A DNA stretch of 64,000 nucleotides from Minisyncoccota bacterium. Lineage in GTDB: Bacteria > Patescibacteriota > Minisyncoccia > Phycocordibacterales > VMEP01. The DNA is taken from NCBI GenBank assembly GCA_041661305.1, contig JBAZUR010000001.1:167077-231076 (forward strand). The letters are read 5' to 3'. The notes below the pieces were generated by a model, which searched no databases, was not told the origin of the DNA, and was given only the letters and a program-made list of their open reading frames with translations. The number at the start of each line of letters is the position of its first letter. Position 1 is the stretch's first letter. This document shows positions 1 through 64,000 of this stretch, piece after piece. Position numbers and translations under genes: made by a program.

Positions 1-9118: not shown

Positions 9119-9583
9119 TTATTTCTTTTTTAGTTCTTCTATTTCGCGGACGATAGTCATGAGTTGATTCTCTATGTTTGTGAGTAGTTTTTTATCTTCG
9201 CGGTCTTTTTTCTCTTCCTCTGTTTCATCTTCTTGAATATCCTCAACATCCTCCTGAATGTCTTCAACGTCTTCTTGAATTTCCTCAACATCCTCCTGGA
9301 TTTCTTCAATGTCCTCGGAAATTTCTTCGATGTCTTTTTCAACTGCATGTAGTTGGGCAGTGGTGCGGTTTATCGTCAGTTGAATGAAAATTGATAGGTA
9401 TATAGCCTCAAGAGAAACTATTGTTGTTAGAATGAGCATTATCTTATCAAGAGCTACTCCAAAAATAGCTAGCACAAAAATTCCAACAAAAAATAAGGTA
9501 TGAACAACAAGCGATGGGACCGAGCCGATTCCACCGGTAATTTTCATCGAATATTTTTCTAATAGATGTCTGAACCTTTTCAT
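9119..9583 (-). CDS. Membrane protein with a C-terminal acidic tandem-repeat tail (EDIEEIQEDVEEIQEDVEDIQEDVEDIQEDETEEE).
   Basis: N-terminal TM helices. Repeated (E/D)I(Q/E)EDVE units. Confidence 0.55.
   Translation of the reverse strand: MKRFRHLLEKYSMKITGGIGSVPSLVVHTLFFVGIFVLAIFGVALDKIMLILTTIVSLEAIYLSIFIQLTINRTTAQLHAVEKDIEEISEDIEEIQEDVEEIQEDVEDIQEDVEDIQEDETEEEKKDREDKKLLTNIENQLMTIVREIEELKKK
9200..9345. repeat. Degenerate tandem DNA repeats of about 15-18 bp encoding the acidic heptad-like repeats.
   Basis: Repeated units ...tcctcaacatcctcctgaatgtcttcaacgtcttcttgaat... visible in the DNA. Confidence 0.5.
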
Positions 9584-9676
9584 CGGCGCATTATACTCAT
9601 CAAAACGAAAAGTACAAAAAGCTATGCTTTACAAGGGTGTTTGCGAACATTATGATGAGAGCTACAAGTCAAACTT

Positions 9677-12502
9677 ATGGAACAATACGACCACAAGAAA
9701 ATAGAAAAGAAATGGCAAAAAATTTGGGAGGAAGAAAATACTTTTGCGACTAGCGATGATTTAAGTAAACCAAAATCGTATGTTCTTGATATGTTTCCAT
9801 ATCCATCTGGTGAAGGCTTGCACACCGGACACGTTAAGGTTTATACAGCAAGCGATGTTTACGCACGCTATAAACGCTTAAACGGTTTTCGTGTACTTCA
9901 CCCAACGGGATGGGATGCTTTTGGTTTGCCGGCGGAACGGTTTGCGATAAAAAATAAAGTTCACCCTCGAGTTTCTGTTGATAATAATGTCGCGAATTTT
10001 AAGCGACAAATGAAGGCTATCGGCCTTTCGTATGATTGGGATAGGGAAATAGACACCACTGATCCAAAATTTTATAAATGGACACAATGGATGTTTCTTA
10101 AAATGTATGAAAAAGGTTTGGCTTACGAAGCTTATCAGCCGATAGTTTGGTGTCCAACATGCCAGACTGGTTTATCCAACGAAGACTTGGAGGGTAACGC
10201 TTGTGAAATTTGCGGGACTGTTGCGGAAAAGAAGCCAATGCGACAATGGGTTCTTAAAATCACGGAATACGCAGATCGCCTTGTTGACGATTTAGAGATT
10301 TTGAAAGATTGGCCAGAATCATTTAAAGAGGCTGAAAGAAATTGGATAGGAAGAAGCGAAGGATCGGAGATAGATTTTAAAATAGATGGTGTAGATAAAA
10401 AATTTACTATTTTCACAACGCGGGCAGATACGCTTTTCGGAGCAACATATGTTGTTTTGTCGCCTGAACATAAATTAATTTCTGAGCTTAGGCCCAATAT
10501 CAAAAATTGGGATGAAGTTGCTCAATATCAAGAAATAACGAGTAAGAAGACAGAAATAGAGCGAACATCTCTAGGGAAAGAAAAAACCGGCGTAAAACTA
10601 GATGGTGTTTGGGCTATTAACCCTGCAAATGAAGAAAAGTTGCCAATATTTATAGCCGACTACGTACTCGCTCATTATGGGACGGGAGCAATTATGGCTG
10701 TGCCTGCGCACGATGAGCGTGATTTTGATTTTGCAAAGAAATTTAACTTACCTATTAGAACTGTGATTGAGCCAGTTACGGGAGAGGTTCAACAAAACGA
10801 AGAGAAAAGAGAAAGTATAGTTGCGCTTGTGAGAGATCCTAAGAATGGGAAAATTTTGTCTCTTAATTGGGGAGAGAAATACGGGGGTCAATTGTTTGTT
10901 GGCGGAGGTATAGAGGAAGGGGAAGACATAGAGAGTGCTGCCATTAGGGAGACAAAAGAAGAAACTGGATATAGTGAAGTTCGTTTAATCGGCACTTCGG
11001 AGGTAATTCACCATCATTATTTTGCACACTCGAAAGGGGTGGCAAGGAATATCGATGCGATTGGTTTGTATTTTGAGCTTGTTGGAAATAAACAAGAAGC
11101 TTTGTCTCATGATGAATCAGAGAAAGGTAAATTTAAAGTTGAATGGATAACTGAGTCAGAAGCAGAGAAAAACGTGACGGACGCACTACATAGATATGTA
11201 TTTCAAAAATTTATACAAAACAAAGTATATACAGGAAGTGGAATTCTAACCGAGTCAAAAGATTTTAGCGGTATAGATAGTGAGGAAGCAAAAATAAAAA
11301 TTACAGAATTTGTCGGTGGAAAAATAAAAACGACCTATAAGCTCCGCGATTGGGTTTTTTCTCGCCAGCGATATTGGGGTGAGCCAATTCCAATAATCCA
11401 CTGTGAAAAATGCGGGGTTGTTCCGGTGCCAGAAAAAGACTTACCGGTAGTTTTACCAGATGTTAAGTCATATGAACCAACAGGTACGGGCGAGTCTCCA
11501 CTCGCGGAGATTTCAGAATGGGTAAATACAGAATGTCCTAAATGTGGCGGTGCTGGAAAAAGGGAAACAAACACGATGCCACAGTGGGCTGGGTCATCTT
11601 GGTATTACTTGCGTTTTATTGATCCAAATAATAATGAAGCTTTTGTTGACGCAAAAAGCGAAAAAGAGTGGATGCCAGTTGATTTGTATGTTGGTGGAGC
11701 GGAGCACGCAACGAGACATCTTATATACGCACGGTTTTGGCATAAATTTTTATATGATTTAGGAATGGTGTCGAGCAAAGAACCATTCATGCGTCTTGAG
11801 GGTGTTGGTCTTATTTTGGCTGGTGGTGGCGTAAAAATGTCCAAACGTTTGGGAAATATTGTTAACCCAGACGAAATAGTTGAATTATATGGAGCCGATA
11901 CTCTTAGAATTTATGAAATGTTTATGGGTCCTTTTGGACAAGCTAGTATCTGGGAGACTAAATCAATAATTGGTCCAAGAAGATTTTTGGAACGAGTATG
12001 GAAACTACAAGAAAAAATTTCAGACGTTAAAGAAAGCGATAAGACAGAAGTTGTCATTAATCAAACAATAAAAAAAGTTGGAGAAGACATTGAGGGTTTT
12101 AAGTTTAATACAGCAATAAGCCAGATGATGATTTTAACAAGTGCCCTTGAGGCGGAAGAGTACATTTCCCGCAAATCATTTGAGTCATTAGTTTTACTCT
12201 TGGCTCCATTTGCGCCACATTTTTCTGAGGAGTTGTGGGCTATTTTGGGCAACGAAAATTCAATCAATAAAAGTTCTTGGCCAGTATACGAAGAGTCTAA
12301 ATTAGTTGGTGGTACTGTCGTGGTTGCGGTACAAGTAAACGGGAAATTGCGGGATACGCTCTCGTTTAATAACGATGTCTCCGAAGAAGGTGTTGCAAAA
12401 GAAGTTATGGACTCTCCTCGTGTAAAAACATGGATTTCGGATAAAAAAATAAAGAAGACAATTTACATAAAAGGCCGTTTGTTTAGTATTGTTACAGAGT
12501 AA
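9677..12502 (+). CDS. leuS: Leucyl-tRNA synthetase with an embedded NUDIX hydrolase domain (about aa 368-550).
   Basis: Class-I HIGH region (PYPSGEGLHTGHVKVY). TTRADT editing-domain motif. AVPAHDERDFDFA. KMSKRLGN. The internal stretch GGGIEEGEDIESAAIRETKEETGY is a canonical Nudix box (Gx5Ex7REUxEExGU). Confidence 0.9.
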   Translation: MEQYDHKKIEKKWQKIWEEENTFATSDDLSKPKSYVLDMFPYPSGEGLHTGHVKVYTASDVYARYKRLNGFRVLHPTGWDAFGLPAERFAIKNKVHPRVSVDNNVANFKRQMKAIGLSYDWDREIDTTDPKFYKWTQWMFLKMYEKGLAYEAYQPIVWCPTCQTGLSNEDLEGNACEICGTVAEKKPMRQWVLKITEYADRLVDDLEILKDWPESFKEAERNWIGRSEGSEIDFKIDGVDKKFTIFTTRADTLFGATYVVLSPEHKLISELRPNIKNWDEVAQYQEITSKKTEIERTSLGKEKTGVKLDGVWAINPANEEKLPIFIADYVLAHYGTGAIMAVPAHDERDFDFAKKFNLPIRTVIEPVTGEVQQNEEKRESIVALVRDPKNGKILSLNWGEKYGGQLFVGGGIEEGEDIESAAIRETKEETGYSEVRLIGTSEVIHHHYFAHSKGVARNIDAIGLYFELVGNKQEALSHDESEKGKFKVEWITESEAEKNVTDALHRYVFQKFIQNKVYTGSGILTESKDFSGIDSEEAKIKITEFVGGKIKTTYKLRDWVFSRQRYWGEPIPIIHCEKCGVVPVPEKDLPVVLPDVKSYEPTGTGESPLAEISEWVNTECPKCGGAGKRETNTMPQWAGSSWYYLRFIDPNNNEAFVDAKSEKEWMPVDLYVGGAEHATRHLIYARFWHKFLYDLGMVSSKEPFMRLEGVGLILAGGGVKMSKRLGNIVNPDEIVELYGADTLRIYEMFMGPFGQASIWETKSIIGPRRFLERVWKLQEKISDVKESDKTEVVINQTIKKVGEDIEGFKFNTAISQMMILTSALEAEEYISRKSFESLVLLLAPFAPHFSEELWAILGNENSINKSSWPVYEESKLVGGTVVVAVQVNGKLRDTLSFNNDVSEEGVAKEVMDSPRVKTWISDKKIKKTIYIKGRLFSIVTE

Positions 12503-12537
12503 TAATGAAGCCCTTGACCTTTTTTGTATTAAATGAT

Positions 12538-12580
12538 AGAAATTAGAACACACAAATGACTCGGAGGTCATTTCTAATTT
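12538..12580 (+). terminator. Nested stem-loop (inner AAATGAC/GTCATTT, outer AGAAATTAG/CTAATTTCT) between leuS and the next gene; candidate terminator or leader structure.
   Basis: Inverted repeats read directly. Followed by an A/T-rich run. Confidence 0.35.
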
Positions 12581-12590
12581 AAATATCACA

Positions 12591-13619
12591 ATGCCACAGA
12601 TTAATTTTAAACCAAAACAAGTTGTTAAGAAGCTATTAGCCGTTCTTCCTGAGCGTAATTTTGATGTCATTGTTAATCGCTTTGGTTTAGGTGAATCAAG
12701 TGAAGCGAAAACACTAGATGCAATTGGTAAAAAGTATGGCATTACTCGTGAGCGTGTTCGTCAGATTGAAAATTTTTCTCTTCAATCAATTAAAAAATCA
12801 GAGGTTTTTGAGAAGGAAAAAGAAGCCTTTGAAAACCTCTTTTCTGCGGTACAAGCTCTTGGTGCAGTTGTTTCAGAAGAAGAACTACTCGCTCATTTTT
12901 CTGACGACCGAGCCACACAGAACCATATCAATTTTTTCCTAGTCTTGGGTGATGCCTTCGTTCGAGCAAAAGAAGACGGTCATTTTAAGCATCGATGGAC
13001 CGTTGATTCGGAGGTTTCGGAAAAAGTTCATAGTTCACTAAAAAAACTTTACGAAGGATTGAGCGATGAAGAAATAGTCCCCGAGGGGGAACTAGTCACA
13101 CGTTTTTTGGGACACCTTAAAGATGTTTCTGAAAAATATCGCGATGAAGAAATTTTGAAGCGTTGGTTGAAACTTTCTAAGTTAATTGACCGCAATCCAT
13201 TTGGTGAATGGGGACGTGCTTCCTCTTCTAATATTCGTGCTCGTGGTATGAGAGACTATGCCTACCTAGTTTTGCGTAGACACGGTTCCCCAATGCATTT
13301 TTCTGAGGTTGCAAAAGCAATCACAACTTCGTTTAAAAAGAAGGCTCACGTTGCCACTTGCCACAATGAACTCATCAAAGACAAGCGTTTCGTTTTGGTA
13401 GGGCGTGGTTTATACGCCCTTTCTGAGTGGGGCTACAATAAAGGTGTTGTTCGTGACGTTATAAAAGAGCTTTTAAAAAAAGAAGGACCAATGAGTCGTG
13501 AAGATATCTTAAGGCGTGTGATGAAGGAGAGGTATGTGAAGGAAAACACTGTGTTAGTTAATCTCCAAAACACTAACAATTTTAAGAAAAATAAGAGTGG
13601 TTTGTACGTAGCCGTTTAA
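12591..13619 (+). CDS. Sigma-70 region-4-like HTH domain protein (N-terminal about 70 aa) with an uncharacterised 270-aa C-terminal region. Not a canonical sigma factor, as there is no region 2.
   Basis: TLDAIGKKYGITRERVRQIENFSLQSIKK closely resembles sigma-70 region 4.2. Confidence 0.6.
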   Translation: MPQINFKPKQVVKKLLAVLPERNFDVIVNRFGLGESSEAKTLDAIGKKYGITRERVRQIENFSLQSIKKSEVFEKEKEAFENLFSAVQALGAVVSEEELLAHFSDDRATQNHINFFLVLGDAFVRAKEDGHFKHRWTVDSEVSEKVHSSLKKLYEGLSDEEIVPEGELVTRFLGHLKDVSEKYRDEEILKRWLKLSKLIDRNPFGEWGRASSSNIRARGMRDYAYLVLRRHGSPMHFSEVAKAITTSFKKKAHVATCHNELIKDKRFVLVGRGLYALSEWGYNKGVVRDVIKELLKKEGPMSREDILRRVMKERYVKENTVLVNLQNTNNFKKNKSGLYVAV

Positions 13620-13640
13620 TCAAAAAATGATTTTTAAAAA

Positions 13641-13668
13641 AGCGGACTAGTGATGGTCCGCTTTTTTA
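13641..13668 (+). terminator. Rho-independent terminator (AGCGGAC-loop-GTCCGCT followed by TTTTTT).
   Basis: 7-bp GC stem, 8-nt loop and a T6 tract directly after the sigma-r4-like gene. Confidence 0.7.
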
Positions 13669-13705
13669 CTACCACTTAATTTAATTTCGCGATAAGATAT
13701 AAGAG

Positions 13706-14884
13706 ATGGCAGATTACCTTCTATATATACTAGGAATTATTTTTAGAATCATTAACGACACGGCTTCTTTTTGGTTGCCTGTAGTATTAGTTTTCATTTT
13801 CTGGAAAGTATGGCTTTCTTATGTTCGCGCTGATTGGGTATCAAGAATGAAATGGACACTTCTTGAGGTTAAACTCCCGAAGGAAGTATTTAAAACGCCA
13901 ATGGCAATGGAACTTGTTTTAAATGGACTTCAGCAACCAAGTGGGGGGAATAAATGGGACCAATATTGGAAAGGGCGTGTTCCGGACTGGTTTTCATTTG
14001 AATTGGTTTCAATTGAAGGAACGATTCGTGTATACATCAGGGCTCTTTCAAAATATAAGAATATTATCGAAGCCCATGTGTACTCTCAATATCCAGAAGC
14101 CATTATTAGTGAGTCGGCAGACTATACAGAGAATATGCCATGGAGCAACGAAAGCGCTATATCACTTTGGGGTAGTGAATTTGCCTTGACCAAAGAGGAT
14201 CCATATCCAATAAAAACTTACGTCGACTATGGAATGGACAAGGGATATGTTGATGAAAAACAACGAATTGAAACAATGGCGCCAACTCTTGAGTTTTTGG
14301 GCTCACTTCAAAAAGGAGAACAGGTTTGGATTCAAATTCTTGTTCGCGCAACAAGAGGTGACGGTTGGAAAGCTGAGGGCAAGGAAATAATAAAAAAGTT
14401 AATGCATCGTGATGATAAAGATTCTGACAAGGCGGTAACAACAAGATTAACAAAAGGGGAGACAGACGTGATTAATGCAATTGAGAGAAGCATTTCGAAA
14501 CCAGCTTTTGAAGTTGGTATTAGGGGGCTATATTTTGCGGAAGAGGGTAAGTTTAACCCTTCAAATATTACAGCTCTTCTAAGTACGTTCAAGCAGTATT
14601 CATCACACAACTTAAATGGTTTTAAGCCTGGGTGGGGCCTCACTGTGCTTGATTATCCATGGGATGATTTTATGGATATCAGGAAGAAATCAATCCTCAA
14701 GGGGCTATTCGACGCCTACCGACTCAGGTCATATTTCTATGCACCATATGAGCACAAACCATTTGTTTTGAACATTGAGGAATTGGCAACAATTTTCCAT
14801 TTTCCAAGTGGAATTGCGGAAACTCCGACATTAACACGTGTTGATTCGAAGCGCTCTGAGCCACCCGCAAACCTACCGGTTTAA
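13706..14884 (+). CDS. Hypothetical membrane-anchored protein, 392 aa.
   Basis: N-terminal TM helices then a large soluble domain. No recognised motif. Confidence 0.5.
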   Translation: MADYLLYILGIIFRIINDTASFWLPVVLVFIFWKVWLSYVRADWVSRMKWTLLEVKLPKEVFKTPMAMELVLNGLQQPSGGNKWDQYWKGRVPDWFSFELVSIEGTIRVYIRALSKYKNIIEAHVYSQYPEAIISESADYTENMPWSNESAISLWGSEFALTKEDPYPIKTYVDYGMDKGYVDEKQRIETMAPTLEFLGSLQKGEQVWIQILVRATRGDGWKAEGKEIIKKLMHRDDKDSDKAVTTRLTKGETDVINAIERSISKPAFEVGIRGLYFAEEGKFNPSNITALLSTFKQYSSHNLNGFKPGWGLTVLDYPWDDFMDIRKKSILKGLFDAYRLRSYFYAPYEHKPFVLNIEELATIFHFPSGIAETPTLTRVDSKRSEPPANLPV

Positions 14885-14893
14885 AACCTAAAT

Positions 14894-15871
14894 ATGGAGT
14901 TTTTTAAAAAATGTGTTTCTTTGATTTGGCCACTTCATGGGTGGCGGAGATGGCTCGCAGTCACCGTCTTTACGGGAATAGTTTTTTTTGGAACCTTTGT
15001 TTTGCCACCATATAATTTCCCAGCACAAAATTCTATTGAAATTAGTGAGGGTTTGACGCTTTCAGATACCGCGCAATTTTTGAAAGAGAAACACATAGTA
15101 AAATCCGAGACTATCTTTAAAGCGTTAGTTTTTATTCTTGATGGGGAATACGGAGTTCGTTCGGGTGAATATTTTTTCGCGAAGCCAATAAGCGCCATTA
15201 CTTTGGCTTTACGAATTATTCACGGTGACTTTGGTTTTGAAGCGGTAAAACTAACATTTCCAGAAGGTTCAACAATAGAAGAAATGTCACTAATTGCTAA
15301 AAGACGACTCCCAAAATTTAATAGCGAGGAGTTCGCTATTTTGACAGAAGGGAAGGAGGGGTTTCTTTTTCCTGACACATACATGTTTTACACAAACACA
15401 AAAACAGTAAGTGTTGTAAAAGCACTAGATGAGAACTTTAAGGTTAAGACTGTTGTTTTAAAACGTTCTGCAGAAAAGCTTGGTAAAGATTTTAGGGATA
15501 TTGTGATTATGGCTTCTATAATAGAAGAGGAAGCTAGAAAAGAAGAAGACCGAAGGATGATCTCTGGAATTTTGTGGAAAAGAATTAGTATTGGAATGGC
15601 TCTTCAGGTTGATGCGCCATTTATATACTCGGTAGGGAGGAATACTTATGAATTAACGAAAGCAGATTTACGAGCTCCGTCACCATACAATACCTACCAG
15701 AATCGAGGGTTGCCAGTTGGTCCAATTTCAAATCCTGGATTGGATTCATTGGACGCTGCTCTTTACCCAAAGGAATCACCTTATCTTTTCTACCTTTCTG
15801 ATAAAAATGGTACTGTTTATTATGGTAAAGATTTTGAGGAGCATAAAAAAAATATACAGCTATACCTTTAA
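14894..15871 (+). CDS. mltG: Endolytic murein transglycosylase MltG/YceG family, copy 2 (paralog of 4353..5354).
   Basis: RMISGILWKRISIGMALQVDAPFIYS and SPYNTYQNRGLPVGPISNPG align with copy 1. Confidence 0.8.
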   Translation: MEFFKKCVSLIWPLHGWRRWLAVTVFTGIVFFGTFVLPPYNFPAQNSIEISEGLTLSDTAQFLKEKHIVKSETIFKALVFILDGEYGVRSGEYFFAKPISAITLALRIIHGDFGFEAVKLTFPEGSTIEEMSLIAKRRLPKFNSEEFAILTEGKEGFLFPDTYMFYTNTKTVSVVKALDENFKVKTVVLKRSAEKLGKDFRDIVIMASIIEEEARKEEDRRMISGILWKRISIGMALQVDAPFIYSVGRNTYELTKADLRAPSPYNTYQNRGLPVGPISNPGLDSLDAALYPKESPYLFYLSDKNGTVYYGKDFEEHKKNIQLYL

Positions 15872-15899
15872 AAAATAGTAAACGATAAGTAATACAATA

Positions 15900-16451
15900 A
15901 TGAAAAATCAAGTACTCGCATTTATAGATTTGGAAACTACTGGACTTTTGACCAACAGTCACGAGATTATTGAAATAGGGTGTGTCTTGGCGGAACAAAA
16001 GTTTTCTGAAGATGGGGTACTCACTTTAAAATACGTTGATGAGTTTGAGTACAAAGTAAAACCGACACATATTGAGACGGCAGACCCAGTGGGTCTTAGT
16101 ATCAACGGCTATGATGAAAAGGACTGGGTTTCTGCAGTTAGTTTAAAAGAGGCCATAGAAGATATGGCGACAAAGGTTAAGAACGCAATTATGGTTGGAC
16201 ACAATGTTGCTTTTGATTTTGCTTTTTTGGAAAAAGCATTTGAAGAGACTGGTGTGCAAAATCCAATGCATTATCACAAGCTCGACACCATTTCTATTGC
16301 TTATGCCAAATTACATAATTACAAAGGTGTCGAGAAATTTTCACTACGAGCGCTTTGTGAGTATTTGGAGATTGAGAATAAACGAGCACATTCAGCACTT
16401 TCTGATGCTCGAGCCACATATGAGATTTTTCAAAAGCTCATAAATATGTAG
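15900..16451 (+). CDS. DEDDh-family 3'-5' exonuclease (DnaQ/DNA polymerase III epsilon-like).
   Basis: Exo I (FIDLETTGL), Exo II (HNVAFDFAFL), Exo III (HSALSDARATYEIF). Confidence 0.8.
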   Translation: MKNQVLAFIDLETTGLLTNSHEIIEIGCVLAEQKFSEDGVLTLKYVDEFEYKVKPTHIETADPVGLSINGYDEKDWVSAVSLKEAIEDMATKVKNAIMVGHNVAFDFAFLEKAFEETGVQNPMHYHKLDTISIAYAKLHNYKGVEKFSLRALCEYLEIENKRAHSALSDARATYEIFQKLINM

Positions 16452-16610
16452 CATCTTTTGTTTTATCTTATAACTCTGTTATTTACCGATAAAATACATT
16501 GCGGAGTGCGTCGGCACGAGCATAGTAAATTTTCAGCAGAAAATTATACGTGTATTTTATGGGTAAATATTAAAACTTTACCAGCTGTTTTTCTCTGGTA
16601 GGATAGCCTT

Positions 16611-17705
16611 ATGAAGAAAGGAAAAGTATTTGTCGGTCTCTCGGGGGGAGTTGATTCTTCTGTCTCAGCCGCTTTGCTCAAAAAAGAAGGATACGACGTA
16701 GTCGGTGTATTTATAAAGGTTTGGCAACCCGATTTTTTTGCATGTACATGGAAGGAGGATAGGCGTGACGCAATGCGCGTGGCAGCGAAGTTGAGCATTC
16801 CTTTTTTAACTTTGGACTTGGAAAAAGAATATAAAAAAGAGGTAATTGACTACATGATTTCGGAATATGAAGCTGGCAGAACCCCCAACCCAGATATTAT
16901 GTGCAATAAGTATGTTAAATTTGGTGCTTTTTTAAGCTTTGCTCTTAAAAATGGCGCCGACTTTATTGCGACGGGGCACTACGCACAAATTGAAAAAAAG
17001 AGCTCAAGTAAAGTAGTGAAATATAGTTTACTAGCTGGTATCGATAACGAGAAGGATCAATCATATTTTCTTTGGACAATTAAGCAGGAATTGTTACCCA
17101 AAATATTATTTCCAGTAGGTGGTTACAGGAAATCAATGGTGCGCACTTTTGCAAAAAAATTTGACTTAGTGACTTGGGATAAACGGGATAGTCAGGGTTT
17201 GTGTTTTGTTGGTAAGTTAGACATAAAAGATTTTTTGAAACACTACATAAAAACAAAAAAAGGGAAGCTCTTAAATGAAAAAGGGGAAGTGATTGGTCAT
17301 CACGAAGGCGCAGTTTTTCTCACAGAGGGGGAGAGGCGTGGATTTACCGTAACAAAGGGAGAGCAAGGACACAGCGCATTGCCCCAGTATGTTGTTGGTC
17401 GTGATATTAAAAAAAATACTATAACAATATCTCCGCATCCCCAAAAATCTGAAAACACTTCTGATTCGGTTAAACTGAAAGACATCAACCTGCTAGTTGG
17501 CGGTATTAAAGAGGGAGATAAATTTAATGCACGAACTCGATATAGAGAAAAATTACTACCATGCGTTTTGGTAAAAATTGATGTAAGGAAAAAAACAGCA
17601 GAAGTAAAATTTACTACACAGAAGCTGGCTTCCGTTGGGCAGTCCCTTGTTTTGTATAAAAAAAATACTTGTGTAGGCGGGGGAATAATTACTGAAAATA
17701 GTTAA
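16611..17705 (+). CDS. mnmA: tRNA-specific 2-thiouridylase MnmA.
   Basis: PP-loop SGGVDSSV. MnmA-type motifs (NPDIMCN, DQSYFLW). Confidence 0.9.
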   Translation: MKKGKVFVGLSGGVDSSVSAALLKKEGYDVVGVFIKVWQPDFFACTWKEDRRDAMRVAAKLSIPFLTLDLEKEYKKEVIDYMISEYEAGRTPNPDIMCNKYVKFGAFLSFALKNGADFIATGHYAQIEKKSSSKVVKYSLLAGIDNEKDQSYFLWTIKQELLPKILFPVGGYRKSMVRTFAKKFDLVTWDKRDSQGLCFVGKLDIKDFLKHYIKTKKGKLLNEKGEVIGHHEGAVFLTEGERRGFTVTKGEQGHSALPQYVVGRDIKKNTITISPHPQKSENTSDSVKLKDINLLVGGIKEGDKFNARTRYREKLLPCVLVKIDVRKKTAEVKFTTQKLASVGQSLVLYKKNTCVGGGIITENS

Positions 17706-17745
17706 TACTTCTTCTTTTCAGTCAATAGATTTAAGATTTGATTTT

Positions 17746-17792
17746 AAATTCCCTCATTTTTGGAGGTTGAGCCTCCAAAAATGAGGGAATTT
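17746..17792. terminator. 21-bp perfect inverted repeat (AAATTCCCTCATTTTTGGAGG / CCTCCAAAAATGAGGGAATTT) with a 5-nt loop; strong hairpin, likely terminator.
   Basis: Inverted repeat read directly. Flanked by A/T runs on both sides, so possibly bidirectional. Confidence 0.55.
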
Positions 17793-17879
17793 AATTTTAA
17801 TAATTCATGTGTGTATATCTTTAATGTTTTAAGGTGTATCTTTTGATATACTGCTTATAAGTTAATTTACATTAAATTT

Positions 17880-18371
17880 ATGATTTCCGATTTGCTTATT
17901 TTAGTCACACCAGAAAATACAGAAGTTTTTACTCGCCTTTTTCTAGCAATGGCCCTCGGGGCAATACTTGGATTGGAGCGTGTTTTCGCAAAAAAAAGTG
18001 CTGGAATAAGAACATACGCACTTGTTTCAATGGGTTCGGCTTTATTCATTGTGGTTTCAGAGTATGCGGTGAAGCAATACGCTCACACAAACGTACAAAT
18101 TAATCCGCTTCACATTGCCTCAAATATTGTTGTTGGTGTCGGCTTTTTGGGTGCTGGAATGATTATCTTTAAGGATTCAAAGCTCACTGGTCTTACTACC
18201 GCCGCCGGCCTATGGGTTGTTTCTGCAATCGGAATGGCTGTCGGCTTTGGTTATTACATAGCTGCTTTTTTTACAACAATCTTTACGCTTTCTATTTTCA
18301 CAATCCTCTGGTACGTAGAAGAAAAACTATTCACAGCATACAAAGGCATAGACGTCCCAGAGGAGCGTTAA
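17880..18371 (+). CDS. mgtC: MgtC/SapB family membrane protein.
   Basis: FTRLFLAMALGAILGLERVFAKKSAGIRTYALVSMGSALF is a typical MgtC N-terminal domain. Confidence 0.75.
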   Translation: MISDLLILVTPENTEVFTRLFLAMALGAILGLERVFAKKSAGIRTYALVSMGSALFIVVSEYAVKQYAHTNVQINPLHIASNIVVGVGFLGAGMIIFKDSKLTGLTTAAGLWVVSAIGMAVGFGYYIAAFFTTIFTLSIFTILWYVEEKLFTAYKGIDVPEER

Positions 18372-18372
18372 C

Positions 18373-18792
18373 ATGTGGTTTTGGTACGCACTTTTCTCCG
18401 CAATATTCGCCGCCCTTGTAGCGGTTTTTGGTAAGTTGGGGCTCAAGGGGGTTGATACAACATTGGCCACAACTGTCCGTGCTGTAATTATGGCTGGGAT
18501 TCTTTTGGTGACTAGTTTTTCTCTGAAGAAATTTGTTGGATTTTCTATCGCTAGTTTTACTGGGCGTGATTGGTTATTTATTATTCTTTCTGCGGCGGCG
18601 GGAGCGCTCTCTTGGATTTTTTATTTTTCCGCATTAAAGGAAGGGAAGGCTTCAAGTGTTGCGTCCATTGACCGCTTAAGTATTGTTTTTGTTATCGTCT
18701 TTGCCGCCCTCTTCTTAGGGGAAAGCTTAGGGGTTAAAGCACTAATCGGTACGTGTTTAATAGTTGCTGGAGCAATACTCGTTGTACTATAA
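18373..18792 (+). CDS. Small EamA-like/DMT-superfamily membrane protein.
   Basis: Four predicted TM helices. EamA-like half-transporter architecture. Confidence 0.6.
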   Translation: MWFWYALFSAIFAALVAVFGKLGLKGVDTTLATTVRAVIMAGILLVTSFSLKKFVGFSIASFTGRDWLFIILSAAAGALSWIFYFSALKEGKASSVASIDRLSIVFVIVFAALFLGESLGVKALIGTCLIVAGAILVVL

Positions 18793-18810
18793 TTAGTCTA
18801 AGTAAATTTA

Positions 18811-19356
18811 ATGAAAATGATTGAACATAAAAAAATAATTAGTGCGGTTGCTGTCATTGCAGTCGTTGTCATCTTTACTAATTTTTTTATTTATATAAAT
18901 GGTTCAAAAATAAAAAACAAATCCCAAACACAAAATTTGGGGCTTGAACAATTAGAGCAACATATGGCGGTTGGTGTTGTAGAAAAAATATCCGGACAAG
19001 AAATTACTCTTAATAATGCAAAGAAAATACCAGAGAACACTACTTCTGGTGTTAAGTCAGAATCCCTTGTTGTTATCGTTGATCAAGCAACCACAATAGA
19101 GCGATTTGTTGGGAAAGACACCTTAGTTTTTCAAAAAGAATTGGAAGATTTTGCCAAGAAACAGAAAGAATCTCAAAACACAAATACTCCTGTAATGCCA
19201 CCAGAACCATTTACTCGCGTTAAGATTGGTATTAATGATATTAAAGCTGGAGACACCATTGTTGTTTTCTCAACAATAAATATTAAAAAGCTCACTTCGT
19301 TTACAGCTAAGGAGATAAACGTTCAACCAACCAGAATGGCTACATCGTCAAGATAA
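18811..19356 (+). CDS. Hypothetical secreted or membrane-anchored protein.
   Basis: N-terminal TM or signal anchor. No recognised domain. Confidence 0.45.
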   Translation: MKMIEHKKIISAVAVIAVVVIFTNFFIYINGSKIKNKSQTQNLGLEQLEQHMAVGVVEKISGQEITLNNAKKIPENTTSGVKSESLVVIVDQATTIERFVGKDTLVFQKELEDFAKKQKESQNTNTPVMPPEPFTRVKIGINDIKAGDTIVVFSTINIKKLTSFTAKEINVQPTRMATSSR

Positions 19357-19391
19357 GTTAATCCGAATAATGATAACTATTAACTCTAAAA

Positions 19392-21986
19392 ATGAATCAA
19401 CTAATTAAAAGAAATTATGAGTTAGATATCAGTAGTTATATCTATAAAGTAATTTTTGTTTTACTACTATTAATATTTTTAATAGTTCCTAGTTCTTCGT
19501 TGGCGGGAGGAAGTCAGACTTTTACTAGTAGTGGTACATTCTTTGTTCCAAGTGGTGTGACAGCTCTAACTGTGTATGTTGCCGGTGGCGGTGGTGCCGG
19601 AGCTGGTGGTACTAACGAGGGTGCTGGAGCTGGCGGGGGGGGTGGGGGTTATAGCAGTGGAACAATTGCAGTAAGTCCTGGTGGTGCATATGGTGTTACC
19701 GTTGGTGCTGGTGGTTATCATGGAGGAGCTCCTCATTGTGAAGGTGGGGCATCTAGTCCCGGTGGAGACGGTGGTTACTCATATATTGGTGGAATAATTG
19801 CCTATGGCGGTGGTGGTGGGCAAACAGGCGGTGCTCCTGGAGCCGGTGGTTGGGGCAATGTAGCTTATGGTTCGTATGGCTCGTGGCCACCAAGTAGGTG
19901 GGCAAGTAGCGGTGGCGCCGGAGGTTACAGTGGCGCTGGAGGTGCTGGTGGCGCCGGGGGCTCAACGGGCACCGCCGGCACTTGTACTTATTATTATAAT
20001 TGTAATGAGACGTCGTGCGAGTGTGGCGCATGGACTGGTGGGACCCCTGCAGTAAACCCACAACCAGGTGTTTATTATGGAGGTGGAGGTGGAGGTGTTT
20101 GGTCAGCAGCTCCTTTTGTCCCTGCTACTTGTGATTACAGTCCCACTTACGCAGGAAACGGAGCACCAGGATATGTCATTATTTACTGGACCGTAAACCC
20201 TCCCACCGCATCCGCTTCAGTTTCTCCAAATCCCGTTCCCTATAATGCCAATCCTGGATTCACTCTTTCTTCTACAAACGCCTATTATTGCTACCTTCTA
20301 TTAGACTGGTCAACATACTTAGTTGCCGGTTATACAACATCTGGTACTTATTACGCTGGTTCCTTCACTTCTCCAGGAACCCATAGTATTTCCGCTTATT
20401 GTTACAACTCTGAATGGGTCGGCTCCGGCTGGTCAACAACAAATTTTACGGTAAATAATCCTCCCACCGCTTCCGTATCTGTCTCACCAATATCAGTATC
20501 ATACGGTGCTAGCACGAACGTCACCCTTTCTTCGACAAATGCCTATTATTGTCATGTCTACAGAATAAATAGCGTTGGTACTTGGGTTGAGCTACAGAGT
20601 GGATACCTCACCTCTGGTACTTGGAACACAGGTGGTTTGACCGACCCTGGAACACACTATGGAGCGACGTATTGCTACAACTCCTCCTGGGTCGGCTCTG
20701 GTTGGGCGTATGCCGCGTTCACAGTAAGCTCTGCTCCACCTTCCATCAACAACGTCACTATCAGTAACGGTGTTGTGGTCACCAACGCCGTTAACCAATA
20801 CACAATAACCTCAACCGCGACAGATGCCACTGGTGGTAGCGCTATTACCGATGAACTCGCTTTAATAAATTACCAGGGGGTAAATGCTGGTACTTATCGT
20901 GGATATCTTGGATGGTCATCGGTTGGATTCACCCACTTTGGCGGCGCATACAAAACACCACCAATAGCATGTTCTGGTGGTGGCTTAGGGGCAATTTACA
21001 ACGGCTATGGACCACAATACATCAACCTCATATCTTGCAGTACTTCGGTATCAGGGAACACCCGCACTGTCTCATATGTTGTTACCTTCAACACAAATTT
21101 CACTTCTCCGATAAATAGCAACACCATTTCTGGTTATGCCACCAACAGCTCTACTGGCCTATCCAGCGGTTGGTCTCCGTTTAGTGCGTTTACTATTACA
21201 CCAACATGTTCAAATGGTGCCAACAACTATCCAACCTGTAACACCTGCTCTACTCCACTTGGTTGGAATGGAAGTATTTGTACTGTATGTAGTAATGGTG
21301 GTTGTACCAATGGAAATTGTAACAATGGCGCAAACAATCCAGTGAGTTGCTCCACCTGTACCTCACCTGGATTCATTTGGCAGAGCAGTACTAGTTCTTG
21401 TATCCCATCAACCCCACCAACTGCATCAATCATAAGTCCAGCAGTCAACATCACAATATATGATGACCAGATACAACAGTTCACCGGTACAGCTACAGAT
21501 GACGGTACAGTTGTAGCTTACGAATGGCGTACCAGTAATTGCTCCACCGGAACAATTCTTAGCTCTTTAGCAAACTTCGTTAGATCATTTTCTGTTGGCA
21601 CATACACTGTCTATTTCAGAGCTCAAGACAATGCTGGGTCATGGTCAACGAATTGTCCTTCACGAACCATACAGGTAATTGCCCATAATCAAGTTGCAGG
21701 AGTCTGCGGTTCTGCTAACGGTGTCTCATCTCAAAAGAAACCAACATCCAATCTCTGTAACACACTAGGATTACCTGGACCAACTGTATTACCTGTAGGT
21801 ATTGATACTCTTCCTGAAAACAACCCAGCACTCTCTTGGTCTTGGACTTGTGCTGGTGAATATGGCGGTGCTGACACCTTCTGTGGTTCAAACAGCTCTT
21901 GTGGTGATGGCAAGTGCCAGGCTTCAAAGGGAGAGAGCCCTGCTAGGTGCAGGGCGGACTGTAGGGTTAACTTTTTTGAGTTTTAA
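19392..21986 (+). CDS. Large secreted Gly-rich, Cys-rich repeat protein (864 aa), likely cell-surface or adhesin-like. GC-rich compared with its neighbours.
   Basis: Signal/TM segment. Poly-Gly blocks (GGGGAGAGGTNEGAGAGGGGGGY). At least two ~90-aa internal repeats (NPPTAS.SVSP...LSSTNAYYC...SGT...PGTH...YCYNS.WVGSGW..FTV). C-terminal Cys-rich module. Contains a G8 tract at 19635-19642. Confidence 0.7.
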   Translation: MNQLIKRNYELDISSYIYKVIFVLLLLIFLIVPSSSLAGGSQTFTSSGTFFVPSGVTALTVYVAGGGGAGAGGTNEGAGAGGGGGGYSSGTIAVSPGGAYGVTVGAGGYHGGAPHCEGGASSPGGDGGYSYIGGIIAYGGGGGQTGGAPGAGGWGNVAYGSYGSWPPSRWASSGGAGGYSGAGGAGGAGGSTGTAGTCTYYYNCNETSCECGAWTGGTPAVNPQPGVYYGGGGGGVWSAAPFVPATCDYSPTYAGNGAPGYVIIYWTVNPPTASASVSPNPVPYNANPGFTLSSTNAYYCYLLLDWSTYLVAGYTTSGTYYAGSFTSPGTHSISAYCYNSEWVGSGWSTTNFTVNNPPTASVSVSPISVSYGASTNVTLSSTNAYYCHVYRINSVGTWVELQSGYLTSGTWNTGGLTDPGTHYGATYCYNSSWVGSGWAYAAFTVSSAPPSINNVTISNGVVVTNAVNQYTITSTATDATGGSAITDELALINYQGVNAGTYRGYLGWSSVGFTHFGGAYKTPPIACSGGGLGAIYNGYGPQYINLISCSTSVSGNTRTVSYVVTFNTNFTSPINSNTISGYATNSSTGLSSGWSPFSAFTITPTCSNGANNYPTCNTCSTPLGWNGSICTVCSNGGCTNGNCNNGANNPVSCSTCTSPGFIWQSSTSSCIPSTPPTASIISPAVNITIYDDQIQQFTGTATDDGTVVAYEWRTSNCSTGTILSSLANFVRSFSVGTYTVYFRAQDNAGSWSTNCPSRTIQVIAHNQVAGVCGSANGVSSQKKPTSNLCNTLGLPGPTVLPVGIDTLPENNPALSWSWTCAGEYGGADTFCGSNSSCGDGKCQASKGESPARCRADCRVNFFEF

Positions 21987-22038
21987 ACAGAATTTATTTA
22001 ATTGAGAGCTCGCCTTTATTGTATTACAATAGGGGACT

Positions 22039-24000
22039 ATGAACGGAAACGAAATTAGAAAGAACTATTTGGAATATTTTGGCTCGCGAAAACATGCAGT
22101 TATTCCGTCTGCACCGATTATCCCTGAGAACGACCCAACGACACTTTTTACAAGTTCTGGAATGCAACCGTTAATTCCGTATCTTTTGGGTTCTCCACAC
22201 CCAAGGGGCGTGCGCTTGGTCAATTCACAAAAGTGTTTTCGCGCGGAGGATATTGAAGAAGTTGGTGACAATCGCCACACTACTTGTTTTGAAATGTTGG
22301 GAAACTGGTCTTTAGGAGATTATTTCAAAAAAGAACAACTTGGTTGGTTTTTTAATTTTCTTACAGAAGTAGCAAAACTCCAGCCAGAAAAATTATACGT
22401 AACTGTTTTTGCAGGCGAAGAGAAGTATGGAATTCCTCGCGACGATGAATCGGTGGAAATCTGGAAAGAACTTTTTAAAAGTGTTGGTGTTATAGCTAAT
22501 GATGTATTAATTGGAAGCGAAGAGAATGGAGGAAAAGTTGGAATGCAGAGTGGTAGGATTTTTTACTATAACTCCAGGAAAAACTGGTGGAGTCGTTCTG
22601 GTGTACCTGAAAATATGCCAACAGGTGAGCCAGGTGGTCCAGATTCTGAAGTATTTTACGACTTCGGGACACCCCACGACAAAAAATTTGGAGAAAATTG
22701 TCATCCAAATTGCGATTGTGGGCGTTTTATGGAAATCGGTAACTCGGTTTTTATGGAATATCTTAAAATGGACGATGGAAGTTTTTCTTCGCTTCCTCAA
22801 AAAAACGTGGATTTTGGTGGTGGTTTGGAGAGAATTACCGCAGCGAGCATGGATAGTGCTGATATCTTTTCTACGGATTTGTTTTCTCTAATTATTGATT
22901 TTATTGAAAAGCTTTCTGGTAAGAAATATGAAGGAGGAAAAGTAAAAACTGATTCATATTTCCGTATTGTTGCGGACCATATCAAAGGTGCAGTTTTTAT
23001 GATGAGTGGAGGAATTTTACCTTCTAATACTGAGCAAGGATATGTTTTGCGAAGGTTGGTTAGACGTGCAGTGAGATATACTGACGAGCTTGGTATAAAG
23101 CCAAATGAGTTACAAAAAATCGTAGATTCAGTCGCACTGACCTACAAGGAGGCGTACCCAGAAATAATTGAAAACATTGATCATATTCGAGATGGTATTA
23201 AAAACGAAGAGGCAAAGTTTAGAAAGACGTTAGAGGTTGGTATGCGCCAATTTGAAAAAAGAAAGGTGTCTTCGGAGCAGAAACCAAAGGATTCACCTGT
23301 GTTTCGCCATCGCTCGGACGCCATGAGCACGAATACGCGCTCGCGGCGCTCCTCGCTTGACGAAATAAAAAACTCCACTATCAGTGGGCACGAGGCGTTT
23401 CTTCTTTTTACTACGCATGGTTTTCCAATTGAACTAACTCTTGAATTAGCAAAGGAAAAAGAACTTACAGTTGATATCGATGGATTTAAGGAAGAGATGG
23501 AGAAACACAAGGCTTTGTCACGTTCTCAGTCAGACCAAAAATTTAAAGGTGGGTTGGCTGATCATGGAGAAATGGCTGTTAAGTATCACACCGCAACTCA
23601 CTTGCTCCAAAAAGCTCTAAGAGATGTTCTTGGTGAACATGTATTTCAAAAAGGTAGCAATATAACAGGAGAACGTCTTCGCTTTGATTTTTCTCATAAT
23701 CAAAAAATGACAGATGAAGAAAAGCAAAAAGTAGAGAATCTTGTTAACCAAAAAATTGCAGAAGGCCTACCAGTGTCTTACGAGGACGTGCCACTTGAAG
23801 AAGCAGAAAAAAGAGGAGCGATTAGATTGTTTGAGGAAAAATACGGCGACATTGTTCGGGTATATAAAATAGGTGATTTTAGTCTTGAGTTTTGTGGTGG
23901 TCCGCATGTAAGCAATACAAGCGAGCTCGGTAATTTTAAAATCTCAAAAGAAGAAGCTGTTTCTTCTGGGGTGCGTAGAATTAAGGCGATTTTAACCTAA
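22039..24000 (+). CDS. alaS: Alanyl-tRNA synthetase, short form with catalytic and editing regions but no C-Ala domain.
   Basis: N-terminal AlaRS motifs (FTSSGMQPLIPYLLG, FRAEDIEEVGDNRHTTCFEMLGNWS). Editing HxxxH (HTATHLLQKAL). Confidence 0.85.
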   Translation: MNGNEIRKNYLEYFGSRKHAVIPSAPIIPENDPTTLFTSSGMQPLIPYLLGSPHPRGVRLVNSQKCFRAEDIEEVGDNRHTTCFEMLGNWSLGDYFKKEQLGWFFNFLTEVAKLQPEKLYVTVFAGEEKYGIPRDDESVEIWKELFKSVGVIANDVLIGSEENGGKVGMQSGRIFYYNSRKNWWSRSGVPENMPTGEPGGPDSEVFYDFGTPHDKKFGENCHPNCDCGRFMEIGNSVFMEYLKMDDGSFSSLPQKNVDFGGGLERITAASMDSADIFSTDLFSLIIDFIEKLSGKKYEGGKVKTDSYFRIVADHIKGAVFMMSGGILPSNTEQGYVLRRLVRRAVRYTDELGIKPNELQKIVDSVALTYKEAYPEIIENIDHIRDGIKNEEAKFRKTLEVGMRQFEKRKVSSEQKPKDSPVFRHRSDAMSTNTRSRRSSLDEIKNSTISGHEAFLLFTTHGFPIELTLELAKEKELTVDIDGFKEEMEKHKALSRSQSDQKFKGGLADHGEMAVKYHTATHLLQKALRDVLGEHVFQKGSNITGERLRFDFSHNQKMTDEEKQKVENLVNQKIAEGLPVSYEDVPLEEAEKRGAIRLFEEKYGDIVRVYKIGDFSLEFCGGPHVSNTSELGNFKISKEEAVSSGVRRIKAILT

Positions 24001-24029
24001 TGGTGTGATACAATTTCGTAAATAGATCT

Positions 24030-25235
24030 ATGGGATTTTTTTCTAAAAGTGATAAAGAATTCGTCCTCGTGTTTGACGTTGGCAATGGCAGTGTTGGGGT
24101 TGCTGTTGCTGAGGTTTCTAATGAAAAAAGTGGGGAAGGGAAAGCGCAGTTAAAAGAGATTTACAGAGAATCAATACCATTTCAAGAGCACTTACGTTTC
24201 GATAGGTTTATGAACACAGCATCTAAGGCTGTTGAAGGGGCAGCTAGAAAAGTAAAAAGCGAATTAAAATACCCAATAAAAAAAGCATATTTAATTTTGG
24301 CATCACCTTGGTACGCATCACAGACAAGAGTGGTTAACCTAAAGAAGAAGGAGTCCTTTGTTTTTACCGAGGAGATGTTTGAGACTCTTATTTCTCGCGA
24401 GAGTGAATCCTTTCGCAATGAATACATTGACGAGAAGGCCAAAAAAGCAAAACCAGAAAATAACCTTTCCTTGATTGAGCAACATGTCGTTCAGTTAAAG
24501 TGCAACGGCTATGAAGTCGAAGACCCATTTGGTAAAACCGTAAAAACCGTTGAAATGCCACTATATTTGAGTGTGGCTCCGCAGATAGTTTTAGACTCAT
24601 TTGGTGGTGCAGTTCGTAACATTTTCCCCGATATTGAAATTAATTTTGGAACTTTTCCCCTTGCGTATTTTTTTGCTGCTCGTGAAATTTATCCAAAATT
24701 TGACGATGCTTTACTTGTAGATGTTAGCGGTGAGGTTACCGACATTGCCTTTGTTTGGAATGGAGCACTACTTGAGATTGCTTCTTTTCCAATTGGGAGA
24801 AATACGATATTCCGAAGACTATCATCAGCCTTGCATAGACCTGCAGAAGAAATAATCTCTCTTCTTAGTATTGCCAATAAAGAAGGGGTTAGTAAGGACG
24901 TAAATAAAAAAATTGAGAGTGCTCTAGAGAAAGTTGTTGAATCATGGGTAGTTTCTTTTGAAAAAGCTTTAGCTAAACTAGCAGATACTTTTTACCTACC
25001 GGATGAAGTTTTCTTAACTGCTGATGATGACATGAAAAAGTGGCTCACGGGAGGTATCAAGAAAGAGAGTTTTAGTCAGTATGTTATGACACACACTCCT
25101 TTTTCTGTGACCGATATGGGGGACTTGTTTGAGAGACACGGCAAACACCTCTTTGGTAAAAACAAGATAGACACCTTTATTGGAATTGGAGTTCTTTACA
25201 TTATGCACAACAAAGGTCGTAAACTTTCGGATTGA
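24030..25235 (+). CDS. Hypothetical protein, possibly a divergent actin-fold ATPase (FtsA/PilM-like).
   Basis: N-terminal VLVFDVGNGSVGVAVAEV resembles the phosphate-1 loop of FtsA/PilM. Size 401 aa. Weak support. Confidence 0.35.
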   Translation: MGFFSKSDKEFVLVFDVGNGSVGVAVAEVSNEKSGEGKAQLKEIYRESIPFQEHLRFDRFMNTASKAVEGAARKVKSELKYPIKKAYLILASPWYASQTRVVNLKKKESFVFTEEMFETLISRESESFRNEYIDEKAKKAKPENNLSLIEQHVVQLKCNGYEVEDPFGKTVKTVEMPLYLSVAPQIVLDSFGGAVRNIFPDIEINFGTFPLAYFFAAREIYPKFDDALLVDVSGEVTDIAFVWNGALLEIASFPIGRNTIFRRLSSALHRPAEEIISLLSIANKEGVSKDVNKKIESALEKVVESWVVSFEKALAKLADTFYLPDEVFLTADDDMKKWLTGGIKKESFSQYVMTHTPFSVTDMGDLFERHGKHLFGKNKIDTFIGIGVLYIMHNKGRKLSD

Positions 25236-25261
25236 TATCCACTAAGTGATATAATCAAAAC

Positions 25262-26638
25262 ATGAAGGAAAAAAGAATTATAAGTGATGTGATTAGAAGT
25301 CCACACACAGCTAACACTAATACCGGTAGAAGGCCGCTTTCTGATGTCTTGCGAAAAGGAGACACCGGACAAAGCCCGGCAAAAGAATTAGAGAAGAAAC
25401 CACTTTTAAAAAAACCAGATGTTAAACACGTACTACCAGAGCATAATGTTCACCACGAAAGTTCGGTTACTCCTAATTTAAATAAATCAAAAAGTTTTAT
25501 TAAAAAAACCGCTTGGTTCTCTGTGCCACTCGTGGCTATTTTTGTTATCTATATGATGATATCGGTTTTGTTTTCCGGAGCCGACCTAAAGATAGTTCCA
25601 AAGTCTGAGCAAGTTCAAATTTCTGTTGGAATTACGGCCAAGAAAGGTGATCTTAAGGCTCTTGTTCCTTTTGAAACAGTTACCCTTTCTGAGGAATCAA
25701 GCAAGCTCGTAGCGCCAACTGGGACAAAAGATGTTTCCGAAAAAGCTGGTGGCCGAGTTGTAATTTATAACGCGTACAGTACCGCAAGCCAAAAACTCAT
25801 AAAGGATACACGCCTCGAGACACCCGATGGCAAAATTTATCGCATTACTACCGGAGTCGTTGTTCCAGGTCTTAGTGTCGTCAATAAAGAAACTATTCCT
25901 GGGTCAGTTGAGGTTACTGTATCTGCTGATAAGCCAGGCGAACAGTACAATGTTGGATTATCCGATTTCTCCATTCCAGGGTTTAAAGGAGATCCACGAT
26001 ATGAAAAATTTTATGCTCGTTCAAAAGGTGAAATAAAGGGTGGATATGTCGGCAGTGTTCAAACGGCATCCCCAGGGGCAGTTACAGCAGCAAGGAACGA
26101 ACTTAGAACAGCGATTAAGGATTCTTTGACAAAGCAAGTTTCTTCTCAGATACCGGCAACCTTCGTTTTATTCAAAGATGCTGGAAATGTCACTTTTGAA
26201 ACCAAGGACGATGTTAAGAACGCCAGCGGGGTTATCGTTAAGGAAAAAGGTACATATACTGGAATCTTGCTTCCAAGGGAAGCTTTGGCGAAAGAGGTTC
26301 TCAAAAAATCTATTTATACTCTAAAAGAAACTGGACCCGCCACCCTGAAGGATATTGAAAACTTAACTCTTGTATTTCAAAGTGCGGGGTTGCCAGAAAT
26401 GCTTGCTCAAGCGGAAAGCATAGAATTTAGTTTAAGTGGGACTACTACAGTAGAAGCTGTTATCGATTTTGATAAAGTTAAGAAAGATATTTCCGGGAAA
26501 CCACGTAGCGAATTCAACGCGCTTCTTGCAAATTACAGTGGTATTAAGACAGCTACTCTTTCAGTAAATCCGTTTTGGGCCCGCTATCTTCCAGCAGATA
26601 TTGAGAAAATTACGATTACTCAAAGTGCCGATAAATAA
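25262..26638 (+). CDS. Hypothetical membrane-anchored extracytoplasmic protein.
   Basis: Single TM helix after a basic N-terminus, then a 360-aa domain with no recognised motif. Confidence 0.5.
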   Translation: MKEKRIISDVIRSPHTANTNTGRRPLSDVLRKGDTGQSPAKELEKKPLLKKPDVKHVLPEHNVHHESSVTPNLNKSKSFIKKTAWFSVPLVAIFVIYMMISVLFSGADLKIVPKSEQVQISVGITAKKGDLKALVPFETVTLSEESSKLVAPTGTKDVSEKAGGRVVIYNAYSTASQKLIKDTRLETPDGKIYRITTGVVVPGLSVVNKETIPGSVEVTVSADKPGEQYNVGLSDFSIPGFKGDPRYEKFYARSKGEIKGGYVGSVQTASPGAVTAARNELRTAIKDSLTKQVSSQIPATFVLFKDAGNVTFETKDDVKNASGVIVKEKGTYTGILLPREALAKEVLKKSIYTLKETGPATLKDIENLTLVFQSAGLPEMLAQAESIEFSLSGTTTVEAVIDFDKVKKDISGKPRSEFNALLANYSGIKTATLSVNPFWARYLPADIEKITITQSADK

Positions 26639-26697
26639 GAAGGAGGGCCTTTTAAAATTGACTAAAAACTATTATTTTGTTATATTTTCGGGACTAA

Positions 26698-26916
26698 ATG
26701 AGTAACGAAGTAGATCCAGAATTAATCAAAGAAGGGGTTGTAACCGAAGCGTTACCTAGCACCCTTTTTAGGGTTACACTCAAGGATGGATCTGAAATTC
26801 TTGCCTACTTAGGAGGGAAAATGCGCTTCAACCGAATAAAGGTTTTGGTTGGAGATAAAGTTTCCGTACAGCTTGATCCGTACGGAGGTAAGGGGAGGGT
26901 TGTAAAAAGATTATAG
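26698..26916 (+). CDS. infA: Translation initiation factor IF-1.
   Basis: S1-like fold sequence (EGVVTEALPSTLFRVTLKDGSEILAYLGGKMR). 72 aa. Confidence 0.9.
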   Translation: MSNEVDPELIKEGVVTEALPSTLFRVTLKDGSEILAYLGGKMRFNRIKVLVGDKVSVQLDPYGGKGRVVKRL

Positions 26917-27000
26917 GTATTGTAGTATATTGAAGCACTGCACTCCCCGAGAGGGGGATGGGGGTTCTGTTTTTGTTAGTGCAAAATTTTTAATAAAAAA

Positions 27001-27114
27001 ATGAAAGTAAAGTCGTCAGTAAAAAAGAGGTGTGCAAAATGTAAAATGGTACGCCGTAAGGGTTTAGTTGTTATCATTTGCGAAAACCCACGCCATAAGC
27101 AACGACAAGGATAG
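27001..27114 (+). CDS. rpmJ: 50S ribosomal protein L36.
   Basis: Hand-translated 37-aa [40 protein letters not shown] (Zn-ribbon CxxC...C...H). Absent from the ORF track because it is short. Confidence 0.85.
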
Positions 27115-27134
27115 TTTCTAATTTAACGTAAAAC

Positions 27135-27515
27135 ATGAGAATTTTTGGTATAACAGTCCCGGAACAAAAAAGATTAGAGATAGCTCTAACTGTTTTTTTT
27201 GGAATCGGACGTGCAAGAGCTCAGGCTATTCTTGATCGTGCAGGTGTTCCTCATGGCAAAAAAGCTAGCGAATTGACTACAGAAGAAGAGGGTAAGATTC
27301 GTAAAGAAATTGAAGCTATCAAACTCGAAGGAGATTTAAAGCGTGAGATAAGTGGAAACATTAAGCGCTTGAAGGATATCAAGTCGTACCGTGGAACACG
27401 TCATGCAAAACGTTTACCAGCACGTGGTCAGCGTACAAAAACAAATTCTAGAACCGTTCGTGGAAATATTCGTAAGACTATGGGTTCTGGAAGACGTAAG
27501 GCTGAAAAAACATAA
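27135..27515 (+). CDS. rpsM: 30S ribosomal protein S13.
   Basis: MRIFGITVPEQKRLEIALTVFFGIGRARAQ. Confidence 0.95.
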   Translation: MRIFGITVPEQKRLEIALTVFFGIGRARAQAILDRAGVPHGKKASELTTEEEGKIRKEIEAIKLEGDLKREISGNIKRLKDIKSYRGTRHAKRLPARGQRTKTNSRTVRGNIRKTMGSGRRKAEKT

Positions 27516-27523
27516 TCAATAAC

Positions 27524-27958
27524 ATGGGTAAAAAAAGAATTATAAAAAAAGGAGGCAGTGGAGCTGACGAGGGATTGAAGTCTCGTTCTTTGTCCAAGGT
27601 TCCGAAGAAGAAGGTTGCAGCCGGTACTTTGTATGTTGAAGCAACATACAACAACACCAAGCTTCTTTTGGCAGACAAGAGCGGAAACGCTTTGTTTTGG
27701 TCATCATCCGGAGCTTTAGGGTTTAAGGGTGCAAAAAAAGGAACACCTTTTGCAGCTGCTAAAGTAGGAGAGCTTATGGGAGAAAAAGGAATGCTTGTGG
27801 GAATGAAAGAAGTGAACGTAATAATCAAAGGAGTTGGTTCTGGAAGAGAATCATCAGTTCGAGCTTTTCTTTCTAAAGGAATTGATTTGGAGAGTGTTAA
27901 AGACAAGACACCTGTTCCACACAACGGACCAAAGCCTAAGAAGCCACGAAGAATATAA
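27524..27958 (+). CDS. rpsK: 30S ribosomal protein S11.
   Basis: TLYVEATYNNTKLLLADKSGNALFWSSSGALGFKGAKKGTPFAA. Confidence 0.95.
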   Translation: MGKKRIIKKGGSGADEGLKSRSLSKVPKKKVAAGTLYVEATYNNTKLLLADKSGNALFWSSSGALGFKGAKKGTPFAAAKVGELMGEKGMLVGMKEVNVIIKGVGSGRESSVRAFLSKGIDLESVKDKTPVPHNGPKPKKPRRI

Positions 27959-27963
27959 ATATC

Positions 27964-28596
27964 ATGATAATCGATAAAAAATGTAAAGTTTGTCGCCGTG
28001 CTGGAGAAAAACTCTTCCTTAAAGGAGAGAAGTGTTTTACGCCTAAGTGTGTTTTTAATAAGAAACCCTATCCACCAGGCAAACTAGACTCAGAGAGAAA
28101 GCACAAATCAACCCTTACTGAATACGGACGACAGCTTCGCGAGAAACAGAAAGTTCGCAATATTTACGGAGTAAGTGAAAAGCAGTTCTCTAATTACGTG
28201 AAGAAGGCAACGTCCACAAAGGCAGGAAGTCCAGCCGAAAGACTTTATCAGAGCCTAGAAAATAGACTTGATAACATTACTTTTCGTCTTGGTTTATCAA
28301 AATCAAGAACAATGGCTAGACAGATGGTTTCTCATGGACATATCACAGTAAATGGCACGCGCTCAATGATTCCATCACGAGCAATTAAGATTGGAGACGT
28401 TATTGGTGTTCGCGAAGGAAGTAAGGGAACCAACCCAATAATTGAGGCCACAAAGAGAATGGAAGATCATAAAATACCAGGATGGATTGCCTTTGACGCA
28501 AAGAAAGGAACGTCTGAAATAAAGAATTTACCAGCGGAGAAAGATAAAGACATGACAGTCAATTTGAATTCTGTTATTGAATTTTATAGTCGTTAA
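27964..28596 (+). CDS. rpsD: 30S ribosomal protein S4.
   Basis: Zn-ribbon CKVCRR...C..PKC. S4 domain RLDNITFRLGLSKSRTMARQMVSHGHITVNG. Confidence 0.95.
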   Translation: MIIDKKCKVCRRAGEKLFLKGEKCFTPKCVFNKKPYPPGKLDSERKHKSTLTEYGRQLREKQKVRNIYGVSEKQFSNYVKKATSTKAGSPAERLYQSLENRLDNITFRLGLSKSRTMARQMVSHGHITVNGTRSMIPSRAIKIGDVIGVREGSKGTNPIIEATKRMEDHKIPGWIAFDAKKGTSEIKNLPAEKDKDMTVNLNSVIEFYSR

Positions 28597-28621
28597 TAAT
28601 TATAAATTTAAAAGAAATATT

Positions 28622-29587
28622 ATGTCTGACCAAAATATAATTTTACCTTCAAAGCCGAAAGTTATTTCGGAAGAGGGAACAAGTGCTGTTTTTGAAATCG
28701 AGGGTCTTTACCCTGGCTACGGACACACGCTTGGTAACTCACTTCGCCGAATAATTTTATCTTCGCTTCCAGGCGCGGCTATTACGTCACTCAAGATTGA
28801 TGGTGTCAGTCATGAATTTTCAGTTATTGACGGAGTTAAAGAAGATGTTGTTGGGCTACTCTTGAATTTGAAAAAAATTCGCTTTAAGTTACTTACAGAC
28901 GAACCTCAGAAAGTCGAACTCTCTGTCAAAGGTCCCAAGGTGGTTACAGCAAAAGATATTACAACCCCTGGTCAGGTTGAGGTTTTGAGCGAAGATGCTT
29001 ACATCGCAGAGCTTGTCGGAAAAGGTTCATCTTTGACTATTGAAATGACTATTGAAAAAGGCCTCGGTTATGTTCCAAAAGAGGCAATTCACAAGGATAA
29101 GGTTGATATAGGTAACATTGCCGTAGATGCCATTTTCACCCCAATTCGTCGTGTTAATTACGAAGTTGAGAACATGCGCGTTGGTGATCGTACAGACTAC
29201 AATCGTCTACGTATCTTTATTGAGACCGATGGTACCTTAACTCCACGAGAGGCTCTTGAGAATTCAATTGAAGTTATGATTTATCAACTTAAAGCTGTTG
29301 TTGGTTTTAAGGAACCTGAGGCAGAAATCGAAAGCAAAGCTATTTCTGGTGGAGCTCACGACGAAGAAGGAGAAAAGGACCAGGATGATGATGTCATGAA
29401 GACGCGTATCGAAACTCTTGATTTTTCAACTCGAACGTTGAATGCTCTAACTAATGCAAATATCCGAACAATCGGAGGTTTGGCTAGAAAGAAGAAAGAT
29501 GATTTACTTGAAGTCGGCGGTTTAGGAGAAAAAGGAATCCAGGAAATTAAGCGTGTACTCGGTAATTTCGGAATCACACTAAAATAA
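28622..29587 (+). CDS. rpoA: DNA-directed RNA polymerase subunit alpha.
   Basis: GYGHTLGNSLRRIILSSLPGAAITSLKIDGVSHEFS. C-terminal domain (LDFSTRTLNALTNANIRTIGGL). Start placed at the internal ATG (MSDQNI) rather than the 28577 ORF-track start that overlaps rpsD. Confidence 0.9.
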   Translation: MSDQNIILPSKPKVISEEGTSAVFEIEGLYPGYGHTLGNSLRRIILSSLPGAAITSLKIDGVSHEFSVIDGVKEDVVGLLLNLKKIRFKLLTDEPQKVELSVKGPKVVTAKDITTPGQVEVLSEDAYIAELVGKGSSLTIEMTIEKGLGYVPKEAIHKDKVDIGNIAVDAIFTPIRRVNYEVENMRVGDRTDYNRLRIFIETDGTLTPREALENSIEVMIYQLKAVVGFKEPEAEIESKAISGGAHDEEGEKDQDDDVMKTRIETLDFSTRTLNALTNANIRTIGGLARKKKDDLLEVGGLGEKGIQEIKRVLGNFGITLK

Positions 29588-29590
29588 AAC

Positions 29591-29947
29591 ATGCGTCACC
29601 ATAATGCCAACAGAAAATTCGGTCGTGTAAGAAAAGTGAGGAAAGCACTTATGCGTTCTCTTGCACTTGCGCTTATTGTTCGTGGAAAAATAAAGACCAC
29701 GGAAGCAAAAGCAAAAGAGCTTCGACCATATATCGAAAAGTTTGTTACGAGAGCAAAAAAAGATACACTTGCTTCACGCCGTCTTGTCGGGGCAGAATTT
29801 TTCAATAGCACAAAAGAAGTTCAGAAACTTTTTGAGGTTATTGCTCCGAAATATACAGAAAGACCAGGTGGCTATACTCGCATAACCAAACTTTCTACAC
29901 CGAGAAAGGGGGATGCAAGTAAGCTTGCTGTTATTGAATTTATATAA
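29591..29947 (+). CDS. rplQ: 50S ribosomal protein L17.
   Basis: MRHHNANRKFGRVRKVRKALMRSLALALIVRGKIKTT. Confidence 0.95.
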   Translation: MRHHNANRKFGRVRKVRKALMRSLALALIVRGKIKTTEAKAKELRPYIEKFVTRAKKDTLASRRLVGAEFFNSTKEVQKLFEVIAPKYTERPGGYTRITKLSTPRKGDASKLAVIEFI

Positions 29948-29949
29948 AT

Positions 29950-30300
29950 ATGACTATGAAATACACAATTGATGCATCAGGAAGAACGATAGGTAGAGTC
30001 GCAGCGGAAGCGGCGTCAGTACTTATGGGTAAAAACACAACATCTTTTGTGCGTAATAAGGCGCCGGAAATATCTGTTATGGTCACTAACTGTGGAAAAG
30101 CAAAGGTTACAGAAAAGAAACAAAAGCAAACATTATTCCACACATACTCTGGATATCCAGGCGGTTTGAAAGAGAAGCGATTGGAAGAAGTTGCAGCAAA
30201 AAAAGGAATGAGGGAAGTTATGTTGATCGCGATTACTGGAATGCTTCCAAAAAATAAGTTACAGGCTGTGATGTTAAAGAACTTGATTGTTACCGAATAA
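29950..30300 (+). CDS. rplM: 50S ribosomal protein L13 (short form).
   Basis: GRVAAEAASVLMGKN...YSGYPGG...MLPKNKL. Confidence 0.9.
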   Translation: MTMKYTIDASGRTIGRVAAEAASVLMGKNTTSFVRNKAPEISVMVTNCGKAKVTEKKQKQTLFHTYSGYPGGLKEKRLEEVAAKKGMREVMLIAITGMLPKNKLQAVMLKNLIVTE

Positions 30301-30304
30301 AAAT

Positions 30305-30727
30305 ATGGAAACTACAACAACAAAAGCAAAAAAGGAAGGTCGTTACATTGAGACTGTTGGTCGTCGCAAGACATCATCAGCCCGTGTTCGTGTGACCCCA
30401 GCGTCTAAGCTAAACGTTATTGTTAACGACAAGGACTATAAAGAATATTTTCCTACAGAAGATATGCAAGGGATTATCACAGACGCTTTCAACAAAGCAA
30501 AACCACTAGAGAAATATTCTGTTACAGCTCTTGTAAAAGGTGGTGGTATTCATTCTCAGGCCGAAGCAGTGAGACATGGTATTGCTCGAGCACTCTCAAC
30601 AACTGACGAAGAGCTAAAGACACGATTGAAGCGTCTCGGTTACCTAAAACGTGACCCTAGAATGAAAGAAAGACGAAAGTTCGGTTTGAAGAAAGCTCGA
30701 AAGGCTCCACAGTGGTCAAAGCGTTAA
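30305..30727 (+). CDS. rpsI: 30S ribosomal protein S9.
   Basis: VGRRKTSSARVRV...KRDPRMKERRKFGLKKARKAPQWSKR. Start placed at the internal ATG (METTTT) just after the rplM stop. Confidence 0.9.
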   Translation: METTTTKAKKEGRYIETVGRRKTSSARVRVTPASKLNVIVNDKDYKEYFPTEDMQGIITDAFNKAKPLEKYSVTALVKGGGIHSQAEAVRHGIARALSTTDEELKTRLKRLGYLKRDPRMKERRKFGLKKARKAPQWSKR

Positions 30728-30786
30728 TTTTCTCTCGGCGAATCTACTTGTATACTTTGGTCCATAGCTATTAATAGTGCTTTAAG

Positions 30787-31371
30787 TTGTTTAAATTTAT
30801 GACAGATGAAATAAACGAAAACAATATTATAGATGAAGACTTTGCTTTTGAACCCGATGAGAGCGAAGGAGAGCTTTCTGTCTCAAAACAGAAAATCAAA
30901 GATCTTCGCGACAAGCTGAGTGTTGCTCTAAAAGAGCGAGATGAGTATCTCGCAGGGTGGCAGAGAGCGAAAGCGGATTACATTAACGCCCGCAAAGACG
31001 AATTGAACGCGCACTCGAATGCATCCAAGGTTGCAAACGAACGAACGATTTTGGAAATAATTCCGGTACTCGATAGTTTTACGTTGGCATTTGCAAATAA
31101 AGAGGCATGGGAGAAAGTTGATGAAAATTGGCGACGTGGGGTGGAATACATCGCGTCACAACTAAAAACAGCCCTCACAAATATTGGTATGCAGGAAATA
31201 GGTAAGATTGGAGAACATTTTGACCCGAATTACCACAATGCTGTAGAAAATATTCCAACTGATAGTAAAGAATTAGATCACACTGTCGCTGAAATAATTA
31301 AAAATGGATATTTTTTTGAAGGAAAGGTGATTCGGCCATCTGAAGTGAAAGTTTTTATTTTTAAGGAGTAG
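30787..31371 (+). CDS. grpE: Nucleotide exchange factor GrpE.
   Basis: GrpE coiled-coil plus C-terminal beta domain (EIIPVLDSFTLA, HNAVENIPTD, EIIKNGYFFEGKVIRPSEVKV). Confidence 0.85.
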   Translation: MFKFMTDEINENNIIDEDFAFEPDESEGELSVSKQKIKDLRDKLSVALKERDEYLAGWQRAKADYINARKDELNAHSNASKVANERTILEIIPVLDSFTLAFANKEAWEKVDENWRRGVEYIASQLKTALTNIGMQEIGKIGEHFDPNYHNAVENIPTDSKELDHTVAEIIKNGYFFEGKVIRPSEVKVFIFKE

Positions 31372-31389
31372 TTTGAAAGTAAAATAAAG

Positions 31390-31417
31390 TTGACAAACAG
31401 AGAATATTGGGTATAAT
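31390..31417 (+). promoter_or_regulatory. Candidate sigma-70 promoter for dnaK: TTGACA-N16-TATAAT.
   Basis: TTGACA at 31390-31395 and TATAAT at 31412-31417, about 45 nt upstream of the dnaK ATG. Confidence 0.5.
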
Positions 31418-31462
31418 AATGTAAATTAAAAATATTTATTTAATAATTTTTACAATAAAAAT

Positions 31463-33382
31463 ATGGGAAAAATAATTGGTATCGACTTGGGAACAACAAA
31501 TTCGGCTGTCGCCTTAATTGAAGGTGGCGTCCCAAAAATAATTGAAAATATTGAAGGAAATCGCACTACTCCTTCTGTTGTTGCGCTTGCAAAAAATGGC
31601 GAGCGTCTTGTTGGCTTGCTCGCCAAGCGCCAAGCAGTCACCAACCCAGAAAATACTATCTACGGTATTAAGCGTCTTATGGGTCATCGTTTTGATGACG
31701 AAGAAGTTAAGCGCGACAAGAAGTTTTCCTCATACGCAATTGAAGCTAACGAAGACGGTGGGGTTAAGGTAAAGATGGGTACAGATTTTTATCGTCCAGA
31801 GGAAGTTTCAGCAATGATTCTTCAGAAAATAAAGAGTGATGTTGAAGCAAAAATAGGTGAACCAGTAACAGAGGCGGTTATCACCGTACCGGCTTATTTC
31901 GACGACTCACAACGCAAGGCAACAAAAGATGCCGGGAAGATTGCCGGACTTGATGTTAAACGAATCATTAATGAGCCAACAGCAGCAGCTTTGGCATATG
32001 GTTTTAATAATAAAAAAGACGAAAAAATAGTTGTTTATGACTTCGGTGGTGGAACTTTTGACGTTTCTATTCTTGAAGTTGGAAATGATGTTATTGAAGT
32101 AAAAGCAACTGATGGTGACTCACATATGGGTGGTGAGGATATCGACCAGAAGATTGTTGCTTGGATTGCAGAGCAATTTAAGAAAGAAAGTGGTATTGAT
32201 ATCACAAAAGATGTTTTGGCACTTCAGAGATTGAAAGAGGCTGCAGAAAAAGCAAAGCACGAGCTTTCAACAACAACAGAATCGGAAATAAACATTCCGT
32301 TTATAAGTTCAGATGCATCTGGCCCAAAACATCTTCTTCTTAAGATGTCCCGTACAACCCTTGAAGAACTTGCTCGCGAGTTTATTGATCGCTCGATTGA
32401 AATTACAAAAAGAGCTTTTGAAAAATCTCCGGTTAAGATGAATGAGATTAATGAAATAGTTATGGTTGGTGGACAAACTCGTATGCCTGCCATTATTGCC
32501 GCTGTTAAAGAATTGTTTGGTAAGGAGCCAAACCGCTCAATAAACCCAGACGAAGTTGTTGCAGCTGGTGCAGCCGTTCAAGCGGGCGTCTTGCAAGGAG
32601 ATGTTCGCGACATATTACTTCTAGACGTTATTCCATTATCGCTTGGCATTGAGACATTTGGAGGTGTTGCTACAAAGTTGATTGAAAAGAACACAACTAT
32701 CCCAACATCAAAGTCACAAGTTTTCTCTACCGCTGCCGACAACCAAACATCAGTCGAGATACATATTGTCCAGGGCGAGCGTCCAATGGCCGCCGACAAC
32801 AAGTCATTAGGAAGATTTATCCTAGATGGTGTTCCACCAGCACCGCGTGGTATGCCTCAAGTAGAGGTTGCCCTTGATGTTGATGCAAACGGAATTCTAA
32901 ATGTTACAGCAAAAGAGAAGACGAGTGGAAAAACTCAAAGTATTCGCATCGAGGCAAGTTCCGGTCTAACAGACGCAGATATTGAGCGAATGACTAAAGA
33001 AGCGGAACTGCACGCAGATGAAGATAAGAAGAAAAAAGAAATTGCCGATACAAAAAATGACTCAGAAATATTAGTTTATACTGCCGAGAAATCACTTCGT
33101 GATGCTGGAGATAAGGTACCAGCTGATATTAAAACAGCGGTAGAAGCAAAAATAGCAGAGCTAAAATCTGTTAAAGATGGTACAGATATCGAGGCAATTA
33201 AAAAAGCCTCATCAGAACTTTCACTCGAAATGCAAAAAATAGGTGAAGCAATGATGAAGGCACAGCAGGAAAGTGGAGCAACGGAAACTCCTAAAGAGGG
33301 TGGAAGTGGGGCACCTGAAGAGAAGATTCATGACGCAGATTTCAAAGAAGGGGAGAATCCAGACGCCAACAAAACAGCCTAA
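31463..33382 (+). CDS. dnaK: Chaperone DnaK (Hsp70).
   Basis: [35 protein letters not shown]. Confidence 0.95.
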
Positions 33383-33385
33383 TAT

Positions 33386-33423
33386 CATGAAAAAGACCAC
33401 CAATTTAGAGGGTGGTCTTTTTC
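33386..33423. terminator. 18-bp perfect inverted repeat (ATCATGAAAAAGACCACC / GGTGGTCTTTTTCATGAT) with a 9-nt loop, T-run on the plus strand and A-run upstream; strong, possibly bidirectional terminator after dnaK.
   Basis: Inverted repeat read directly. Confidence 0.7.
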
Positions 33424-33599
33424 ATGATTAATATCTTCACCTTTATTTGTTTTTATGTATAATTCCGTATAATCAATCCCGTACGAAATCATGAAGTTAT
33501 GTTTACGGGATAAAAACAAAATTAAGTAGATTGTTAAGAAAAGAAAGATTGTATTAAAATTAACTAAGGAAACGTCAGACGTTTCTAATTTCTAACGGG

Positions 33600-34679
33600 A
33601 TGCAAAAAGATTACTATCAAATTTTGGGTGTTGAGAGAAAAGCGTCGAAAGATGAAATAAAAAAAGCTTTTCATAAACTCGCCCACAAATATCATCCCGA
33701 CAAAAAAGGAGGTGATGAAGCGCGCTTCAAAGAGGTGAATGAGGCATACCAGGTTCTTTCTAATGAAAAGAAGCGTTCAGAGTATGACACATATGGGCAG
33801 GTGTTCAGCGATGGAAGTGGCCCACAACAAGGAGCCAATAATGGGTTCCAAGGGTTTGATCCATCACAGTTTGGCGATTTTGATTTTAGTAACGCGGGTG
33901 GATTTGGCGACATTTTTAGTGAAATTTTTGGAGGTGGGCGAGGTGGGACACAAAGTCGTCGCGGTTCAGATATTTCAATTGAAATTACTATTAATTTCGA
34001 TGACTCAATTTTTGGAACTACTCGAAAGGTTTTAATAACAAAGCGCTCCTTGTGTGATGTTTGTAAGGGTAATGGCGAAAAACCTGGAACCAAGCGCAAG
34101 AAATGTGAGACCTGTAACGGCCAAGGAAAAGTTCGTGAGACAAAGAAATCCTTTATTGGAGTGTTCACGAGTGTTCGTGAATGTGACGCGTGTGCTGGGT
34201 CTGGAACAATCCCTGAAGATAAGTGTTCGGGCTGTAAGGGTCAGGGTGTTTTGAGGAAGCAGGAAGAAATTTCTATTCACGTTCCAGCTGGCATTGAAAA
34301 CGGAGAGATGATTCGTCTTTCGGGAATGGGGGAAGCGGTACAACGTGGTATTTCTGGTGACTTGTATGTAAAGATAAGCGTTCTTCCCCATAAGTCCCTG
34401 AAACGTGAAGGAAATAATCTAACAATGAATCTTGATATTAAGATGACGGAAGCATTGCTTGGTGGTGAACGCTCCATCGAAACACTAGATGGAAAGATTG
34501 ATCTTAAAATTCCAGAAGGGGTGAACACTGGAGAAGTTTTACGTCTTAAGGGTAAAGGTGTTCCAATGGGGAATAGCCAGAGAGGAGATTTGTTGGTAAA
34601 AATAAAAGTTATTCTCCCTCAAAAACTTTCCAAAAAAGCACGCGGAATAGTTGAGACGCTTAGAGGAGAAGGAATGTAA
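33600..34679 (+). CDS. dnaJ: Chaperone DnaJ.
   Basis: J-domain (DYYQILGV...HPDK). G/F region. Four CxxCxGxG zinc-finger repeats. Confidence 0.9.
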
Positions 34680-35323
34680 TGAAAGATTTTTTACCACCAC
34701 TTCTTTTGCAGAAAATTGTTTGGATCCCAACTAGGCTTTTTTTAATTTTTTTTGCAAAACTTGAGGTGCGTGGTTTAGAGAATCTCGAAGGACTAAAAGG
34801 TAAAGTTGTTTTTGTTAGCAATCATAGTAGTGAACTTGACCCAATTTTACTTCCAGCTGCCCTGCCTTTATTTTCCCCTCTTTCGCCAATTTTTTATACC
34901 TCAAGAGAAAAAGAGTTTTATGAACGTCACTCGTTTTTAAAATGGCTTTTCTATCGCGAATGGTTTTTTGAAATTTGGGGGGCGCATCAAATTCAGGTTG
35001 GGAAACATGACTATGAGAAATCTTTAGAAAAGCATAAGGAAATTTTGAATAGTGGTGGCTCTCTTTTTATTTTTCCCGAGGGACGGAAAACAACAGACGG
35101 GAGCATTTTGCCTGCTCATGGTGGTGCCGCATATCTTGCGAGGGCAACTGGTGCTCCAATTGTTCCAACTTCAATTAGAGGAGTTTTTAAAATAAAGCTA
35201 AGAGATTTTCTTTTAAGGCGCGCCAAGATTGTCCTTGTTTTTAGTGCTCCAATAATCCCGCTTAGTGACGATTATAAAGCTGAGGTTCAAAAAGTTATGG
35301 ATATCATAGCCAAGAATCTTTAA
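34679..35323 (+). CDS. 1-acyl-sn-glycerol-3-phosphate acyltransferase-like (PlsC family), copy 1.
   Basis: Acyltransferase blocks (VFVSNHSSELDP, FIFPEGRKTTDG). Start ATG overlaps the dnaJ stop (ATGTAATGA). Confidence 0.75.
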   Translation: MKDFLPPLLLQKIVWIPTRLFLIFFAKLEVRGLENLEGLKGKVVFVSNHSSELDPILLPAALPLFSPLSPIFYTSREKEFYERHSFLKWLFYREWFFEIWGAHQIQVGKHDYEKSLEKHKEILNSGGSLFIFPEGRKTTDGSILPAHGGAAYLARATGAPIVPTSIRGVFKIKLRDFLLRRAKIVLVFSAPIIPLSDDYKAEVQKVMDIIAKNL

Positions 35324-35333
35324 TTTAAAAACC

Positions 35334-35624
35334 ATCGAAACAAAAAAATTTCAACGGAATATTGAGGATTTTATCTGCAGTGAATGCAGTTTTTCTGTTG
35401 AGGGTAATGGGTACACAAACCATTGCCCCAAGTGCTTATGGAGTAAACACGTGGATATAAATCCAGGTGATCGCGAGTCTGAGTGCTTAGGCGCCATGGA
35501 GCCAATAGGAGTGGAACTTAAAGCGGGGGATTATGTGATCACACATCAATGTGTTAAGTGTAGTTTTGTTCGAAAAAACAAAACCACAAAAGAAGATGAT
35601 TTTAGGGTGATATTAAGCCTATAG
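35334..35624 (+). CDS. RNHCP-domain small protein. The start is uncertain: no in-frame ATG, GTG or TTG after the upstream stop at 35307-35309. The frame reads ...ETKKFQRNIEDFICSECSFSVEGNGYTNHCPKCLWSKHVD...CVKCSF...
   Basis: Hand-translated frame with the TNHCPKCLWSKHVD motif and paired Cys. Absent from the ORF track because no canonical start exists. Confidence 0.45.
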   Translation: METKKFQRNIEDFICSECSFSVEGNGYTNHCPKCLWSKHVDINPGDRESECLGAMEPIGVELKAGDYVITHQCVKCSFVRKNKTTKEDDFRVILSL

Positions 35625-35654
35625 TTAATTTAGTAACGATAAACAGACTTTTGT

Positions 35655-36977
35655 ATGATACAAGTTATTATAGAAAAAAGCGGAGAGAAGATATCTTTTG
35701 ATATCGATACTAATTTTCGTACTGCAATTTTAGGAGAAAATGGTATCGGTAAAACAAGTATTCTTGAAAGTATTACACTAAAGTCTTCAAAAAATGATTG
35801 GTTAACTGTTCATGTTCCAGAGCGAGTTAAGATAGTTTTTCTTTCCCAAATTGAAACTAATACAGGCCTTGTTTCTGGTGGAGAACATATGAAAAAAAGA
35901 CTTGAGTATCTTTTTTCCCAAAAAGCAGATCTCTATGTATTAGACGAGCCAACAAATAATCTCGATGAGAAAAATATTTCTTGGCTTAAAAAACATATTG
36001 TTGAAAACAAATTATCAATTATATTTACTAGTCATAATATAAATTTTATTGACGATTGTGCAGAAGTAATATTTTACCTAGATTCTAAAGGTGTTGAAAA
36101 AACAAAAGAACGATGTTCTTTGTATTTAGTATCGCGTAAAAAAAAGATTGAAAGAGAGTTTTTAATGTATGATATCGCTATTAAAAAACAAGAAGAACTT
36201 AAAGATGCTGCCCGAAAAGCAAAACAACACAGCGAGGCTGGAGAAAAATGGAAGGGAACAGATAACGACAAGTATTTAAGAGGATTTAATAGAAATTCTG
36301 CTGGTAAAGGAGCGGCCACGGCAAGAATGCTTGGAGAAAGGGCAGAAAAAATAAGCGTTGAAAAACCACAACATGACCCCATTCCGAAAGCCCTGTTTTT
36401 GGACTTAGGTTTTGTCGGTAATTTATTTAACTTACTTTCTACATCTTTATCGCAAAAAAGAATTAGTCTTTTAGTAAATAGCGGAGATAAAATTCTTATT
36501 ACTGGACCAAATGGTGTCGGAAAGACCACCTTTCTCGATTATTTAGTAGGTCTTTTAAATGGTCTAGCGCAAAAAAGTGAAGATATGTTTAATCGTGGCG
36601 GTAAATTTTCATATTATTATATTTCACAAAATTGGTATGAAAATTTAAATGACCAGACGGTAGGAGAATACCTAAAAAACTTTGGTTTAAATGAGGCAGA
36701 AATCTATAGGTCAATTTCTTTTAATCATATAGACAAGTCTATTTTAAATAAAAAATTTAAGAATGTATCACCAGGGATAAGAATTAAAGTTCTTTTAGGG
36801 GCTCTTTCTTGTAAAAAATTAGATTTAATAATTTGGGATGAACCAACAAACCATCTTGATGTTATGACTCAATACGTCTTAAGGGATGCACTTCTAAAAT
36901 ACGCTGGATCTCTTATTCTTGTTTCGCATGATAGATTATTTTTGGACGATAGTTCGTTTACCCGTGTTACGTTGTAA
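35655..36977 (+). CDS. Minimal ABC-F family ATPase (two tandem NBDs, no TM domain, no NBD1 arm).
   Basis: Walker A GENGIGKTS and GPNGVGKTT. Q-loop VFLSQ. Signature VSGGEHMKKRL. ABC-F-type Walker B/D-loop LDEPTNNLD and WDEPTNHLD. Inter-NBD linker CSLYLVSRKK. The second signature is degenerate (VSPGI). Confidence 0.7.
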   Translation: MIQVIIEKSGEKISFDIDTNFRTAILGENGIGKTSILESITLKSSKNDWLTVHVPERVKIVFLSQIETNTGLVSGGEHMKKRLEYLFSQKADLYVLDEPTNNLDEKNISWLKKHIVENKLSIIFTSHNINFIDDCAEVIFYLDSKGVEKTKERCSLYLVSRKKKIEREFLMYDIAIKKQEELKDAARKAKQHSEAGEKWKGTDNDKYLRGFNRNSAGKGAATARMLGERAEKISVEKPQHDPIPKALFLDLGFVGNLFNLLSTSLSQKRISLLVNSGDKILITGPNGVGKTTFLDYLVGLLNGLAQKSEDMFNRGGKFSYYYISQNWYENLNDQTVGEYLKNFGLNEAEIYRSISFNHIDKSILNKKFKNVSPGIRIKVLLGALSCKKLDLIIWDEPTNHLDVMTQYVLRDALLKYAGSLILVSHDRLFLDDSSFTRVTL

Positions 36978-37012
36978 TAAAATGTTTAAATTAACATATA
37001 CAAGTAGCCTTT

Positions 37013-37841
37013 TTATGAGCGCTCCTTTATAAGCTTGTATAACAATGGACGGATAGTCGTAATATCTTTATGGAACGACAAGTGACCAAGCGGTAGTTTG
37101 TGGATAGCAATACCATATTTTTTGCAAATAGTACTCAGTTCCGAAATTTTAATTTGATTATCTTCTTCTCCCGCAACAACAGTACATTTTGATGGGTTAA
37201 ACATGGGATCCTTTGAAAGCATGTCGAGAGATATTAGTTCATCACTCAAGAGTTTCTTCCAGTTTTGGTTAGAATATCGATAGGCGCCACTAAATGCTTC
37301 TTTTATAAATGAATCCAATGTCTCTATTCCTGGTACTTCCGACATGGAATAGGCCGGGGATAGTGCAATCACAGACGTAATATCTTCACTGAGGCTAGTA
37401 TTAAGAGCAACCAACCCCCCCCAAACTAGACCCTAGAACCAACACGCGATTAACGTTAAAATTTTTCCCCTGCAAGACTACTCCACTTTTAAGACTGTGC
37501 GCTAATTTTCGAATATCTTCCGCTGGGTTATGGTCAAGAAACTCACCACCCGATTCCCATGTTCCTTTAAGTCTTGGGTAAAAAGCTGCATACCCCCACG
37601 AACATAAAAGATTGAGGAATGATAAAAGTTCTGGTGTGCGTGGCAAACCATCAAGAACTATTATTGCCAAGTTATAATTTTCCGGAAGACAATATTCGAA
37701 GACAACATCATCGATTGACCCGCATTGCAAACGTTCCTTTTCTCTTGAAGGTAGGATGCGGGATGCAAGGTTCTCCTTAAAATATTTAACAAGTTTTTTA
37801 GAAATACTTTCAATGACAGTGAGGTATGAATTTTTTACCAT
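37013..37841 (-). pseudogene. Alpha/beta-hydrolase (GxSxG, dienelactone-hydrolase/peptidase-like) split by a +1 frameshift inside a G8 homopolymer (minus strand; C8 on plus at 37415-37422).
   Basis: ORF 37401..37841 ends ...LVLGSSLGGVGCS*. ORF 37013..37414 begins (TTG) LVALNTSLSED. Deleting one G restores a continuous ...GSSLGGLVALNTS... nucleophile-elbow sequence. Confidence 0.65.
37415..37422. repeat. C8/G8 homopolymeric tract at the frameshift site.
   Basis: ccaaCCCCCCCCaaac read directly. Such tracts are rare in this AT-rich context. Confidence 0.8.
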
Positions 37842-37956
37842 ATTTAACTATTGTATCTCAATATTATTTTTACCAAAATAAACACAAATTTTTATATTTA
37901 CTCACAAACAATACTAGTATCAATGACATTTTGTTTTATACAATATCTTTTTTGCA

Positions 37957-38871
37957 TTATTTTTTCGTTAAAACATCCGCAATTTTTATAAAAAAATCCT
38001 CATCTACTTTCTTTTTATTGTTTATATATTCCCAAAAGAAATCTTTACAATAAAAGGAATATAAATAATAAACTCTATGAAAATTATGATTATTTTTTTG
38101 ATTAAATTTTCCAATTAATAATTCTTCCTTGTCCCTGTATTTTTTAGGATTGTATTTTTGTAAATTATATATATTCTCTTTTTCTCCAAGATAACTAAAA
38201 TCCCAGTTTGAGAATAAGTTTGCAAGTATCTCTCTTGTTATATAATACCCATTTCCAAATTCTTTTTTTAGTAAGAACCATGACTTATAGAAATTCTCTT
38301 CTCTCGGCTTAAAAACTGTTTTAATTTTCTCTAAAACATGATCCCTTTCATATAGATGTGCAAGTTCGTGAACTAAATTAATTTTCAAATTTTCAATATA
38401 ACCTTTGCTTTTTTTGTTTAGCACATAAACATAAATAGAATTTGTTCTGGAGCTTGCACTAGCGCCAACATTTTTTCTGTCCGAATAGGTAGGGATGAGA
38501 TATACGGCGACGTTCTTGACTTTAGTCCCGTAAAAATTCCCCATAGCTTTTACTATGTCCTCAGTCTCAAAATTTTCTATTATATTTTTGGTGAATATAA
38601 AATTTTTGCCATTTCTTATCTCAAAGTCTTTTTTCGAAATTATATTTTCTATATATGAAAATAGTTTTTTTTCTAATTCTTGACCACCTTCTTTTTTTTC
38701 AGTCAACAAAGATTTTATTTCTTTTAAATTTTTATGCGTAAAAAATATTTTTTTTACGTTCAGGAACTCTTCTTTTGCGAAAGATGGAAGCATTTTACCT
38801 TCTTTCTCTTTAATGAAGTTAATTACCAATCTATCAACAAAGACCTTGTAGCCGTAATTTATTTTTAACAT
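37957..38871 (-). CDS. Putative zinc metallopeptidase (HExxH), hypothetical. Very AT-rich.
   Basis: HELAHLYERDH motif with downstream Glu. 304 aa. No signal peptide obvious. Confidence 0.55.
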   Translation of the reverse strand: MLKINYGYKVFVDRLVINFIKEKEGKMLPSFAKEEFLNVKKIFFTHKNLKEIKSLLTEKKEGGQELEKKLFSYIENIISKKDFEIRNGKNFIFTKNIIENFETEDIVKAMGNFYGTKVKNVAVYLIPTYSDRKNVGASASSRTNSIYVYVLNKKSKGYIENLKINLVHELAHLYERDHVLEKIKTVFKPREENFYKSWFLLKKEFGNGYYITREILANLFSNWDFSYLGEKENIYNLQKYNPKKYRDKEELLIGKFNQKNNHNFHRVYYLYSFYCKDFFWEYINNKKKVDEDFFIKIADVLTKK

Positions 38872-38966
38872 ATCGTGGAGTTATTTATTGATAGCTATTT
38901 TAAGATTAATTTAAATGAAAACGGGCAGAAGCGCAAAACTTCTACCCGTATGACCCAGAAAGTGGG

Positions 38967-39053
38967 TCAAGCCGGGGGATTCCCGGGGTTGTTGCCCTGT
39001 TCGTCCGCTGGGGTGGAATCCCAGTCGTCGTCGCCACCAAACAACTTTTTCAT
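38967..39053 (-). CDS. Candidate small ORF (28 aa, MKKLFGGDDDWDSTPADEQGNNPGNPPA) with a strong RBS, inside a GC-rich about 160-bp element upstream of the HExxH gene.
   Basis: AAGGAGA then 7 nt then ATG on the minus strand. Local GC is far above the flanks. Could instead be a structured RNA. Confidence 0.25.
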   Translation of the reverse strand: MKKLFGGDDDWDSTPADEQGNNPGNPPA

Positions 39054-39247
39054 CTGAGTCTCCTTGCGACTTACCGGTTGAGAAATCTCAACCATTTAAT
39101 AATCCAATTAAAGCATGACGCTTTATTTGCGTTGTGTCAACGAGTTTATAATTTTATGGAAATACGGTGTGTTTAGACAAATATAACCTAAAAAAGTGTT
39201 TTAATTTTTTGCCACAATGTGTTACAAGGGGTATATTTTAAAGTAAT

Positions 39248-39700
39248 ATGAAAATAAAGATAAAATCTAAAAAGATTTTAGAAAAATCATACGGTATAAT
39301 TGTTGCTTATAAACAAAGCAGTACGGAGACAAAATACCTTATTATTCAAAGCAAAGGTACGAATGATTGGAGTTTTCCAAAAGGACATGCCGAAAAAGAT
39401 GAAACTTCAGTTGAGACTGCATTAAGAGAACTAAAGGAGGAAACCGGAATCTCGCAAATAAGTCTTATTCCCGATGTGTCATTCTCTGATAAGTACAGAT
39501 ATAAAGCCAATGGTATATGGAATCGAAAACAAGCTACATTCTTTGTTGGTATTACAGATAATCTAAATGTAAAAATACAACAAGAAGAAGTGGTAAATTA
39601 TATCTGGTCTAATTATGATGATGCGGTAAAAATTCTAACTTTTGAAAATCAACGAAAAATCTTGCGTGAAGCCTATTCTAAAATACTAGAAATCAATTAG
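39248..39700 (+). CDS. NUDIX hydrolase (Ap4A/NTP pyrophosphohydrolase-like).
   Basis: Canonical Nudix box GHAEKDETSVETALRELKEETGIS. Confidence 0.8.
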   Translation: MKIKIKSKKILEKSYGIIVAYKQSSTETKYLIIQSKGTNDWSFPKGHAEKDETSVETALRELKEETGISQISLIPDVSFSDKYRYKANGIWNRKQATFFVGITDNLNVKIQQEEVVNYIWSNYDDAVKILTFENQRKILREAYSKILEIN

Positions 39701-39798
39701 TAATAAGTCACAGTGTGTTCCTATGTACTGAAAATAATAATTATAGTATTGTAGTGTAATCCTACATAAACAGATAGATCCAGTTTAAATTGATTTTT

Positions 39799-41139
39799 AT
39801 GACCAAAGTTATTACACGTTTTCCACCTTCCCCAACTGGAGAAATTCATATTGGCAACATGCGAACCATGTTGTTTAATTATTTGTATGCAAAATATTTT
39901 AATGGAGAGATTTTCCTTAGGTTTGAGGATACTGATAAAGAAAGGAGTAAAAAGGAATACGAATCTATTGTCATAGATGGGTTACATGCTTTAGGTTTAA
40001 ATTTTGACCATGGTCCATTCAGGCAATCAGAAAGAGGTGCTATCTATAAAGAAAAATTATTAGAACTCATCAAGCTTGGACGTGCTTATGAAGCTGAAGA
40101 CTCATTGGGTGGTTCTGGAAAAGCCATTAGGTTCAAGAATCCGAACAAAATTATAACCTTTGATGACAAAGTTCGTGGTCATGTATCTATTGATTCAAGT
40201 ATTTTTGGTGACTTTGTTATTGCGAGGAATATTGATAATCCAATTTACCATTTTGCTGTTGTTGTGGATGACATGGATATGGGAGTTACCCATATAATTA
40301 GGGGGGAAGACCATATTACAAGTACTCCTAGGCAGATACTTCTACTAGAAGCTTTGGGTGGGAACATACCCGTTTATGCTCATTTGCCACTCATTGTTGG
40401 CGAAGACAAGAAGAAATTGTCTAAACGACATGGTGCCACCTCTGTCAGCGGTTTTTTAAAGCAAGGTTATTTGCCGTCTGCTTTAGTTAATTATCTTGCA
40501 TTCTTGGGATGGAACCCTGGGGGCGAACGGGAAATATACTCATTAAAAGAGTTAACTGAGATATTTGGTTTGGATAGAGTGGGCAAAAATCCAGCTAAAT
40601 TTGATTACAATAAACTCAATAATATAAATTATCATTACATGATTAATTTATCCGAAGACGAATATAGGACAAATCTTTTTATGTTTTTAAATGAAGAATA
40701 CTCCAAACTTTTTAATGCTAATTTCACTATTTCTAATACAGTAATACAAAATGTAATAAAACCAAGAATAAAAAAGTTTTCGGAAGTGTCGGACATGATC
40801 ACTAACGGGGAACTAGATTATTTTTTTAAGAAGCCACCAGTAAATTATGATTTGATTCGGTTTAAAACTGATTCTATTGAAAAGACAAAAAGCATTCTTG
40901 AAAAGTTAAAGGTATTAATAGGGAACATATCAAGTAATGACTGGAACACGGATGGTTTGAAAAATAATATATCTACGCTTTTTACAGAATACGGTGTTGG
41001 AAATGTTCTCCACCCTCTAAGAGTTGTTTTATCGGGGAAAAAAGAATCTCCAGATCCATTCACGTTAAGCTATATTCTGGGCAAAAAAGAGACTTTGGAG
41101 CGAATTGATTCCTGTCTTGCTAAGCCAAATAATTTGTAA
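39799..41139 (+). CDS. gltX: Glutamyl-tRNA synthetase, copy 1 (within the AT-rich island).
   Basis: PSPTGEIHIGNMRTMLFNYLYA (HIGH region), KLSKRHG (KMSKS), full-length anticodon-binding domain. The ORF-track start at 39790 is TTG; ATG at 39799 (MTKVITRF) preferred. Confidence 0.85.
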   Translation: MTKVITRFPPSPTGEIHIGNMRTMLFNYLYAKYFNGEIFLRFEDTDKERSKKEYESIVIDGLHALGLNFDHGPFRQSERGAIYKEKLLELIKLGRAYEAEDSLGGSGKAIRFKNPNKIITFDDKVRGHVSIDSSIFGDFVIARNIDNPIYHFAVVVDDMDMGVTHIIRGEDHITSTPRQILLLEALGGNIPVYAHLPLIVGEDKKKLSKRHGATSVSGFLKQGYLPSALVNYLAFLGWNPGGEREIYSLKELTEIFGLDRVGKNPAKFDYNKLNNINYHYMINLSEDEYRTNLFMFLNEEYSKLFNANFTISNTVIQNVIKPRIKKFSEVSDMITNGELDYFFKKPPVNYDLIRFKTDSIEKTKSILEKLKVLIGNISSNDWNTDGLKNNISTLFTEYGVGNVLHPLRVVLSGKKESPDPFTLSYILGKKETLERIDSCLAKPNNL

Positions 41140-42038
41140 TGAAATATATTGACAATTCAACTTATAAATATAACAAAACGTACCCAATAGTTAAGTTGTC
41201 GGATATTTATTTAGATCAAAAAGATGAAGGGGTGTTGTTAGAAAAAATTAAAGATTCCCCCTGGTATATATACAGTTCAGATTTGATTAAAAAAAATTCA
41301 TTCCTAAAATTAAAACAAATAATATCGTTAACCAAAGACGTTGAGTTAATAGTAAAAACATATTATCCCAATATTAATATCAAGCACCTTTCTATTGGTG
41401 GATCTTATCTTTTCAAAAACGGAGAGTCCAATGATATTGACTTTAACGTAATAGTTGAGGGTAGCTTTTTTGATTATATGGATGTTTTTGAGTTTGATGA
41501 AATTAATAAAAAATTATTTTCCAAAGTCAAAAAAATATCCTTTATGATTTTTGGCGAGGATGATTTATTGTTTGACACTAATATTGATGACACCATTGAA
41601 ACCACTAATTATATCCATACCTCGCTTTGTATGAGAGAGGGGGTTGTTTTCTCGATTAGAAATATCCTTGTGCATGGGTTCGATATATGTAAAAAAGAAA
41701 TTGACACACATAATTTGATAATAAGAATTAAAAGACAGTTGTATCATGCTCGACTCTTGGTTGACGGTAAGGTTAATATACATACAACACAAGAAGAAAG
41801 ATTAGCAAAAGCAGTTAGTCGTATATGTGAAGCAGCTTTTTACCTATCATTAGTATTTCCAGAATTAAAAATTGACCCCGAATCAGTTTTTGAAAGAGAA
41901 ACGACATTGATTACAGAAGGCAACGCAACTGGCGCTTATAGCTGGCTTAAAGAGGTTGAATTTATAGCAGATAATATTGTTGTGAAAGTTTTAAATAATG
42001 GTTATCATGACTCCGTAAGCCCCTATCGTCTAACGTAG
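41139..42038 (+). CDS. Pol-beta-superfamily nucleotidyltransferase domain protein (about 300 aa; MNT/AbiEii/CCA-like GS...DxD core).
   Basis: LSIGGSYLFKNGESNDIDFNVIV matches the hG[GS]-x(9-13)-DhDh NTase motif. Start ATG overlaps the gltX stop (TAATG). Confidence 0.5.
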   Translation: MKYIDNSTYKYNKTYPIVKLSDIYLDQKDEGVLLEKIKDSPWYIYSSDLIKKNSFLKLKQIISLTKDVELIVKTYYPNINIKHLSIGGSYLFKNGESNDIDFNVIVEGSFFDYMDVFEFDEINKKLFSKVKKISFMIFGEDDLLFDTNIDDTIETTNYIHTSLCMREGVVFSIRNILVHGFDICKKEIDTHNLIIRIKRQLYHARLLVDGKVNIHTTQEERLAKAVSRICEAAFYLSLVFPELKIDPESVFERETTLITEGNATGAYSWLKEVEFIADNIVVKVLNNGYHDSVSPYRLT

Positions 42039-42088
42039 GACGTCATCTAATTGAGATGAAAATTTAGGTTCGATACCTAGTAGGGGTT
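42019..42088 (+). ncRNA. tRNA-like cloverleaf candidate (non-canonical anticodon loop) overlapping the 3' end of the NTase gene.
   Basis: Acceptor GCCCCTA/TAGGGGT (7 bp incl. G:U). D-stem GTC/GAC. Anticodon stem TCATC/GATGA with loop TAATTGA (no U33). T-arm TTAGG-TTCGATA-CCTAG (near-consensus T-loop). Not validated by any tool. Confidence 0.2.
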
Positions 42089-42098
42089 CTAGAAAAAA

Positions 42099-43283
42099 AT
42101 GTCAAAAAAGGTGATATTAAATAGCCAGTGTCTCCCTAAAAAGAACTACCATTGTGGAAACGCTGTCAGTCATATTGTTTCTGAAATATCTTATCTTTTT
42201 TTTACTGAATTTGATAAAAAAAATGATTTTTATTTTGTGAATGATTCTTGGAATTTGCATGGTTTACCATTTGAGACCATGTACGTTGAAAAGTTTGGCT
42301 CAAATATAAATTACGAAAAAATAAAAGATTTTGCCGAGGAATGTATTAATTATGCAAAGCACGAAAAATCTTTTTTTAGCAACATTAAGCTTGGTCCAAA
42401 CATTATTGAGCATTCAGATACTGATCCGGAGTTTGTTAGATATACAACCGATATATTTCATGAATTAATAGATAGTAAAATCATTATTAAGACAGGAAAT
42501 CATTATTCTCTTGATCTATTATCAATTAAGAACACTTTAAATTTTGATGGAATAAAAATATTTCCAAGTCAACATAGAACAACAATAGTAAACGACGCAA
42601 AAATGATAAATGGTTTATATCCGATTACAAAAAATAGAGTTTTTTCGCCAAGTATTAATATAGATAATATTAACTACGTTATAAATCCTATTTTTCAGTC
42701 TTTTGTATATCCTTTGTATATAAGCGAAAAGTATGGATTTAATTACCCGGTTTTTTTGTTTACGAGTTCATCTGGACATGGAATGCTTAAGTGGCATTAT
42801 CTTAGAAATATTGTTTCTTTTGCATTGTCACAAAATCATCCGTATGAAAACCTGGTTTTGCACGGGAATATCCTGGGCGCAAACAATAGAAGAATGAGTA
42901 AACATGACAACAATGTTGTTAAGCCGTCGGATTTATATAAAATTCTACCCGATAGAAGATTTGTTAGGCACGTACTAATCAAGTCTATCTCGGACAAAGA
43001 TTTAATGCTTCAGACTGATATCTCTTTTTCAGAATTTAACAAAATAAAGAATAAATTGGACATAATACACACTAATGAATTTAATATACTAAATCCTAAA
43101 AACTTAAATATTACATTGACTAGTATTAAAAACGATTTAAAAAACTTTAAAATAAAAAAAGCTTTTGATTGTTTTGTTGATTTTATTAGAAGAGCCCAGA
43201 TAGTACAAACAGATAGCGTTGTTGATGGCGAGTTTCTTGAGTTAATAAAAATCTGTAATGTTTTTTATGGAAACAAAAAATAA
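42099..43283 (+). CDS. Degenerate GluRS-like class-I aaRS paralog (394 aa); catalytic motifs mutated.
   Basis: NYHCGNAVSHIVSEISYLF aligns with the GluRS HIGH region (HIGN..RTxLFNxLxA). VLHGNILGANNRRMSKHDNNVV aligns with the GluRS HLPLI....KLSKRHG block. Confidence 0.5.
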   Translation: MSKKVILNSQCLPKKNYHCGNAVSHIVSEISYLFFTEFDKKNDFYFVNDSWNLHGLPFETMYVEKFGSNINYEKIKDFAEECINYAKHEKSFFSNIKLGPNIIEHSDTDPEFVRYTTDIFHELIDSKIIIKTGNHYSLDLLSIKNTLNFDGIKIFPSQHRTTIVNDAKMINGLYPITKNRVFSPSINIDNINYVINPIFQSFVYPLYISEKYGFNYPVFLFTSSSGHGMLKWHYLRNIVSFALSQNHPYENLVLHGNILGANNRRMSKHDNNVVKPSDLYKILPDRRFVRHVLIKSISDKDLMLQTDISFSEFNKIKNKLDIIHTNEFNILNPKNLNITLTSIKNDLKNFKIKKAFDCFVDFIRRAQIVQTDSVVDGEFLELIKICNVFYGNKK

Positions 43284-43369
43284 TACCTAGAATTCATAAG
43301 ACTTTTGGGGTATAATTTTTCCATGAGTCTTTATAAAATTTCTTATATTTTGGTGCGTGAAGTAAAAAT

Positions 43370-44059
43370 ATGAAGCACCAAGATAATTTACTGCTTGAAA
43401 CTGCTTACCACGTAATAAGAATAATTCTCTCCCCTTTAGTTAAGTTGTTTTGGATTAAACAAGTGGTCGGCCTTGAGAATATACCGCAAAAAGGTGCTGT
43501 AATATTTGCTTTTAACCACCAAAGTTACTTTGATTTTATTTGTTTTATTGCTGTGTGCCCTCGCCATGTTCATTATCTTTCAGCAGAAAAATTTTTCACC
43601 AACTCTTTTTGGAACCCAATCATGAAAATAATGGGACAAATTAGAGTTGAAAGAACAAGTAAAGATAAAAGAGCGCTACATAATTTAATTCAAAAACATT
43701 TGGAAAACGGTAAAATTATTGGGATTTTTCCAGAGGGGACAAGGTCCCCACACCCCGAGAAAATGCTTGAAGCCTATAGTGGAGTAGCTCGATATTCATA
43801 TCACGGCAATGTTCCCGTTATCCCTGTAGGGATTAAGGGAGCATATGAGGTAATGTCTCGTTTTGACAAAAAACCAAAAGTTAGAAAAAGTATCGAAATT
43901 ATTATCGATAAACCAATTGACTTGTCGCCGTATCATCACAGTAAATTAAACCGAAAAGCTTTTAAGGTGATAACAAATAAAATAATGGTAAGAATTGCAG
44001 AACTTTCAGGAAAAGCTTATCCATATAAAATTTATCCTCCATGGCCACAGAAAATCTAG
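43370..44059 (+). CDS. 1-acyl-sn-glycerol-3-phosphate acyltransferase-like (PlsC family), copy 2.
   Basis: VIFAFNHQSYFDFI (HX4D-type block), IFPEGTRSP. Confidence 0.75.
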   Translation: MKHQDNLLLETAYHVIRIILSPLVKLFWIKQVVGLENIPQKGAVIFAFNHQSYFDFICFIAVCPRHVHYLSAEKFFTNSFWNPIMKIMGQIRVERTSKDKRALHNLIQKHLENGKIIGIFPEGTRSPHPEKMLEAYSGVARYSYHGNVPVIPVGIKGAYEVMSRFDKKPKVRKSIEIIIDKPIDLSPYHHSKLNRKAFKVITNKIMVRIAELSGKAYPYKIYPPWPQKI

Positions 44060-44706
44060 CAATTTTTGATATTGACGGAACGCTAATTCGTGGGCAAAGC
44101 CAGAAGTCTTTGCTTATGTTTCTTTACAGCGGGGGTTATATTTCACATTGGTATTATTTCAAAATAATGATTTGGTTCATCTTATATCAACTGCACTTCA
44201 TCGATAGTCCAAAAAAAGTAATGGAGTACGCTTTTTCTGTTTTTAAGAATACTCGAGAAGATAGAGCAAAAGAAATTATTGATGAATATTTTGAATTACA
44301 TTTAAAATATAAATTTTATAATGATGGCTTGAAGCTTATTGAGCAACTAAAGGGAGAGGGGTACAGAATTATATTGATATCAAATGCTATTAATTTGATT
44401 GTAGAGAGGATTGAAAAATACCTCAAAGCTGATGATTCAATTGGAACAATACTCGAGGTAGTTGACGGGCGACTTACTGGAAAGATTGATGGTTCAATCG
44501 TATATGGTTTAGAAAAAAAGAGGGTACTTGAAGAATATTCACGCAAAAACGACATAAAATTAAGCAATGCTTCTGCCTACGGAGACCATATTTCAGATAT
44601 CTCTATGTTAGAATTGGTAGGTCACCCATTTGTTGTTAACCCATCAAATAGGCTAAGTAGTATTGCAATCAAAAAGGGGTGGCCAATATTGATTTTTAAA
44701 AACTGA
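44041..44706 (+). CDS. HAD-superfamily hydrolase, subfamily IB (phosphoserine-phosphatase-like).
   Basis: Motif I IFDIDGTL. Capped HAD-IB architecture. Motif III/IV (GDHISD). Confidence 0.7.
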   Translation: MATENLAIFDIDGTLIRGQSQKSLLMFLYSGGYISHWYYFKIMIWFILYQLHFIDSPKKVMEYAFSVFKNTREDRAKEIIDEYFELHLKYKFYNDGLKLIEQLKGEGYRIILISNAINLIVERIEKYLKADDSIGTILEVVDGRLTGKIDGSIVYGLEKKRVLEEYSRKNDIKLSNASAYGDHISDISMLELVGHPFVVNPSNRLSSIAIKKGWPILIFKN

Positions 44707-44707
44707 A

Positions 44708-46297
44708 ATGAACCTTTTTTACATATCAAGTATTCTTATTTTTTTCGCCAGCTTAGCATTTGGGCTATTTGTTTATGTTAATAACACAAGAGCAAGGTTA
44801 AATAGCTCGTGGTTTTTATTTTCGTCCCTAATTGCTTTTTGGGGGTTTTCTCTTTATGGGGTGACTTCAGCAAAAGATATTGAGACCGCAATGTTATGGC
44901 AATATGCACTTGATGTAATTGCGATTTTCATTCCCGTTCTCTATGTAAATTTTATTTTAAGTTTTCTTGGAATAAAAAATAAAGTAGTCATCTATACAAC
45001 CTTTATTATAGGGTTATTATTGGCAATTTTAAGTACCACAGAATTTTTTAAGGTTGGAATAATAGATCGGTTTGGTTTTTATTGGATAAATCCCGGGCCT
45101 TACTACTTACTCTTTCCAGCGTTCTTTATTCTTTGTGTTATATACGCTTTGTTTCTTCTTTTTCAGGCATACACAAATGACAAAAATAATAAGCGTTTAC
45201 GTGCACAAATACGACTTCAGATAATTGCTGGTGTGATTGGTTTTAGTGGTGGAATTACGAATTTTTTACCACAATTTTTCAACATTTTTCCGTTCGGTAA
45301 TTATTTTGTTCTACTTTATATTTTTTTCATTAGTTATTCTATTATTAAATATAAATTTTTTGATCTCAAAACAGCTGCAACTGAATTATTCGCGGGCGGT
45401 GTTGTTATCTTATTTTTCTTTAATTTGCTTACGTCTGTCACCATTCAAGATTGGCTTATTAGGGCATTACTATTAGCTCTCGTGTCATTCTTTAGTGTTC
45501 TTATTGTGCGCGGTGTTTCAAAAGAAGTTAGGGCGCGCGAACAAATTGAGTTGTTGGCCAACGATTTAAAAATCGCGAATGAGCGTCTGCAATTTTTGGA
45601 CAAACAAAAATCGGAATTCGTTTCCATCGCCTCGCATCAACTAAGAAGCCCACTCACGGCCATTAAAGGATATACATCAATGGTTCTTGAAGGTTCGTTT
45701 GGTTTTATTGAGCCAAAAACAAGAGAGGCTGTTGATAGAATTTTTCAATCAGCGCAAAATCTTGTGGGAATTGTTGACGATCTTCTTAATATAACTCGTC
45801 TTGAGCAAGGGAGAATGGAATACTCTTTTGAAAAAGTTGATTTATCAGCACTGACAAAAGAAATTGTTGATTCACTTTACCCGAATGCATTAAATAAAAA
45901 ATTAGGCTTAACTTTTGAAAACGACAAAGCTACGGATTATTTTGTTAATGCTGACTTACTTAAAATTCGACAGGTCGTACTCAATTTGGTTGATAATGCA
46001 ATTAAATATACGCGCGAGGGAGCAGTTAAGGTAAATGTTTCTAAAATTAATAATGGAAAAGGAGTGCGCGTTGCTGTTGCCGACACCGGTGTTGGAATTA
46101 CCCCCGAGCTCCGTTCACGTCTTTTTGAAAAATTTAGTCGTGGCGATGAGGTTAGCAAGTTGCACACAAATGGCACAGGTCTTGGTTTGTATATCGCCAA
46201 GCAAATGATTGAGGCCCACAAAGGGACTATTGGTGTTAATTCTGACGGAGAGGGTAAGGGCTCAACATTCTATATAGAAATACCTACGCTTAATTAA
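44708..46297 (+). CDS. Sensor histidine kinase with N-terminal multi-TM sensor domain. Orphan, as no response regulator is adjacent.
   Basis: About 7 TM helices. HisKA H-box (VSIASHQLRSPLTAIKGY). HATPase_c N/G boxes (LVDNAIKYT, DTGVGI, GTGLGL). Confidence 0.8.
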   Translation: MNLFYISSILIFFASLAFGLFVYVNNTRARLNSSWFLFSSLIAFWGFSLYGVTSAKDIETAMLWQYALDVIAIFIPVLYVNFILSFLGIKNKVVIYTTFIIGLLLAILSTTEFFKVGIIDRFGFYWINPGPYYLLFPAFFILCVIYALFLLFQAYTNDKNNKRLRAQIRLQIIAGVIGFSGGITNFLPQFFNIFPFGNYFVLLYIFFISYSIIKYKFFDLKTAATELFAGGVVILFFFNLLTSVTIQDWLIRALLLALVSFFSVLIVRGVSKEVRAREQIELLANDLKIANERLQFLDKQKSEFVSIASHQLRSPLTAIKGYTSMVLEGSFGFIEPKTREAVDRIFQSAQNLVGIVDDLLNITRLEQGRMEYSFEKVDLSALTKEIVDSLYPNALNKKLGLTFENDKATDYFVNADLLKIRQVVLNLVDNAIKYTREGAVKVNVSKINNGKGVRVAVADTGVGITPELRSRLFEKFSRGDEVSKLHTNGTGLGLYIAKQMIEAHKGTIGVNSDGEGKGSTFYIEIPTLN

Positions 46298-46387
46298 TTT
46301 TTTTGATATAGACCAGTATTAATATACATGCTACTATCTTTATGATTAGTCAATCCTGACTGATGCTATTTTTTATGGAGGTGTAAT

Positions 46388-46588
46388 ATGGGTTGGTTTG
46401 GCTGGGGTTCTGATGGAAAGGGCGGGGATGTGAATGTGAAAGTCACACACACCCCTACAACAACCAAAACAGAGGTGTTGAAATCCTCTGACGGTGATCG
46501 TAGCAACCACTCTCACCAGGGTATCACACACAACGTTTTTACAGGCAAAACATCCAGTTTTCACGCTGACCCGAAAAAGAGCCGCTGA
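46388..46588 (+). CDS. Small Gly/Ser/Asp-rich 'MGW' protein, paralog A (66 aa).
   Basis: GGAGG RBS 6 nt upstream. Homologous to the 49242..49445 ORF (MGWFGWGSD...TEVLKSSDGD.SNHSHQGITH vs MGWGNWFSD...YEVLRDTGGSKSDHQHII). Confidence 0.55.
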   Translation: MGWFGWGSDGKGGDVNVKVTHTPTTTKTEVLKSSDGDRSNHSHQGITHNVFTGKTSSFHADPKKSR

Positions 46589-46607
46589 GATTTGCCTGCC
46601 TTCACTT

Positions 46608-46635
46608 AAAGCGTTTTTGTTTTCAAGAACGCTTT
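46608..46635. terminator. Hairpin AAAGCGTT-loop-AACGCTTT followed by a T-run between convergent genes.
   Basis: Read directly. 8-bp stem, 12-nt loop, TTTTTTT. Confidence 0.45.
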
Positions 46636-46642
46636 TTTTATT

Positions 46643-46978
46643 TCATATTTCAATAGTACGGAGTTTTTTCGCGATATCTTCAGTTGAAGAGAACTCTTTT
46701 GGTATTACGTTATCTACCTCTTCTGCGTACAACATTATGTCTGTTGCAATACTACTCAAATCTTCGTCGATGTTGTCTAGTAACGATATTGCTAGATAAT
46801 AAATTTTTGCCTGCTCTGTTTTTGGGATAAGCTTTAACCCGCTTTTCAAGAGTTTCATTACTTCGTCTCTGTTCTTTCCATCTGTAGAGGATATTTTTTT
46901 AAAAAAACCTTGATCCTTAAAGCCGTACTGGTTTATGTATTTTTGTGATTCGATATTTTTCCCAACATTATATTCCAT
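46643..46978 (-). CDS. Hypothetical protein.
   Basis: 111-aa ORF. No motif. Confidence 0.4.
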   Translation of the reverse strand: MEYNVGKNIESQKYINQYGFKDQGFFKKISSTDGKNRDEVMKLLKSGLKLIPKTEQAKIYYLAISLLDNIDEDLSSIATDIMLYAEEVDNVIPKEFSSTEDIAKKLRTIEI

Positions 46979-47100
46979 ATTTTAATTATATCCTGAATTG
47001 CAAAATTCTACGAGCGCGCCGTGGAACCCTCCATTAAATGTAAAAAACACTACGTAGGGCGTCGAAAAAGTCTGGGGTTTTTTATGATACGATAAGCACT

Positions 47101-47637
47101 ATGAATTATTTGGCCACATTACACGATAAAGATATTTTTCCTCAACCAATTAACAAGATCCCTGATTATTATGAAAAAAGGGTAACGGTTAAAGCTATTG
47201 CAAAAAACAAAAAAGGGCAATTTGCTTTTGTCACTAACCCGATTCATAAATTTTGTCTTTTGGCAGGAGGTGGTGTAGAAAACACTAATCTTGAAGCTGA
47301 AATTAAAAGGGAGTGTCTTGAAGAGCTCCGTTATGAAGTTGATGTTGTGGATATTGTTGGTAAAATACACGAGTTTCGTAATAGAGACGCTAAGGAATAT
47401 GAAACTACTTGTTTTTTAGTAGAAACAAAAAATGAAATAAACGAAGATCTCAGGACAGACGATGAAAAGAAAAACGATCTTTTTGTTGTATGGCTTGATG
47501 GCGAGGAGGCTAAGAAAATTTTAGAAGAACAAATTGTGAAGGTTAAGAATGGCGAGATGGTTTTTTATAATACTGCATTTAACGCAGTAAGAGATAAAAT
47601 TTTCTTTGAGGCAATTTACGGTAAGGAGGGTGTTTAG
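47101..47637 (+). CDS. NUDIX-fold protein with a degenerate Nudix box.
   Basis: KRVTVKAIAKNKKGQFAFV beta-strand context. LAGGGVENTNLEAEIKRECLEELRYE approximates REUxEE but the upstream Glu spacing is off. Confidence 0.45.
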   Translation: MNYLATLHDKDIFPQPINKIPDYYEKRVTVKAIAKNKKGQFAFVTNPIHKFCLLAGGGVENTNLEAEIKRECLEELRYEVDVVDIVGKIHEFRNRDAKEYETTCFLVETKNEINEDLRTDDEKKNDLFVVWLDGEEAKKILEEQIVKVKNGEMVFYNTAFNAVRDKIFFEAIYGKEGV

Positions 47638-47652
47638 ATAAAAAAATCAGGT

Positions 47653-47967
47653 ATGAAAAAAATAGTTGATGATTTCAATAATGATATAAAAATAGTGATT
47701 GGTTTTATTCAAGCCGATAAGATAGAAGACGCTCGCAGTTTTTTTAATAATGATATTGTTAAAAAATATGAAAAAGAAATTAGAGACAAAAAAAGCCCGA
47801 TAGTTTTTTTCGAGATATTTTTTACAGAAATAGATGATTATCTTAATAATGATGTTGCGAAAATTCTAGGAGTTATTAAGAAAGATGATATTGTGAGGAG
47901 TTTTTATGGCGATTATGTGGAAGATTTAAAATTGGCTATAAACAAAGAGCAGGGTCAAAATACGTAA
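47653..47967 (+). CDS. Hypothetical protein.
   Basis: 104 aa, AT-rich. No motif. Confidence 0.4.
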   Translation: MKKIVDDFNNDIKIVIGFIQADKIEDARSFFNNDIVKKYEKEIRDKKSPIVFFEIFFTEIDDYLNNDVAKILGVIKKDDIVRSFYGDYVEDLKLAINKEQGQNT

Positions 47968-47971
47968 ATAT

Positions 47972-48484
47972 ATGGACAAGATTTATAAAATTGAATACGT
48001 TGATGCATCTTATACTTATGAAAAAAAGATAGCACAAACAAAATTGGATTCATGTGAAGCGTATGGATATGTAGAAAAAAATGGAAGCAATATAATTATT
48101 AGTTTTATAAAAAAAATGGGGGTAGTCGGTAGTTTGGTGGCAAATAAGGAAAAAATTATCGAGGGATTAGTCATTCCAGATACAGCTTTAATCTCTAGGG
48201 TTAAATCATACAAAACAGATATTTTGAATGATATGAAAGTTGGACTATCGATTTCTGTGACATGGCGCGACGTAATTCACGTTGCTAATTTACCGATATA
48301 TGAATGTCCAACTATGTATACAGAAGGAATTTTGTTTGAAATTAAAAAAGATTACGTTATTTTAAAAGACCCAAAAACAATGCGTATACAACCAAAGCCT
48401 CTTAAAAATCACCCTAGTAGTGGATTGCCAACTTATTTAGTGATTCCGATATCTTTTATTTCTAGTATTGAGGTTTTTAAATAA
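47972..48484 (+). CDS. Hypothetical protein.
   Basis: 170 aa. Shares a short YEC-containing motif with the next ORF. Confidence 0.4.
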   Translation: MDKIYKIEYVDASYTYEKKIAQTKLDSCEAYGYVEKNGSNIIISFIKKMGVVGSLVANKEKIIEGLVIPDTALISRVKSYKTDILNDMKVGLSISVTWRDVIHVANLPIYECPTMYTEGILFEIKKDYVILKDPKTMRIQPKPLKNHPSSGLPTYLVIPISFISSIEVFK

Positions 48485-48488
48485 AAAT

Positions 48489-48725
48489 ATGAAAAAATTA
48501 CCCACCAAAAATGATGACGGAAATCCTCTCGTGAATGTTGTTGTGAGGGTCAGTGACGGTAATGTATACGAATGTGTGGGGGTTTTAATGGAGGAAAATG
48601 GGGACTCAATCGAAGTGGCTTTTAACGCTGTAAATAAAAAAGTTATGGACTCTTTGGTTTTTAAAAAAACCGACATACTTAGTATTAATATTCTAGATCC
48701 GCTAACTATAGAAGAGCTCACTTAA
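48489..48725 (+). CDS. Hypothetical small protein. Start placed at the internal ATG (MKKLPTK) after the upstream stop.
   Basis: 78 aa. No motif. Confidence 0.35.
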   Translation: MKKLPTKNDDGNPLVNVVVRVSDGNVYECVGVLMEENGDSIEVAFNAVNKKVMDSLVFKKTDILSINILDPLTIEELT

Positions 48726-48820
48726 TTTGTTCTACATTAAAGCTCGAAAAAACAAAAGCTTTAGTATTCAAAAAAAGAGGTAAAAAGTATGTCCAGATAT
48801 CTCTTGTCATCACTTATTTT

Positions 48821-49216
48821 TTGAGTCATAATAAAAAAATGTTAAACCATCAAAACGGGGTAAATATTGAGGAAATATTTGAGGAAGATTTGCGATCAGA
48901 AATAACAATACTTCTTCAGAATAATCAAAATGAACACATTGTGTTTTTAAAAAATACTCTTAAAAAGAATTTAAATATCAGTAAGCAGTTACGAGTATTA
49001 GTAGAATATGGTCTTACTCACGTAAAAGACAAGGGGGCTGACTTTGCACTTGCTAATTATTTTTTTATTCTCTCGGGTATAAAAAATATCCATAGCGACA
49101 CGCGTAGTTTTTTTACCGACATGATGATTTTTTGTGAAGAAGATGAATATACTGCACTTAAAAATATTTCCGAAATAAAAAATTATTACAATAAAAAAAT
49201 ACTCCCGCTCTTATAA
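48821..49216 (+). CDS. Hypothetical protein.
   Basis: 131 aa. No motif. Confidence 0.4.
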   Translation: MSHNKKMLNHQNGVNIEEIFEEDLRSEITILLQNNQNEHIVFLKNTLKKNLNISKQLRVLVEYGLTHVKDKGADFALANYFFILSGIKNIHSDTRSFFTDMMIFCEEDEYTALKNISEIKNYYNKKILPLL

Positions 49217-49241
49217 AAAGAATTGGAGTATTTGGGGGGAT

Positions 49242-49445
49242 TTATCGTTTCGACTTGTTTGGGAGAGCGTGCGCTCGTTCTGCGCGTCCGTCGGAACTCC
49301 TCTCCACGATAATGTGTTGATGGTCGCTTTTACTTCCACCCGTGTCGCGCAAAACCTCGTATGTTGTTCCGCCGTCGCTTCTTGATTCCGTTTTTTCACT
49401 AACAGAATCCCCATTACTATCACTGAACCAATTACCCCAGCCCAT
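49242..49445 (-). CDS. Small Gly/Ser/Asp-rich 'MGW' protein, paralog B (67 aa). Convergent with the preceding block.
   Basis: GAGGAG RBS. Homologous to 46388..46588. A G7 tract at about 49234-49240 lies just past its stop. Confidence 0.55.
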   Translation of the reverse strand: MGWGNWFSDSNGDSVSEKTESRSDGGTTYEVLRDTGGSKSDHQHIIVERSSDGRAERAHALPNKSKR

Positions 49446-49603
49446 AGCGTTCTCCTCATAAAGACGAAAGGAAACCTCTCTTCTGACTCATTTAAATTCG
49501 CCATTAATATACAGTCTCGCGCACTTTACTGTTCAGTCAACGCCACCAAGGTTACTACATCAAAAGCTTTTAAAATAGGCCGTATTTTGCTATTATTTTA
49601 GCT

Positions 49604-50581
49604 ATGTCTGACCAAAAAATAATGCTTTCCGGGGTTAAACCGACAGGGGAGCCACATATTGGTAACTATTTTGGCGCTATGCGCCAGTTTGTCGCGCTTC
49701 AAGAAAGCTACAAAGGTTTTGTTTTTGTAGCTAATTATCACGCCCTAACCAACAATCCAACAAAAGAAGAACTTCTCGCCAACTCAAAAAACGTTGTTGC
49801 TACTTATCTTGCCATAGGACTTGATCCAAAAAAGACTACACTGTTCCTTCAGTCCGACATGCCGGAGGTCGCGGAGCTGATGGTTATTTTTAATAATCTG
49901 ATAACTGTGCCGTATCTTTCCAGAGCACACGCATACAAAGATGCCACCGCAAAAGGCAACGAAGCCAACGTTGGTGTTTTTGAGTATCCAGTGCTTATGG
50001 CGGCAGATATACTACTTTACGGAGCAGACGTTGTTCCTGTTGGTCAGGACCAAAAACAACATTTAGAAATTGCTCGCGATATCGCGGAGAAATTCAATCG
50101 CATTTACGGCGAGACATTCAAACTTCCCGAAGCATATATTTTAGAAGATGTTAAAACTGTGGTTGGAACCGATGGCAGGAAGATGAGTAAAAGCTACGGC
50201 AACACCATTCCTCTTTTTGCTGAATATGATGAGATAAAAAAAGCAGTGATGTCTATTCCAACCGACTCAAAAGGTGTTGAGGACGGAAAGGACCCAGAAA
50301 CTTGTAATGTGTTTGCTCTACATAAACTTTTTGCTGGGGACGAACTTCCTGCGCTTGAGAAACGCTATCGAGAAGGCGGTATTGGTTACAAAGAATCTAA
50401 AGAGATTTTAGTTGAAAGTATTGAAAAATTTATTGCACCGCTTCGAGAAAAACGCAAAGCTATTTTGGAAAACGATTCAGTTATTTTAGAGACTCTTAAA
50501 TCTGGACGTGAGACTGCACAAAAAATAGTAAAAGATAAAATGAATGAAGTCAGAGAGAAGGTTGGTTTAATAACTACATAA
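49604..50581 (+). CDS. trpS: Tryptophanyl-tRNA synthetase.
   Basis: GVKPTGEPHIGNYFGA (HIGH). KMSKSYGN. Confidence 0.9.
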   Translation: MSDQKIMLSGVKPTGEPHIGNYFGAMRQFVALQESYKGFVFVANYHALTNNPTKEELLANSKNVVATYLAIGLDPKKTTLFLQSDMPEVAELMVIFNNLITVPYLSRAHAYKDATAKGNEANVGVFEYPVLMAADILLYGADVVPVGQDQKQHLEIARDIAEKFNRIYGETFKLPEAYILEDVKTVVGTDGRKMSKSYGNTIPLFAEYDEIKKAVMSIPTDSKGVEDGKDPETCNVFALHKLFAGDELPALEKRYREGGIGYKESKEILVESIEKFIAPLREKRKAILENDSVILETLKSGRETAQKIVKDKMNEVREKVGLITT

Positions 50582-50583
50582 TT

Positions 50584-51972
50584 ATGAAAAGAACATATAT
50601 AAAGGAATTAAGTGAGCATATTGGCGAGGAGGTCTCAATTTCTGGGTGGGTTGATGTTCGTCGTGATCAAGGGAAGCTTGTTTTTTTTGATTTTCGAGAT
50701 ATGACCGGGAAGGTTCAAGGTGTTGTTCTTCCAGCTTCATCTGCAATGGAAATAGCCAAGGGAATTCGTGATGAATTTGTCGTTACAGTAAAAGGGAAAG
50801 TCAACGAACGACCAGAAAAAAACAAACAAAATGACCGACTGAACGGTGGTATTGAGCTTGAAATTTTAGAGATAAATATTCTAAATACAGCGGAGCCCAT
50901 GCCTTTTGATATCCACACTGACACTCGTGAGATAAACGAAGAGGTGCGATTGAAGCATCGATATCTTGATTTGCGAAGCGAGCGTATGCAGAAAAATATT
51001 AGAATGCGCGACAAAATAATCGCTTTTTTCCGTGACTATATGCATAAAAATGATTTTGTTGAAATTGAAACACCAATGCTCATGAAAGGAACACCTGAGG
51101 GTAGCCGTGAATACGTTATTCCGTCTCGTTTACAGCAAGGGAAATTTTATGTTTTACCACAATCACCACAACAATTTAAGCAACTCTCAATGGTTGCCGG
51201 GTTCGAGAAATATTTTCAAATTGCTCGTTGTATGCGCGATGAAGATCAACGAGGCGATCGTCAGCCAGAATTTACTCAGCTAGACTTCGAAATGTCATTC
51301 GTCGAAAGAGAAGATATTCTTGCGTATACTGAAGAGATGTTTATAGAACTCGTGACAAAACTCTATCCTGAAAAGAAAATAACTAGAATTCCTTTTCCTC
51401 GTATAACCTACAAAGAATCTATGGAGAAGTACGGTAGCGACAAGCCTGATATGCGTGAGGATAAAAATAATCCAGATGAGCTAGCCTTTGCTTGGGTTGT
51501 TGATTTTCCAATGTTTGAGAAAACTAAAGAAGGGGAAGTACAGGCAGCACATCATCCATTTTGTGCAATCAACCCAGAGGATCGAGAAAAATTTATGTCT
51601 GGTGAAGATATTTTTTCCATCCGAGCTAATTCATATGATCTAGTATTGAATGGGTACGAACTTTCTTCCGGTTCAATTCGTATTCACGAAGAAGCAGAAC
51701 AGAAGAGAGTCTTTGAATTACTAGGTATCAGTGAAGAAGAACAAAAAGTAAAATTTGGACACATGCTGTCTGCGTTTAAGTTTGGAGCACCTCCACATGG
51801 AGGATTTGCGCCGGGAATTGATAGAATTGTTATGCTACTACAGAACGAGCCAAATATTCGAGAAGTTATTTCTTTCCCAAAAACTGGAGAGGGTAAAGAT
51901 CTTATGATGGAGGCGCCATCTGAAATTAGCGACAAACAACTAAAAGAACTCGGTATTAAAATTGTTAAATAA
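50584..51972 (+). CDS. aspS: Aspartyl-tRNA synthetase, compact form without the GAD insertion domain.
   Basis: N-terminal OB anticodon-binding domain. Class-II motif 2 (FRDEDQRGDRQPEFTQLDFEMSF). Motif 3 (GGFAPGIDRIVMLL). Confidence 0.85.
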   Translation: MKRTYIKELSEHIGEEVSISGWVDVRRDQGKLVFFDFRDMTGKVQGVVLPASSAMEIAKGIRDEFVVTVKGKVNERPEKNKQNDRLNGGIELEILEINILNTAEPMPFDIHTDTREINEEVRLKHRYLDLRSERMQKNIRMRDKIIAFFRDYMHKNDFVEIETPMLMKGTPEGSREYVIPSRLQQGKFYVLPQSPQQFKQLSMVAGFEKYFQIARCMRDEDQRGDRQPEFTQLDFEMSFVEREDILAYTEEMFIELVTKLYPEKKITRIPFPRITYKESMEKYGSDKPDMREDKNNPDELAFAWVVDFPMFEKTKEGEVQAAHHPFCAINPEDREKFMSGEDIFSIRANSYDLVLNGYELSSGSIRIHEEAEQKRVFELLGISEEEQKVKFGHMLSAFKFGAPPHGGFAPGIDRIVMLLQNEPNIREVISFPKTGEGKDLMMEAPSEISDKQLKELGIKIVK

Positions 51973-51980
51973 AACAGACG

Positions 51981-52721
51981 ATGACAGAAACTTATCGTGT
52001 TAAAACTAGTACATTTGAGGGGCCGATGGAGCTCCTCCTTTCTCTAATAGAAAAAAGAAAGCTATTTATAAATGAGGTATCGCTCGCAAGCGTTACTGAT
52101 GAATACCTGACTTTTCTAAAAGGAGCCACATCTATATCTATTGGAAGTATCGCAAATTTTATTGTTATCGCTTCAACTCTTTTGTTGGTTAAATCTCGGT
52201 CATTGCTTCCTGATTTCACACTTACCAGCGAAGAGGAGGAGTCAATTGGGGACCTTGAGAACCGACTAAGGCTATATAAAATAGTTCGTGATATTATCCC
52301 AAATCTCCGCACTTTGTTTTCGGGCAATATGATTTTTACTCGTCCGTTTTCGAGAGGCAAGGAAGTTGTTTTTCTTCCAGATCAAGCAATGACACAAGAA
52401 AATTTGCGTGGAGCAATTTTTGGAATAATTGAAAGATTGCCTAAAAAAACTTTAGTTCCAGAGGTTGCAGTTAAGAAAGTCATTACAATCGAAGAAATGA
52501 TAAATAGTTTAACAGAGAGAATTACAGCTGGTATGTCGATGAGTTTTAGAAAAATTTCAAACGGGGAGGGGAGTAAAGAAGCTAGGGTCCATATGATTGT
52601 GAGTTTTCTGGCATTACTCGAGCTTGTTAAGCAGGGAATTTTTGAGGTTAAGCAATCATCGCATTTCGATGATATTATTATTGAGAAAAATGCTGGCACG
52701 GAAGTGGAGGCAATTATATAA
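51981..52721 (+). CDS. scpA: Segregation and condensation protein A.
   Basis: FEGPMELLLSLIEKRKLFINEVSLASVTDEYL. Confidence 0.8.
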   Translation: MTETYRVKTSTFEGPMELLLSLIEKRKLFINEVSLASVTDEYLTFLKGATSISIGSIANFIVIASTLLLVKSRSLLPDFTLTSEEEESIGDLENRLRLYKIVRDIIPNLRTLFSGNMIFTRPFSRGKEVVFLPDQAMTQENLRGAIFGIIERLPKKTLVPEVAVKKVITIEEMINSLTERITAGMSMSFRKISNGEGSKEARVHMIVSFLALLELVKQGIFEVKQSSHFDDIIIEKNAGTEVEAII

Positions 52722-52722
52722 A

Positions 52723-53316
52723 ATGACATTAGATGCAAAAATAGAAGCTTTACTTTTTTTTAAAACTGATCCAGTTTCATATAAAGAGTTGTCAAAAATA
52801 CTGGTAGTTTCAGAAGAAGAAATTTTGAGAGGATTGGAACTGCTTGAGGAAAAATTAAGCGAGCGCGGAATTTGTCTTCTAAAAAAAGACGAATCAGTTA
52901 TGCTCGGAACATCAAGTGAGATGAGTGCTACAATTGAGACGCTTATCAAGGAGGAATTGGACCGTGACTTGGGAAAAGCTGGGCTTGAAACTATGGCTAT
53001 AGTTTTATATCGCGGACCAATACTAAAGAGTGAAATTGACTATATTCGTGGTGTAAATTCAGGGTTTATCCTCCGAAACTTACTAGTTCGTGGATTAGTT
53101 GAAAAAGAACAAAATCCTTCTGGACGTGGTTTCGTTTATCGGCCTACGTTTGAGCTAATGCAACATCTTGGTGTAGCAGAGATAGAAAAACTCCCAGATT
53201 TTGAGGAGATTAACAAGTCCTTAACCGCAGGTATCAAACAAGGTAAAAATGAACCCGACGAGCCAGCAGAGGATGCTCCACAGGAGTTAAACACACAAAC
53301 CGATGAACAGATCTAA
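52723..53316 (+). CDS. scpB: Segregation and condensation protein B.
   Basis: KIEALLFFKTDPVSYKELSKIL, ETLAIVLYRGPILKSEIDYIRGV. Start placed at the internal ATG after the scpA stop. Confidence 0.8.
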   Translation: MTLDAKIEALLFFKTDPVSYKELSKILVVSEEEILRGLELLEEKLSERGICLLKKDESVMLGTSSEMSATIETLIKEELDRDLGKAGLETMAIVLYRGPILKSEIDYIRGVNSGFILRNLLVRGLVEKEQNPSGRGFVYRPTFELMQHLGVAEIEKLPDFEEINKSLTAGIKQGKNEPDEPAEDAPQELNTQTDEQI

Positions 53317-54223
53317 AGATGTCACACTTATTTTAATACTTGGAGTTACCCTTTCGATAGGTGTTTTTTCATCGTTTGGTTTGCCGATTTCTCCAACTAA
53401 GAACCAAGCGGCGGTGATAACAATAAACGAGAAAAGTGGAATCTCTTATTTCGATAATCTTTTTTTGGAAGCAAAAGCAGTGTATGTATGGGATATAAAG
53501 AACGACGAAGTTCTATATGAAAAAAATTCAACGCTACAGCTTCCACTCGCGTCGCTAAACAAAATAATGACTGCTATTGTAGCGCTGGAAGGGAAGACGG
53601 AAACAATTGTAATAAACTCCGCAGACATTCGCGCCACCGGAGACTCTGGGTTTAAACAAGGGGAACTTTTTGAGAAGAAGGAAATCGTTAAACTAATGTT
53701 AACTTCGTCTTCAAATGATGCAGCTTCGGCTATCGCCTCAAGCTACAGTGATGTTTCTGTCGGTGTTGATCCAAAGCAAAAATTTATAGAGGCAATGAAT
53801 AATAAAGCGGAGGAATTAGGCCTTGAACAAACATACTATCTAAATGAGTCTGGCCTTGATTTAACTGAAACAATTAGTGGTGGTCATGGTTCTGCTAAAG
53901 ATATCGCCAAGCTTTTGTATTATGGCGTAGTACACCATTCTGACGTTTTTGCGGTTACCACTGAGACCTCCGAAAAAATTTCATCAAAAGAAAGAAGTCA
54001 CTTAGTTAAAAACACGAACACACTGGTGGAAACTTTCCCCGGTATTTTAGCCTCAAAAACAGGTTTTACAGATATGGCACAAGGTAATCTCGCCGTTGTT
54101 TTTAATTTAGGATTAAATCGTCCGATTGCTGTTGTTGTTTTGGGTTCTACGTACGATGGACGTTTCGAGGATACAAGAAAACTAGTTTCCACAACCATCA
54201 AACTGTTAGGGGAGAGGGAATAG
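53303..54223 (+). CDS. D-alanyl-D-alanine carboxypeptidase (peptidase S11, low-MW PBP).
   Basis: Signal/TM segment. SxxK (ASLNKIM). SGN-like (SSSND). KTG (KTGFT). Confidence 0.75.
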   Translation: MNRSKDVTLILILGVTLSIGVFSSFGLPISPTKNQAAVITINEKSGISYFDNLFLEAKAVYVWDIKNDEVLYEKNSTLQLPLASLNKIMTAIVALEGKTETIVINSADIRATGDSGFKQGELFEKKEIVKLMLTSSSNDAASAIASSYSDVSVGVDPKQKFIEAMNNKAEELGLEQTYYLNESGLDLTETISGGHGSAKDIAKLLYYGVVHHSDVFAVTTETSEKISSKERSHLVKNTNTLVETFPGILASKTGFTDMAQGNLAVVFNLGLNRPIAVVVLGSTYDGRFEDTRKLVSTTIKLLGERE

Positions 54224-54270
54224 CTTTTTGCTCCTAGGGGTAAATTCTGTATAATGACTTAGATAACTCT

Positions 54271-55326
54271 ATGGTCTTAGATGTATTAAAAGTTTTTCTC
54301 CCAGCATTCTCGGCCTTTCTAATAGGTATTAGTATTACGCCGATCATTACTCATTATCTCTATAAGTATGAGTTTTGGAAGAAGAAAGCTCGTACTGAAG
54401 GACTGGGTGGTGGCGGAACGCCAATCTTCAATAAACTTCATAAAGAAAAAGAAGTTGGAACACCGCGAATGGGGGGTATTGTTGTTTGGGCGAGTGCGCT
54501 TATTACAACGATTGGTTTTGCGCTGTTACATTTCTTCTCCCCAGACGTTGCAACTGAAAAGTTGAATTTTTTAAGTCGCAACCAAACATGGCTACCACTC
54601 TTCACCTTAATTGTTGGTTCTTTGGTTGGAATTATTGACGACTTTCTCGTGGTTAAAGGTCGTGGAGGGTATATCGCCGGGGGACTACCGCTGACAATAA
54701 GAATAGTGGTTGTCTTAGCTCTTGGTTTTATTGGTGGTTGGTGGTTTTTTGACAAACTAGAGGTGACGAGCGTTTTCATACCATTTATTGGCAGTTTTGA
54801 TCTTGGGTATCTTTTTATACTCTTCTTTATGCTCGTCATGCTAGCAATTTTTTCGGGTGGAGTTATTGACGGAATTGACGGTCTTTCTGGTGGAATTATG
54901 GCCGCAATTTTTTCTGCTTACTCAATTATTGCCTTCTTCCAGGGGCAAATCGACCTAGCTGCCTTCTGCGCAACAATTGTTGGTGGTCTATTAGCCTTTT
55001 TGTGGTTTAACATACCTCCAGCAAGATTTTACATGTCAGAAACTGGGATGCTTGGACTTACAACCTCGCTCACAGTTGTTGCTTTTCTGACAGACGGAGT
55101 TGCGGTTCTCCCAATCATCGCCTTCCCACTTTTCGTAGCATCTCTATCGGTTATTATTCAGGTCCTTTCAAAAAAACTGCGTAATGGTAAAAAAGTTTTT
55201 CTTGTTGCACCACTTCATCACCACTTTGAGGCTCTCGGCTGGCCAGCATACAAAGTTACTATGCGCTTTTGGATCATATCGGTTGTTTTCGCATTAATTG
55301 GGGTAGTCATCACCCTTCTTGGATGA
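54271..55326 (+). CDS. mraY: Phospho-N-acetylmuramoyl-pentapeptide transferase.
   Basis: KEVGTPRMGGIV. Multiple TM helices. DDFLVVKG, DGIDGLSGG. Confidence 0.9.
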   Translation: MVLDVLKVFLPAFSAFLIGISITPIITHYLYKYEFWKKKARTEGLGGGGTPIFNKLHKEKEVGTPRMGGIVVWASALITTIGFALLHFFSPDVATEKLNFLSRNQTWLPLFTLIVGSLVGIIDDFLVVKGRGGYIAGGLPLTIRIVVVLALGFIGGWWFFDKLEVTSVFIPFIGSFDLGYLFILFFMLVMLAIFSGGVIDGIDGLSGGIMAAIFSAYSIIAFFQGQIDLAAFCATIVGGLLAFLWFNIPPARFYMSETGMLGLTTSLTVVAFLTDGVAVLPIIAFPLFVASLSVIIQVLSKKLRNGKKVFLVAPLHHHFEALGWPAYKVTMRFWIISVVFALIGVVITLLG

Positions 55327-56422
55327 TATGCGTGGCGCATCATTCGACAAAATTTTCATTGGAATTGTTTTGACTCTTCTCGTTACCGGGATGTTTGCAT
55401 TTTGGTCCGCTTCTCTTGGTATTCTTGCGAAAAGCGAAGCAATTTTTTTCAATATGATTTCTAGTCAGTTTCTACTTGGAGTCTGTGGGGGACTTGTGGC
55501 TTTTGTTTTTTTTGCTTTAACTCCATATAAAAAGTGGAAAAAATTTGCACTTCCTATTTTAATTTTTTCGTCGATAACTGCAGCATTGGTTTTTGTTAAT
55601 GGTATCGGTTTTGAGCATGGTGGTGCGAAAAGATGGATACATGTTTTTGGTTTTTCGTTACAACCATCTGAGTTTTTAAAATTTGGAATAATAATATATG
55701 CCGCTGCTTGGTATTCTTGGGTAAAAAATCGCGTTATAAATTGGCGCTATGGTTTACTTCCTTTTCTCTTACTTATTGGTCTTGCCGCTGCACTAATCAT
55801 TACTGAACCAGACACGGGAACATTCCTTGTATTATCGGCTGGGGTTTTTTCGATATATCTTGCAGCGGGCGCTCCAACTAAACATGTCGTAATCATGATA
55901 CTTCTAGGTTTAGTTGCTTTTACGGGGTTGGTTTCTGCTCGGCCTTATCTTATGGACCGCATAACAACTTTTATGAATCCATCAAGTGATCCGCTTGGAT
56001 CTTCGTATCAAATCCAGCAATCATTAGTTGCAATTGGTTCTGGGGGCATTACAGGGCGAGGATATGGACAGAGCGTTCAAAAATTTAATTTTTTACCAGA
56101 ACCAGTTGGTGATTCTATTTTTGCTGTCTGGAGTGAGGAGTTTGGATTTATTGGTAGCGTTATTTTTGTTCTACTTTTTCTGTCATTTACCTTGCGGGGA
56201 CTGCGTATAGCAAACACAGCAAACGATAATTTCGGCAAGTTTCTTGCGACAGGGTTCGTTGTAATGATTTCAGTAGAGTCGTTCCTAAATATCGCCGCAC
56301 TAACAGGGATCGTGCCACTTACGGGAGTACCCCTTATTTTTGTGAGCCAAGGGGGGACAGCGCTCCTCTTTGCTCTCGCAGAAGTCGGAATTGTAGCTAA
56401 TATATCGCGTTTTTCGGCCTAA
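55319..56422 (+). CDS. ftsW: SEDS-family peptidoglycan glycosyltransferase (FtsW/RodA).
   Basis: 10-TM profile, PSEFLKFGIII, EPDTGT. Position between mraY and murG. Confidence 0.8.
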   Translation: MDDMRGASFDKIFIGIVLTLLVTGMFAFWSASLGILAKSEAIFFNMISSQFLLGVCGGLVAFVFFALTPYKKWKKFALPILIFSSITAALVFVNGIGFEHGGAKRWIHVFGFSLQPSEFLKFGIIIYAAAWYSWVKNRVINWRYGLLPFLLLIGLAAALIITEPDTGTFLVLSAGVFSIYLAAGAPTKHVVIMILLGLVAFTGLVSARPYLMDRITTFMNPSSDPLGSSYQIQQSLVAIGSGGITGRGYGQSVQKFNFLPEPVGDSIFAVWSEEFGFIGSVIFVLLFLSFTLRGLRIANTANDNFGKFLATGFVVMISVESFLNIAALTGIVPLTGVPLIFVSQGGTALLFALAEVGIVANISRFSA

Positions 56423-56504
56423 ATTACTTAAAAAGTTGGTAGTTTTTTGCTATACTTCTCCTTATATGTAAGGATTTTTATTCACCTACATATTTTACAA
56501 TTCT

Positions 56505-57632
56505 ATGAAAATTCTATTTACGGGAGGGGGGAGTGGTGGTCATTTTTATCCAATTATTGCCATAGCACAGAAAGTAAACGAGCTAGTTCAAAAGGAAAAA
56601 ATTCTTGATGCCAAGTTATATTTTATGTCAGATAGCCCCTACAACAAGGCGGCTTTATATGAAAATGAGATGGTGTTTGTTTTTGCAAGCGCGGGGAAAA
56701 TGCGCAGATATTTTTCACTACTCAACTTAATTGATATTTTTAAAACAGCAATAGGAGTTGTTAAGGCGTTTTGGAGTATGTACTTAATATATCCAGATGT
56801 TGTAGTTGGGAAGGGTGGTTATGCCAGCTTTCCAGCTCTTATGGCAGCTAAGTTATTAAAAATCCCTGTCGTCATTCACGAATCAGATTCATTTCCAGGT
56901 AGAACAAATTTGTGGGCTGGAAAATTCGCGGAGCGCATCGCAGTATCATATGAAGAGGCAGGTAAACATTTTCCAATGAGTAAGGTCGCTTTTACTGGTC
57001 AGCCAGTTCGAAAAGAGATTTTAATTCCACTTCAAAGTGGAGCGTACGAATATCTTAAGCTCAAAAAGGATATTCCAACAATTTTGATATTAGGGGGTTC
57101 ATTTGGTGCAAAATTAATTAACGAGGCGGTTGTAGATATTTTGCCAGAGCTTTTAGAAAAATATCAAGTGATTCATCAAGTTGGTGGTGAGCACATGAAA
57201 GAAACGGAAGCGTTGGCTTCTGTGGTTCTCGCTAATAGCGAGCACAAAGATAGGTATCGAGTGTTTGGTTATTTGAATTCTTTAGCGCTTAGAATGGCGG
57301 CGGGGACCGCATCAGTAATAATTTCTCGTGGAGGTTCAACTCTTTTTGAAATTGCCGCATGGGGACTACCTTCAATCATAATTCCAATCACAGATTCAAA
57401 TGGGGATCATCAACGAAAGAACGCGTTCAATTATGGGCGTTCTGGTGCAGCTGTAATTATCGAAGAAGTTAATCTAAGCCCTCACTTACTTCTATCCGAG
57501 ATTACAGGAATAATGGAAAACGCAGAGCGAAAAGAAAAAATGTCTAAGGAAGCAAAAGCTTTTTACAAAGAGGATGCTGCTGAAAAAATTGCTAAAGAAG
57601 TCCTAAAAATTGCTTTGCGTCACGAAAAATAA
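56505..57632 (+). CDS. murG: Undecaprenyldiphospho-muramoylpentapeptide beta-N-acetylglucosaminyltransferase.
   Basis: FTGGGSGGHFYP. C-terminal GT-B domain (RGGSTLFE). Confidence 0.9.
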   Translation: MKILFTGGGSGGHFYPIIAIAQKVNELVQKEKILDAKLYFMSDSPYNKAALYENEMVFVFASAGKMRRYFSLLNLIDIFKTAIGVVKAFWSMYLIYPDVVVGKGGYASFPALMAAKLLKIPVVIHESDSFPGRTNLWAGKFAERIAVSYEEAGKHFPMSKVAFTGQPVRKEILIPLQSGAYEYLKLKKDIPTILILGGSFGAKLINEAVVDILPELLEKYQVIHQVGGEHMKETEALASVVLANSEHKDRYRVFGYLNSLALRMAAGTASVIISRGGSTLFEIAAWGLPSIIIPITDSNGDHQRKNAFNYGRSGAAVIIEEVNLSPHLLLSEITGIMENAERKEKMSKEAKAFYKEDAAEKIAKEVLKIALRHEK

Positions 57633-57635
57633 ATT

Positions 57636-58988
57636 ATGTCTTCAAATGAACAAGTACGTGTTCGAATAGCTCCATCTCCAACGGGGCTTTTCCATATAGG
57701 GACCGCCCGAACGGCTCTTTTCAATTTTCTTTTTGCAAGGAAACATAACGGTGTCTTTATTGTGCGGATTGAGGATACAGACAAAGAAAGATCCCGAAAA
57801 GAGTACGAAGAGAGCATTTTAGAGGGATTATCTTGGCTTAATATTAAACACGAAGAATTTTACCGTCAGTCAGAGAGAACAGAAATATACCGTAAGTACC
57901 TTGAAAAATTAATTGCATCTGGTTCTGCTTATGTTTCAAAAGAGGAAGCAGGGGAAGGTAAAAGAAGTGAGGTCATCCGCTTTAAAAACCCAAACCATTC
58001 AATAACTTTTGACGACTTGATTCGTGGTCCAATCACTTTTCATACCGAGGAACTTGGCGACTTTGTTATTGCAAAGGACATGGAAACCCCGCTTTATCAT
58101 CTTGCTGTAACAATTGATGATCATGAAATGAAGATCACACACGTAATTCGCGGTGAAGATCATATTTCAAATACACCTCGTCAAATTTTACTCCTCGAGG
58201 CTATTGGAGCGACTATTCCAACATACGCACATTTGCCATTAATACTTGCTCCGGATAAGTCAAAATTGTCAAAAAGACACGGAGCAGTTGCTTTAACTGA
58301 ATATCGCGAGAACGGATTTTTACCAGAAGCAATAATAAATTTTTTAGCATTACTTGGTTGGTCACCTCAAAGTAGGGGAGAGGACGAAGAGGTTTTAAAC
58401 TTCGATGAACTTGTTGAAAAATTTGAGCTTGAAAAAGTCGGGAAAAGTGGAGCTATTTTTGATTTGAAAAAATTGGAATGGCTGAACAAGCAATATATTA
58501 AAAAAGTTCCGGAAGAGAAACTTATCAGCATGATAAAAAACGAAATTTCTTCACATAATATTTTCATCGCCGATGAAAAGAAGTTACTTCGCGCTATACC
58601 CTTAATTTCTGAGAAAATTTCTACGATTAAAGAGGCGGGGACTGTTTGGCTAGAGGAATTATCCTTTCTTTCAAAAAACCCAGAATACGATGTGGCTAAA
58701 TTGGTTTGGAAGGAGGAAACTACCGCAAAGACCAGAGAAAATCTTTCGAAAATTCTAGAAATATTAAATAGCGTAGAAAGCGCTGATTTTTCTGCTGAAC
58801 GAATTAAGGAATTAATTTTCCCATTTGCCGATGAGGTTGGTAGAGGTGGAGTTTTATGGCCGATGAGATTTTCCTTAACTGGACAGGACAAATCACCCGA
58901 CCCATTTATGAGTGCTTATTTTCTTGGAAAAGAAGAGTCCATATTAAGAATTTCTAAGGCGATTAAACTATTAGAAAAAAATGAATAG
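57636..58988 (+). CDS. gltX: Glutamyl-tRNA synthetase, copy 2 (in core dcw-adjacent context).
   Basis: APSPTGLFHIGTARTALFNFLFA, KLSKRHG. Full length (450 aa). Confidence 0.9.
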   Translation: MSSNEQVRVRIAPSPTGLFHIGTARTALFNFLFARKHNGVFIVRIEDTDKERSRKEYEESILEGLSWLNIKHEEFYRQSERTEIYRKYLEKLIASGSAYVSKEEAGEGKRSEVIRFKNPNHSITFDDLIRGPITFHTEELGDFVIAKDMETPLYHLAVTIDDHEMKITHVIRGEDHISNTPRQILLLEAIGATIPTYAHLPLILAPDKSKLSKRHGAVALTEYRENGFLPEAIINFLALLGWSPQSRGEDEEVLNFDELVEKFELEKVGKSGAIFDLKKLEWLNKQYIKKVPEEKLISMIKNEISSHNIFIADEKKLLRAIPLISEKISTIKEAGTVWLEELSFLSKNPEYDVAKLVWKEETTAKTRENLSKILEILNSVESADFSAERIKELIFPFADEVGRGGVLWPMRFSLTGQDKSPDPFMSAYFLGKEESILRISKAIKLLEKNE

Positions 58989-60303
58989 TCTTTTTGTAAA
59001 AAAATTTACTTTGTTTCTTTCTCTACTGATTCTTAGTATACCTTTGGTGAGCTTTGCTGAGGAAGTAGTCACACCCAACACAACAGAAGCTGTGTCGCAA
59101 AAATCAGCCTATCAAATAGAGATAGATAAGAGGAACGAAGAGATCGCCAAACTTGAAGCTGAGATAAAACAATATCAGGGGCAAATTGAAATAACAGCAA
59201 AAGAAGCTGCAACCCTGAAAAGTCTTATAAAACAGCTTGATTTAACGCGAGCAAAATTATCTACAAATATTAAACTTACCGAGAAAAAAATATCTGGCGC
59301 AAATACAACTCTAAATAAACTCAGTGAACAAATTGAAGACAAAAACCTAAGAGTTAAAAATAGCCGTGAGGTAATCGCAAAAAATATAAGAATTGTTTCT
59401 GAAAAAGAAGGGGAGTCAACAATAGAAATACTTCTTTCTGAATCGAGTTTTTCAGATGTTTGGGTTTCGCTCGATCAAACAGCGCAATTTGAGCGTGCTG
59501 TTAAAGACCATATTGATGAATTGAGGGAGGTAAAACAAAGTCTTGTTAAAGACAAGACAGCTGCAGAAAACGTTAAAAAAACACTAGTCAGTCTTAAAAG
59601 TAATCTTGGTGATCAAAAAATTCTTGTTGATCAAAATAAAAACGAAAAAACAAAAGTCTTAAAAGAAACTAGTAGTAAAGAGTCAGAGTACAAGAAACTA
59701 CTAGCAGAGCGTCTAGAGAAAAAAGAGCAGTTGGAGGCTGAAATTTTAGACTTTGAATCCAAGATTAAACTTGACGTTGATATTTCAAAATTACCATCTG
59801 CAGGGAAAGGAATATTAAGCTGGCCAGTTTCTTCTGTAAGAATTACCCAATACTTTGGGAAAACACCTTTTGCTACAAAAAACCCGCAAGTTTACAACGG
59901 AATGGGGCATAACGGGATTGATTTTGGTGTGCCAATCGGAACACCAATTAAATCATCTGCCAGTGGTGTTGTTTATGGGACAGGGAATACTGACACAGCG
60001 TGTTATGGAGTCTCTTACGGTAAGTGGGTTCTTGTTAGACACGAAAATGGTCTAGCTACGTTATATGCTCATCTATCTTTAATTAAAGTTTCCACTGGTG
60101 ACAATGTTCAGTCGGGAGATATTATTGGTTATAGTGGAAATACAGGCTACTCAACTGGCCCACATCTACACTTTACAGTTTATGCAGCGGATGCCGTCCA
60201 CATATCAGGCCCAACTGAGTATAAGAGTAGGATTTGTGGGACATACCTACGAATGCCAGTCGCACCTAAGGCTGGTTACCTTAATCCCTTGTCTTATTTG
60301 TAA
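58981..60303 (+). CDS. M23-family peptidoglycan metalloendopeptidase with an N-terminal coiled-coil region (EnvC/NlpD-like).
   Basis: Signal peptide. Long coiled-coil. LytM domain (GHNGIDFGVPIGTPI, HLHFTVY). Confidence 0.8.
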   Translation: MNSLFVKKFTLFLSLLILSIPLVSFAEEVVTPNTTEAVSQKSAYQIEIDKRNEEIAKLEAEIKQYQGQIEITAKEAATLKSLIKQLDLTRAKLSTNIKLTEKKISGANTTLNKLSEQIEDKNLRVKNSREVIAKNIRIVSEKEGESTIEILLSESSFSDVWVSLDQTAQFERAVKDHIDELREVKQSLVKDKTAAENVKKTLVSLKSNLGDQKILVDQNKNEKTKVLKETSSKESEYKKLLAERLEKKEQLEAEILDFESKIKLDVDISKLPSAGKGILSWPVSSVRITQYFGKTPFATKNPQVYNGMGHNGIDFGVPIGTPIKSSASGVVYGTGNTDTACYGVSYGKWVLVRHENGLATLYAHLSLIKVSTGDNVQSGDIIGYSGNTGYSTGPHLHFTVYAADAVHISGPTEYKSRICGTYLRMPVAPKAGYLNPLSYL

Positions 60304-60342
60304 AAATTACCCATAATTTCTACATAGCAATCTAAAAATTAA

Positions 60343-60687
60343 ATGACAACAAAAAAAGCAAACGGAGGATTTTTAAAACTATTGATTATAATCATAATAG
60401 GAATTTTTATTTTAAGTGCAATGAATGTTGACCTACGCGAGCTTGTTAACTCACCAGTAATGCAAAATAACATTGCATACGTTTACGGTGGAGTTAAGGG
60501 TGTTTGGGATAGCTACTTGAGGACTCCCGTTATGTTTTTTTGGAACAATACATTCAAAAATGTAATAATCGTGCCGTTTGCAGAAAATATGCATCGGATG
60601 ATTAGTGGACAGGGAACGTCAACATTTTTTAGTTTGGTCCCACAATTTAATATTGCGACCTCAACAGCAACCTCGACTTCAAATTAA
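60343..60687 (+). CDS. Hypothetical small membrane protein.
   Basis: 114 aa with an N-terminal TM helix. Confidence 0.4.
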   Translation: MTTKKANGGFLKLLIIIIIGIFILSAMNVDLRELVNSPVMQNNIAYVYGGVKGVWDSYLRTPVMFFWNNTFKNVIIVPFAENMHRMISGQGTSTFFSLVPQFNIATSTATSTSN

Positions 60688-60992
60688 AGCAATAAAGATT
60701 TCTAGCTAACTGCTTTTAAGAGAATCGTAGAGGGGAGCACTTTTTGTGCCTACGTGTCGTAAAAGGTATATTGTGCGACATGTATATAATCTCAGCCTAG
60801 CCCTCCCCTAAGGCCATCTTGACCAGAGGAAAACGCATACTTAAAAAATGAATTGTGTTTGATTTTTTAATTACGATCTCTAAACCTTCTACTTATATTT
60901 AATTTAAAAAATTAGCGTCACTTATTTAGGTATTTTATGAACATTCTTGTTTGTAGCTAAATGGTTGCCTTCTAACCCATACGACCCAAAAT

Positions 60993-61007
60993 CCCCTATT
61001 TTAGGGG
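60993..61007 (-). terminator. Short hairpin CCCCTA-TTT-TAGGGG just past the 3' end of the 61019..62101 minus-strand gene.
   Basis: Read directly. Weak U-tract. Confidence 0.3.
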
Positions 61008-61018
61008 TATATGGTCTA

Positions 61019-62101
61019 TTATCTTTCCTTCTGTAAAAGAACTGGTGCCTTTGTTACATTCACAACTACAAAAGTTGTTCTTCCAACAAGTGCGCCTGTT
61101 GTAGTTTCTACGCTACATCTAAAGCGCCCTGGTGTTAAGTTTTGTTTTTGACTATATCCACGATAACCGTTGTCTCGTCCACCTGTTATCGTAAAAGGGA
61201 CAATAGATACCGTACTCCACTCATTAGACATTTCGTCATAATGTTCCCATCTGTGATTTATGCCGGTCGATAATTTTACAGGAGCAAAGACGGAACTAAA
61301 ACAGTACACTGATTCATTATTGTATTTATTAAAAACCTTTTTTGTGTCGCTTAAAAATTCATACCACTCCGGTTTTTCGTACAGGGTTTTGTAGTTGGCA
61401 TTGTCAGCTCTCTCCACAAGATGGTATATACCAATCTCCTGAAGTGACAGTGGAACCGGAGGAATGATATTCAAAAAATAGAAAGCATTGAAGGCGACAA
61501 ATATTCCTCCTATGTATAGCGATACCTTTTTTAGTTCATTAGCAATGTCTTTTGAAGTGAGGTGTAAAACAAGCAACAGCATCCCGGCAGAGATCAAACT
61601 TATAACACTACTCAAGAAAAATACTGAGTCACCCATTTTCCCAAGCACCATAGGCACAACAAACGTTAGGTAAAGCAAAGAAAGAAAGTACCAGACCGAA
61701 ATATGGAAAATAATTTTAGAATATTTTTCTCGCATGAATTCATTTCCAATAAGAAATACCCCTAAAATTAACAAGAAAAGAGAGCTTCCTTCAAACGTGC
61801 CACTCTTTCCATATAGGAACAGGAAACTTCCGGCGATATTACCGAAGGCAAATTGCACCAAAGCAAGCAGAATAATAGGCGTTATTTCACCTCTCTTTCT
61901 GTATAGTGACAAAAGCGCGATACCAAGCGCTGCGCCAATAAGATAAGAGAGTAAAATTATATTTCCAAGCAACTGGTCTGGTCTTGCGAATGTAAAAAAA
62001 TCCCAAATAAAACCAAGTAGTATAGACACCGCTCCAACATGTCTTTCGTATTTTTGTAGATATTCTTTAAAAATATTAAGTATTGATGTTGGTGGGGTCA
62101 T
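61019..62101 (-). CDS. Hypothetical polytopic membrane protein with a C-terminal extracytoplasmic domain.
   Basis: About 7 TM helices then a 150-aa soluble tail. No motif. Confidence 0.5.
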   Translation of the reverse strand: MTPPTSILNIFKEYLQKYERHVGAVSILLGFIWDFFTFARPDQLLGNIILLSYLIGAALGIALLSLYRKRGEITPIILLALVQFAFGNIAGSFLFLYGKSGTFEGSSLFLLILGVFLIGNEFMREKYSKIIFHISVWYFLSLLYLTFVVPMVLGKMGDSVFFLSSVISLISAGMLLLVLHLTSKDIANELKKVSLYIGGIFVAFNAFYFLNIIPPVPLSLQEIGIYHLVERADNANYKTLYEKPEWYEFLSDTKKVFNKYNNESVYCFSSVFAPVKLSTGINHRWEHYDEMSNEWSTVSIVPFTITGGRDNGYRGYSQKQNLTPGRFRCSVETTTGALVGRTTFVVVNVTKAPVLLQKER

Positions 62102-62118
62102 TTATTTATTTTTCAAGA

Positions 62119-63006
62119 TTAAATTTCAAAACGCACTGGAATTGAAATTGATGCATCGTTTTCCGGAAGACCAGATGGGTTATCTTTTTTGAGAATCAGT
62201 GTCCCCGTTTTAGTTAACGGCTTTGAAAAAGTTAGAGTGACCTCAAATGGAACAAATTCGGTTGTCATCCAGTCAGTCTTTGCTTGTGCTGGAGATAAAA
62301 CAAGCTCTTTGCCATTTGCGTCAATTAGCACTACAGGAAACGAAGCCTCGAAATACCAGTTCCCTCTCGCCTCTCCTTTTACAACGAGAGGACTTTTGAC
62401 TACAGTATTTTCTAGTGGCTGACTTACAAAAATTTTATCATTCAAAAGCGCAGTATCATTTCGTTTTGAAATTTTAAATTTTAAGACGTAATCGGGCGTA
62501 TTTATTTTTGTTTTAGAGTTTGGGTACGGGGCCACTTCTACAAGCTCAATTTGTTCAACCTCAGTAGTAATTGGAGTACCATTTAATGTGGCAGTCATTT
62601 CACTTTCACCTAATCCACTTAAAATTTTAATTTTTACTCGCACCGTCCCAGCCTGAATACAGGTCACATCACTAGGACAGCGACTGTCCTCAACAATAGA
62701 AATTGGGGTCACGCTGACACCTAAGCCACTCTTCGTCTCCCCTATTTTTGCTTCTAAAATAAGGCTTTTTTCGCTTACGACTACGGGGCACTCTGCAAAT
62801 TCACATTTTGGACCAGATCTTCCAACAGCAGATCCATCAGGACAAATCTTTGCCTCCATCGTGCATGCAATTTGGTCAGTGTTTGGTTTTAGAAAAACCA
62901 TTAATACTGAAGCAGAAACAGCTAAGAGAACTATTAACAATATTACAATTTCAAATGTTTTTTTCATTATATTTTTATTTAATTTTGCACTTAATTTTAA
63001 CCGCAT
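62119..63006 (-). CDS. Hypothetical secreted or anchored protein.
   Basis: N-terminal TM or signal anchor, Cys pairs, beta-rich composition. Confidence 0.45.
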   Translation of the reverse strand: MRLKLSAKLNKNIMKKTFEIVILLIVLLAVSASVLMVFLKPNTDQIACTMEAKICPDGSAVGRSGPKCEFAECPVVVSEKSLILEAKIGETKSGLGVSVTPISIVEDSRCPSDVTCIQAGTVRVKIKILSGLGESEMTATLNGTPITTEVEQIELVEVAPYPNSKTKINTPDYVLKFKISKRNDTALLNDKIFVSQPLENTVVKSPLVVKGEARGNWYFEASFPVVLIDANGKELVLSPAQAKTDWMTTEFVPFEVTLTFSKPLTKTGTLILKKDNPSGLPENDASISIPVRFEI

Positions 63007-63922
63007 CGATATCTGCTTGAGTTAGTGTTTGATTTTTGCTCATGTTTAACTTGTACATAATTGCATTTTTATCTTCCACGTGTGGCAAGCCTAGCGCATG
63101 CCCGAGTTCGTGTGCCAACACTCTCACAAGTTTGGTGTGGCTACTAAACTCATAAATATCAATTTCTTCGTTTCCCTGACCATCGTTTCGATAAACACCT
63201 TCTTCGAACTCTTCCCCCCTAGTGTCGCCAATCTCGTTATATTTTCTAACGTCAATATTAAGTGCATTGGCAATATTGTTTAGCACGACAACTATAGATT
63301 TTATGTTTGCAACATATCCATTAACGACTCCTTGTAAAATTTTAATCTCCTCAATCTCAGCATCAATAATTTTTGCCTCAGCTTGAAGTTTTTCATATTC
63401 ATTTTTTGGAGCGCCACCTTTTGAGTTCCAATAAACAACCTGCTTATCATATGCATCACGCCTTTCATCAAAGGCCGCTAAACGCACATCGTAGTTAGCC
63501 TTTGCTTTATTGTATAGATCAACTAACTCAGTGTATTTTTGATTAAGTTCATCGTAGTTACTCCTGTTTTCATCTACAACTAACCCTAAACTTTTTAGGT
63601 TTGCCGTTGCTTCCTGACGATAATCATAAATAAGACTTACTTTCACATTTCCGTCGACAGCATTTGAAAAAAGATCAAGACCTATTTGTTTTTCCCAAAT
63701 ATCCTCCGCTTCTTTAAGCGCGGAAAGAAAATCTCCCCTTGAAATACCGAACCGACTATCAAAAGCAACGAGTTCATATGTAATTGGCTCATCGCATGGC
63801 GCATAGACCGACTGAATATTGTTTAAAATTATCTCCAGCCGCCCTTTGATTGGATCCTGGAAAACATAGCCAAAAACCCCAATCACCACAACGTAAATAA
63901 GGAATTTTGATAGTTGCTTCAT
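62975..63922 (-). CDS. Metzincin-like zinc metalloprotease (HExxHxxGxxH, matrixin/M10-like) with an N-terminal anchor and coiled-coil region.
   Basis: VLAHELGHALGLPH motif followed by a Met-turn-like AIMY. Confidence 0.65.
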   Translation of the reverse strand: MKQLSKFLIYVVVIGVFGYVFQDPIKGRLEIILNNIQSVYAPCDEPITYELVAFDSRFGISRGDFLSALKEAEDIWEKQIGLDLFSNAVDGNVKVSLIYDYRQEATANLKSLGLVVDENRSNYDELNQKYTELVDLYNKAKANYDVRLAAFDERRDAYDKQVVYWNSKGGAPKNEYEKLQAEAKIIDAEIEEIKILQGVVNGYVANIKSIVVVLNNIANALNIDVRKYNEIGDTRGEEFEEGVYRNDGQGNEEIDIYEFSSHTKLVRVLAHELGHALGLPHVEDKNAIMYKLNMSKNQTLTQADIDAVKIKCKIK

Positions 63923-64000
63923 ATTAAATAAATCTATTCATATCTTAGAGCTTCGATTGGGCTTTTAGCTGCAGCCTTACGAGCTGGATAAATTCCGAAA

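Follow-up and report, generated by a model that had tools for sequence, protein, structure and literature searches.

A leucyl-tRNA synthetase (LeuRS) gene in a 64,000-nucleotide stretch of genomic DNA from a Minisyncoccota bacterium (the window) carries a Nudix box in the interior of the synthetase, which raises the question of what this element is, how it came to lie there, and what it may do. Few enzymes are as strongly conserved as the class I synthetases, and the CP1 editing domain of bacterial LeuRS is a site targeted by drugs. The gene is a single unbroken ORF on the forward strand (9677-12502). The whole protein scored 987.7 bits against the bacterial LeuRS model TIGR00396 (leuS_bact; cutoff 548.4), which places it in this family, and matched Thermus thermophilus LeuRS (1h3n) with E=6e-220. 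The full-length AlphaFold model had a pLDDT of 88.5 and a pTM of 0.81. The domain order and motifs are those of canonical bacterial LeuRS (T. thermophilus 1h3n/2byt, E. coli 4aq7 family): HIGH, ZN-1, CP1 (T-rich region, GTG and Asp), KMSKS, anticodon-binding and C-terminal domain. Residues H49, G51, H52, C159, C176 and C179 were invariant in 70 LeuRS sequences, as were K720, M721 and K723 of the KMSKS motif in the 70 relatives. The first part of CP1 (aa 221-366) also contains G335-T-G337 and H345-D346; together with T247, T248, R249, D251 and T252, these residues did not vary among 70 relatives, whether or not these have the insert. The gene would encode the working, editing-competent LeuRS of this organism, which is one part of the joint explanation proposed below, at the strength given there.

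Table 1. Features of the LeuRS gene in the window, with positions counted from the first nucleotide of the window.
Feature	Position (nt)	Strand	Basis
leuS ORF, bacterial-type leucyl-tRNA synthetase with embedded NUDIX	9677..12502	+	941 aa + stop, ORF list
Catalytic (Rossmann) domain, N-terminal half, and ZN-1 module, aa 1-220	9677..10336	+	PF00133 aa 12-224
HIGH motif H49-T-G-H52	9821-9832	+	
CP1 editing domain, first part, aa 221-366	10337..10774	+	PF13603 aa 221-376, profile 1-151/185, 208 bits
T-rich region T247-T252 of CP1	10415-10432	+	
Putative NUDIX hydrolase cassette, aa 367-515, in place of short CP1 loop	10775..11221	+	
Nudix box G410-x5-E416-x7-R424 E425 T K E428 E429 T G431 Y432	10904..10972	+	Direct sequence reading
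Subtype-specific motif H445-H-H-Y448-F-A-H-S-K453, 13-21 residues past the box, X-loop region	11009..11035	+	
CP1 C-terminal part, aa 516-560, and strand back to catalytic core (KLRDWVFSRQRYWG)	11222..11356	+	PF13603 resumes, profile 151-183
Catalytic domain C-terminal half, anticodon-binding and C-terminal domains	11357..12499	+	PF00133, PF08264 aa 794-901
KMSKS motif K720-M-S-K-R724	11834-11848	+	

The first-pass annotation had proposed that LeuRS contains a complete NUDIX domain, and profile searches agreed: PF00293 matched aa 378-509 with 53.3 bits (cutoff 21.1), spanning positions 3-131 of the 134-position profile, and the isolated insert scored 56 bits against the same cutoff. This match interrupts PF13603, of which profile positions 1-151 precede the insert and 151-183 follow it. 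When aligned to 1h3n, residues 1-366 of the window LeuRS corresponded to T. thermophilus residues 1-364, and residues 516-717 to 375-581. These break points indicate that ~149 residues stand in for a loop of ~10 residues: where canonical LeuRS has the short CP1 loop (T. thermophilus 365-374), the window LeuRS has a 149-residue NUDIX domain. No solved LeuRS has a domain at this loop position. The insertion point is ~20 residues past the editing Asp346, so that the domain lies inside CP1 and not after the editing domain, where it had originally been placed. AlphaFold modelled the NUDIX domain confidently (pLDDT 92) with the alpha/beta/alpha NUDIX fold, and strands 364-369 and 522-524 run into and out of the insert, in line with the earlier idea of an autonomous domain. 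The estimate that ~185 residues occupy a space of ~60 in canonical LeuRS was about right. The span first assigned to the domain (10776-11335) runs past the insert into the C-terminal part of CP1 (aa 516-553), whereas the insert itself occupies nt 10775-11221. Moreover, a start at 10776 is one base out of frame, as in-frame codons begin at 10775 or 10778. The GC content was continuous across the insert.

This architecture would be an artefact if the assembly were chimeric, if a frameshift had joined a pair of genes or if the motif had arisen by chance. Against such an origin stand the continuous ORF, the smooth base composition, and the insert junctions, where no flanking repeats hinting at a mobile element or a mis-join were found. 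Matching architecture and a matching gene neighbourhood were present in many independent assemblies at 84-97% identity, and the HMM and fold evidence is highly significant. We therefore rejected an artefact, the probability of which is negligible. An identical copy of the window LeuRS was not found in the contig index.

Comparison with related LeuRS revealed that the insert is widespread, being present in ~100 of the 120 closest relatives. A word-indexed search with the insert alone had returned six short matches and made the insert look rare; this was overturned by a full-length search and an exhaustive HMMER scan. NUDIX-carrying LeuRS was found in at least 84 species-representative genomes, mostly of Patescibacteria and a gut Bacillota clade, where the count refers to the window's subtype only, because the scan used a tight alignment of that subtype (the broad alignment of 42 sequences was too diverse). 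The architecture, initially described as non-standard, is so with respect to solved LeuRS structures, but it is common in Patescibacteria and also occurs in the gut Bacillota clade. No account of a LeuRS-NUDIX fusion was present in the literature searched (subscription-only papers were outside its coverage), and no NCBIfam model of this architecture was among the matches of the window LeuRS. The architecture appears to be undescribed. The NUDIX clade of the insert occurs almost only inside LeuRS or attached to CP1. In other LeuRS relatives, as many as three NUDIX domains were present, or an alpha/beta-hydrolase or HAD domain had been added, and NUDIX-HAD tandem and NUDIX plus serine-hydrolase combinations occur within one protein.

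The NUDIX domain was exchanged or missing even among close orthologues. Two syntenic orthologues (P0016 and P0017) had bodies 75-91% identical to that of the window LeuRS, whereas their NUDIX domains were only 28-30% identical to the window's, with sharp boundaries of the identity drop at aa ~367 and ~517. Another syntenic orthologue (P0018) had a 33-aa loop and no NUDIX. The gut species Clostridium sp. CAG:417 possesses LeuRS alleles of 943 and 800 aa, with and without NUDIX, respectively, in which both flanks are 99-100% identical; the two types of loci are 98.6-98.9% identical at the DNA level. The NUDIX domain is dispensable: in close orthologues, and even between strains of one species, it is absent or replaced by another subtype. 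On these comparisons, it behaves as an exchangeable accessory cassette that is swapped, lost or gained. These properties speak against the domain being an integral part of the cycle of aminoacylation or editing.

The Nudix box of the window LeuRS, earlier described as textbook, indeed fits GX5EX7REUXEEXGU when read from the sequence, with T and Y occupying the two 'U' positions. The strict box was present in ~78 of 101 embedded copies and in every copy of the window's subtype, and E425, E428, E429 and an additional Glu, E482, were invariant in 42 diverse embedded copies. Degenerate boxes, in which the first Glu is replaced by Q/M/F or the Arg by A/K/M, were found in ~20% of the embedded copies, all of other subtypes; therefore, catalysis is not universal across the wider family. 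The dN/dS values of the insert were 0.10 and 0.064, compared to 0.02-0.12 for the LeuRS body. By this measure, purifying selection acts on the insert as it does on the remainder of LeuRS. Because of the strict box, the four invariant glutamates and the purifying selection, the NUDIX domain of the window LeuRS is probably catalytically active.

We regard the insert as most probably a hydrolase that needs Mg2+ and acts on a nucleoside-polyphosphate compound, and (di)nucleoside polyphosphates of the Ap(n)A / Np(n)N type are plausible as leading candidate substrates. Substrate specificity of NUDIX enzymes is set by the X-loop (PMC5389931). In the motif of this region, H445, H446, Y448, A450 and K453 were at least 90% conserved within the window's subtype, and K453 was invariant in all subtypes. 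According to Dunn et al. (1999; summarised in PMC5389931), a Tyr ~16-18 residues past the Nudix box tends to mark Ap(n)A hydrolases. The conserved Y448 occupies position +16, in what the model shows as a beta-strand, and a single residue is not diagnostic of an Ap(n)A hydrolase. The best PDB sequence-profile matches included lupin Ap4A hydrolase, the AvrM14 decapping effector and Dcp2. Tyr448 and these Ap4A-hydrolase/decapping matches fit an Ap(n)A-like substrate, though weakly, an assignment that we consider possible but doubtful. The Ap(n)A hydrolases (lupin 1f3y/1jkn, Ndx1), RppH, AvrM14 and Dcp2 share the fold and the Nudix box with the insert and are among its best sequence-profile and fold matches; the Ap(n)A hydrolases also have a Tyr in the X-loop region, which Y448 may parallel. 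In contrast, the acidic insert is far below the curated cutoffs for RppH (NF001938, 26.3 vs 116 bits; NF001936, 24.9 vs 118 bits), and RppH was rejected.

The other established subfamilies that were considered fitted no better. The insert scored 17.8 bits against the MutT 8-oxo-dGTPase model TIGR00586 (cutoff 97.9) and 18.9 bits against NF008044 (cutoff 148), and 22.5 bits against dihydroneopterin triphosphate pyrophosphatase NudB (NF006961; cutoff 103), although the latter alignment was full-length. ADPRases have a Pro at the X-loop position, and NADH pyrophosphatases have the motif SQPWPFPQS past the box (PMC5389931). The downstream sequence SEVRLIGTSEVIHHHYFAHSKG has neither the Pro nor the SQPWPFP motif, and both subfamilies were rejected. 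All curated NCBIfam NUDIX equivalogs were under their cutoffs, giving no characterised NUDIX subfamily for the insert, and its fold neighbours were spread over many NUDIX subfamilies. The closest structure was 2azw, the Enterococcus faecalis MutT/nudix family protein Q836H1, a structural-genomics entry that is free-standing and only ~20% identical to the insert. Its function is listed as undetermined, and therefore no function can be transferred to the insert. The window insert has a net charge of -9 and a pI of 5.2, and the medians of the embedded domains are -6 and 5.5. Since the embedded domains are acidic, a small-molecule substrate is more likely than RNA.

We propose that an autonomous NUDIX pyrophosphohydrolase domain was grafted onto a short surface loop of CP1. 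Its link to LeuRS would probably be tethering and co-expression, and not a part in the chemistry of aminoacylation or editing. The cassette may have radiated into subtypes inside LeuRS genes, and recombination between leuS alleles would replace or remove it domain-precisely, such that its presence can vary among strains of one species. This explanation as a whole, a tethered and exchangeable accessory NUDIX hydrolase in a working LeuRS, is on balance the one we favour, by a modest degree of confidence. That the domain acts independently of the LeuRS cycle is reasonably probable.

Closer mechanistic coupling, in which the NUDIX domain would hydrolyse Ap4A-type by-products or aminoacyl-adenylates made by LeuRS as a cis clean-up, proofreading or signalling device, had been suggested from the outset. 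Synthetases make Ap(n)A and NUDIX enzymes break it down, and the Tyr at +16, the lupin Ap4A hydrolase match and the specialisation of the clade to LeuRS all speak for such coupling. However, the domain sits on the mobile CP1 domain and not on the synthetic core, and conspecific strains and close orthologues dispense with it. Aminoacyl-adenylates are unlikely NUDIX substrates because they have no pyrophosphate bond, and Ap4A diffuses freely, so that a cis arrangement is not obviously needed. An Ap4A-specific rationale would also leave unexplained the alpha/beta-hydrolase or HAD domains found at these sites in other relatives. We regard this coupling as unlikely. The domain may instead be non-catalytic and sense a ligand, bind protein or tRNA, or act as a structural spacer. 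The degenerate boxes of other subtypes would fit this, and non-enzymatic NUDIX domains exist (PMC5389931), but the strict box and E482 always kept in the window's subtype, along with the strong purifying selection on the insert, make it highly improbable here.

Two further explanations give weight to CP1 itself. The domain could repair or process tRNA ends, with CP1 presenting the tRNA terminus and NUDIX removing a block that contains a pyrophosphate, for instance a 3'-pyrophosphorylated CCA end produced by a toxin, a 5' triphosphate or a nucleotide cap; the HAD and alpha/beta-hydrolase inserts of relatives would then perform follow-up phosphatase or esterase steps. NUDIX does travel with CP1, as seen in free-standing CP1+NUDIX proteins cut at the CP1 boundaries (one from DPANN), and the combinations with HAD or serine hydrolase in one protein, the RppH and decapping enzymes among structural and sequence neighbours, and a strain-variable distribution like that of conflict-related genes are in keeping with such a role. 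Nevertheless, the idea is wholly inferential and very unlikely: the acidic window domain is unlike a typical RNA-binding surface, the domain scored below the RppH cutoffs, and no defence-system or phage signal beyond generic NUDIX matches was obtained (in PADLOC-DB, the sole match was PDC-S07, with 20 bits over ~40 residues around the box; PHROGs gave generic NUDIX matches only). A resistance or detoxification cassette, in which NUDIX, like the other inserted hydrolases, would break down a nucleotide-like inhibitor or a conflict signal directed at LeuRS or translation, is slightly less probable still. Such a role would explain both the presence or absence within one species and the replacement of subtypes between close orthologues, different hydrolase classes do share one scaffold, and LeuRS is a recognised target of adenylate-mimic and editing-site inhibitors. 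We know, however, of no candidate nucleotide-like inhibitor, selection within the subtype is purifying and not diversifying, and the leuS neighbourhood showed housekeeping genes (YchF, a sigma-factor-like protein, YceG, RNase T and MnmA) and no linked genes for toxins or immunity.

A recurring theme of synthetases and NUDIX enzymes in the window had also been suggested, based on two additional NUDIX genes. Both are genuine (ORF 39248-39700, 58.7 bits; ORF 47101-47637, 28.4 bits, earlier called NUDIX-like), but the theme is weak: their similarity to the insert is limited to the generic Nudix box. One of them is located 90 nt upstream of GluRS, and this adjacency was found in 0 of 60 related loci with enough downstream sequence (relatives 27-51% identical).

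Precedents for enzymes joined in this manner surfaced in searches with the window LeuRS or the insert. In IleRS with a GNAT domain (NCBIfam NF040702), a class I synthetase is joined to a small-molecule-modifying domain, and in NadM-Nudix (2qjo), a bifunctional NMN adenylyltransferase/Nudix hydrolase, a HIGH-motif nucleotidyltransferase is combined with a second enzyme. These two are end-to-end fusions, whereas the NUDIX domain of LeuRS interrupts the editing domain, is present in one to three copies and can be exchanged. Free-standing CP1+NUDIX proteins (P0001, P0130, P0134 and others, one of them from a DPANN archaeon) are cut exactly at the CP1 boundaries; in most of them CP1 is trimmed, and P0001 and P0130 have lost the key Asp. 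They are detached editing-domain homologues, as are the trans-editing factors INS/YbaK/ProXp, AlaXp and DTD, but unlike these they are of CP1 type and carry a NUDIX insert. A CP1-type class is not among the trans-editing families listed in a 2024 review (PMC11295145), and no free-standing CP1-type editing protein was described in the literature searched, again with subscription-only papers outside coverage. The near-confinement of the clade to LeuRS and CP1, together with these free-standing proteins, hints at a functional coupling to CP1 beyond simple tethering. In its furthest form, which we consider quite unlikely, CP1 of bacteria with reduced genomes would serve as a docking site at which hydrolase cassettes, exchangeable and variable between strains, act together with CP1. 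The cassettes would be NUDIX (one to three), alpha/beta serine hydrolase and HAD phosphatase, and their targets tRNA termini or nucleotide-like toxins aimed at translation. If true, an unrecognised accessory layer of repair or immunity would be built into an essential synthetase, and the DPANN CP1+NUDIX proteins would represent this layer acting in trans, as well as the first trans-editing-like factor of CP1 type.

For hundreds of uncultured, reduced-genome bacteria (Patescibacteria and the gut Bacillota clade), our analysis shows that the LeuRS editing domain houses a second catalytic domain, apparently an active one. This domain can be swapped, multiplied, lost or gained, even between conspecific strains, while the host LeuRS is undisturbed. 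LeuRS-NUDIX is thus a natural system for domain-level modularity in an essential protein, and the natural alleles with and without NUDIX, with flanks 99-100% identical, are ready isogenic controls for NUDIX function. The free-standing CP1+NUDIX proteins, if active, would add a CP1 class to the trans-editing factors. In organisms with minimal metabolism, the embedded domain may also provide a physical link between translation and the metabolism of nucleotide polyphosphates, such as Ap(n)A alarmones and RNA caps.

The single reading frame of leuS encodes a 941-residue leucyl-tRNA synthetase (LeuRS), which scored 988 bits against the bacterial LeuRS equivalog model TIGR00396 (cutoff 548) and matched T. 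thermophilus LeuRS (1h3n) with E=6e-220. The first-pass annotation had placed a NUDIX domain inside this protein, and this was borne out by Pfam, where PF00293 matched residues 378-509 with 53 bits (cutoff 21) over nearly the whole profile (positions 3-131 of 134). The NUDIX domain splits the match to the LeuRS editing-domain profile PF13603, with profile positions 1-151 on its N-terminal side and 151-183 on its C-terminal side. In the alignment with 1h3n, residues 1-366 correspond to T. thermophilus residues 1-364, and residues 516-717 to residues 375-581. Therefore, ~149 residues (the insert) stand where 1h3n has a loop of only ~10 residues, which lies within the CP1 editing domain, ~20 residues past the editing Asp. 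The span originally assigned to the domain (10776-11335) did contain it, but it started one base out of frame and took in the last part of CP1. The Nudix box of the insert is G410-x5-E416-x7-R424-E425-T-K-E428-E429-T-G431-Y432. The AlphaFold model of the insert alone, built from 42 homologues, showed a confidently folded NUDIX domain (pLDDT 92.4, pTM 0.87). In the full-length LeuRS model (pLDDT 88.5, pTM 0.81), ten-residue blocks over the insert scored 81-94, and the domain is connected to LeuRS by the strands 364-369 (in) and 522-524 (out).

An assembly artefact, a chimera or mis-join that the first-pass annotation had considered, was rejected because the GC content is unbroken across the insert, no junction repeats were found there, and the same architecture recurs in independent assemblies at 71-97% identity. 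The gene neighbourhood also recurs in these assemblies: YchF, a small ORF, LeuRS, a sigma70-r4/HARE-HTH protein, DUF8128, YceG, RNase T and MnmA. Upstream of leuS, three syntenic loci (L166, L167 and L169) keep a similar small reverse-strand ORF, and the sigma-70 region 4/HARE-HTH gene adjoins leuS in all syntenic relatives examined.

Coordinates of the features in the window and in homologous loci (L-numbers)
Feature	Sequence	Coordinates	Strand	Description
ORF upstream of leuS	window	9119-9583	-	154 aa; predicted membrane segment, then acidic EDI(E/Q)E-rich repeat
leuS	window	9677-12502	+	LeuRS with NUDIX domain
NUDIX insert	window	10775-11221	+	residues 367-515
ORF directly 3' of leuS	window	12591-13619		342 aa; sigma-70 region 4 domain and HARE-HTH domain
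Free NUDIX gene	window	39248-39700		150 aa; 90 nt upstream of GluRS, same strand
GluRS gene	window	39790-41139		
ORF	window	41139-42038		end overlapped by tRNA-Asn call
tRNA-Asn call	window	42019-42089		ARAGORN; 71 nt; unusual ATT anticodon at position 32
Second free NUDIX gene	window	47101		
leuS with NUDIX, gut species	L063	2879-5710		943-aa allele
leuS without NUDIX, gut species	L172	4001-6403		800-aa allele
Free-standing CP1+NUDIX gene (P0001)	L005	940-1752		complete gene
Split CP1+NUDIX gene (P0005 locus)	L001	2587-3346		also L002-L004; 181-aa ORF and 77-aa ORF

A word search with the insert only had suggested that the insert is rare; this was rejected as a sensitivity artefact, since searches with the full LeuRS and with HMMER showed otherwise. 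With the full LeuRS as query, the insert was present in 101 of the 121 aligned proteins (the window LeuRS and its 120 best relatives), and the named carriers are Parcubacteria, Paceibacterota or Patescibacteria. The remaining 20 have loops of 6-35 residues at this site. When the insert alone was searched exhaustively with HMMER against 1.84 billion representatives, 404 matches were obtained, the best of which are mostly embedded in LeuRS. A genome scan with the NUDIX subtype of the window LeuRS detected it in 84 species-representative genomes, and a NUDIX domain was located at the same site of leuS in all 80 retained loci. The fusion is not unique to this genome. About 15 of the 80 loci form one clade of gut origin, whose members are labelled Clostridium, Bacilli, Tenericutes or Bacillota; the neighbours Spore_Cse60, FemAB and VanY confirmed that the host Clostridium sp. 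CAG:417 is one of the Bacillota. Such proteins are recorded publicly as 'leucine--tRNA ligase', 'class I tRNA ligase family protein' or 'NUDIX domain-containing protein', and no description of the fusion was found in the literature searched, including the Nudix-clan review (PMC5389931). LeuRS-NUDIX is already in databases, yet appears undescribed and unstudied.

Among relatives, the NUDIX segment behaves like a cassette within the LeuRS body (LeuRS outside the insert). Two syntenic orthologues, P0016 and P0017, share 75-91% body identity with the window LeuRS, whereas the identity of their NUDIX segments is only 28-30%. Scanned with a sliding window, identity is 85-95% up to about residue 367, where it falls to 25-40%; it rises again past about residue 517 and is restored to 85-95% by about residue 541. 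At the same locus, P0018 has a 33-residue non-NUDIX loop in place of the insert. The converse case is P0033, with a NUDIX domain 69% identical to that of the window and a body only ~53% identical. Presence and absence of the domain were also observed at the strain level, in one gut Bacillota species of the Clostridium sp. CAG:417 lineage. Its 943-aa LeuRS allele stands for 367 clustered sequences, and among its many 800-aa alleles is one that occurs on 272 contigs, the longest of 1.29 Mb. The two forms are 99-100% identical in the residues that flank the site (355-359 out of 360 on one flank, 421-422 out of 423 on the other), and the 800-aa allele carries the canonical GGDISEKAY loop there. 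The loci are collinear (98.6-98.9% DNA identity), with ~460 nt in place of ~35 nt. Judged from these orthologue swaps and near-identical alleles, LeuRS can function without the NUDIX domain, which moves as a self-contained unit. Other LeuRS relatives contain three NUDIX domains (P0059 and P0131), two NUDIX domains ahead of CP1 (P0137), NUDIX with an alpha/beta serine hydrolase (P0049 and P0055), or NUDIX followed by a HAD hydrolase (P0125). A second insertion site precedes CP1 and follows the catalytic N-terminal half.

The HIGH, KMSKS, T-rich, GTG and Asp346 motifs were invariant in 70 LeuRS relatives, with or without the insert, and the host LeuRS looks intact by these motifs. The window's subtype is marked by the motif IHHHY[FVI]A[HF]SKGV and an always strict Nudix box; the degenerate boxes in ~20% of embedded copies all belong to other subtypes. 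Across 42 diverse NUDIX copies, W398, G410, E425, E428, E429, K453, E482 and W490 were invariant. Against a 97% identical relative (dS ~0.17), dN/dS was 0.10 for the insert and 0.04-0.12 for the LeuRS body; against a 92% relative (dS ~0.9), the values were 0.064 and 0.016-0.093.

The first-pass annotation had also seen a recurring association of aminoacyl-tRNA synthetases with NUDIX in the window. The two free genes that it named do encode NUDIX proteins, but their likeness to the insert is confined to the surroundings of the Nudix box, and the adjacency of NUDIX and GluRS was found in none of 60 loci from more distant relatives with enough downstream sequence. The tRNA-Asn call at 42019-42089 may be spurious or may mark an atypical tRNA.

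CP1 and NUDIX also occur together outside LeuRS. Six free-standing proteins (P0001, P0130, P0002, P0139, P0142 and P0134) consist of a bacterial-type LeuRS CP1 with NUDIX, and they start and end exactly at the CP1 boundaries, the end being the CP1 C-terminal helix. P0130 (QQG39722.1) is encoded on an 875-kb contig of an Aenigmatarchaeota (DPANN) MAG. CP1 is trimmed in most of these proteins, while P0134 has a full CP1 with the GTG and Asp motifs. A CP1-type trans-editing factor is absent from a 2024 review of editing (PMC11295145). At the P0005 locus, a stand-alone CP1+NUDIX gene is split by an internal deletion and a frameshift, in the same form in several independent assemblies, and may be a pseudogene.

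The insert passed none of the curated NUDIX subfamily models and lacks the ADP-ribose and NADH pyrophosphatase motifs. In the insert, Tyr448 follows the Nudix box at position +16. This is the region of the 'X-loop', which governs specificity and in which a Tyr is a correlate of Ap(n)A hydrolases (PMC5389931). The top PDB profile matches were AvrM14, lupin Ap4A hydrolase and Dcp2-type enzymes. We lean, with some reserve, towards a LeuRS that is fully functional and has NUDIX tethered to it as an active accessory pyrophosphohydrolase; (di)nucleoside polyphosphates would be the probable substrate of the NUDIX domain. Alternatively, NUDIX may have a role coupled to CP1, e.g., in tRNA-end repair or inhibitor detoxification, as suggested by its near-exclusive association with CP1 and by the free-standing CP1+NUDIX proteins. 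The embedded NUDIX domains are acidic (median charge -6), which weakly argues against direct RNA binding. The two gut alleles (L063 and L172) are a natural isogenic pair that can be used in experiments. The evolutionary behaviour of LeuRS-NUDIX is more interesting than was realised when the domain was first noticed.

What the first reader, a model, noticed from the sequence alone, without database searches (positions are those of the whole stretch)
19392..21986. GC-rich 864-aa Gly/Cys-rich repeat surface protein with an internal G8 tract; compositional outlier
In a window averaging low GC this gene is strikingly GC-rich. It encodes poly-Gly blocks (GGGGAGAGG...GGGGGG), two or more about 90-aa repeats ending in ...YCYNS.WVGSGW..FTV, and a Cys-rich tail (CSNGANNYPTCNTCSTPLGWNGSICTVCSNGGCTNGNCNN...). 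The N-terminal TFTSSGTFFVPSGVTALTVYVAGGGG motif resembles the glycine-rich N-termini seen in phage minor-tail or receptor-binding proteins and bacterial adhesins. A G8 run lies in-frame within the Gly codons, giving a route to length or phase variation. Candidate host-attachment factor, relevant if this organism is an episymbiont.
Basis: partly seen in the sequence, partly recalled or inferred. Interest (0 to 1): 0.55.

Follow-up and report, generated by a model that had tools for sequence, protein, structure and literature searches.

The report
Exported protein with phage-fibre-like tip
This gene of a tiny 'candidate phyla radiation' bacterium encodes an exported, bead-on-a-string protein whose tip is the same glycine-rich binding domain that many phages carry at the ends of their tail fibres; it is a native, conserved gene rather than foreign DNA, and its run of eight Gs looks accidental.

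Summary
The ORF (19392-21986, +, 864 aa) is real and matches an NCBI 'Candidatus Paceibacterota' hypothetical protein. The poly-Gly blocks, two ~90-aa repeats (54% identical), Cys-rich stretches and the G8 run are all present.

GC is 47% against 37%, but the excess lies at codon position 2 (Gly/Ser/Thr/Ala/Pro). GC3 is normal. Five orthologues have the same composition, and the two long contigs keep the same housekeeping neighbours. The gene is therefore not an acquired outlier.

The N-terminal domain (aa 40-270) is a Pfam Gly_rich_2 domain, the TNF-like plus polyglycine fold. It is homologous to the receptor-binding tip of the cyanophage Pam3 tail fibre (E 2e-14), with distant fold matches to ALK/LTK. 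It follows a conserved signal peptide. Behind it come beta-sandwich repeats, an unknown conserved domain, a Cys-rich spacer, a PKD domain and a Cys-rich C-terminal module ending in FFEF.

The G8 tract is absent from all orthologues and is expected by chance in 7-37% of recodings.

My best reading is an exported binding protein; an adhesin role is inferred, not shown.

A side finding: a ~180-aa membrane-protein gene sits next to this gene, and its homologues sit next to other large exported proteins with a similar C-terminal tail.

The parts
18811..19356 (+). Adjacent gene for a 181-aa protein with one N-terminal transmembrane helix; candidate partner (anchor or assembly factor) of the large protein
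   Evidence: It lies 35 nt upstream on the same strand. The adjacency is conserved in all orthologous loci where the upstream region is visible: L001, L002, L010, L012, plus a fragment in L011. Homologues (HMM E 1e-11 to 1e-43) lie next to other large exported proteins with a similar C-terminal tail in L004, L008 and L009. It has no Pfam, NCBIfam, PHROG or PDB match.
19392..19508 (+). Signal peptide (aa 1-39): basic n-region, hydrophobic core VIFVLLLLIFLIV, then PSSSLA|GG
   Evidence: It is the only 19-aa window with Kyte-Doolittle hydropathy above 1.6; the maximum elsewhere is 1.19. Orthologues keep the hydrophobic core and an S/T-x-A motif 2-3 residues before the TFTSSG strand. No dedicated predictor was available.
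19509..20201 (+). TNF-like plus polyglycine ('TG', Pfam Gly_rich_2) domain, aa 40-270; the presumed ligand-binding head
   Evidence: PF21722 scores 40.1 bits against a cut-off of 24.3. The profile hits Pam3 tail fibre gp24 residues 84-274 at E 2.3e-14 and RemZ residues 2-200 at E 2e-12. The AF2 model has pLDDT 83 and pTM 0.79. The top 26 Foldseek PDB hits are all Bxb1 gp33, the Pam3 fibre or LTK/ALK TG domains. There are 273 viral hits, including annotated tail fibres.
19635..19642 (+). G8 homopolymer inside the conserved GGGGGG segment (codons GGC GGG GGG GGT)
   Evidence: It is the only G run of 7 or more in the window. A +/-1 slip gives a stop at aa 88 or 94. The tract is absent from five orthologues. 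Its chance expectation is 7-37%.
19974..20171 (+). Lineage-specific, Cys-containing insertions in the TG domain (aa 195-260); the most variable part of the head
   Evidence: These are insertion columns relative to other Gly_rich_2 domains. Conservation among the six family members is lowest here, 0.56-0.61. dN is 0.23-0.38 here against 0.06-0.16 in the middle domain. pLDDT is lower, 49-79.
20202..20462 (+). Repeat A (aa 271-357), a beta-rich ~90-aa module ending YCYNSEWVGSGW..FTV
   Evidence: It is 54% identical to repeat B. The orthologues P0003, P0005 and P0006 carry an A-type copy only. The same module occurs in tandem arrays in other CPR proteins, P0008-P0020. It has no Pfam match.
20463..20738 (+). 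Repeat B (aa 358-449)
   Evidence: P0002 and P0004 carry a B-type copy only; this protein alone has both.
20739..21200 (+). Conserved middle domain of unknown function (aa 450-603), all-beta in the model
   Evidence: It is the most conserved segment among orthologues, 0.85-0.93 over aa 481-580, with the lowest dN. It also occurs in P0009 and P0012. It has no Pfam or PHROG match. In the AF2 model (aa 266-864) the pLDDT over the model positions for this domain (about 185-338) ranges from 50 to 90.
21201..21407 (+). Cys-rich spacer (aa 604-672, 10 Cys) of variable length
   Evidence: It is partly deleted in P0004 and P0006. It has no family match. It is low-confidence in the model.
21408..21689 (+). 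PKD-type Ig-like domain (aa 673-766)
   Evidence: PF00801 gives E 5.7e-5 at 23.5 bits, which equals the cut-off, when the domain is scanned alone. There are weak PDB sequence hits to the KIAA0319L and ColH PKD domains. Model pLDDT is about 80-90.
21690..21986 (+). C-terminal Cys-rich module (CGSANG...SWSWTC...CGDGKC...CRADC) ending in the tail FFEF-COOH; presumed attachment or sorting end
   Evidence: The PKD domain plus this module is shared by a differently built 1122-aa exported protein in L001. All 20 CPR-type hits end in a hydrophobic-x-E-hydrophobic tail, against 0 of 13 non-CPR Gly_rich_2 proteins. There is no transmembrane helix. It has no family match.

Best explanation
The gene encodes a Sec-exported, modular extracellular protein of a Paceibacteria-type (CPR) bacterium.

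After signal-peptide cleavage, the mature N-terminus is a TNF-like plus polyglycine ('TG', Pfam Gly_rich_2) domain. This is the same domain that forms the receptor-binding distal tip of phage tail fibres such as cyanophage Pam3 gp24. It also sits at the N-terminus of RemZ, a secreted surface-adhesin homologue of Bacteroidota.

This head is carried on a stalk of beta-sandwich modules: two CPR-specific ~90-aa repeats, a conserved unknown domain, a Cys-rich spacer and a PKD domain. The protein ends in a Cys-rich module with a hydrophobic-x-E-F carboxy-terminal tail.

I infer that the C-terminal end is the cell-proximal end. It may be held by, or assembled with, the small membrane protein encoded next door, leaving the TG head as the distal ligand-binding tip. 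The ligand would be a surface glycan or protein of another cell or of the environment.

Shown: the ORF, domain identity by sequence and predicted fold, the export-signal features, conservation of gene position, and native composition.

Inferred: surface retention, the orientation, the partner protein, and binding as the function.

The GC excess is a by-product of the Gly/Ser/Thr/Ala/Pro-rich sequence. The G8 run is most likely an accident of Gly codon choice.
For: Domain identity:
- PF21722 above the gathering score and PHROG 863 in the 'tail' category.
- A 21-sequence profile hits Pam3 fibre gp24 at E 2.3e-14 across its TNF-like and glycine-rich part, and RemZ residues 2-200 at E 2e-12.
- The AF2 model has pLDDT 83. 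Every PDB Foldseek hit with E below 1 is a TG-fold protein: Bxb1 gp33, Pam3 (TM about 0.5), and LTK/ALK (TM about 0.27).
- There are 273 viral structure hits with TM up to 0.69, many annotated as tail fibres.
- The Pam3 paper assigns receptor recognition to these domains and notes the resemblance to S16 gp38 and ALK (PMC9608196). [quoted passage not shown]

Export:
- There is a single N-terminal hydrophobic segment and a conserved S/T-x-A motif directly before the domain.
- Charged residues are only 5.6%, and Ser/Thr/Asn/Gly/Tyr content is high.

Architecture:
- The domain is N-terminal in 60 of the 150 best-scoring representatives, so this layout is common in cellular proteins.
- The head evolves faster than the stalk: dN 0.19-0.38 against 0.06-0.16, and identity 0.56-0.80 against 0.85-0.93.
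- The gene is a mosaic. Repeat A or B is present or absent among orthologues, and dS against L011 is 1.6 in the TG core (0.9 in the TG tip) but 0.36 at the C-terminus.
- The C-terminal module is shared with another exported protein. The tail motif and the neighbouring small membrane protein recur together.

Native origin: GC3 is normal, and synteny and composition are conserved.
Against: - No experiment or expression data exist for this protein or any close relative.
- No signal-peptide predictor could be run.
- There is no recognisable anchor: no LPXTG, transmembrane helix, lipobox, or S-layer or cell-wall-binding domain. The protein might simply be released.
- The stalk model is poor overall (mean pLDDT 57.6) and gives only generic beta-sandwich matches.
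- dN/dS is below 1 everywhere, and dS is near saturation. There is therefore no proof of diversifying selection on the head.
- Phage TG domains work as trimers on a helical shaft. No trimerisation element is seen here.
- The ligand of any cellular Gly_rich_2 domain is unknown.
Confidence: 0.6

Rival explanations
1. It is a contingency (phase-variable) surface gene. Slippage of the G8 tract switches the protein ON and OFF.
For: The G8 is in frame, early in the gene, and the only G run of 7 or more in the window. A +/-1 change truncates the product at aa 88 or 94. The window's only other G/C8 run (37415-37422) coincides with a frameshift that splits an alpha/beta-hydrolase gene. Tracts of this length therefore do change length here, either in the cell or in the assembly.
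Against: None of the five orthologous genes has a G/C run of 8 or more, and all use mixed GGN codons at this site. The gene uses GGG less than the genome does (8% against 19%). A run of 8 or more arises in 7-37% of synonymous recodings. Eight Gs is at the low end of tract lengths that are known (from my own knowledge) to switch at useful rates. No population data are available.
Confidence: 0.07
2. It is horizontally acquired or phage-derived DNA: a prophage tail-fibre gene or a recent island. This would explain the GC excess.
For: GC is 47% against 37%. The head domain is homologous to phage tail-fibre tips.
Against: The GC excess is confined to codon position 2, and GC3 (0.346) is within about 1 SD of the neighbours. 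The flanks are mnmA, MgtC, EamA and alaS, with no phage, integrase or tRNA gene adjacent. The position and composition are the same in two relatives at 73% and 59% identity. A signal peptide is present and the domain is N-terminal, the opposite of the phage-fibre layout. No tail module or chaperone gene is present. An ancient transfer of the domain between phages and cells is not excluded.
Confidence: 0.04
3. It is a released, soluble protein rather than a cell-attached adhesin. The TG head would deliver or localise the conserved middle domain, which would carry the real but unknown activity, for example carbohydrate binding or degradation.
For: No known anchor motif was found. The middle domain (aa 450-603) is the most conserved part and has no known family.
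Against: The middle domain shows no catalytic-family signal and models as a plain beta-sandwich. The shared C-terminal module, the recurrent C-terminal tail and the adjacent membrane-protein gene argue for a dedicated retention or assembly system.
Confidence: 0.2
4. It is a structural envelope component (S-layer-like or fibre matrix protein) with no specific ligand.
For: The composition is low-charge and rich in Ser, Thr, Asn and Gly. The architecture is tandem beta-sandwich. The gene sits among housekeeping genes.
Against: The distal TG domain is a dedicated recognition module wherever its role has been studied (PMC9608196). The head is the fastest-evolving part, with lineage-specific tip insertions. 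The family is very narrow: 7 loci in 185,579 species genomes and only one of them full length. That is unlike a core envelope protein.
Confidence: 0.09

Closest known systems
Cyanophage Pam3 tail fibre gp24 (PDB 7YPX / 7YFW): TNF-like plus glycine-rich receptor-binding tip
   Same: The sequences are homologous across the whole TNF-like and glycine-rich region (profile E 2.3e-14). The predicted fold is the same (Foldseek E 1e-6, TM about 0.5). Both have the GGGGxGG core segments and variable loop tips.
   Different: In Pam3 the domain is C-terminal, follows a trimerising alpha-helical shaft, needs the chaperone gp25, has no signal peptide and is part of a virion (PMC9608196). Here it is N-terminal, directly after a signal peptide, in a cellular gene among housekeeping genes. 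It also carries extra Cys-containing insertions (aa 195-260).
[quoted passage not shown]
   Same: Both have an N-terminal Gly_rich_2 domain (profile E 2e-12 to RemZ residues 2-200). In both, a long multi-domain body follows and a C-terminal targeting module ends the protein, giving the same overall polarity.
   Different: RemZ ends in a T9SS C-terminal domain and crosses an outer membrane through SprA/PorV (PMC10994853). This protein has no such domain. From my own knowledge, CPR bacteria have not been reported to have T9SS. Its C-terminus is a Cys-rich module with an FFEF tail of unknown function.
ALK/LTK receptor 'TG' supradomain (TNF-like plus glycine-rich; e.g. PDB 7NX1, 7LS0, 7N00)
   Same: The fold class is the same. 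After the phage proteins, the next 20 or so Foldseek hits are all LTK/ALK TG domains (E 3.5e-3 to 0.3). The Pam3 paper reports the same link.
   Different: The relationship is only distant: TM about 0.27, 13-18% identity, and no sequence-profile hit to ALK/LTK among PDB sequences at E up to 10. Those are animal cytokine receptors with a membrane-proximal EGF-like domain and a kinase.
T-even phage gp38 adhesins (Salmonella phage S16 gp38, PDB 6F45): polyglycine-II sandwich
   Same: A glycine-rich lattice with variable tips is used for receptor recognition, and the Pam3 authors relate it to gp24.
   Different: It did not appear among the Foldseek or sequence hits here. S16 gp38 has a beta-helix, not a TNF-like domain, beneath the lattice (PMC9608196).
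Phase-variable surface genes with homopolymeric tracts (e.g. in Neisseria, Haemophilus, Campylobacter; my own knowledge)
   Same: A G8 run sits early in the ORF of an exported protein, and a slip truncates the product.
   Different: The tract is not conserved in orthologues and not enriched over chance. No length variants were observed.

Membership tests
Pfam PF21722 Gly_rich_2 (TNF-like + polyglycine 'TG' domain) | Match to the family HMM above the curated gathering score, over nearly the full model | tested here: met
   The score is 40.1 bits against a cut-off of 24.3, E 5.6e-10, covering model positions 1-225 of 226 and protein aa 45-266.
Pfam PF21722 Gly_rich_2 (TNF-like + polyglycine 'TG' domain) | Sequence homology to a structurally solved member | tested here: met
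   The profile of A1 hits Pam3 gp24 at E 2.3e-14 (residues 84-274) and RemZ at E 2e-12.
Pfam PF21722 Gly_rich_2 (TNF-like + polyglycine 'TG' domain) | Fold: a beta-sandwich from which glycine-rich extended segments pack into a lattice | tested here: met
   This rests on prediction only. The AF2 model has pLDDT 83 and pTM 0.79, with high-confidence non-helix, non-strand Gly segments. All PDB Foldseek hits with E below 1 are TG-fold proteins. There are 273 viral hits. No experimental structure exists.
Pfam PF21722 Gly_rich_2 (TNF-like + polyglycine 'TG' domain) | Receptor or ligand binding by the loop tips | not testable with these tools
   This is proposed for Pam3 gp24 in PMC9608196. Here there is only indirect support: the tip insertions are the most variable part.
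Phage tail fibre / receptor-binding protein | Encoded in a phage or prophage tail module, with baseplate, tape-measure or chaperone neighbours | tested here: not met
   The neighbours are mnmA, MgtC, EamA, a small membrane protein and alaS. The same holds in L001 and L002.
Phage tail fibre / receptor-binding protein | An N-terminal virion-attachment or trimerising shaft with the binding domain at the C-terminal tip, and no export signal | tested here: not met
   The domain is at the mature N-terminus, right after a signal-peptide-like segment.
Horizontally acquired compositional island | Atypical synonymous (third-position) composition or codon usage relative to the host genome | tested here: not met
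   GC3 is 0.346 against 0.309 +/- 0.035, while GC2 is 0.613 against about 0.35.
Horizontally acquired compositional island | Patchy presence or variable location in relatives, with a mobile-element or tRNA boundary | tested here: not met
   The position is the same in L001 and L002, and no tRNA or integrase is adjacent. Caveat: in L010 and L011 the downstream gene is a membrane protein rather than alaS, so downstream synteny is not universal.
Homopolymer-tract phase-variable (contingency) gene | A tract long enough to slip, inside the ORF, with a frameshift that abolishes the product | tested here: met
   G8 lies at 19635-19642, and a +/-1 slip gives a stop at aa 88 or 94.
Homopolymer-tract phase-variable (contingency) gene | The tract is maintained, or varies in length, among related strains, and is enriched over chance | tested here: not met
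   Five orthologues have no run of 8 or more and use mixed codons at the site. The chance expectation is 7-37%.
Homopolymer-tract phase-variable (contingency) gene | Length heterogeneity within a population | not testable with these tools
   Reads are not available, and the protein is on record from one contig only.
T9SS-secreted adhesins (RemA/RemZ type) | A C-terminal T9SS sorting domain | tested here: not met
   No CTD family matched in Pfam or NCBIfam at E up to 1.
Sortase / exosortase-type C-terminal sorting signals | A short motif followed by a transmembrane helix and a basic tail | tested here: not met
   The protein ends ...CRVNFFEF with no hydrophobic segment; the maximum hydropathy outside the signal peptide is 1.19.
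PKD domain (PF00801) | An HMM match at or above the gathering score | tested here: inconclusive
   The score is 23.5 bits, exactly equal to the cut-off, when aa 673-766 are scanned alone. Only related Ig-type families appear weakly in the full-length scan. The model is confident here.

The most novel reading that the evidence does not exclude
Paceibacteria and other CPR bacteria may have a previously undescribed way of displaying large surface proteins. The cargo would be marked by a carboxy-terminal hydrophobic-x-E-hydrophobic tail (FFEF, FKEF, FSEF and similar). It would be held or assembled by a small single-pass membrane protein encoded next to it.

In this gene the displayed cargo is a domesticated phage-fibre-type receptor-binding head. 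Its variable Cys-rich tip loops and shuffled stalk repeats would set which partner cell the episymbiont recognises.
Probability: 0.2. Interest if true: 0.65.

Novelty: new member of a known kind. Interest (0 to 1): 0.35.

Why it matters
How ultra-small CPR/Patescibacteria recognise and hold on to partner cells is largely unknown; published work centres on type IV pili (e.g. PMC12206443, seen).

This gene shows that a Paceibacteria lineage places the receptor-binding domain type used at phage tail-fibre tips on a stalked, exported protein. It gives a concrete, clonable candidate (aa 40-270) for binding studies.

On its own, however, the domain is very common: 13,593 cluster representatives at E up to 1e-10. 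The function here is inferred, so the finding is useful annotation rather than a surprise.

The more original lead is the side observation of a recurrent C-terminal tail together with an adjacent small membrane protein. This could point to how CPR cells retain surface proteins.

The analysis also removes two tempting but wrong readings: that the gene is foreign DNA, and that the G8 is a programmed switch.

Tried and rejected
- The word-indexed homologue search with the N-domain alone was swamped by Gly-rich words. It returned 7 weak hits and missed even the orthologues.
- The same search with the C-terminal 103 aa returned nothing.
- The AF2 model of aa 266-864 was poor (mean pLDDT 57.6; repeats, Cys spacer and C-terminus below 50). 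Its Foldseek hits (complement C3 MG domains, GhpA, FN3, RbmA; TM about 0.12) say only 'tandem beta-sandwiches'.
- I looked for a diversity-generating-retroelement-style template repeat or any long repeat of the gene in the window and found none.
- The window contains no paralogue of the head or the stalk.
- The promoter-like scan was not above expectation, with 11 sites against 10.2 +/- 3.2 expected. Terminator-like sites were somewhat above it, with 9 against 4.5 +/- 2.3 (about 2 SD). Only a strong hairpin after mnmA (17746-17792) and a promoter-like site before alaS (22002-22030) are worth noting.
- Literature searches for a CPR C-terminal sorting signal, or for glycine-rich CPR adhesins, found nothing relevant.
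- The small neighbouring protein has no match in Pfam, NCBIfam, PHROGs or PDB sequences.
- I considered and rejected a prophage tail fibre, a T9SS substrate, and a sortase- or exosortase-anchored protein (see the membership tests).
- The dN/dS analysis is limited by near-saturated dS of about 1 or more. I use it only for relative rates between domains.


Full report
OBSERVATION

The ORF 19392-21986 (+) exists exactly as described: ATG start, 864 aa. The identical protein is on record as a hypothetical protein (WC724_01145) of a 'Candidatus Paceibacterota' metagenome-assembled genome, on a 476-kb contig. The window therefore comes from a CPR/Patescibacteria bacterium.

The gene is 47.2% GC against 37.3% for the rest of the window. 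It has 16% Gly and 3.7% Cys. It contains the quoted N-terminal motif and poly-Gly blocks.

There are two adjacent repeats, aa 271-357 and 358-449, which are 54% identical (E 5e-23). At the DNA level they have diverged, with no long exact repeats.

There are two Cys-rich regions. The real C-terminus (aa 767-864) is a second Cys-rich module.

The G8 run lies at 19635-19642, in frame, inside the conserved GGGGGG segment. It is the only G run of 7 or more in the window.

COMPOSITION IS NOT A SIGN OF FOREIGN ORIGIN

The GC excess is at codon position 2: 0.613 against about 0.35 in 36 other ORFs. Position 3 (0.346) is within about one standard deviation of the neighbours (0.309 +/- 0.035). This is what a protein rich in Gly, Ser, Thr, Ala and Pro must look like in any genome.

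Five orthologous genes recovered from other assemblies have the same GC (45.6-47.6%) and GC3 (0.32-0.35). Their flanks are 36.8-37.6% GC where measurable.

On the two long contigs, the orthologues at 73% and 59% identity sit in the same place. The order is: sigma factor, DUF8128, YceG, RNase T, mnmA, MgtC, EamA, ~180-aa protein, this gene, alaS, two unknown genes, then infA and ribosomal genes.

No tRNA, integrase or phage gene is adjacent. In two shorter contigs (L010, L011) the downstream gene differs, so downstream synteny is not absolute.

THE G8 TRACT

A +/-1 slip would stop translation at aa 88 or 94, so an ON/OFF switch is mechanically possible. Three results argue against a selected device.

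- None of the five orthologous genes has any G/C run of 8 or more. At this site they spell the same six glycines with mixed GGN codons.
- The gene uses GGG less than the genome does, 8% against 19% of Gly codons.
- Re-drawing the 138 Gly codons produces a G run of 8 or more in 37% of trials at genome usage, 8% at the gene's usage, and 7% when the gene's own codons are shuffled.

I rate phase variation as unlikely but not excluded. Read-level data would settle it.

THE N-TERMINAL DOMAIN

Residues 45-266 match Pfam PF21722 (Gly_rich_2) over the full model and above the gathering score. They also match PHROG 863 in the 'tail' category.

I aligned the domain with 20 relatives (A1). The shared pattern is x-F-T-S-S-G-x-F-x-V-P-x-G-V, several G-G-G-G-x-G-G segments, and a closing G-x-G-x-V-x-I-x-W strand.

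A profile of this alignment finds, among PDB sequences:
- the tail fibre of cyanophage Pam3 (7YFW/7YPX, E 2.3e-14, covering residues 84-274 of 280);
- the N-terminus of Flavobacterium johnsoniae RemZ (8GL8_D, E 2e-12);
- weakly, mycobacteriophage Bxb1 gp33.

[quoted passage not shown] It reports structural similarity to S16 gp38 and to ALK (PMC9608196). [quoted passage not shown]

An AlphaFold2 model of aa 39-270 is confident (pLDDT 83, pTM 0.79). In Foldseek against the PDB, every hit with E below 1 is a protein of this fold: Bxb1 gp33, the Pam3 fibre (TM about 0.5), and then some twenty LTK/ALK 'TG' domain entries (E 3.5e-3 to 0.3, TM about 0.27).

Against predicted viral structures there are 273 hits at E up to 1e-3, with TM up to 0.69. 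Many are annotated as tail fibres, and some are giant-virus collagen-like proteins.

The domain is very common. An exhaustive profile search of 1.84 billion cluster representatives gives 51,816 hits at E up to 1e-3 and 13,593 at E up to 1e-10. Gly-rich bias may inflate the weaker tier. Among the best 150 hits, the domain is near the N-terminus in 60, at the extreme C-terminus in 12, and internal or repeated in 78. An N-terminal head on a long cellular protein is therefore an ordinary layout for this domain.

EXPORT AND THE REST OF THE PROTEIN

The only hydrophobic segment is aa 10-38; the maximum Kyte-Doolittle value elsewhere is 1.19. It is followed by PSSSLA|GG. Orthologues keep the hydrophobic core and an S/T-x-A motif two or three residues before the first strand of the domain: TSLA|ES, ISLA|ES, VSIA|GS, FSFA|DT, ISSA|GT. 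I read this as a Sec signal peptide, so the head is the mature N-terminus. No dedicated predictor was available.

Downstream features:
- Repeats A and B have no Pfam family. They occur in tandem arrays in other CPR proteins attributed to Moranbacteria, Zambryskiibacteria and Kaiserbacteria.
- The middle domain (aa 450-603) is the most conserved part among orthologues (0.85-0.93 identity) and has no known family.
- The Cys-rich spacer varies in length between orthologues.
- Residues 673-766 are a PKD-type domain. PF00801 scores exactly at the cut-off when the segment is scanned alone, there are weak PKD hits among PDB sequences, and this part of the model is confident.

The model of aa 266-864 is poor overall (pLDDT 57.6). 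Its structural matches say no more than 'string of beta-sandwich domains'.

MODULARITY

Orthologues carry either an A-type or a B-type repeat; this protein alone has both. One relative (P0007) replaces the glycine-rich head with a different N-terminal domain. In L001 a second, differently built 1122-aa exported protein ends in the same PKD plus CGSANG plus CGDxKC...FFEF module.

Divergence is uneven along the gene. Against L011, dS is about 1.6 in the TG core (0.9 in the TG tip) and 0.36 in the C-terminal module, which indicates recombination.

Non-synonymous divergence is two- to four-fold higher in the head (0.19-0.38) than in the middle domain (0.06-0.16). It is highest, or nearly so, in the lineage-specific Cys-containing insertions at aa 195-260. 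All dN/dS values are below 1 and dS is near saturation. This shows a faster-evolving head, not proven positive selection.

The full-length family is narrow. A scan of one genome per 185,579 species found 7 loci, only one of them full length.

MECHANISM (BEST READING)

The protein is exported. Its TG head is the distal binding module and the beta-sandwich modules form a stalk. The C-terminal module is the cell-proximal end.

The last point rests on three observations: the shared C-terminal module, the tail motif and the gene neighbour described below, and the analogy with RemZ-type proteins, whose targeting signal is C-terminal.

What the head binds is unknown. By analogy with phage fibres it would be a surface glycan or protein of another cell, which would suit an episymbiotic lifestyle. 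Nothing here tests that.

C-TERMINAL TAIL AND NEIGHBOURING GENE (SIDE FINDING)

All 20 CPR-type proteins retrieved by the first homology search end in a hydrophobic-x-E-hydrophobic tail, sometimes followed by two more residues: FFEF, VEEF, IIEF, FKEF, FQEF, FTEF, FGEF, FQNF, FIED, VKEI, WQEIAL, WREVAP and similar. These proteins have several unrelated architectures and at least three different last domains. None of the 13 non-CPR Gly_rich_2 proteins has such a tail.

Among 139 ORFs of 150 aa or more in the window and the fetched loci, only six have the strict motif. All six are 720-1120 aa, and five of them start with an N-terminal signal-like segment. The sixth (L004) was called from an internal Met because of an apparent frameshift in that assembly.

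The 181-aa gene just upstream (18811-19356) encodes a protein with one N-terminal transmembrane helix. It is adjacent to the target in every orthologous locus where the upstream region is visible. Homologues (E 1e-11 to 1e-43) lie directly next to other large tail-bearing exported proteins that lack the glycine-rich head. These are in L004, L008 (two copies) and L009, a Kaiserbacteria chromosome.

The small protein has no match in Pfam, NCBIfam, PHROGs or PDB sequences. The pairing suggests a dedicated anchor or assembly partner. The sample is small and was selected through the large proteins, so this is a lead and not a result.

COMPARISON WITH KNOWN SYSTEMS, AND VERDICT

At the domain level this is a clear member of a known family, Gly_rich_2 / TG fold. 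It works most like the receptor-binding tips of phage fibres. In architecture it is most like RemZ-type secreted adhesins.

It is not a phage tail fibre: the context, polarity and signal peptide all fail that test. It is not a T9SS substrate or a sortase-type protein, because no such signals are present. The evidence does not support it being an acquired island or a contingency gene.

The novelty rating is 'new member of a known kind'. The specific architecture is confined to a small Paceibacteria clade, and all function is inferred.

Interest is moderate to low for the finding as posed. The tail-plus-neighbour observation is the part most worth following up.

Noticed in passing
window 21975-21986 (C-terminal FFEF); also P0001-P0020 and loci L001, L004, L005-L009: All 20 CPR-type large exported proteins retrieved end in a short carboxy-terminal tail of the form hydrophobic-x-E-hydrophobic, with or without two extra residues (FFEF, FKEF, FSEF, VKEI, WQEIAL and similar). 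The tail follows at least three unrelated last domains. None of the 13 non-CPR proteins with the same glycine-rich domain has it. No transmembrane helix follows, so it is unlike sortase or exosortase signals. It may be an undescribed sorting or retention tag.
   Followed up: partly
window 18811-19356 (+); homologues at L001:9398-9937, L002:9382-9951, L010:4056-4604, L012:2890-3447, L004:2069-2707, L008:137-700 and 930-1526, L009:7368-7889: A ~180-aa protein with one N-terminal transmembrane helix and conserved motifs (EQHMAVG, PPEPFTR, IKxGD) is encoded directly next to the target gene in all orthologous loci. Its homologues lie next to other large tail-bearing exported proteins in three further CPR lineages. 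It has no match in Pfam, NCBIfam, PHROGs or PDB.
   Followed up: partly
window 37013-37841 (-), C8 run at 37415-37422 on the + strand: Two consecutive minus-strand ORFs (146 and 133 aa) are halves of one alpha/beta-hydrolase-like gene with a GSSLGG nucleophile elbow. The gene is split by a frameshift inside the window's only other G/C run of 8. Deleting one G gives an uninterrupted 275-aa ORF that matches UPF0227, Hydrolase_4 and Abhydrolase_6, whereas the halves match nothing. This is an assembly homopolymer error, a pseudogene or real slippage.
   Followed up: partly
window about 35600-48500: This stretch has lower GC (0.29-0.36 against about 0.39 elsewhere). It contains an ABC-type ATPase, a GluRS-like gene, a short class I tRNA-synthetase-like ORF, a 7TM histidine kinase and several ORFs without Pfam matches. 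A tRNA-Asn with the unusual anticodon ATT is called at 42019-42089.
   Followed up: no
L001:5839-9207: A relative's genome has an extra 1122-aa gene inserted between EamA and the small membrane-protein gene. It ends in the same PKD plus CGSANG plus CGDxKC...FFEF module as the target. It also contains an internal transmembrane segment followed by a second signal-like sequence, so it may be two fused or mis-joined genes.
   Followed up: no
window 17746-17792 (+): A perfect 20-bp-stem hairpin follows mnmA. No comparably strong terminator-like hairpin lies between it and the end of the target gene; the four other plus-strand matches in that interval have short stems of 5-8 pairs and lie inside coding sequence. 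MgtC, EamA, the 181-aa gene and the target may therefore form one transcription unit. A promoter-like site (TTGAGA-17-TACAAT) precedes alaS at 22002-22030.
   Followed up: no
L005:673-1443 and L007:282-1058: Large exported CPR proteins that end in the other tail type (CNSG[TG]W[QR]EIA[LQ]) are each preceded by a conserved ~257-aa membrane protein. That protein differs from the ~180-aa family, which hints at a second cargo-partner pairing.
   Followed up: no

What the first reader, a model, noticed from the sequence alone, without database searches (positions are those of the whole stretch)
35300..49600. AT-rich accessory island packed with translation-related extras (second GluRS, GluRS-like pseudo-enzyme, NTase, NUDIX, minimal ABC-F)
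From just after dnaJ/plsC to just before trpS the composition drops, with many stretches that are strongly AT-rich. Gene content switches from core to a set of unusual paralogs. There is an arm-less ABC-F ATPase; ABC-F proteins are ribosome-protection or translation factors. There is a frameshifted hydrolase and an HExxH protease. The island holds a free NUDIX and a full GluRS, although another full GluRS sits in the core at 57636. It also holds a pol-beta NTase, a degenerate GluRS-like protein, PlsC/HAD, an orphan histidine kinase, two paralogous small MGW proteins, a NUDIX-like protein and four hypotheticals. An extra aaRS copy next to ribosome-protection-type ABC-F genes is the classic signature of self-resistance within loci that make aaRS- or translation-targeting molecules. 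It is equally consistent with a toxin/immunity or tRNA-modifying module. Either way it is a coherent, unannotatable translation-centred island.
Basis: partly seen in the sequence, partly recalled or inferred. Interest (0 to 1): 0.85.

Follow-up and report, generated by a model that had tools for sequence, protein, structure and literature searches.

The report
Private non-decoding tRNA with synthetase cassette
Inside an AT-rich stretch of a tiny CPR bacterium's genome is a conserved cassette (a second glutamyl-tRNA synthetase, a nucleotidyltransferase, a private tRNA whose anticodon has stopped mattering, and a miniature isoleucyl-tRNA-synthetase-like enzyme) that most likely uses the tRNA as an amino-acid carrier to build something other than protein.

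Summary
The AT-rich stretch is real (GC 0.32 vs 0.39). The drop lies mostly at codon positions 1 and 2, the tetranucleotide signature is native, and there are no mobility genes or boundary repeats, so it is a fast-evolving accessory region and not a demonstrable import. Most of the gene inventory holds. The "degenerate GluRS-like" ORF is instead a compact class Ia (IleRS-like) enzyme with intact HIGH/KMSKS motifs. Across 13 independent CPR lineages this enzyme sits within three genes of a GluRS in 11, beside a pol-beta nucleotidyltransferase in 11, and with a Glu-type tRNA in 7. The tRNA keeps a tRNA-Glu/Gln body with strong covariation, but its anticodon drifts (AUU, AUA, CUA, CUU) and one copy has a truncated anticodon arm, so it cannot be a conserved decoder. 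Best reading: a tRNA-dependent, non-ribosomal glutamyl-transfer module, analogous to AcmD/AcmF in ascamycin or SbzA in SB-203208. The acceptor varies by lineage (PAPS/sulfotransferase genes or nonulosonic-acid sugar clusters). The ABC-F, HExxH, PlsC/HAD and other genes are not conserved with it. No description was found in the literature; function is inferred, not shown.

The parts
39248..39700 (+). NUDIX hydrolase, first gene of the co-directional run. An accessory partner of the cassette.
   Evidence: Pfam NUDIX 58.7 bits. A homolog lies next to the cassette in L012 and L013 (tblastn), and one clusters with it in L014.
39790..41139 (+). Cassette GluRS paralog ('GluRS2'): full length, with catalytic and anticodon-binding domains.
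   Evidence: tRNA-synt_1c plus Anticodon_2. gltX_bact 419.6 bits vs cutoff 290. HIGH (HIGN) and KLSKR are intact, and identity to the core copy is 43%. It forms its own clade with the L012/L013/L014 cassette GluRS at 64-66% identity. The C-terminal domain is 27% identical to core but 46-48% within the clade. Its stop overlaps the start of the next gene.
41139..42038 (+). C2: pol-beta-superfamily nucleotidyltransferase with a C-terminal helical bundle.
   Evidence: Invariant S85/S89...D99-x-D101 signature. AF2 model pLDDT 89.2. Weak fold matches to the ANT(4')/AAD(9)/AadA adenylyltransferases, HalB and MntA. No Pfam hit. The family has 32 clusters. Elsewhere it is coupled to 2H phosphoesterases and P-loop/APS kinases.
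42019..42089 (+). tRNA' : a Glu/Gln-type tRNA gene with anticodon loop UAAUUGA (ARAGORN reads 'AUU'; position 33 is A, not U). CCA is not encoded. It overlaps the last 20 nt of C2 and ends 10 nt before the aaRS-like start codon.
   Evidence: ARAGORN. Cloverleaf MFE -26 kcal/mol, z = -3.6. Not reported by the Rfam tRNA model. 87 bits with CM R1. Orthologous copies lie in the same position in L012, L013, L014, L003, L010 and L017, and before the NTase in L008. Covariation: 145/146 cells paired and 10/21 pairs compensatory; the controls were never reached, 0/500.
42099..43283 (+). C0: compact (394 aa) class Ia aminoacyl-tRNA-synthetase-like enzyme, IleRS/ValRS-like. It has no editing domain and only about 125 residues after KMSKS.
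   Evidence: Pfam tRNA-synt_1 33.8 bits around KMSKS. Invariant residues are H18, G20, N21, W51, N52, G55 (H54 nearly invariant), and M266, S267, K268. AF2 pLDDT 92.5. Folds: M. mobile LeuRS, MetRS, MshC, CysRS and IleRS at TM about 0.7 and 10-17% identity. Profile vs PDB: IleRS, E = 3e-12. Only 23 representatives at E <= 1e-30 among 1.84 billion proteins, with no fusions.
43370..46297 (+). PlsC-type acyltransferase (43370-44059), HAD-IB hydrolase (44041-44706) and 7TM histidine kinase (44708-46297). They follow the cassette on the same strand. PlsC/HAD are lineage-variable passengers.
   Evidence: In the 93%-identical relative L012 a 304-aa methyltransferase replaces PlsC+HAD. The kinase recurs in L012 and L013.
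37013..37841 (-). Frameshifted alpha/beta-hydrolase-like gene (two ORFs). Possibly analogous to the hydrolases found near other cassettes, but not homologous to them.
   Evidence: One extra G in a G8 tract compared with the intact 275-aa ortholog in L012, and identical in assembly L001. No family hit. L012 and L014 carry unrelated alpha/beta hydrolases nearby.
35655..36977 (+). Short two-NBD ABC-F-like ATPase at the left edge of the AT-rich stretch. Not part of the conserved cassette.
   Evidence: ribo_prot_ABC_F 258 bits, below the 380 cutoff. No homolog in any other locus.
57636..58988 (+). Core (housekeeping-position) GluRS, included for comparison. It sits in mraY-ftsW-murG-GluRS-M23.
   Evidence: The same anchor position carries the type-B cassette in L008, L009 and L011, with M23 immediately after the cassette in L006.

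Best explanation
The core of the finding is a conserved operon: NUDIX, GluRS2, pol-beta NTase, tRNA', mini class-Ia aaRS-like enzyme. It appears to be a tRNA-dependent but non-ribosomal acyl-transfer module.

Proposed steps.
(1) tRNA', a descendant of tRNA-Glu/Gln that no longer needs a meaningful anticodon, is cut out of the operon transcript and given or kept a CCA end.
(2) The cassette's own GluRS paralog loads it with glutamate. It would recognise the conserved Glu-type core (D-stem GUCU/GGAC, 4-nt variable loop), U35 or the acceptor stem, and not a full anticodon.
(3) The IleRS-like mini-enzyme C0 binds the charged acceptor end and a nucleotide-bearing acceptor in its HIGH/KMSKS pocket, then transfers the glutamyl group to that acceptor, as SbzA and AcmF do. 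Alternatively it uses ATP to add a second acid.
(4) The NTase and the lineage-specific partners build or tailor the acceptor. These partners are APS kinase plus sulfotransferase in L014/L003, methyltransferase in L012 and type B, nonulosonic-acid/capsule genes in L022/L023, and kinase plus phosphatase in L024. The product would therefore be an aminoacylated nucleotide-like metabolite or a surface-sugar decoration.

Shown: cassette conservation, tRNA' covariation with anticodon drift, intact catalytic motifs, and the paralog status of GluRS2. Inferred: who charges tRNA', the direction of transfer, and the acceptor.
For: Linkage. Across 13 independent lineages GluRS lies within three genes of C0 in 11, an NTase (C2 or C3) is adjacent in 11, and a Glu-type tRNA is present in 7, in several different gene orders.

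tRNA'. 145/146 cells are paired and 10/21 pairs are compensatory. Pairing is 98.6% vs 92.0 +/- 1.2 in shuffles (0/500), and 38-57% when partner columns are slid. It is 74/74 identical between the window and L012, while a neighbouring gene is 94.9% identical. The D-stem and the UCGUCUA..GGA core are invariant and shared with bona fide tRNA-Glu and tRNA-Gln. Anticodons are AUU, AUA, CUA and CUU, with only U35 constant. The L008 copy has a 4-bp stem and 5-nt loop in place of the anticodon arm. The D-loop GG is not conserved.

GluRS2. It is a bona fide GluRS by model score and motifs. It forms its own clade, whose C-terminal domain has diverged from the core copy but is conserved within the clade.

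Precedents. H. pylori GluRS2 recognises the acceptor stem, and anticodon mutations have little to no effect (PMC2777447). The IleRS homolog SbzA keeps HYGH/AMSKA and transfers Ile from Ile-tRNA to a small molecule. AcmD (a full AlaRS), AcmF (a truncated AlaRS-like transferase) and AcmE (a hydrolase) act together in ascamycin biosynthesis (PMC12945691). The acm cluster also has an ATP sulfurylase, an APS kinase and a sulfotransferase (PMC9113183).

C0. HxGN and MSK are invariant, and the Asp that holds the substrate alpha-amino group in class Ia enzymes is always Asn (the role of that Asp is from my own knowledge of IleRS/MetRS structures).

Accessory chemistry. An APS kinase and a sulfotransferase flank the cassette in L014, a sulfotransferase does so in L003, and C2 is fused to an APS kinase in P0036. 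The cassette is embedded in NeuB/NeuC/CMP-synthetase/KpsS-type clusters in L022 and L023. An N-methyl-glutamyl legionaminic acid is a known bacterial sugar (bioRxiv 10.1101/2020.06.03.131540).
Against: There is no biochemical or expression evidence at all. Six lineages (L006, L009/L011, L015, L022, L023, L024) show no Glu-type tRNA in the stretch fetched, so a private tRNA is not obligatory. The window itself has no sulfur-activation or sugar genes next to the cassette, so its acceptor is unknown.

C0 keeps full ATP-handling motifs, which fits equally well with an ordinary adenylate-forming ligase that never touches Glu-tRNA. GluRS adjacency in type B could partly be inherited position, since gltX is the local anchor gene. 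L003 and L015 lack a nearby GluRS. C2 and C3 are related only at the superfamily motif level (hhalign probability 3%). The T-stem pairs that look weak for EF-Tu binding are shared with the normal tRNA-Glu of L004, so they do not discriminate.
Confidence: 0.45

Rival explanations
1. RNA (tRNA) repair, maintenance or conflict module. The NTase heals or tails damaged tRNA 3' ends. The methyltransferase, kinase and phosphatase partners play Pnkp/Hen1-like roles. tRNA' is a spare or decoy tRNA-Glu/Gln that escapes an anticodon nuclease, and GluRS2 and C0 keep it charged or sequestered.
For: Outside the cassette the C2 NTase overlaps 2H (LigT-type) phosphoesterase genes in L018, L019 and L021, and sits with P-loop kinases in L020 and L021. 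Type-B partners are methyltransferase, APH kinase and histidine phosphatase. RlaP-type pol-beta NTases add nucleotides to damaged tRNA ends (PMC12776372). Anticodon-loop drift is what escape from an anticodon nuclease would produce.
Against: No nuclease, ligase or toxin gene lies in or next to the cassettes examined. There are no PADLOC hits for the novel proteins and no viral copies. A decoy need not keep an acceptor stem with compensatory changes, or a private synthetase. The truncated anticodon arm in L008 cannot replace a damaged decoder. The APS kinase in L014 is a strong, specific match (177 bits), not a polynucleotide kinase.
Confidence: 0.15
2. tRNA-independent ligase. C0 is an MshC-like enzyme that adenylates an acid and attaches it directly to an amino sugar, cyclitol or nucleotide. 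The nearby GluRS and tRNA' reflect ancestry (a duplicated gltX-tRNA-Glu pair), or tRNA' serves as an mRNA-processing or regulatory element and not as a substrate.
For: MshC is among the best structural matches and has the same size. HIGH/KMSKS are intact. Context includes sugar clusters, inositol-1-phosphate synthase and murG/wecG. L004 shows gltX followed directly by a normal tRNA-Glu, a plausible ancestor of the GluRS2-tRNA' pair. Many type-B loci have no tRNA'.
Against: tRNA' has stayed under purifying selection with compensatory changes in the acceptor stem across lineages whose proteins are only 35-58% identical. It always abuts C0 or the NTase. GluRS2 is maintained as a separate clade. 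In L008 tRNA' lies two genes away from gltX and on the other side of it, so it is not a simple gltX-tRNA remnant.
Confidence: 0.13
3. One reading: the extra GluRS is purely a self-resistance copy in a locus that makes a GluRS- or translation-targeting inhibitor, and the ABC-F provides ribosome protection.
For: There are two GluRS copies in one genome. Adenylate-handling enzymes (C0, NTase, NUDIX) sit together. PAPS genes occur in L014 and L003, as in nucleoside-sulfamate clusters (PMC9113183). An ABC-F-like gene is nearby. In SB-203208 the extra IleRS is both resistance protein and biosynthetic enzyme (PMC12945691).
Against: The ABC-F was not found with the cassette in any other locus. In type B the linked GluRS occupies the housekeeping position. 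A resistance copy does not explain a private tRNA with Glu identity. No S-N-forming or other core biosynthetic enzyme was found in the window. The island and core GluRS are 43% identical, which on the NJ tree looks like a same-lineage paralog and not a divergent import.
Confidence: 0.1
4. An H. pylori-type division of labour. The core GluRS charges tRNA-Glu and the island GluRS charges tRNA-Gln for transamidation. The rest is an unrelated neighbourhood.
For: The paralogs are 43% identical. Normal tRNA-Gln(UUG) genes lie near the cassette in L003 and next to stand-alone C2 in L019. tRNA' often has a weak first pair, as tRNA-Gln does.
Against: The tRNA encoded inside the cassette never carries a Gln or Glu anticodon. 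GluRS2 co-occurs specifically with C2, tRNA' and C0 in four lineages. Whether GatCAB and the tRNA-Gln/Glu genes are present could not be examined.
Confidence: 0.07
5. A decoding suppressor or recoding pair. tRNA' is a working translational tRNA (for example the amber suppressor CUA in L003) charged by C0 or GluRS2 to reassign a codon.
For: L003's anticodon loop UUCUAAA is a canonical amber-suppressor loop. ARAGORN calls all type-A copies as tRNAs.
Against: The anticodon differs between close relatives, and three of the four would read abundant sense codons (AAU, UAU, AAG). The window copy has A33. The L008 copy lacks a usable anticodon arm. The D-loop GG is not conserved. ORFs across the window read through normally with table 11.
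Confidence: 0.04

Closest known systems
Ascamycin AcmD / AcmF / AcmE system (Streptomyces), with ATP sulfurylase AcmW, APS kinase AcmB and sulfotransferase AcmK (PMC12945691, PMC9113183)
   Same: A full-length extra synthetase and a truncated synthetase-like enzyme are encoded side by side. The aminoacyl group travels via tRNA to a nucleotide-like acceptor. A hydrolase is nearby. L014 and L003 add an APS kinase and/or a sulfotransferase.
   Different: AcmD and AcmF are class II (AlaRS-like), and AcmF has lost ATP-binding residues. Here the pair is GluRS (class Ib) plus an IleRS-like class Ia enzyme with intact HIGH/KMSKS. The acm cluster has no private tRNA. No amidinotransferase or halogenase is present here. 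The window itself lacks the sulfur genes. The host is a CPR bacterium, not an actinomycete.
SbzA, the IleRS homolog of SB-203208 biosynthesis (PMC12945691, PMC9437257)
   Same: It is IleRS-related and retains the signature motifs, and it uses aminoacyl-tRNA as an acyl donor to a non-peptide acceptor bound in the adenylate pocket.
   Different: SbzA keeps the full IleRS architecture of about 1000 aa, with editing and C-terminal domains, and uses the cell's normal Ile-tRNA. C0 is 394 aa without an editing domain. Its alpha-amine Asp is replaced by Asn, and it is linked to GluRS and a Glu-type tRNA.
Non-proteogenic tRNA-Gly isoacceptors of Staphylococcus (peptidoglycan pentaglycine synthesis; PMC7826273)
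   Same: These are dedicated tRNAs kept out of translation and used as amino-acid donors. They show altered D/T-loop features and weak EF-Tu-type T-stem pairs (U50-A64 and A51-U63 are also present in tRNA').
   Different: The staphylococcal tRNAs keep the Gly anticodon, are charged by the sole GlyRS and are used by Fem transferases. tRNA' has lost any fixed anticodon, comes with its own synthetase paralog, and no Fem-type gene is nearby. That paper states such tRNAs had so far been detected only in S. aureus and S. epidermidis.
H. pylori GluRS1/GluRS2 (PMC2777447)
   Same: A duplicated GluRS whose second copy recognises a different tRNA through the acceptor stem, with the anticodon largely irrelevant.
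   Different: HpGluRS2 serves translation (Glu-tRNA-Gln for transamidation). Here the partner tRNA has no Gln anticodon, and the paralog is locked in an operon with an NTase and an aaRS-like enzyme.
MshC (CysRS paralog, mycothiol synthesis) and GluQRS/YadB (PMC9437257)
   Same: Compact class I synthetase paralogs that activate an amino acid and attach it to a non-canonical acceptor. MshC is a top structural match of similar size.
   Different: MshC is CysRS-derived and tRNA-independent. GluQRS is GluRS-derived and modifies a tRNA base. C0 is IleRS/ValRS-like by sequence and belongs to neither family.

Membership tests
Canonical decoding tRNA | Cloverleaf with 7-bp acceptor, 4-bp D, 5-bp anticodon and 5-bp T stems | tested here: met
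   The exception is L008, which has a 4-bp anticodon stem with a 5-nt loop.
Canonical decoding tRNA | Anticodon conserved among orthologs and matching the tRNA body's identity | tested here: not met
   AUU, AUA, CUA and CUU on a Glu/Gln-type body.
Canonical decoding tRNA | U33 and conserved D-loop G18G19 | tested here: not met
   The window copy has A33. GG is present only in L013 and L014.
Canonical decoding tRNA | Scores above the Rfam RF00005 gathering threshold | tested here: not met
   Not reported at gathering threshold, nor at E <= 10 in a 301-nt search. ARAGORN does call it.
Bacterial GluRS (gltX), for ORF 39790-41139 | Exceeds the curated equivalog cutoff, with both catalytic and anticodon-binding domains | tested here: met
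   419.6 bits vs 289.95. PF00749 plus PF19269.
Bacterial GluRS (gltX), for ORF 39790-41139 | HIGH and KMSKS signature motifs | tested here: met
   HIGN and KLSKR, aligned to the core copy.
Bacterial GluRS (gltX), for ORF 39790-41139 | Glutamylates tRNA-Glu | not testable with these tools
   Needs an aminoacylation assay.
Class Ia synthetases (IleRS/ValRS/LeuRS/MetRS), for ORF 42099-43283 | Rossmann catalytic fold with HIGH and KMSKS | tested here: met
   Invariant H18-x-G20-N21 and M266-S267-K268. Fold matches at TM about 0.7. Aligns to IleRS HVGH and KMSKS.
Class Ia synthetases (IleRS/ValRS/LeuRS/MetRS), for ORF 42099-43283 | Asp in the GWDxHG motif that binds the substrate alpha-ammonium group | tested here: not met
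   Invariant Asn52 (WNxHG) in all 22 sequences. The role of the Asp is from my own knowledge of the structures.
Class Ia synthetases (IleRS/ValRS/LeuRS/MetRS), for ORF 42099-43283 | CP1 editing domain and full-length C-terminal tRNA-binding domains; curated equivalog score | tested here: not met
   394 aa in total. ileS 41 bits vs cutoff 621, and valS 27 vs 612. No editing domain in the model.
aa-tRNA-dependent aaRS-like transferase systems (AcmD/F, SbzA type) | An extra full-length synthetase and a synthetase-like enzyme encoded in one cluster | tested here: met
   GluRS2 and C0 are separated only by the NTase and tRNA'.
aa-tRNA-dependent aaRS-like transferase systems (AcmD/F, SbzA type) | Genes that build the small-molecule acceptor in the same cluster | tested here: inconclusive
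   APS kinase plus sulfotransferase in L014, sulfotransferase in L003, and sugar genes in L022/L023. None was recognised in the window.
aa-tRNA-dependent aaRS-like transferase systems (AcmD/F, SbzA type) | Transfer of the aminoacyl group from tRNA to the acceptor | not testable with these tools
   Needs an enzymatic assay.
Pol-beta nucleotidyltransferase superfamily, for ORF 41139-42038 | hG[GS]-x9-13-Dh[DE]h motif and NTase fold | tested here: met
   SIGGSYLFK...SNDIDFNV, with S85, S89, D99 and D101 invariant and G87/G88 nearly so. Foldseek probability 0.97-0.99 to the ANT enzymes, although TM is only 0.25-0.35. No Pfam hit for C2; type-B C3 reaches PF01909 at 24.2 vs 21.
ABC-F translation/ribosome-protection ATPases, for ORF 35655-36977 | Two NBDs joined by a linker; curated family score | tested here: inconclusive
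   Two ABC_tran stretches. The best model is ribo_prot_ABC_F at 258 bits, below the 380 cutoff, with the match starting at profile position 112.
Horizontally acquired genomic island | Foreign composition at synonymous sites and in oligonucleotide signature | tested here: not met
   GC3 falls by only 0.04, and tetranucleotide r is 0.93-0.95, as elsewhere in the window.
Horizontally acquired genomic island | Integrase or transposase, flanking direct repeats, or insertion at a tRNA gene | tested here: not met
   No such domains. Only chance-level AT-rich repeats. The internal tRNA' is a functional part of the operon, not a boundary.
Horizontally acquired genomic island | Absent from the same junction in close relatives | not testable with these tools
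   The only close relative found (L012, 93%) carries it.

The most novel reading that the evidence does not exclude
CPR bacteria carry a self-contained, naturally orthogonal set: a GluRS paralog, a private tRNA that has left the genetic code (free anticodon, and in one lineage no anticodon arm at all), and a new mini IleRS-like transferase. The set delivers glutamate to a non-protein acceptor, producing either an aminoacyl-nucleotide (aa-AMP-mimicking) metabolite used against hosts or competitors, or a glutamylated surface sugar. To my knowledge this would be the first tRNA gene known to be dedicated to, and encoded inside, a biosynthetic operon, and the first function for a previously unrecognised branch of class Ia synthetase-like proteins.
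Probability: 0.35. Interest if true: 0.9.

Novelty: new variant of a known kind. Interest (0 to 1): 0.78.

Why it matters
Dedicated non-translational tRNAs have so far been reported only for staphylococcal cell-wall synthesis (PMC7826273). aaRS-like transferases that borrow aminoacyl-tRNA are known from a handful of actinomycete antibiotic pathways. A cassette that encodes its own synthetase paralog, its own anticodon-free tRNA and a miniature class Ia enzyme would show that a complete 'private' aminoacylation system can be split off from translation.

It would give a first functional foothold on a rare protein family: 23 representatives among 1.84 billion proteins, plus a wider motif-less tier. 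It would add an unexpected biosynthetic or surface-modification capacity to genome-reduced CPR episymbionts. It would also offer a natural GluRS/tRNA pair, including a CUA variant, that may be orthogonal and so useful for genetic-code engineering. On the practical side, standard annotation misses the tRNA (Rfam misses the window copy and ARAGORN misses L008's) and labels the enzyme only as a generic 'class I tRNA ligase family protein'.

Tried and rejected
(1) GluRS-like identity of ORF 42099-43283: rejected. It is class Ia, IleRS-like.

(2) tRNA' as a chance ARAGORN call or an island att-site remnant: rejected because of its conserved position, its covariation and the absence of boundary repeats.

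(3) Phage or mobile origin: no relatives on viral contigs, no mobility genes, and no PADLOC hits for the novel proteins.

(4) C2 and C3 NTases as one family: hhalign aligns only the catalytic motif (probability 3%), so I treat them as analogous and not orthologous.

(5) The Streptomyces plasmid 382-aa protein as a hidden C0 homolog: rejected.

(6) Promoter/terminator scan for operon limits: counts equal those of shuffled sequence, so it is uninformative.

(7) Mapping the anticodon-reading Arg of T. thermophilus GluRS onto the two copies: abandoned. That structure ranked 16th, and no alignments were requested (at most five can be printed).

(8) Hydrolases near different cassettes as a conserved AcmE-like partner: they are not homologous to each other.

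(9) Literature searches for this gene combination found nothing describing it.

(10) EF-Tu-weak T-stem as evidence for exclusion from translation: dropped as a discriminator, because the normal tRNA-Glu of L004 shares the same pairs.

Full report
SOURCE AND OBSERVATION

The window comes from a Candidatus Paceibacterota (CPR) bacterium. The aaRS-like protein is identical to an NCBI entry named 'MAG: class I tRNA ligase family protein [Candidatus Paceibacterota bacterium]' on a 476-kb contig. GC drops from about 0.37-0.42 to 0.29-0.36 between 36 and 49 kb.

Per gene, the 16 ORFs of the stretch average 0.323 GC against 0.393 for 44 others (p = 4.5e-7). The drop is 0.085 at each of codon positions 1 and 2 but only 0.04 at position 3. 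The tetranucleotide profile of the stretch correlates with the rest of the window as well as any other segment does (0.93-0.95).

No integrase or transposase domain appears in any ORF, and there are no boundary repeats above AT-rich noise. The compositional observation is therefore real, but it reads as fast-evolving accessory genes in an AT-biased genome, not as a recent foreign insert.

INVENTORY

- A short two-NBD ABC-F-like ATPase: best model ribosomal-protection-like ABC-F, 258 bits, below its 380 cutoff.
- A hydrolase split by one extra G in a G8 run, identical in a second assembly.
- An HELAH-motif ORF with no family match.
- NUDIX, PlsC, HAD-IB, a 7TM histidine kinase and a weak second NUDIX.
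- Two paralogous 'MGW' small ORFs.
- Two full GluRS genes, 43% identical, both above NCBI's gltX cutoff.

Two points were wrong or missed. The ORF at 42099-43283 is not a degenerate GluRS. And ARAGORN finds a tRNA gene at 42019-42089, wedged between the NTase ORF and that ORF.

THE MINI CLASS Ia ENZYME (C0)

Its only Pfam hit is the Ile/Leu/Met/Val synthetase family, around a KMSKS-like motif. Twenty-two homologs of 381-416 aa share an invariant H18-x-G20-N21, W51-N52-x-(H54)-G55 (H54 nearly invariant) and M266-S267-K268.

A profile of the family aligns to IleRS structures (E = 3e-12). HcGN maps onto HVGH, WNlHGLPfE onto GWDtHGLPvE, and MSKh onto KMSKS. The AlphaFold model is confident (pLDDT 92.5). 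It superposes on the editing-domain-less M. mobile LeuRS, MetRS, MshC, CysRS and IleRS at TM about 0.7 but only 10-17% identity.

The ATP-handling machinery is therefore intact. The Asp that class Ia enzymes use for the substrate's alpha-ammonium group (my knowledge of the IleRS and MetRS structures) is always Asn.

The family is very rare:
- 25 clusters among 5.8 billion sequences.
- 23 representatives at E <= 1e-30 among 1.84 billion, none with a fused domain.
- 3 of about 186,000 species-representative genomes.
- None on viral contigs.

A second tier of 380-480-aa relatives is homologous over the full length (hhalign 99.95%) but lacks the HIGH histidine and KMSKS.

THE CASSETTE

I clustered all ORFs of the fetched loci and added three more contexts. 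This gives 13 independent lineages.

Type A is GluRS - C2 (about 290-aa NTase) - tRNA' - C0. It occurs in the window/L012, L013 and L014. L003 lacks the GluRS, and L010/L017 lack the NTase.

Type B is GluRS, C3 (about 345-aa NTase; PF01909 reached in L015), a SAM methyltransferase and C0, in various orders. It occurs in L004, L006, L008, L009/L011, L015, L022, L023 and L024.

GluRS lies within three genes of C0 in 11 of 13 lineages, and an NTase is adjacent in 11 of 13.

In L008, L009 and L011 the linked GluRS sits in the murG-(wecG)-gltX-M23 position (in L006 the M23 gene follows the cassette directly). That is exactly where the window's core GluRS sits (mraY-ftsW-murG-GluRS-M23). The window thus has the anchor gltX without the cassette, plus a second copy of gltX travelling with the cassette 8 kb upstream of aspS.

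AspRS genes also lie next to the cassette in L014 and, truncated by the contig end, in L013. aspS lies 8.7 kb from tRNA' in L008. The cassette is a long-standing resident of this chromosomal neighbourhood.

THE tRNA

The element folds as a cloverleaf (-26 kcal/mol, z = -3.6). Rfam's tRNA model does not report it even at E <= 10. Orthologous copies lie 0-35 nt upstream of C0 in L012, L013, L014, L003, L010 and L017.

A covariance model built from the cassette tRNAs plus the tRNA-Glu of L004 and tRNA-Gln of L003 finds one more copy, which ARAGORN missed. It ends exactly at the start of the NTase gene in type-B locus L008 (63.6 bits).

Across these copies 145 of 146 cells form standard pairs, and 10 of 21 pairs show compensatory double changes. 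On an independent MAFFT alignment, pairing is 98.6% vs 92.0 +/- 1.2 in shuffles and 7 pairs carry double changes vs 2.2 expected, with neither reached in 500 shuffles. Sliding the partner columns gives 38-57% pairing. The window and L012 copies are identical over 74 nt, while a neighbouring gene differs at 5% of sites.

The body is Glu/Gln-type. The UCGUCUA...GGA D-arm, the U13-G22 pair, the 4-nt variable loop and the GGUUC T-loop are shared with the bona fide tRNA-Glu of L004 and tRNA-Gln of L003. These are the 'augmented D-helix' features that E. coli GluRS uses (my knowledge).

The anticodon is not conserved. The loops are UAAUUGA, UUAUAGA, UUAUAAG, UUCUAAA, UUCUUAG and UUCUUAA, which read as AUU, AUA, CUA and CUU with only U35 constant. 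L008's copy has a 4-bp stem and 5-nt loop in place of the anticodon arm, yet keeps the acceptor, D and T arms and an encoded CCA. The D-loop GG is kept only in L013 and L014.

A tRNA under strong structural selection whose anticodon drifts or disappears is not a conserved decoder.

THE GluRS PARALOG

The cassette GluRS copies of the window, L012, L013 and L014 form a clade at 64-66% identity. Their nearest relatives are the window's core GluRS and L008's GluRS, at about 42% and 37-39%. This fits duplication within the lineage.

Divergence from the core copy is concentrated in the C-terminal anticodon-binding domain (27% vs 49% in the catalytic part). That domain is nevertheless conserved at 46-48% within the clade, as expected if it was retuned to a new tRNA.

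There is a direct precedent. H. pylori GluRS2 recognises acceptor-stem elements, and anticodon mutations have little to no effect (PMC2777447).

THE NTases AND VARIABLE PARTNERS

C2 has the pol-beta signature. Its confident model (pLDDT 89.2) resembles the ANT-type adenylyltransferases, HalB and MntA only loosely.

Where C2 occurs without C0, it overlaps a 2H/LigT phosphoesterase gene (L018, L019, L021) or sits with P-loop kinases (L020, L021). In P0036 it is fused to an APS-kinase domain.

In L014 a genuine APS kinase (177 bits) lies directly upstream of GluRS2 and is 38% identical to that fused domain. A sulfotransferase above two Pfam cutoffs lies just after C0 there. Its 56%-identical homolog flanks the cassette in L003.

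In L012, the 93% relative, a methyltransferase replaces the window's PlsC+HAD. In L022 and L023 the type-B cassette, GluRS included, is embedded in NeuB / NeuC-type epimerase / CMP-sugar synthetase / aminotransferase / radical-SAM / KpsS-type clusters, in two different orders. L024 adds a histidine phosphatase and an APH-type kinase.

The same phosphatase-kinase-C3-methyltransferase set, without C0, sits behind a GntR regulator on a Streptomyces anulatus linear plasmid, and the NTase-APH pair recurs on 24 Streptomyces plasmids.

The window has none of the sulfur or sugar genes. The invariant core is therefore GluRS, NTase, (tRNA') and C0, with lineage-specific chemistry around it.

MECHANISM

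The best-supported reading is a tRNA-dependent, non-ribosomal acyl-transfer module. tRNA' is a private carrier. GluRS2 loads it with glutamate. C0 either transfers that glutamyl group to a nucleotide-bearing acceptor held in its HIGH/KMSKS pocket, or adds a second, ATP-activated acid. The NTase and the variable partners make or tailor the acceptor.

The characterised analogues are close.
- In ascamycin biosynthesis a full extra AlaRS (AcmD) charges tRNA. A truncated AlaRS-like enzyme (AcmF) moves the alanyl group onto a nucleoside sulfamate, and an alpha/beta-hydrolase (AcmE) sits between them (PMC12945691). The sulfamate derives from an ATP sulfurylase, an APS kinase and a sulfotransferase in the same cluster (PMC9113183).
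- In SB-203208 biosynthesis the IleRS homolog SbzA keeps its HYGH/AMSKA motifs, binds the acceptor there and uses Ile-tRNA as donor (PMC12945691).
- For the sugar contexts, an N-methyl-glutamyl legionaminic acid is a known bacterial glycan (bioRxiv 10.1101/2020.06.03.131540), and MshC shows that a class I paralog can acylate an amino sugar (PMC9437257).
- Dedicated non-translational tRNAs are known from staphylococcal peptidoglycan synthesis, and had been reported only there (PMC7826273).

I put 0.45 on the general mechanism. Which enzyme charges tRNA', the direction of transfer and the acceptor are all inferences. The rivals are RNA repair or conflict (0.15), a tRNA-independent MshC-like ligase (0.13), a pure self-resistance copy (0.10), a GluRS1/GluRS2 split for tRNA-Gln (0.07) and a decoding suppressor pair (0.04). 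They are set out separately with their tests.

VERDICT

The unit is much smaller than the 14-kb 'island', its key enzyme was misread, and its most telling component, the tRNA, was missed.

No paper in the searchable library describes this gene combination. It is best filed as a new variant of the known kind 'aminoacyl-tRNA-dependent synthesis by synthetase paralogs'. It is distinguished by a co-encoded, anticodon-free tRNA and a new mini class Ia enzyme in CPR bacteria.

Noticed in passing
window 46388-46588 (+) and 49242-49445 (-): Two paralogous small ORFs of about 66 aa, beginning MGWFGWGSDG... and MGWGNWFSDS..., lie in inverted orientation. They bracket the right-hand sub-block of small hypothetical genes (46.6-49.2 kb), and both sit in locally GC-richer DNA. 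Function unknown. The one at 49445 overlaps a longer ORF in another frame.
   Followed up: partly
window 37013-37841 (-): The hydrolase-like gene is broken by one extra G in a G8 homopolymer exactly at its GxSxG nucleophile motif. The same sequence occurs in an independent assembly (L001), while the 93% relative L012 has an intact 275-aa gene. This could be a recent pseudogene or a slippage-prone switch.
   Followed up: yes
window 19392-21986 (+): An 864-aa glycine-rich protein (Pfam Gly_rich_2) with GC2 = 0.61 and local GC 0.44-0.48. It lies in the only segment of the window (20-24 kb) whose tetranucleotide profile departs from the rest (r = 0.83).
   Followed up: partly
L018 6466-7864; L019 6466-7882; L021 82-2601: Outside the aaRS-like cassette, the C2 NTase overlaps a 2H/LigT-type phosphoesterase gene. 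In L021 it is fused to an APS-kinase domain and followed by an AAA_33-type kinase. This is a separate, undescribed two- to three-gene module in CPR genomes. A normal tRNA-Gln lies right after it in L019.
   Followed up: partly
L025 (Streptomyces anulatus plasmid NZ_CP109318.1) 5297-10515: GntR regulator | histidine phosphatase - 382-aa unknown protein - APH-family kinase - C3-type NTase - methyltransferase. The NTase-APH pair recurs on 24 Streptomyces linear plasmids at 60-90% identity. The gene set mirrors CPR locus L024, except that the 382-aa protein (which has a CxxC...CxxC knuckle) stands where the aaRS-like enzyme would be and is not detectably related to it.
   Followed up: partly
proteins P0185-P0243 (alignment A8): A wider tier of 380-480-aa mini class-Ia-like proteins is homologous to the cassette enzyme over the full length (hhalign 99.95%). 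They lack the HIGH histidine and KMSKS, though some keep WNxHG. Their genomic contexts were not examined.
   Followed up: partly
L012 2318-3070 and 7210-8124 vs window 38.9-39.2 kb and 43370-44706: At 93% protein identity the flanks of the cassette already differ. L012 has an extra alpha/beta-hydrolase before NUDIX, and a 304-aa methyltransferase where the window has PlsC+HAD-IB. The window's PlsC is a paralog of the core plsC at 34679-35323.
   Followed up: partly
window 42019-42089; L008 8762-8832: Standard tRNA finders disagree on these genes. Rfam's tRNA model misses the window copy even at E <= 10 while ARAGORN calls it. ARAGORN misses the L008 copy, which a purpose-built covariance model finds at 63.6 bits. 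Such tRNAs are likely under-annotated in CPR genomes.
   Followed up: yes
L022 586-12571; L023 1-12090: CPR contigs carry compact nonulosonic-acid/capsule-type clusters: NeuB, NeuC-type epimerase, CMP-sugar synthetase, class III aminotransferase, radical-SAM/SPASM, KpsC/S-like and carbamoyltransferase genes. That is a notable surface-glycan capacity for genome-reduced bacteria.
   Followed up: no
L014 8704-9408: A second, unrelated 234-aa pol-beta NTase (PF01909 31.6 bits) lies between an alpha/beta-hydrolase and the NUDIX gene, downstream of the L014 cassette.
   Followed up: no
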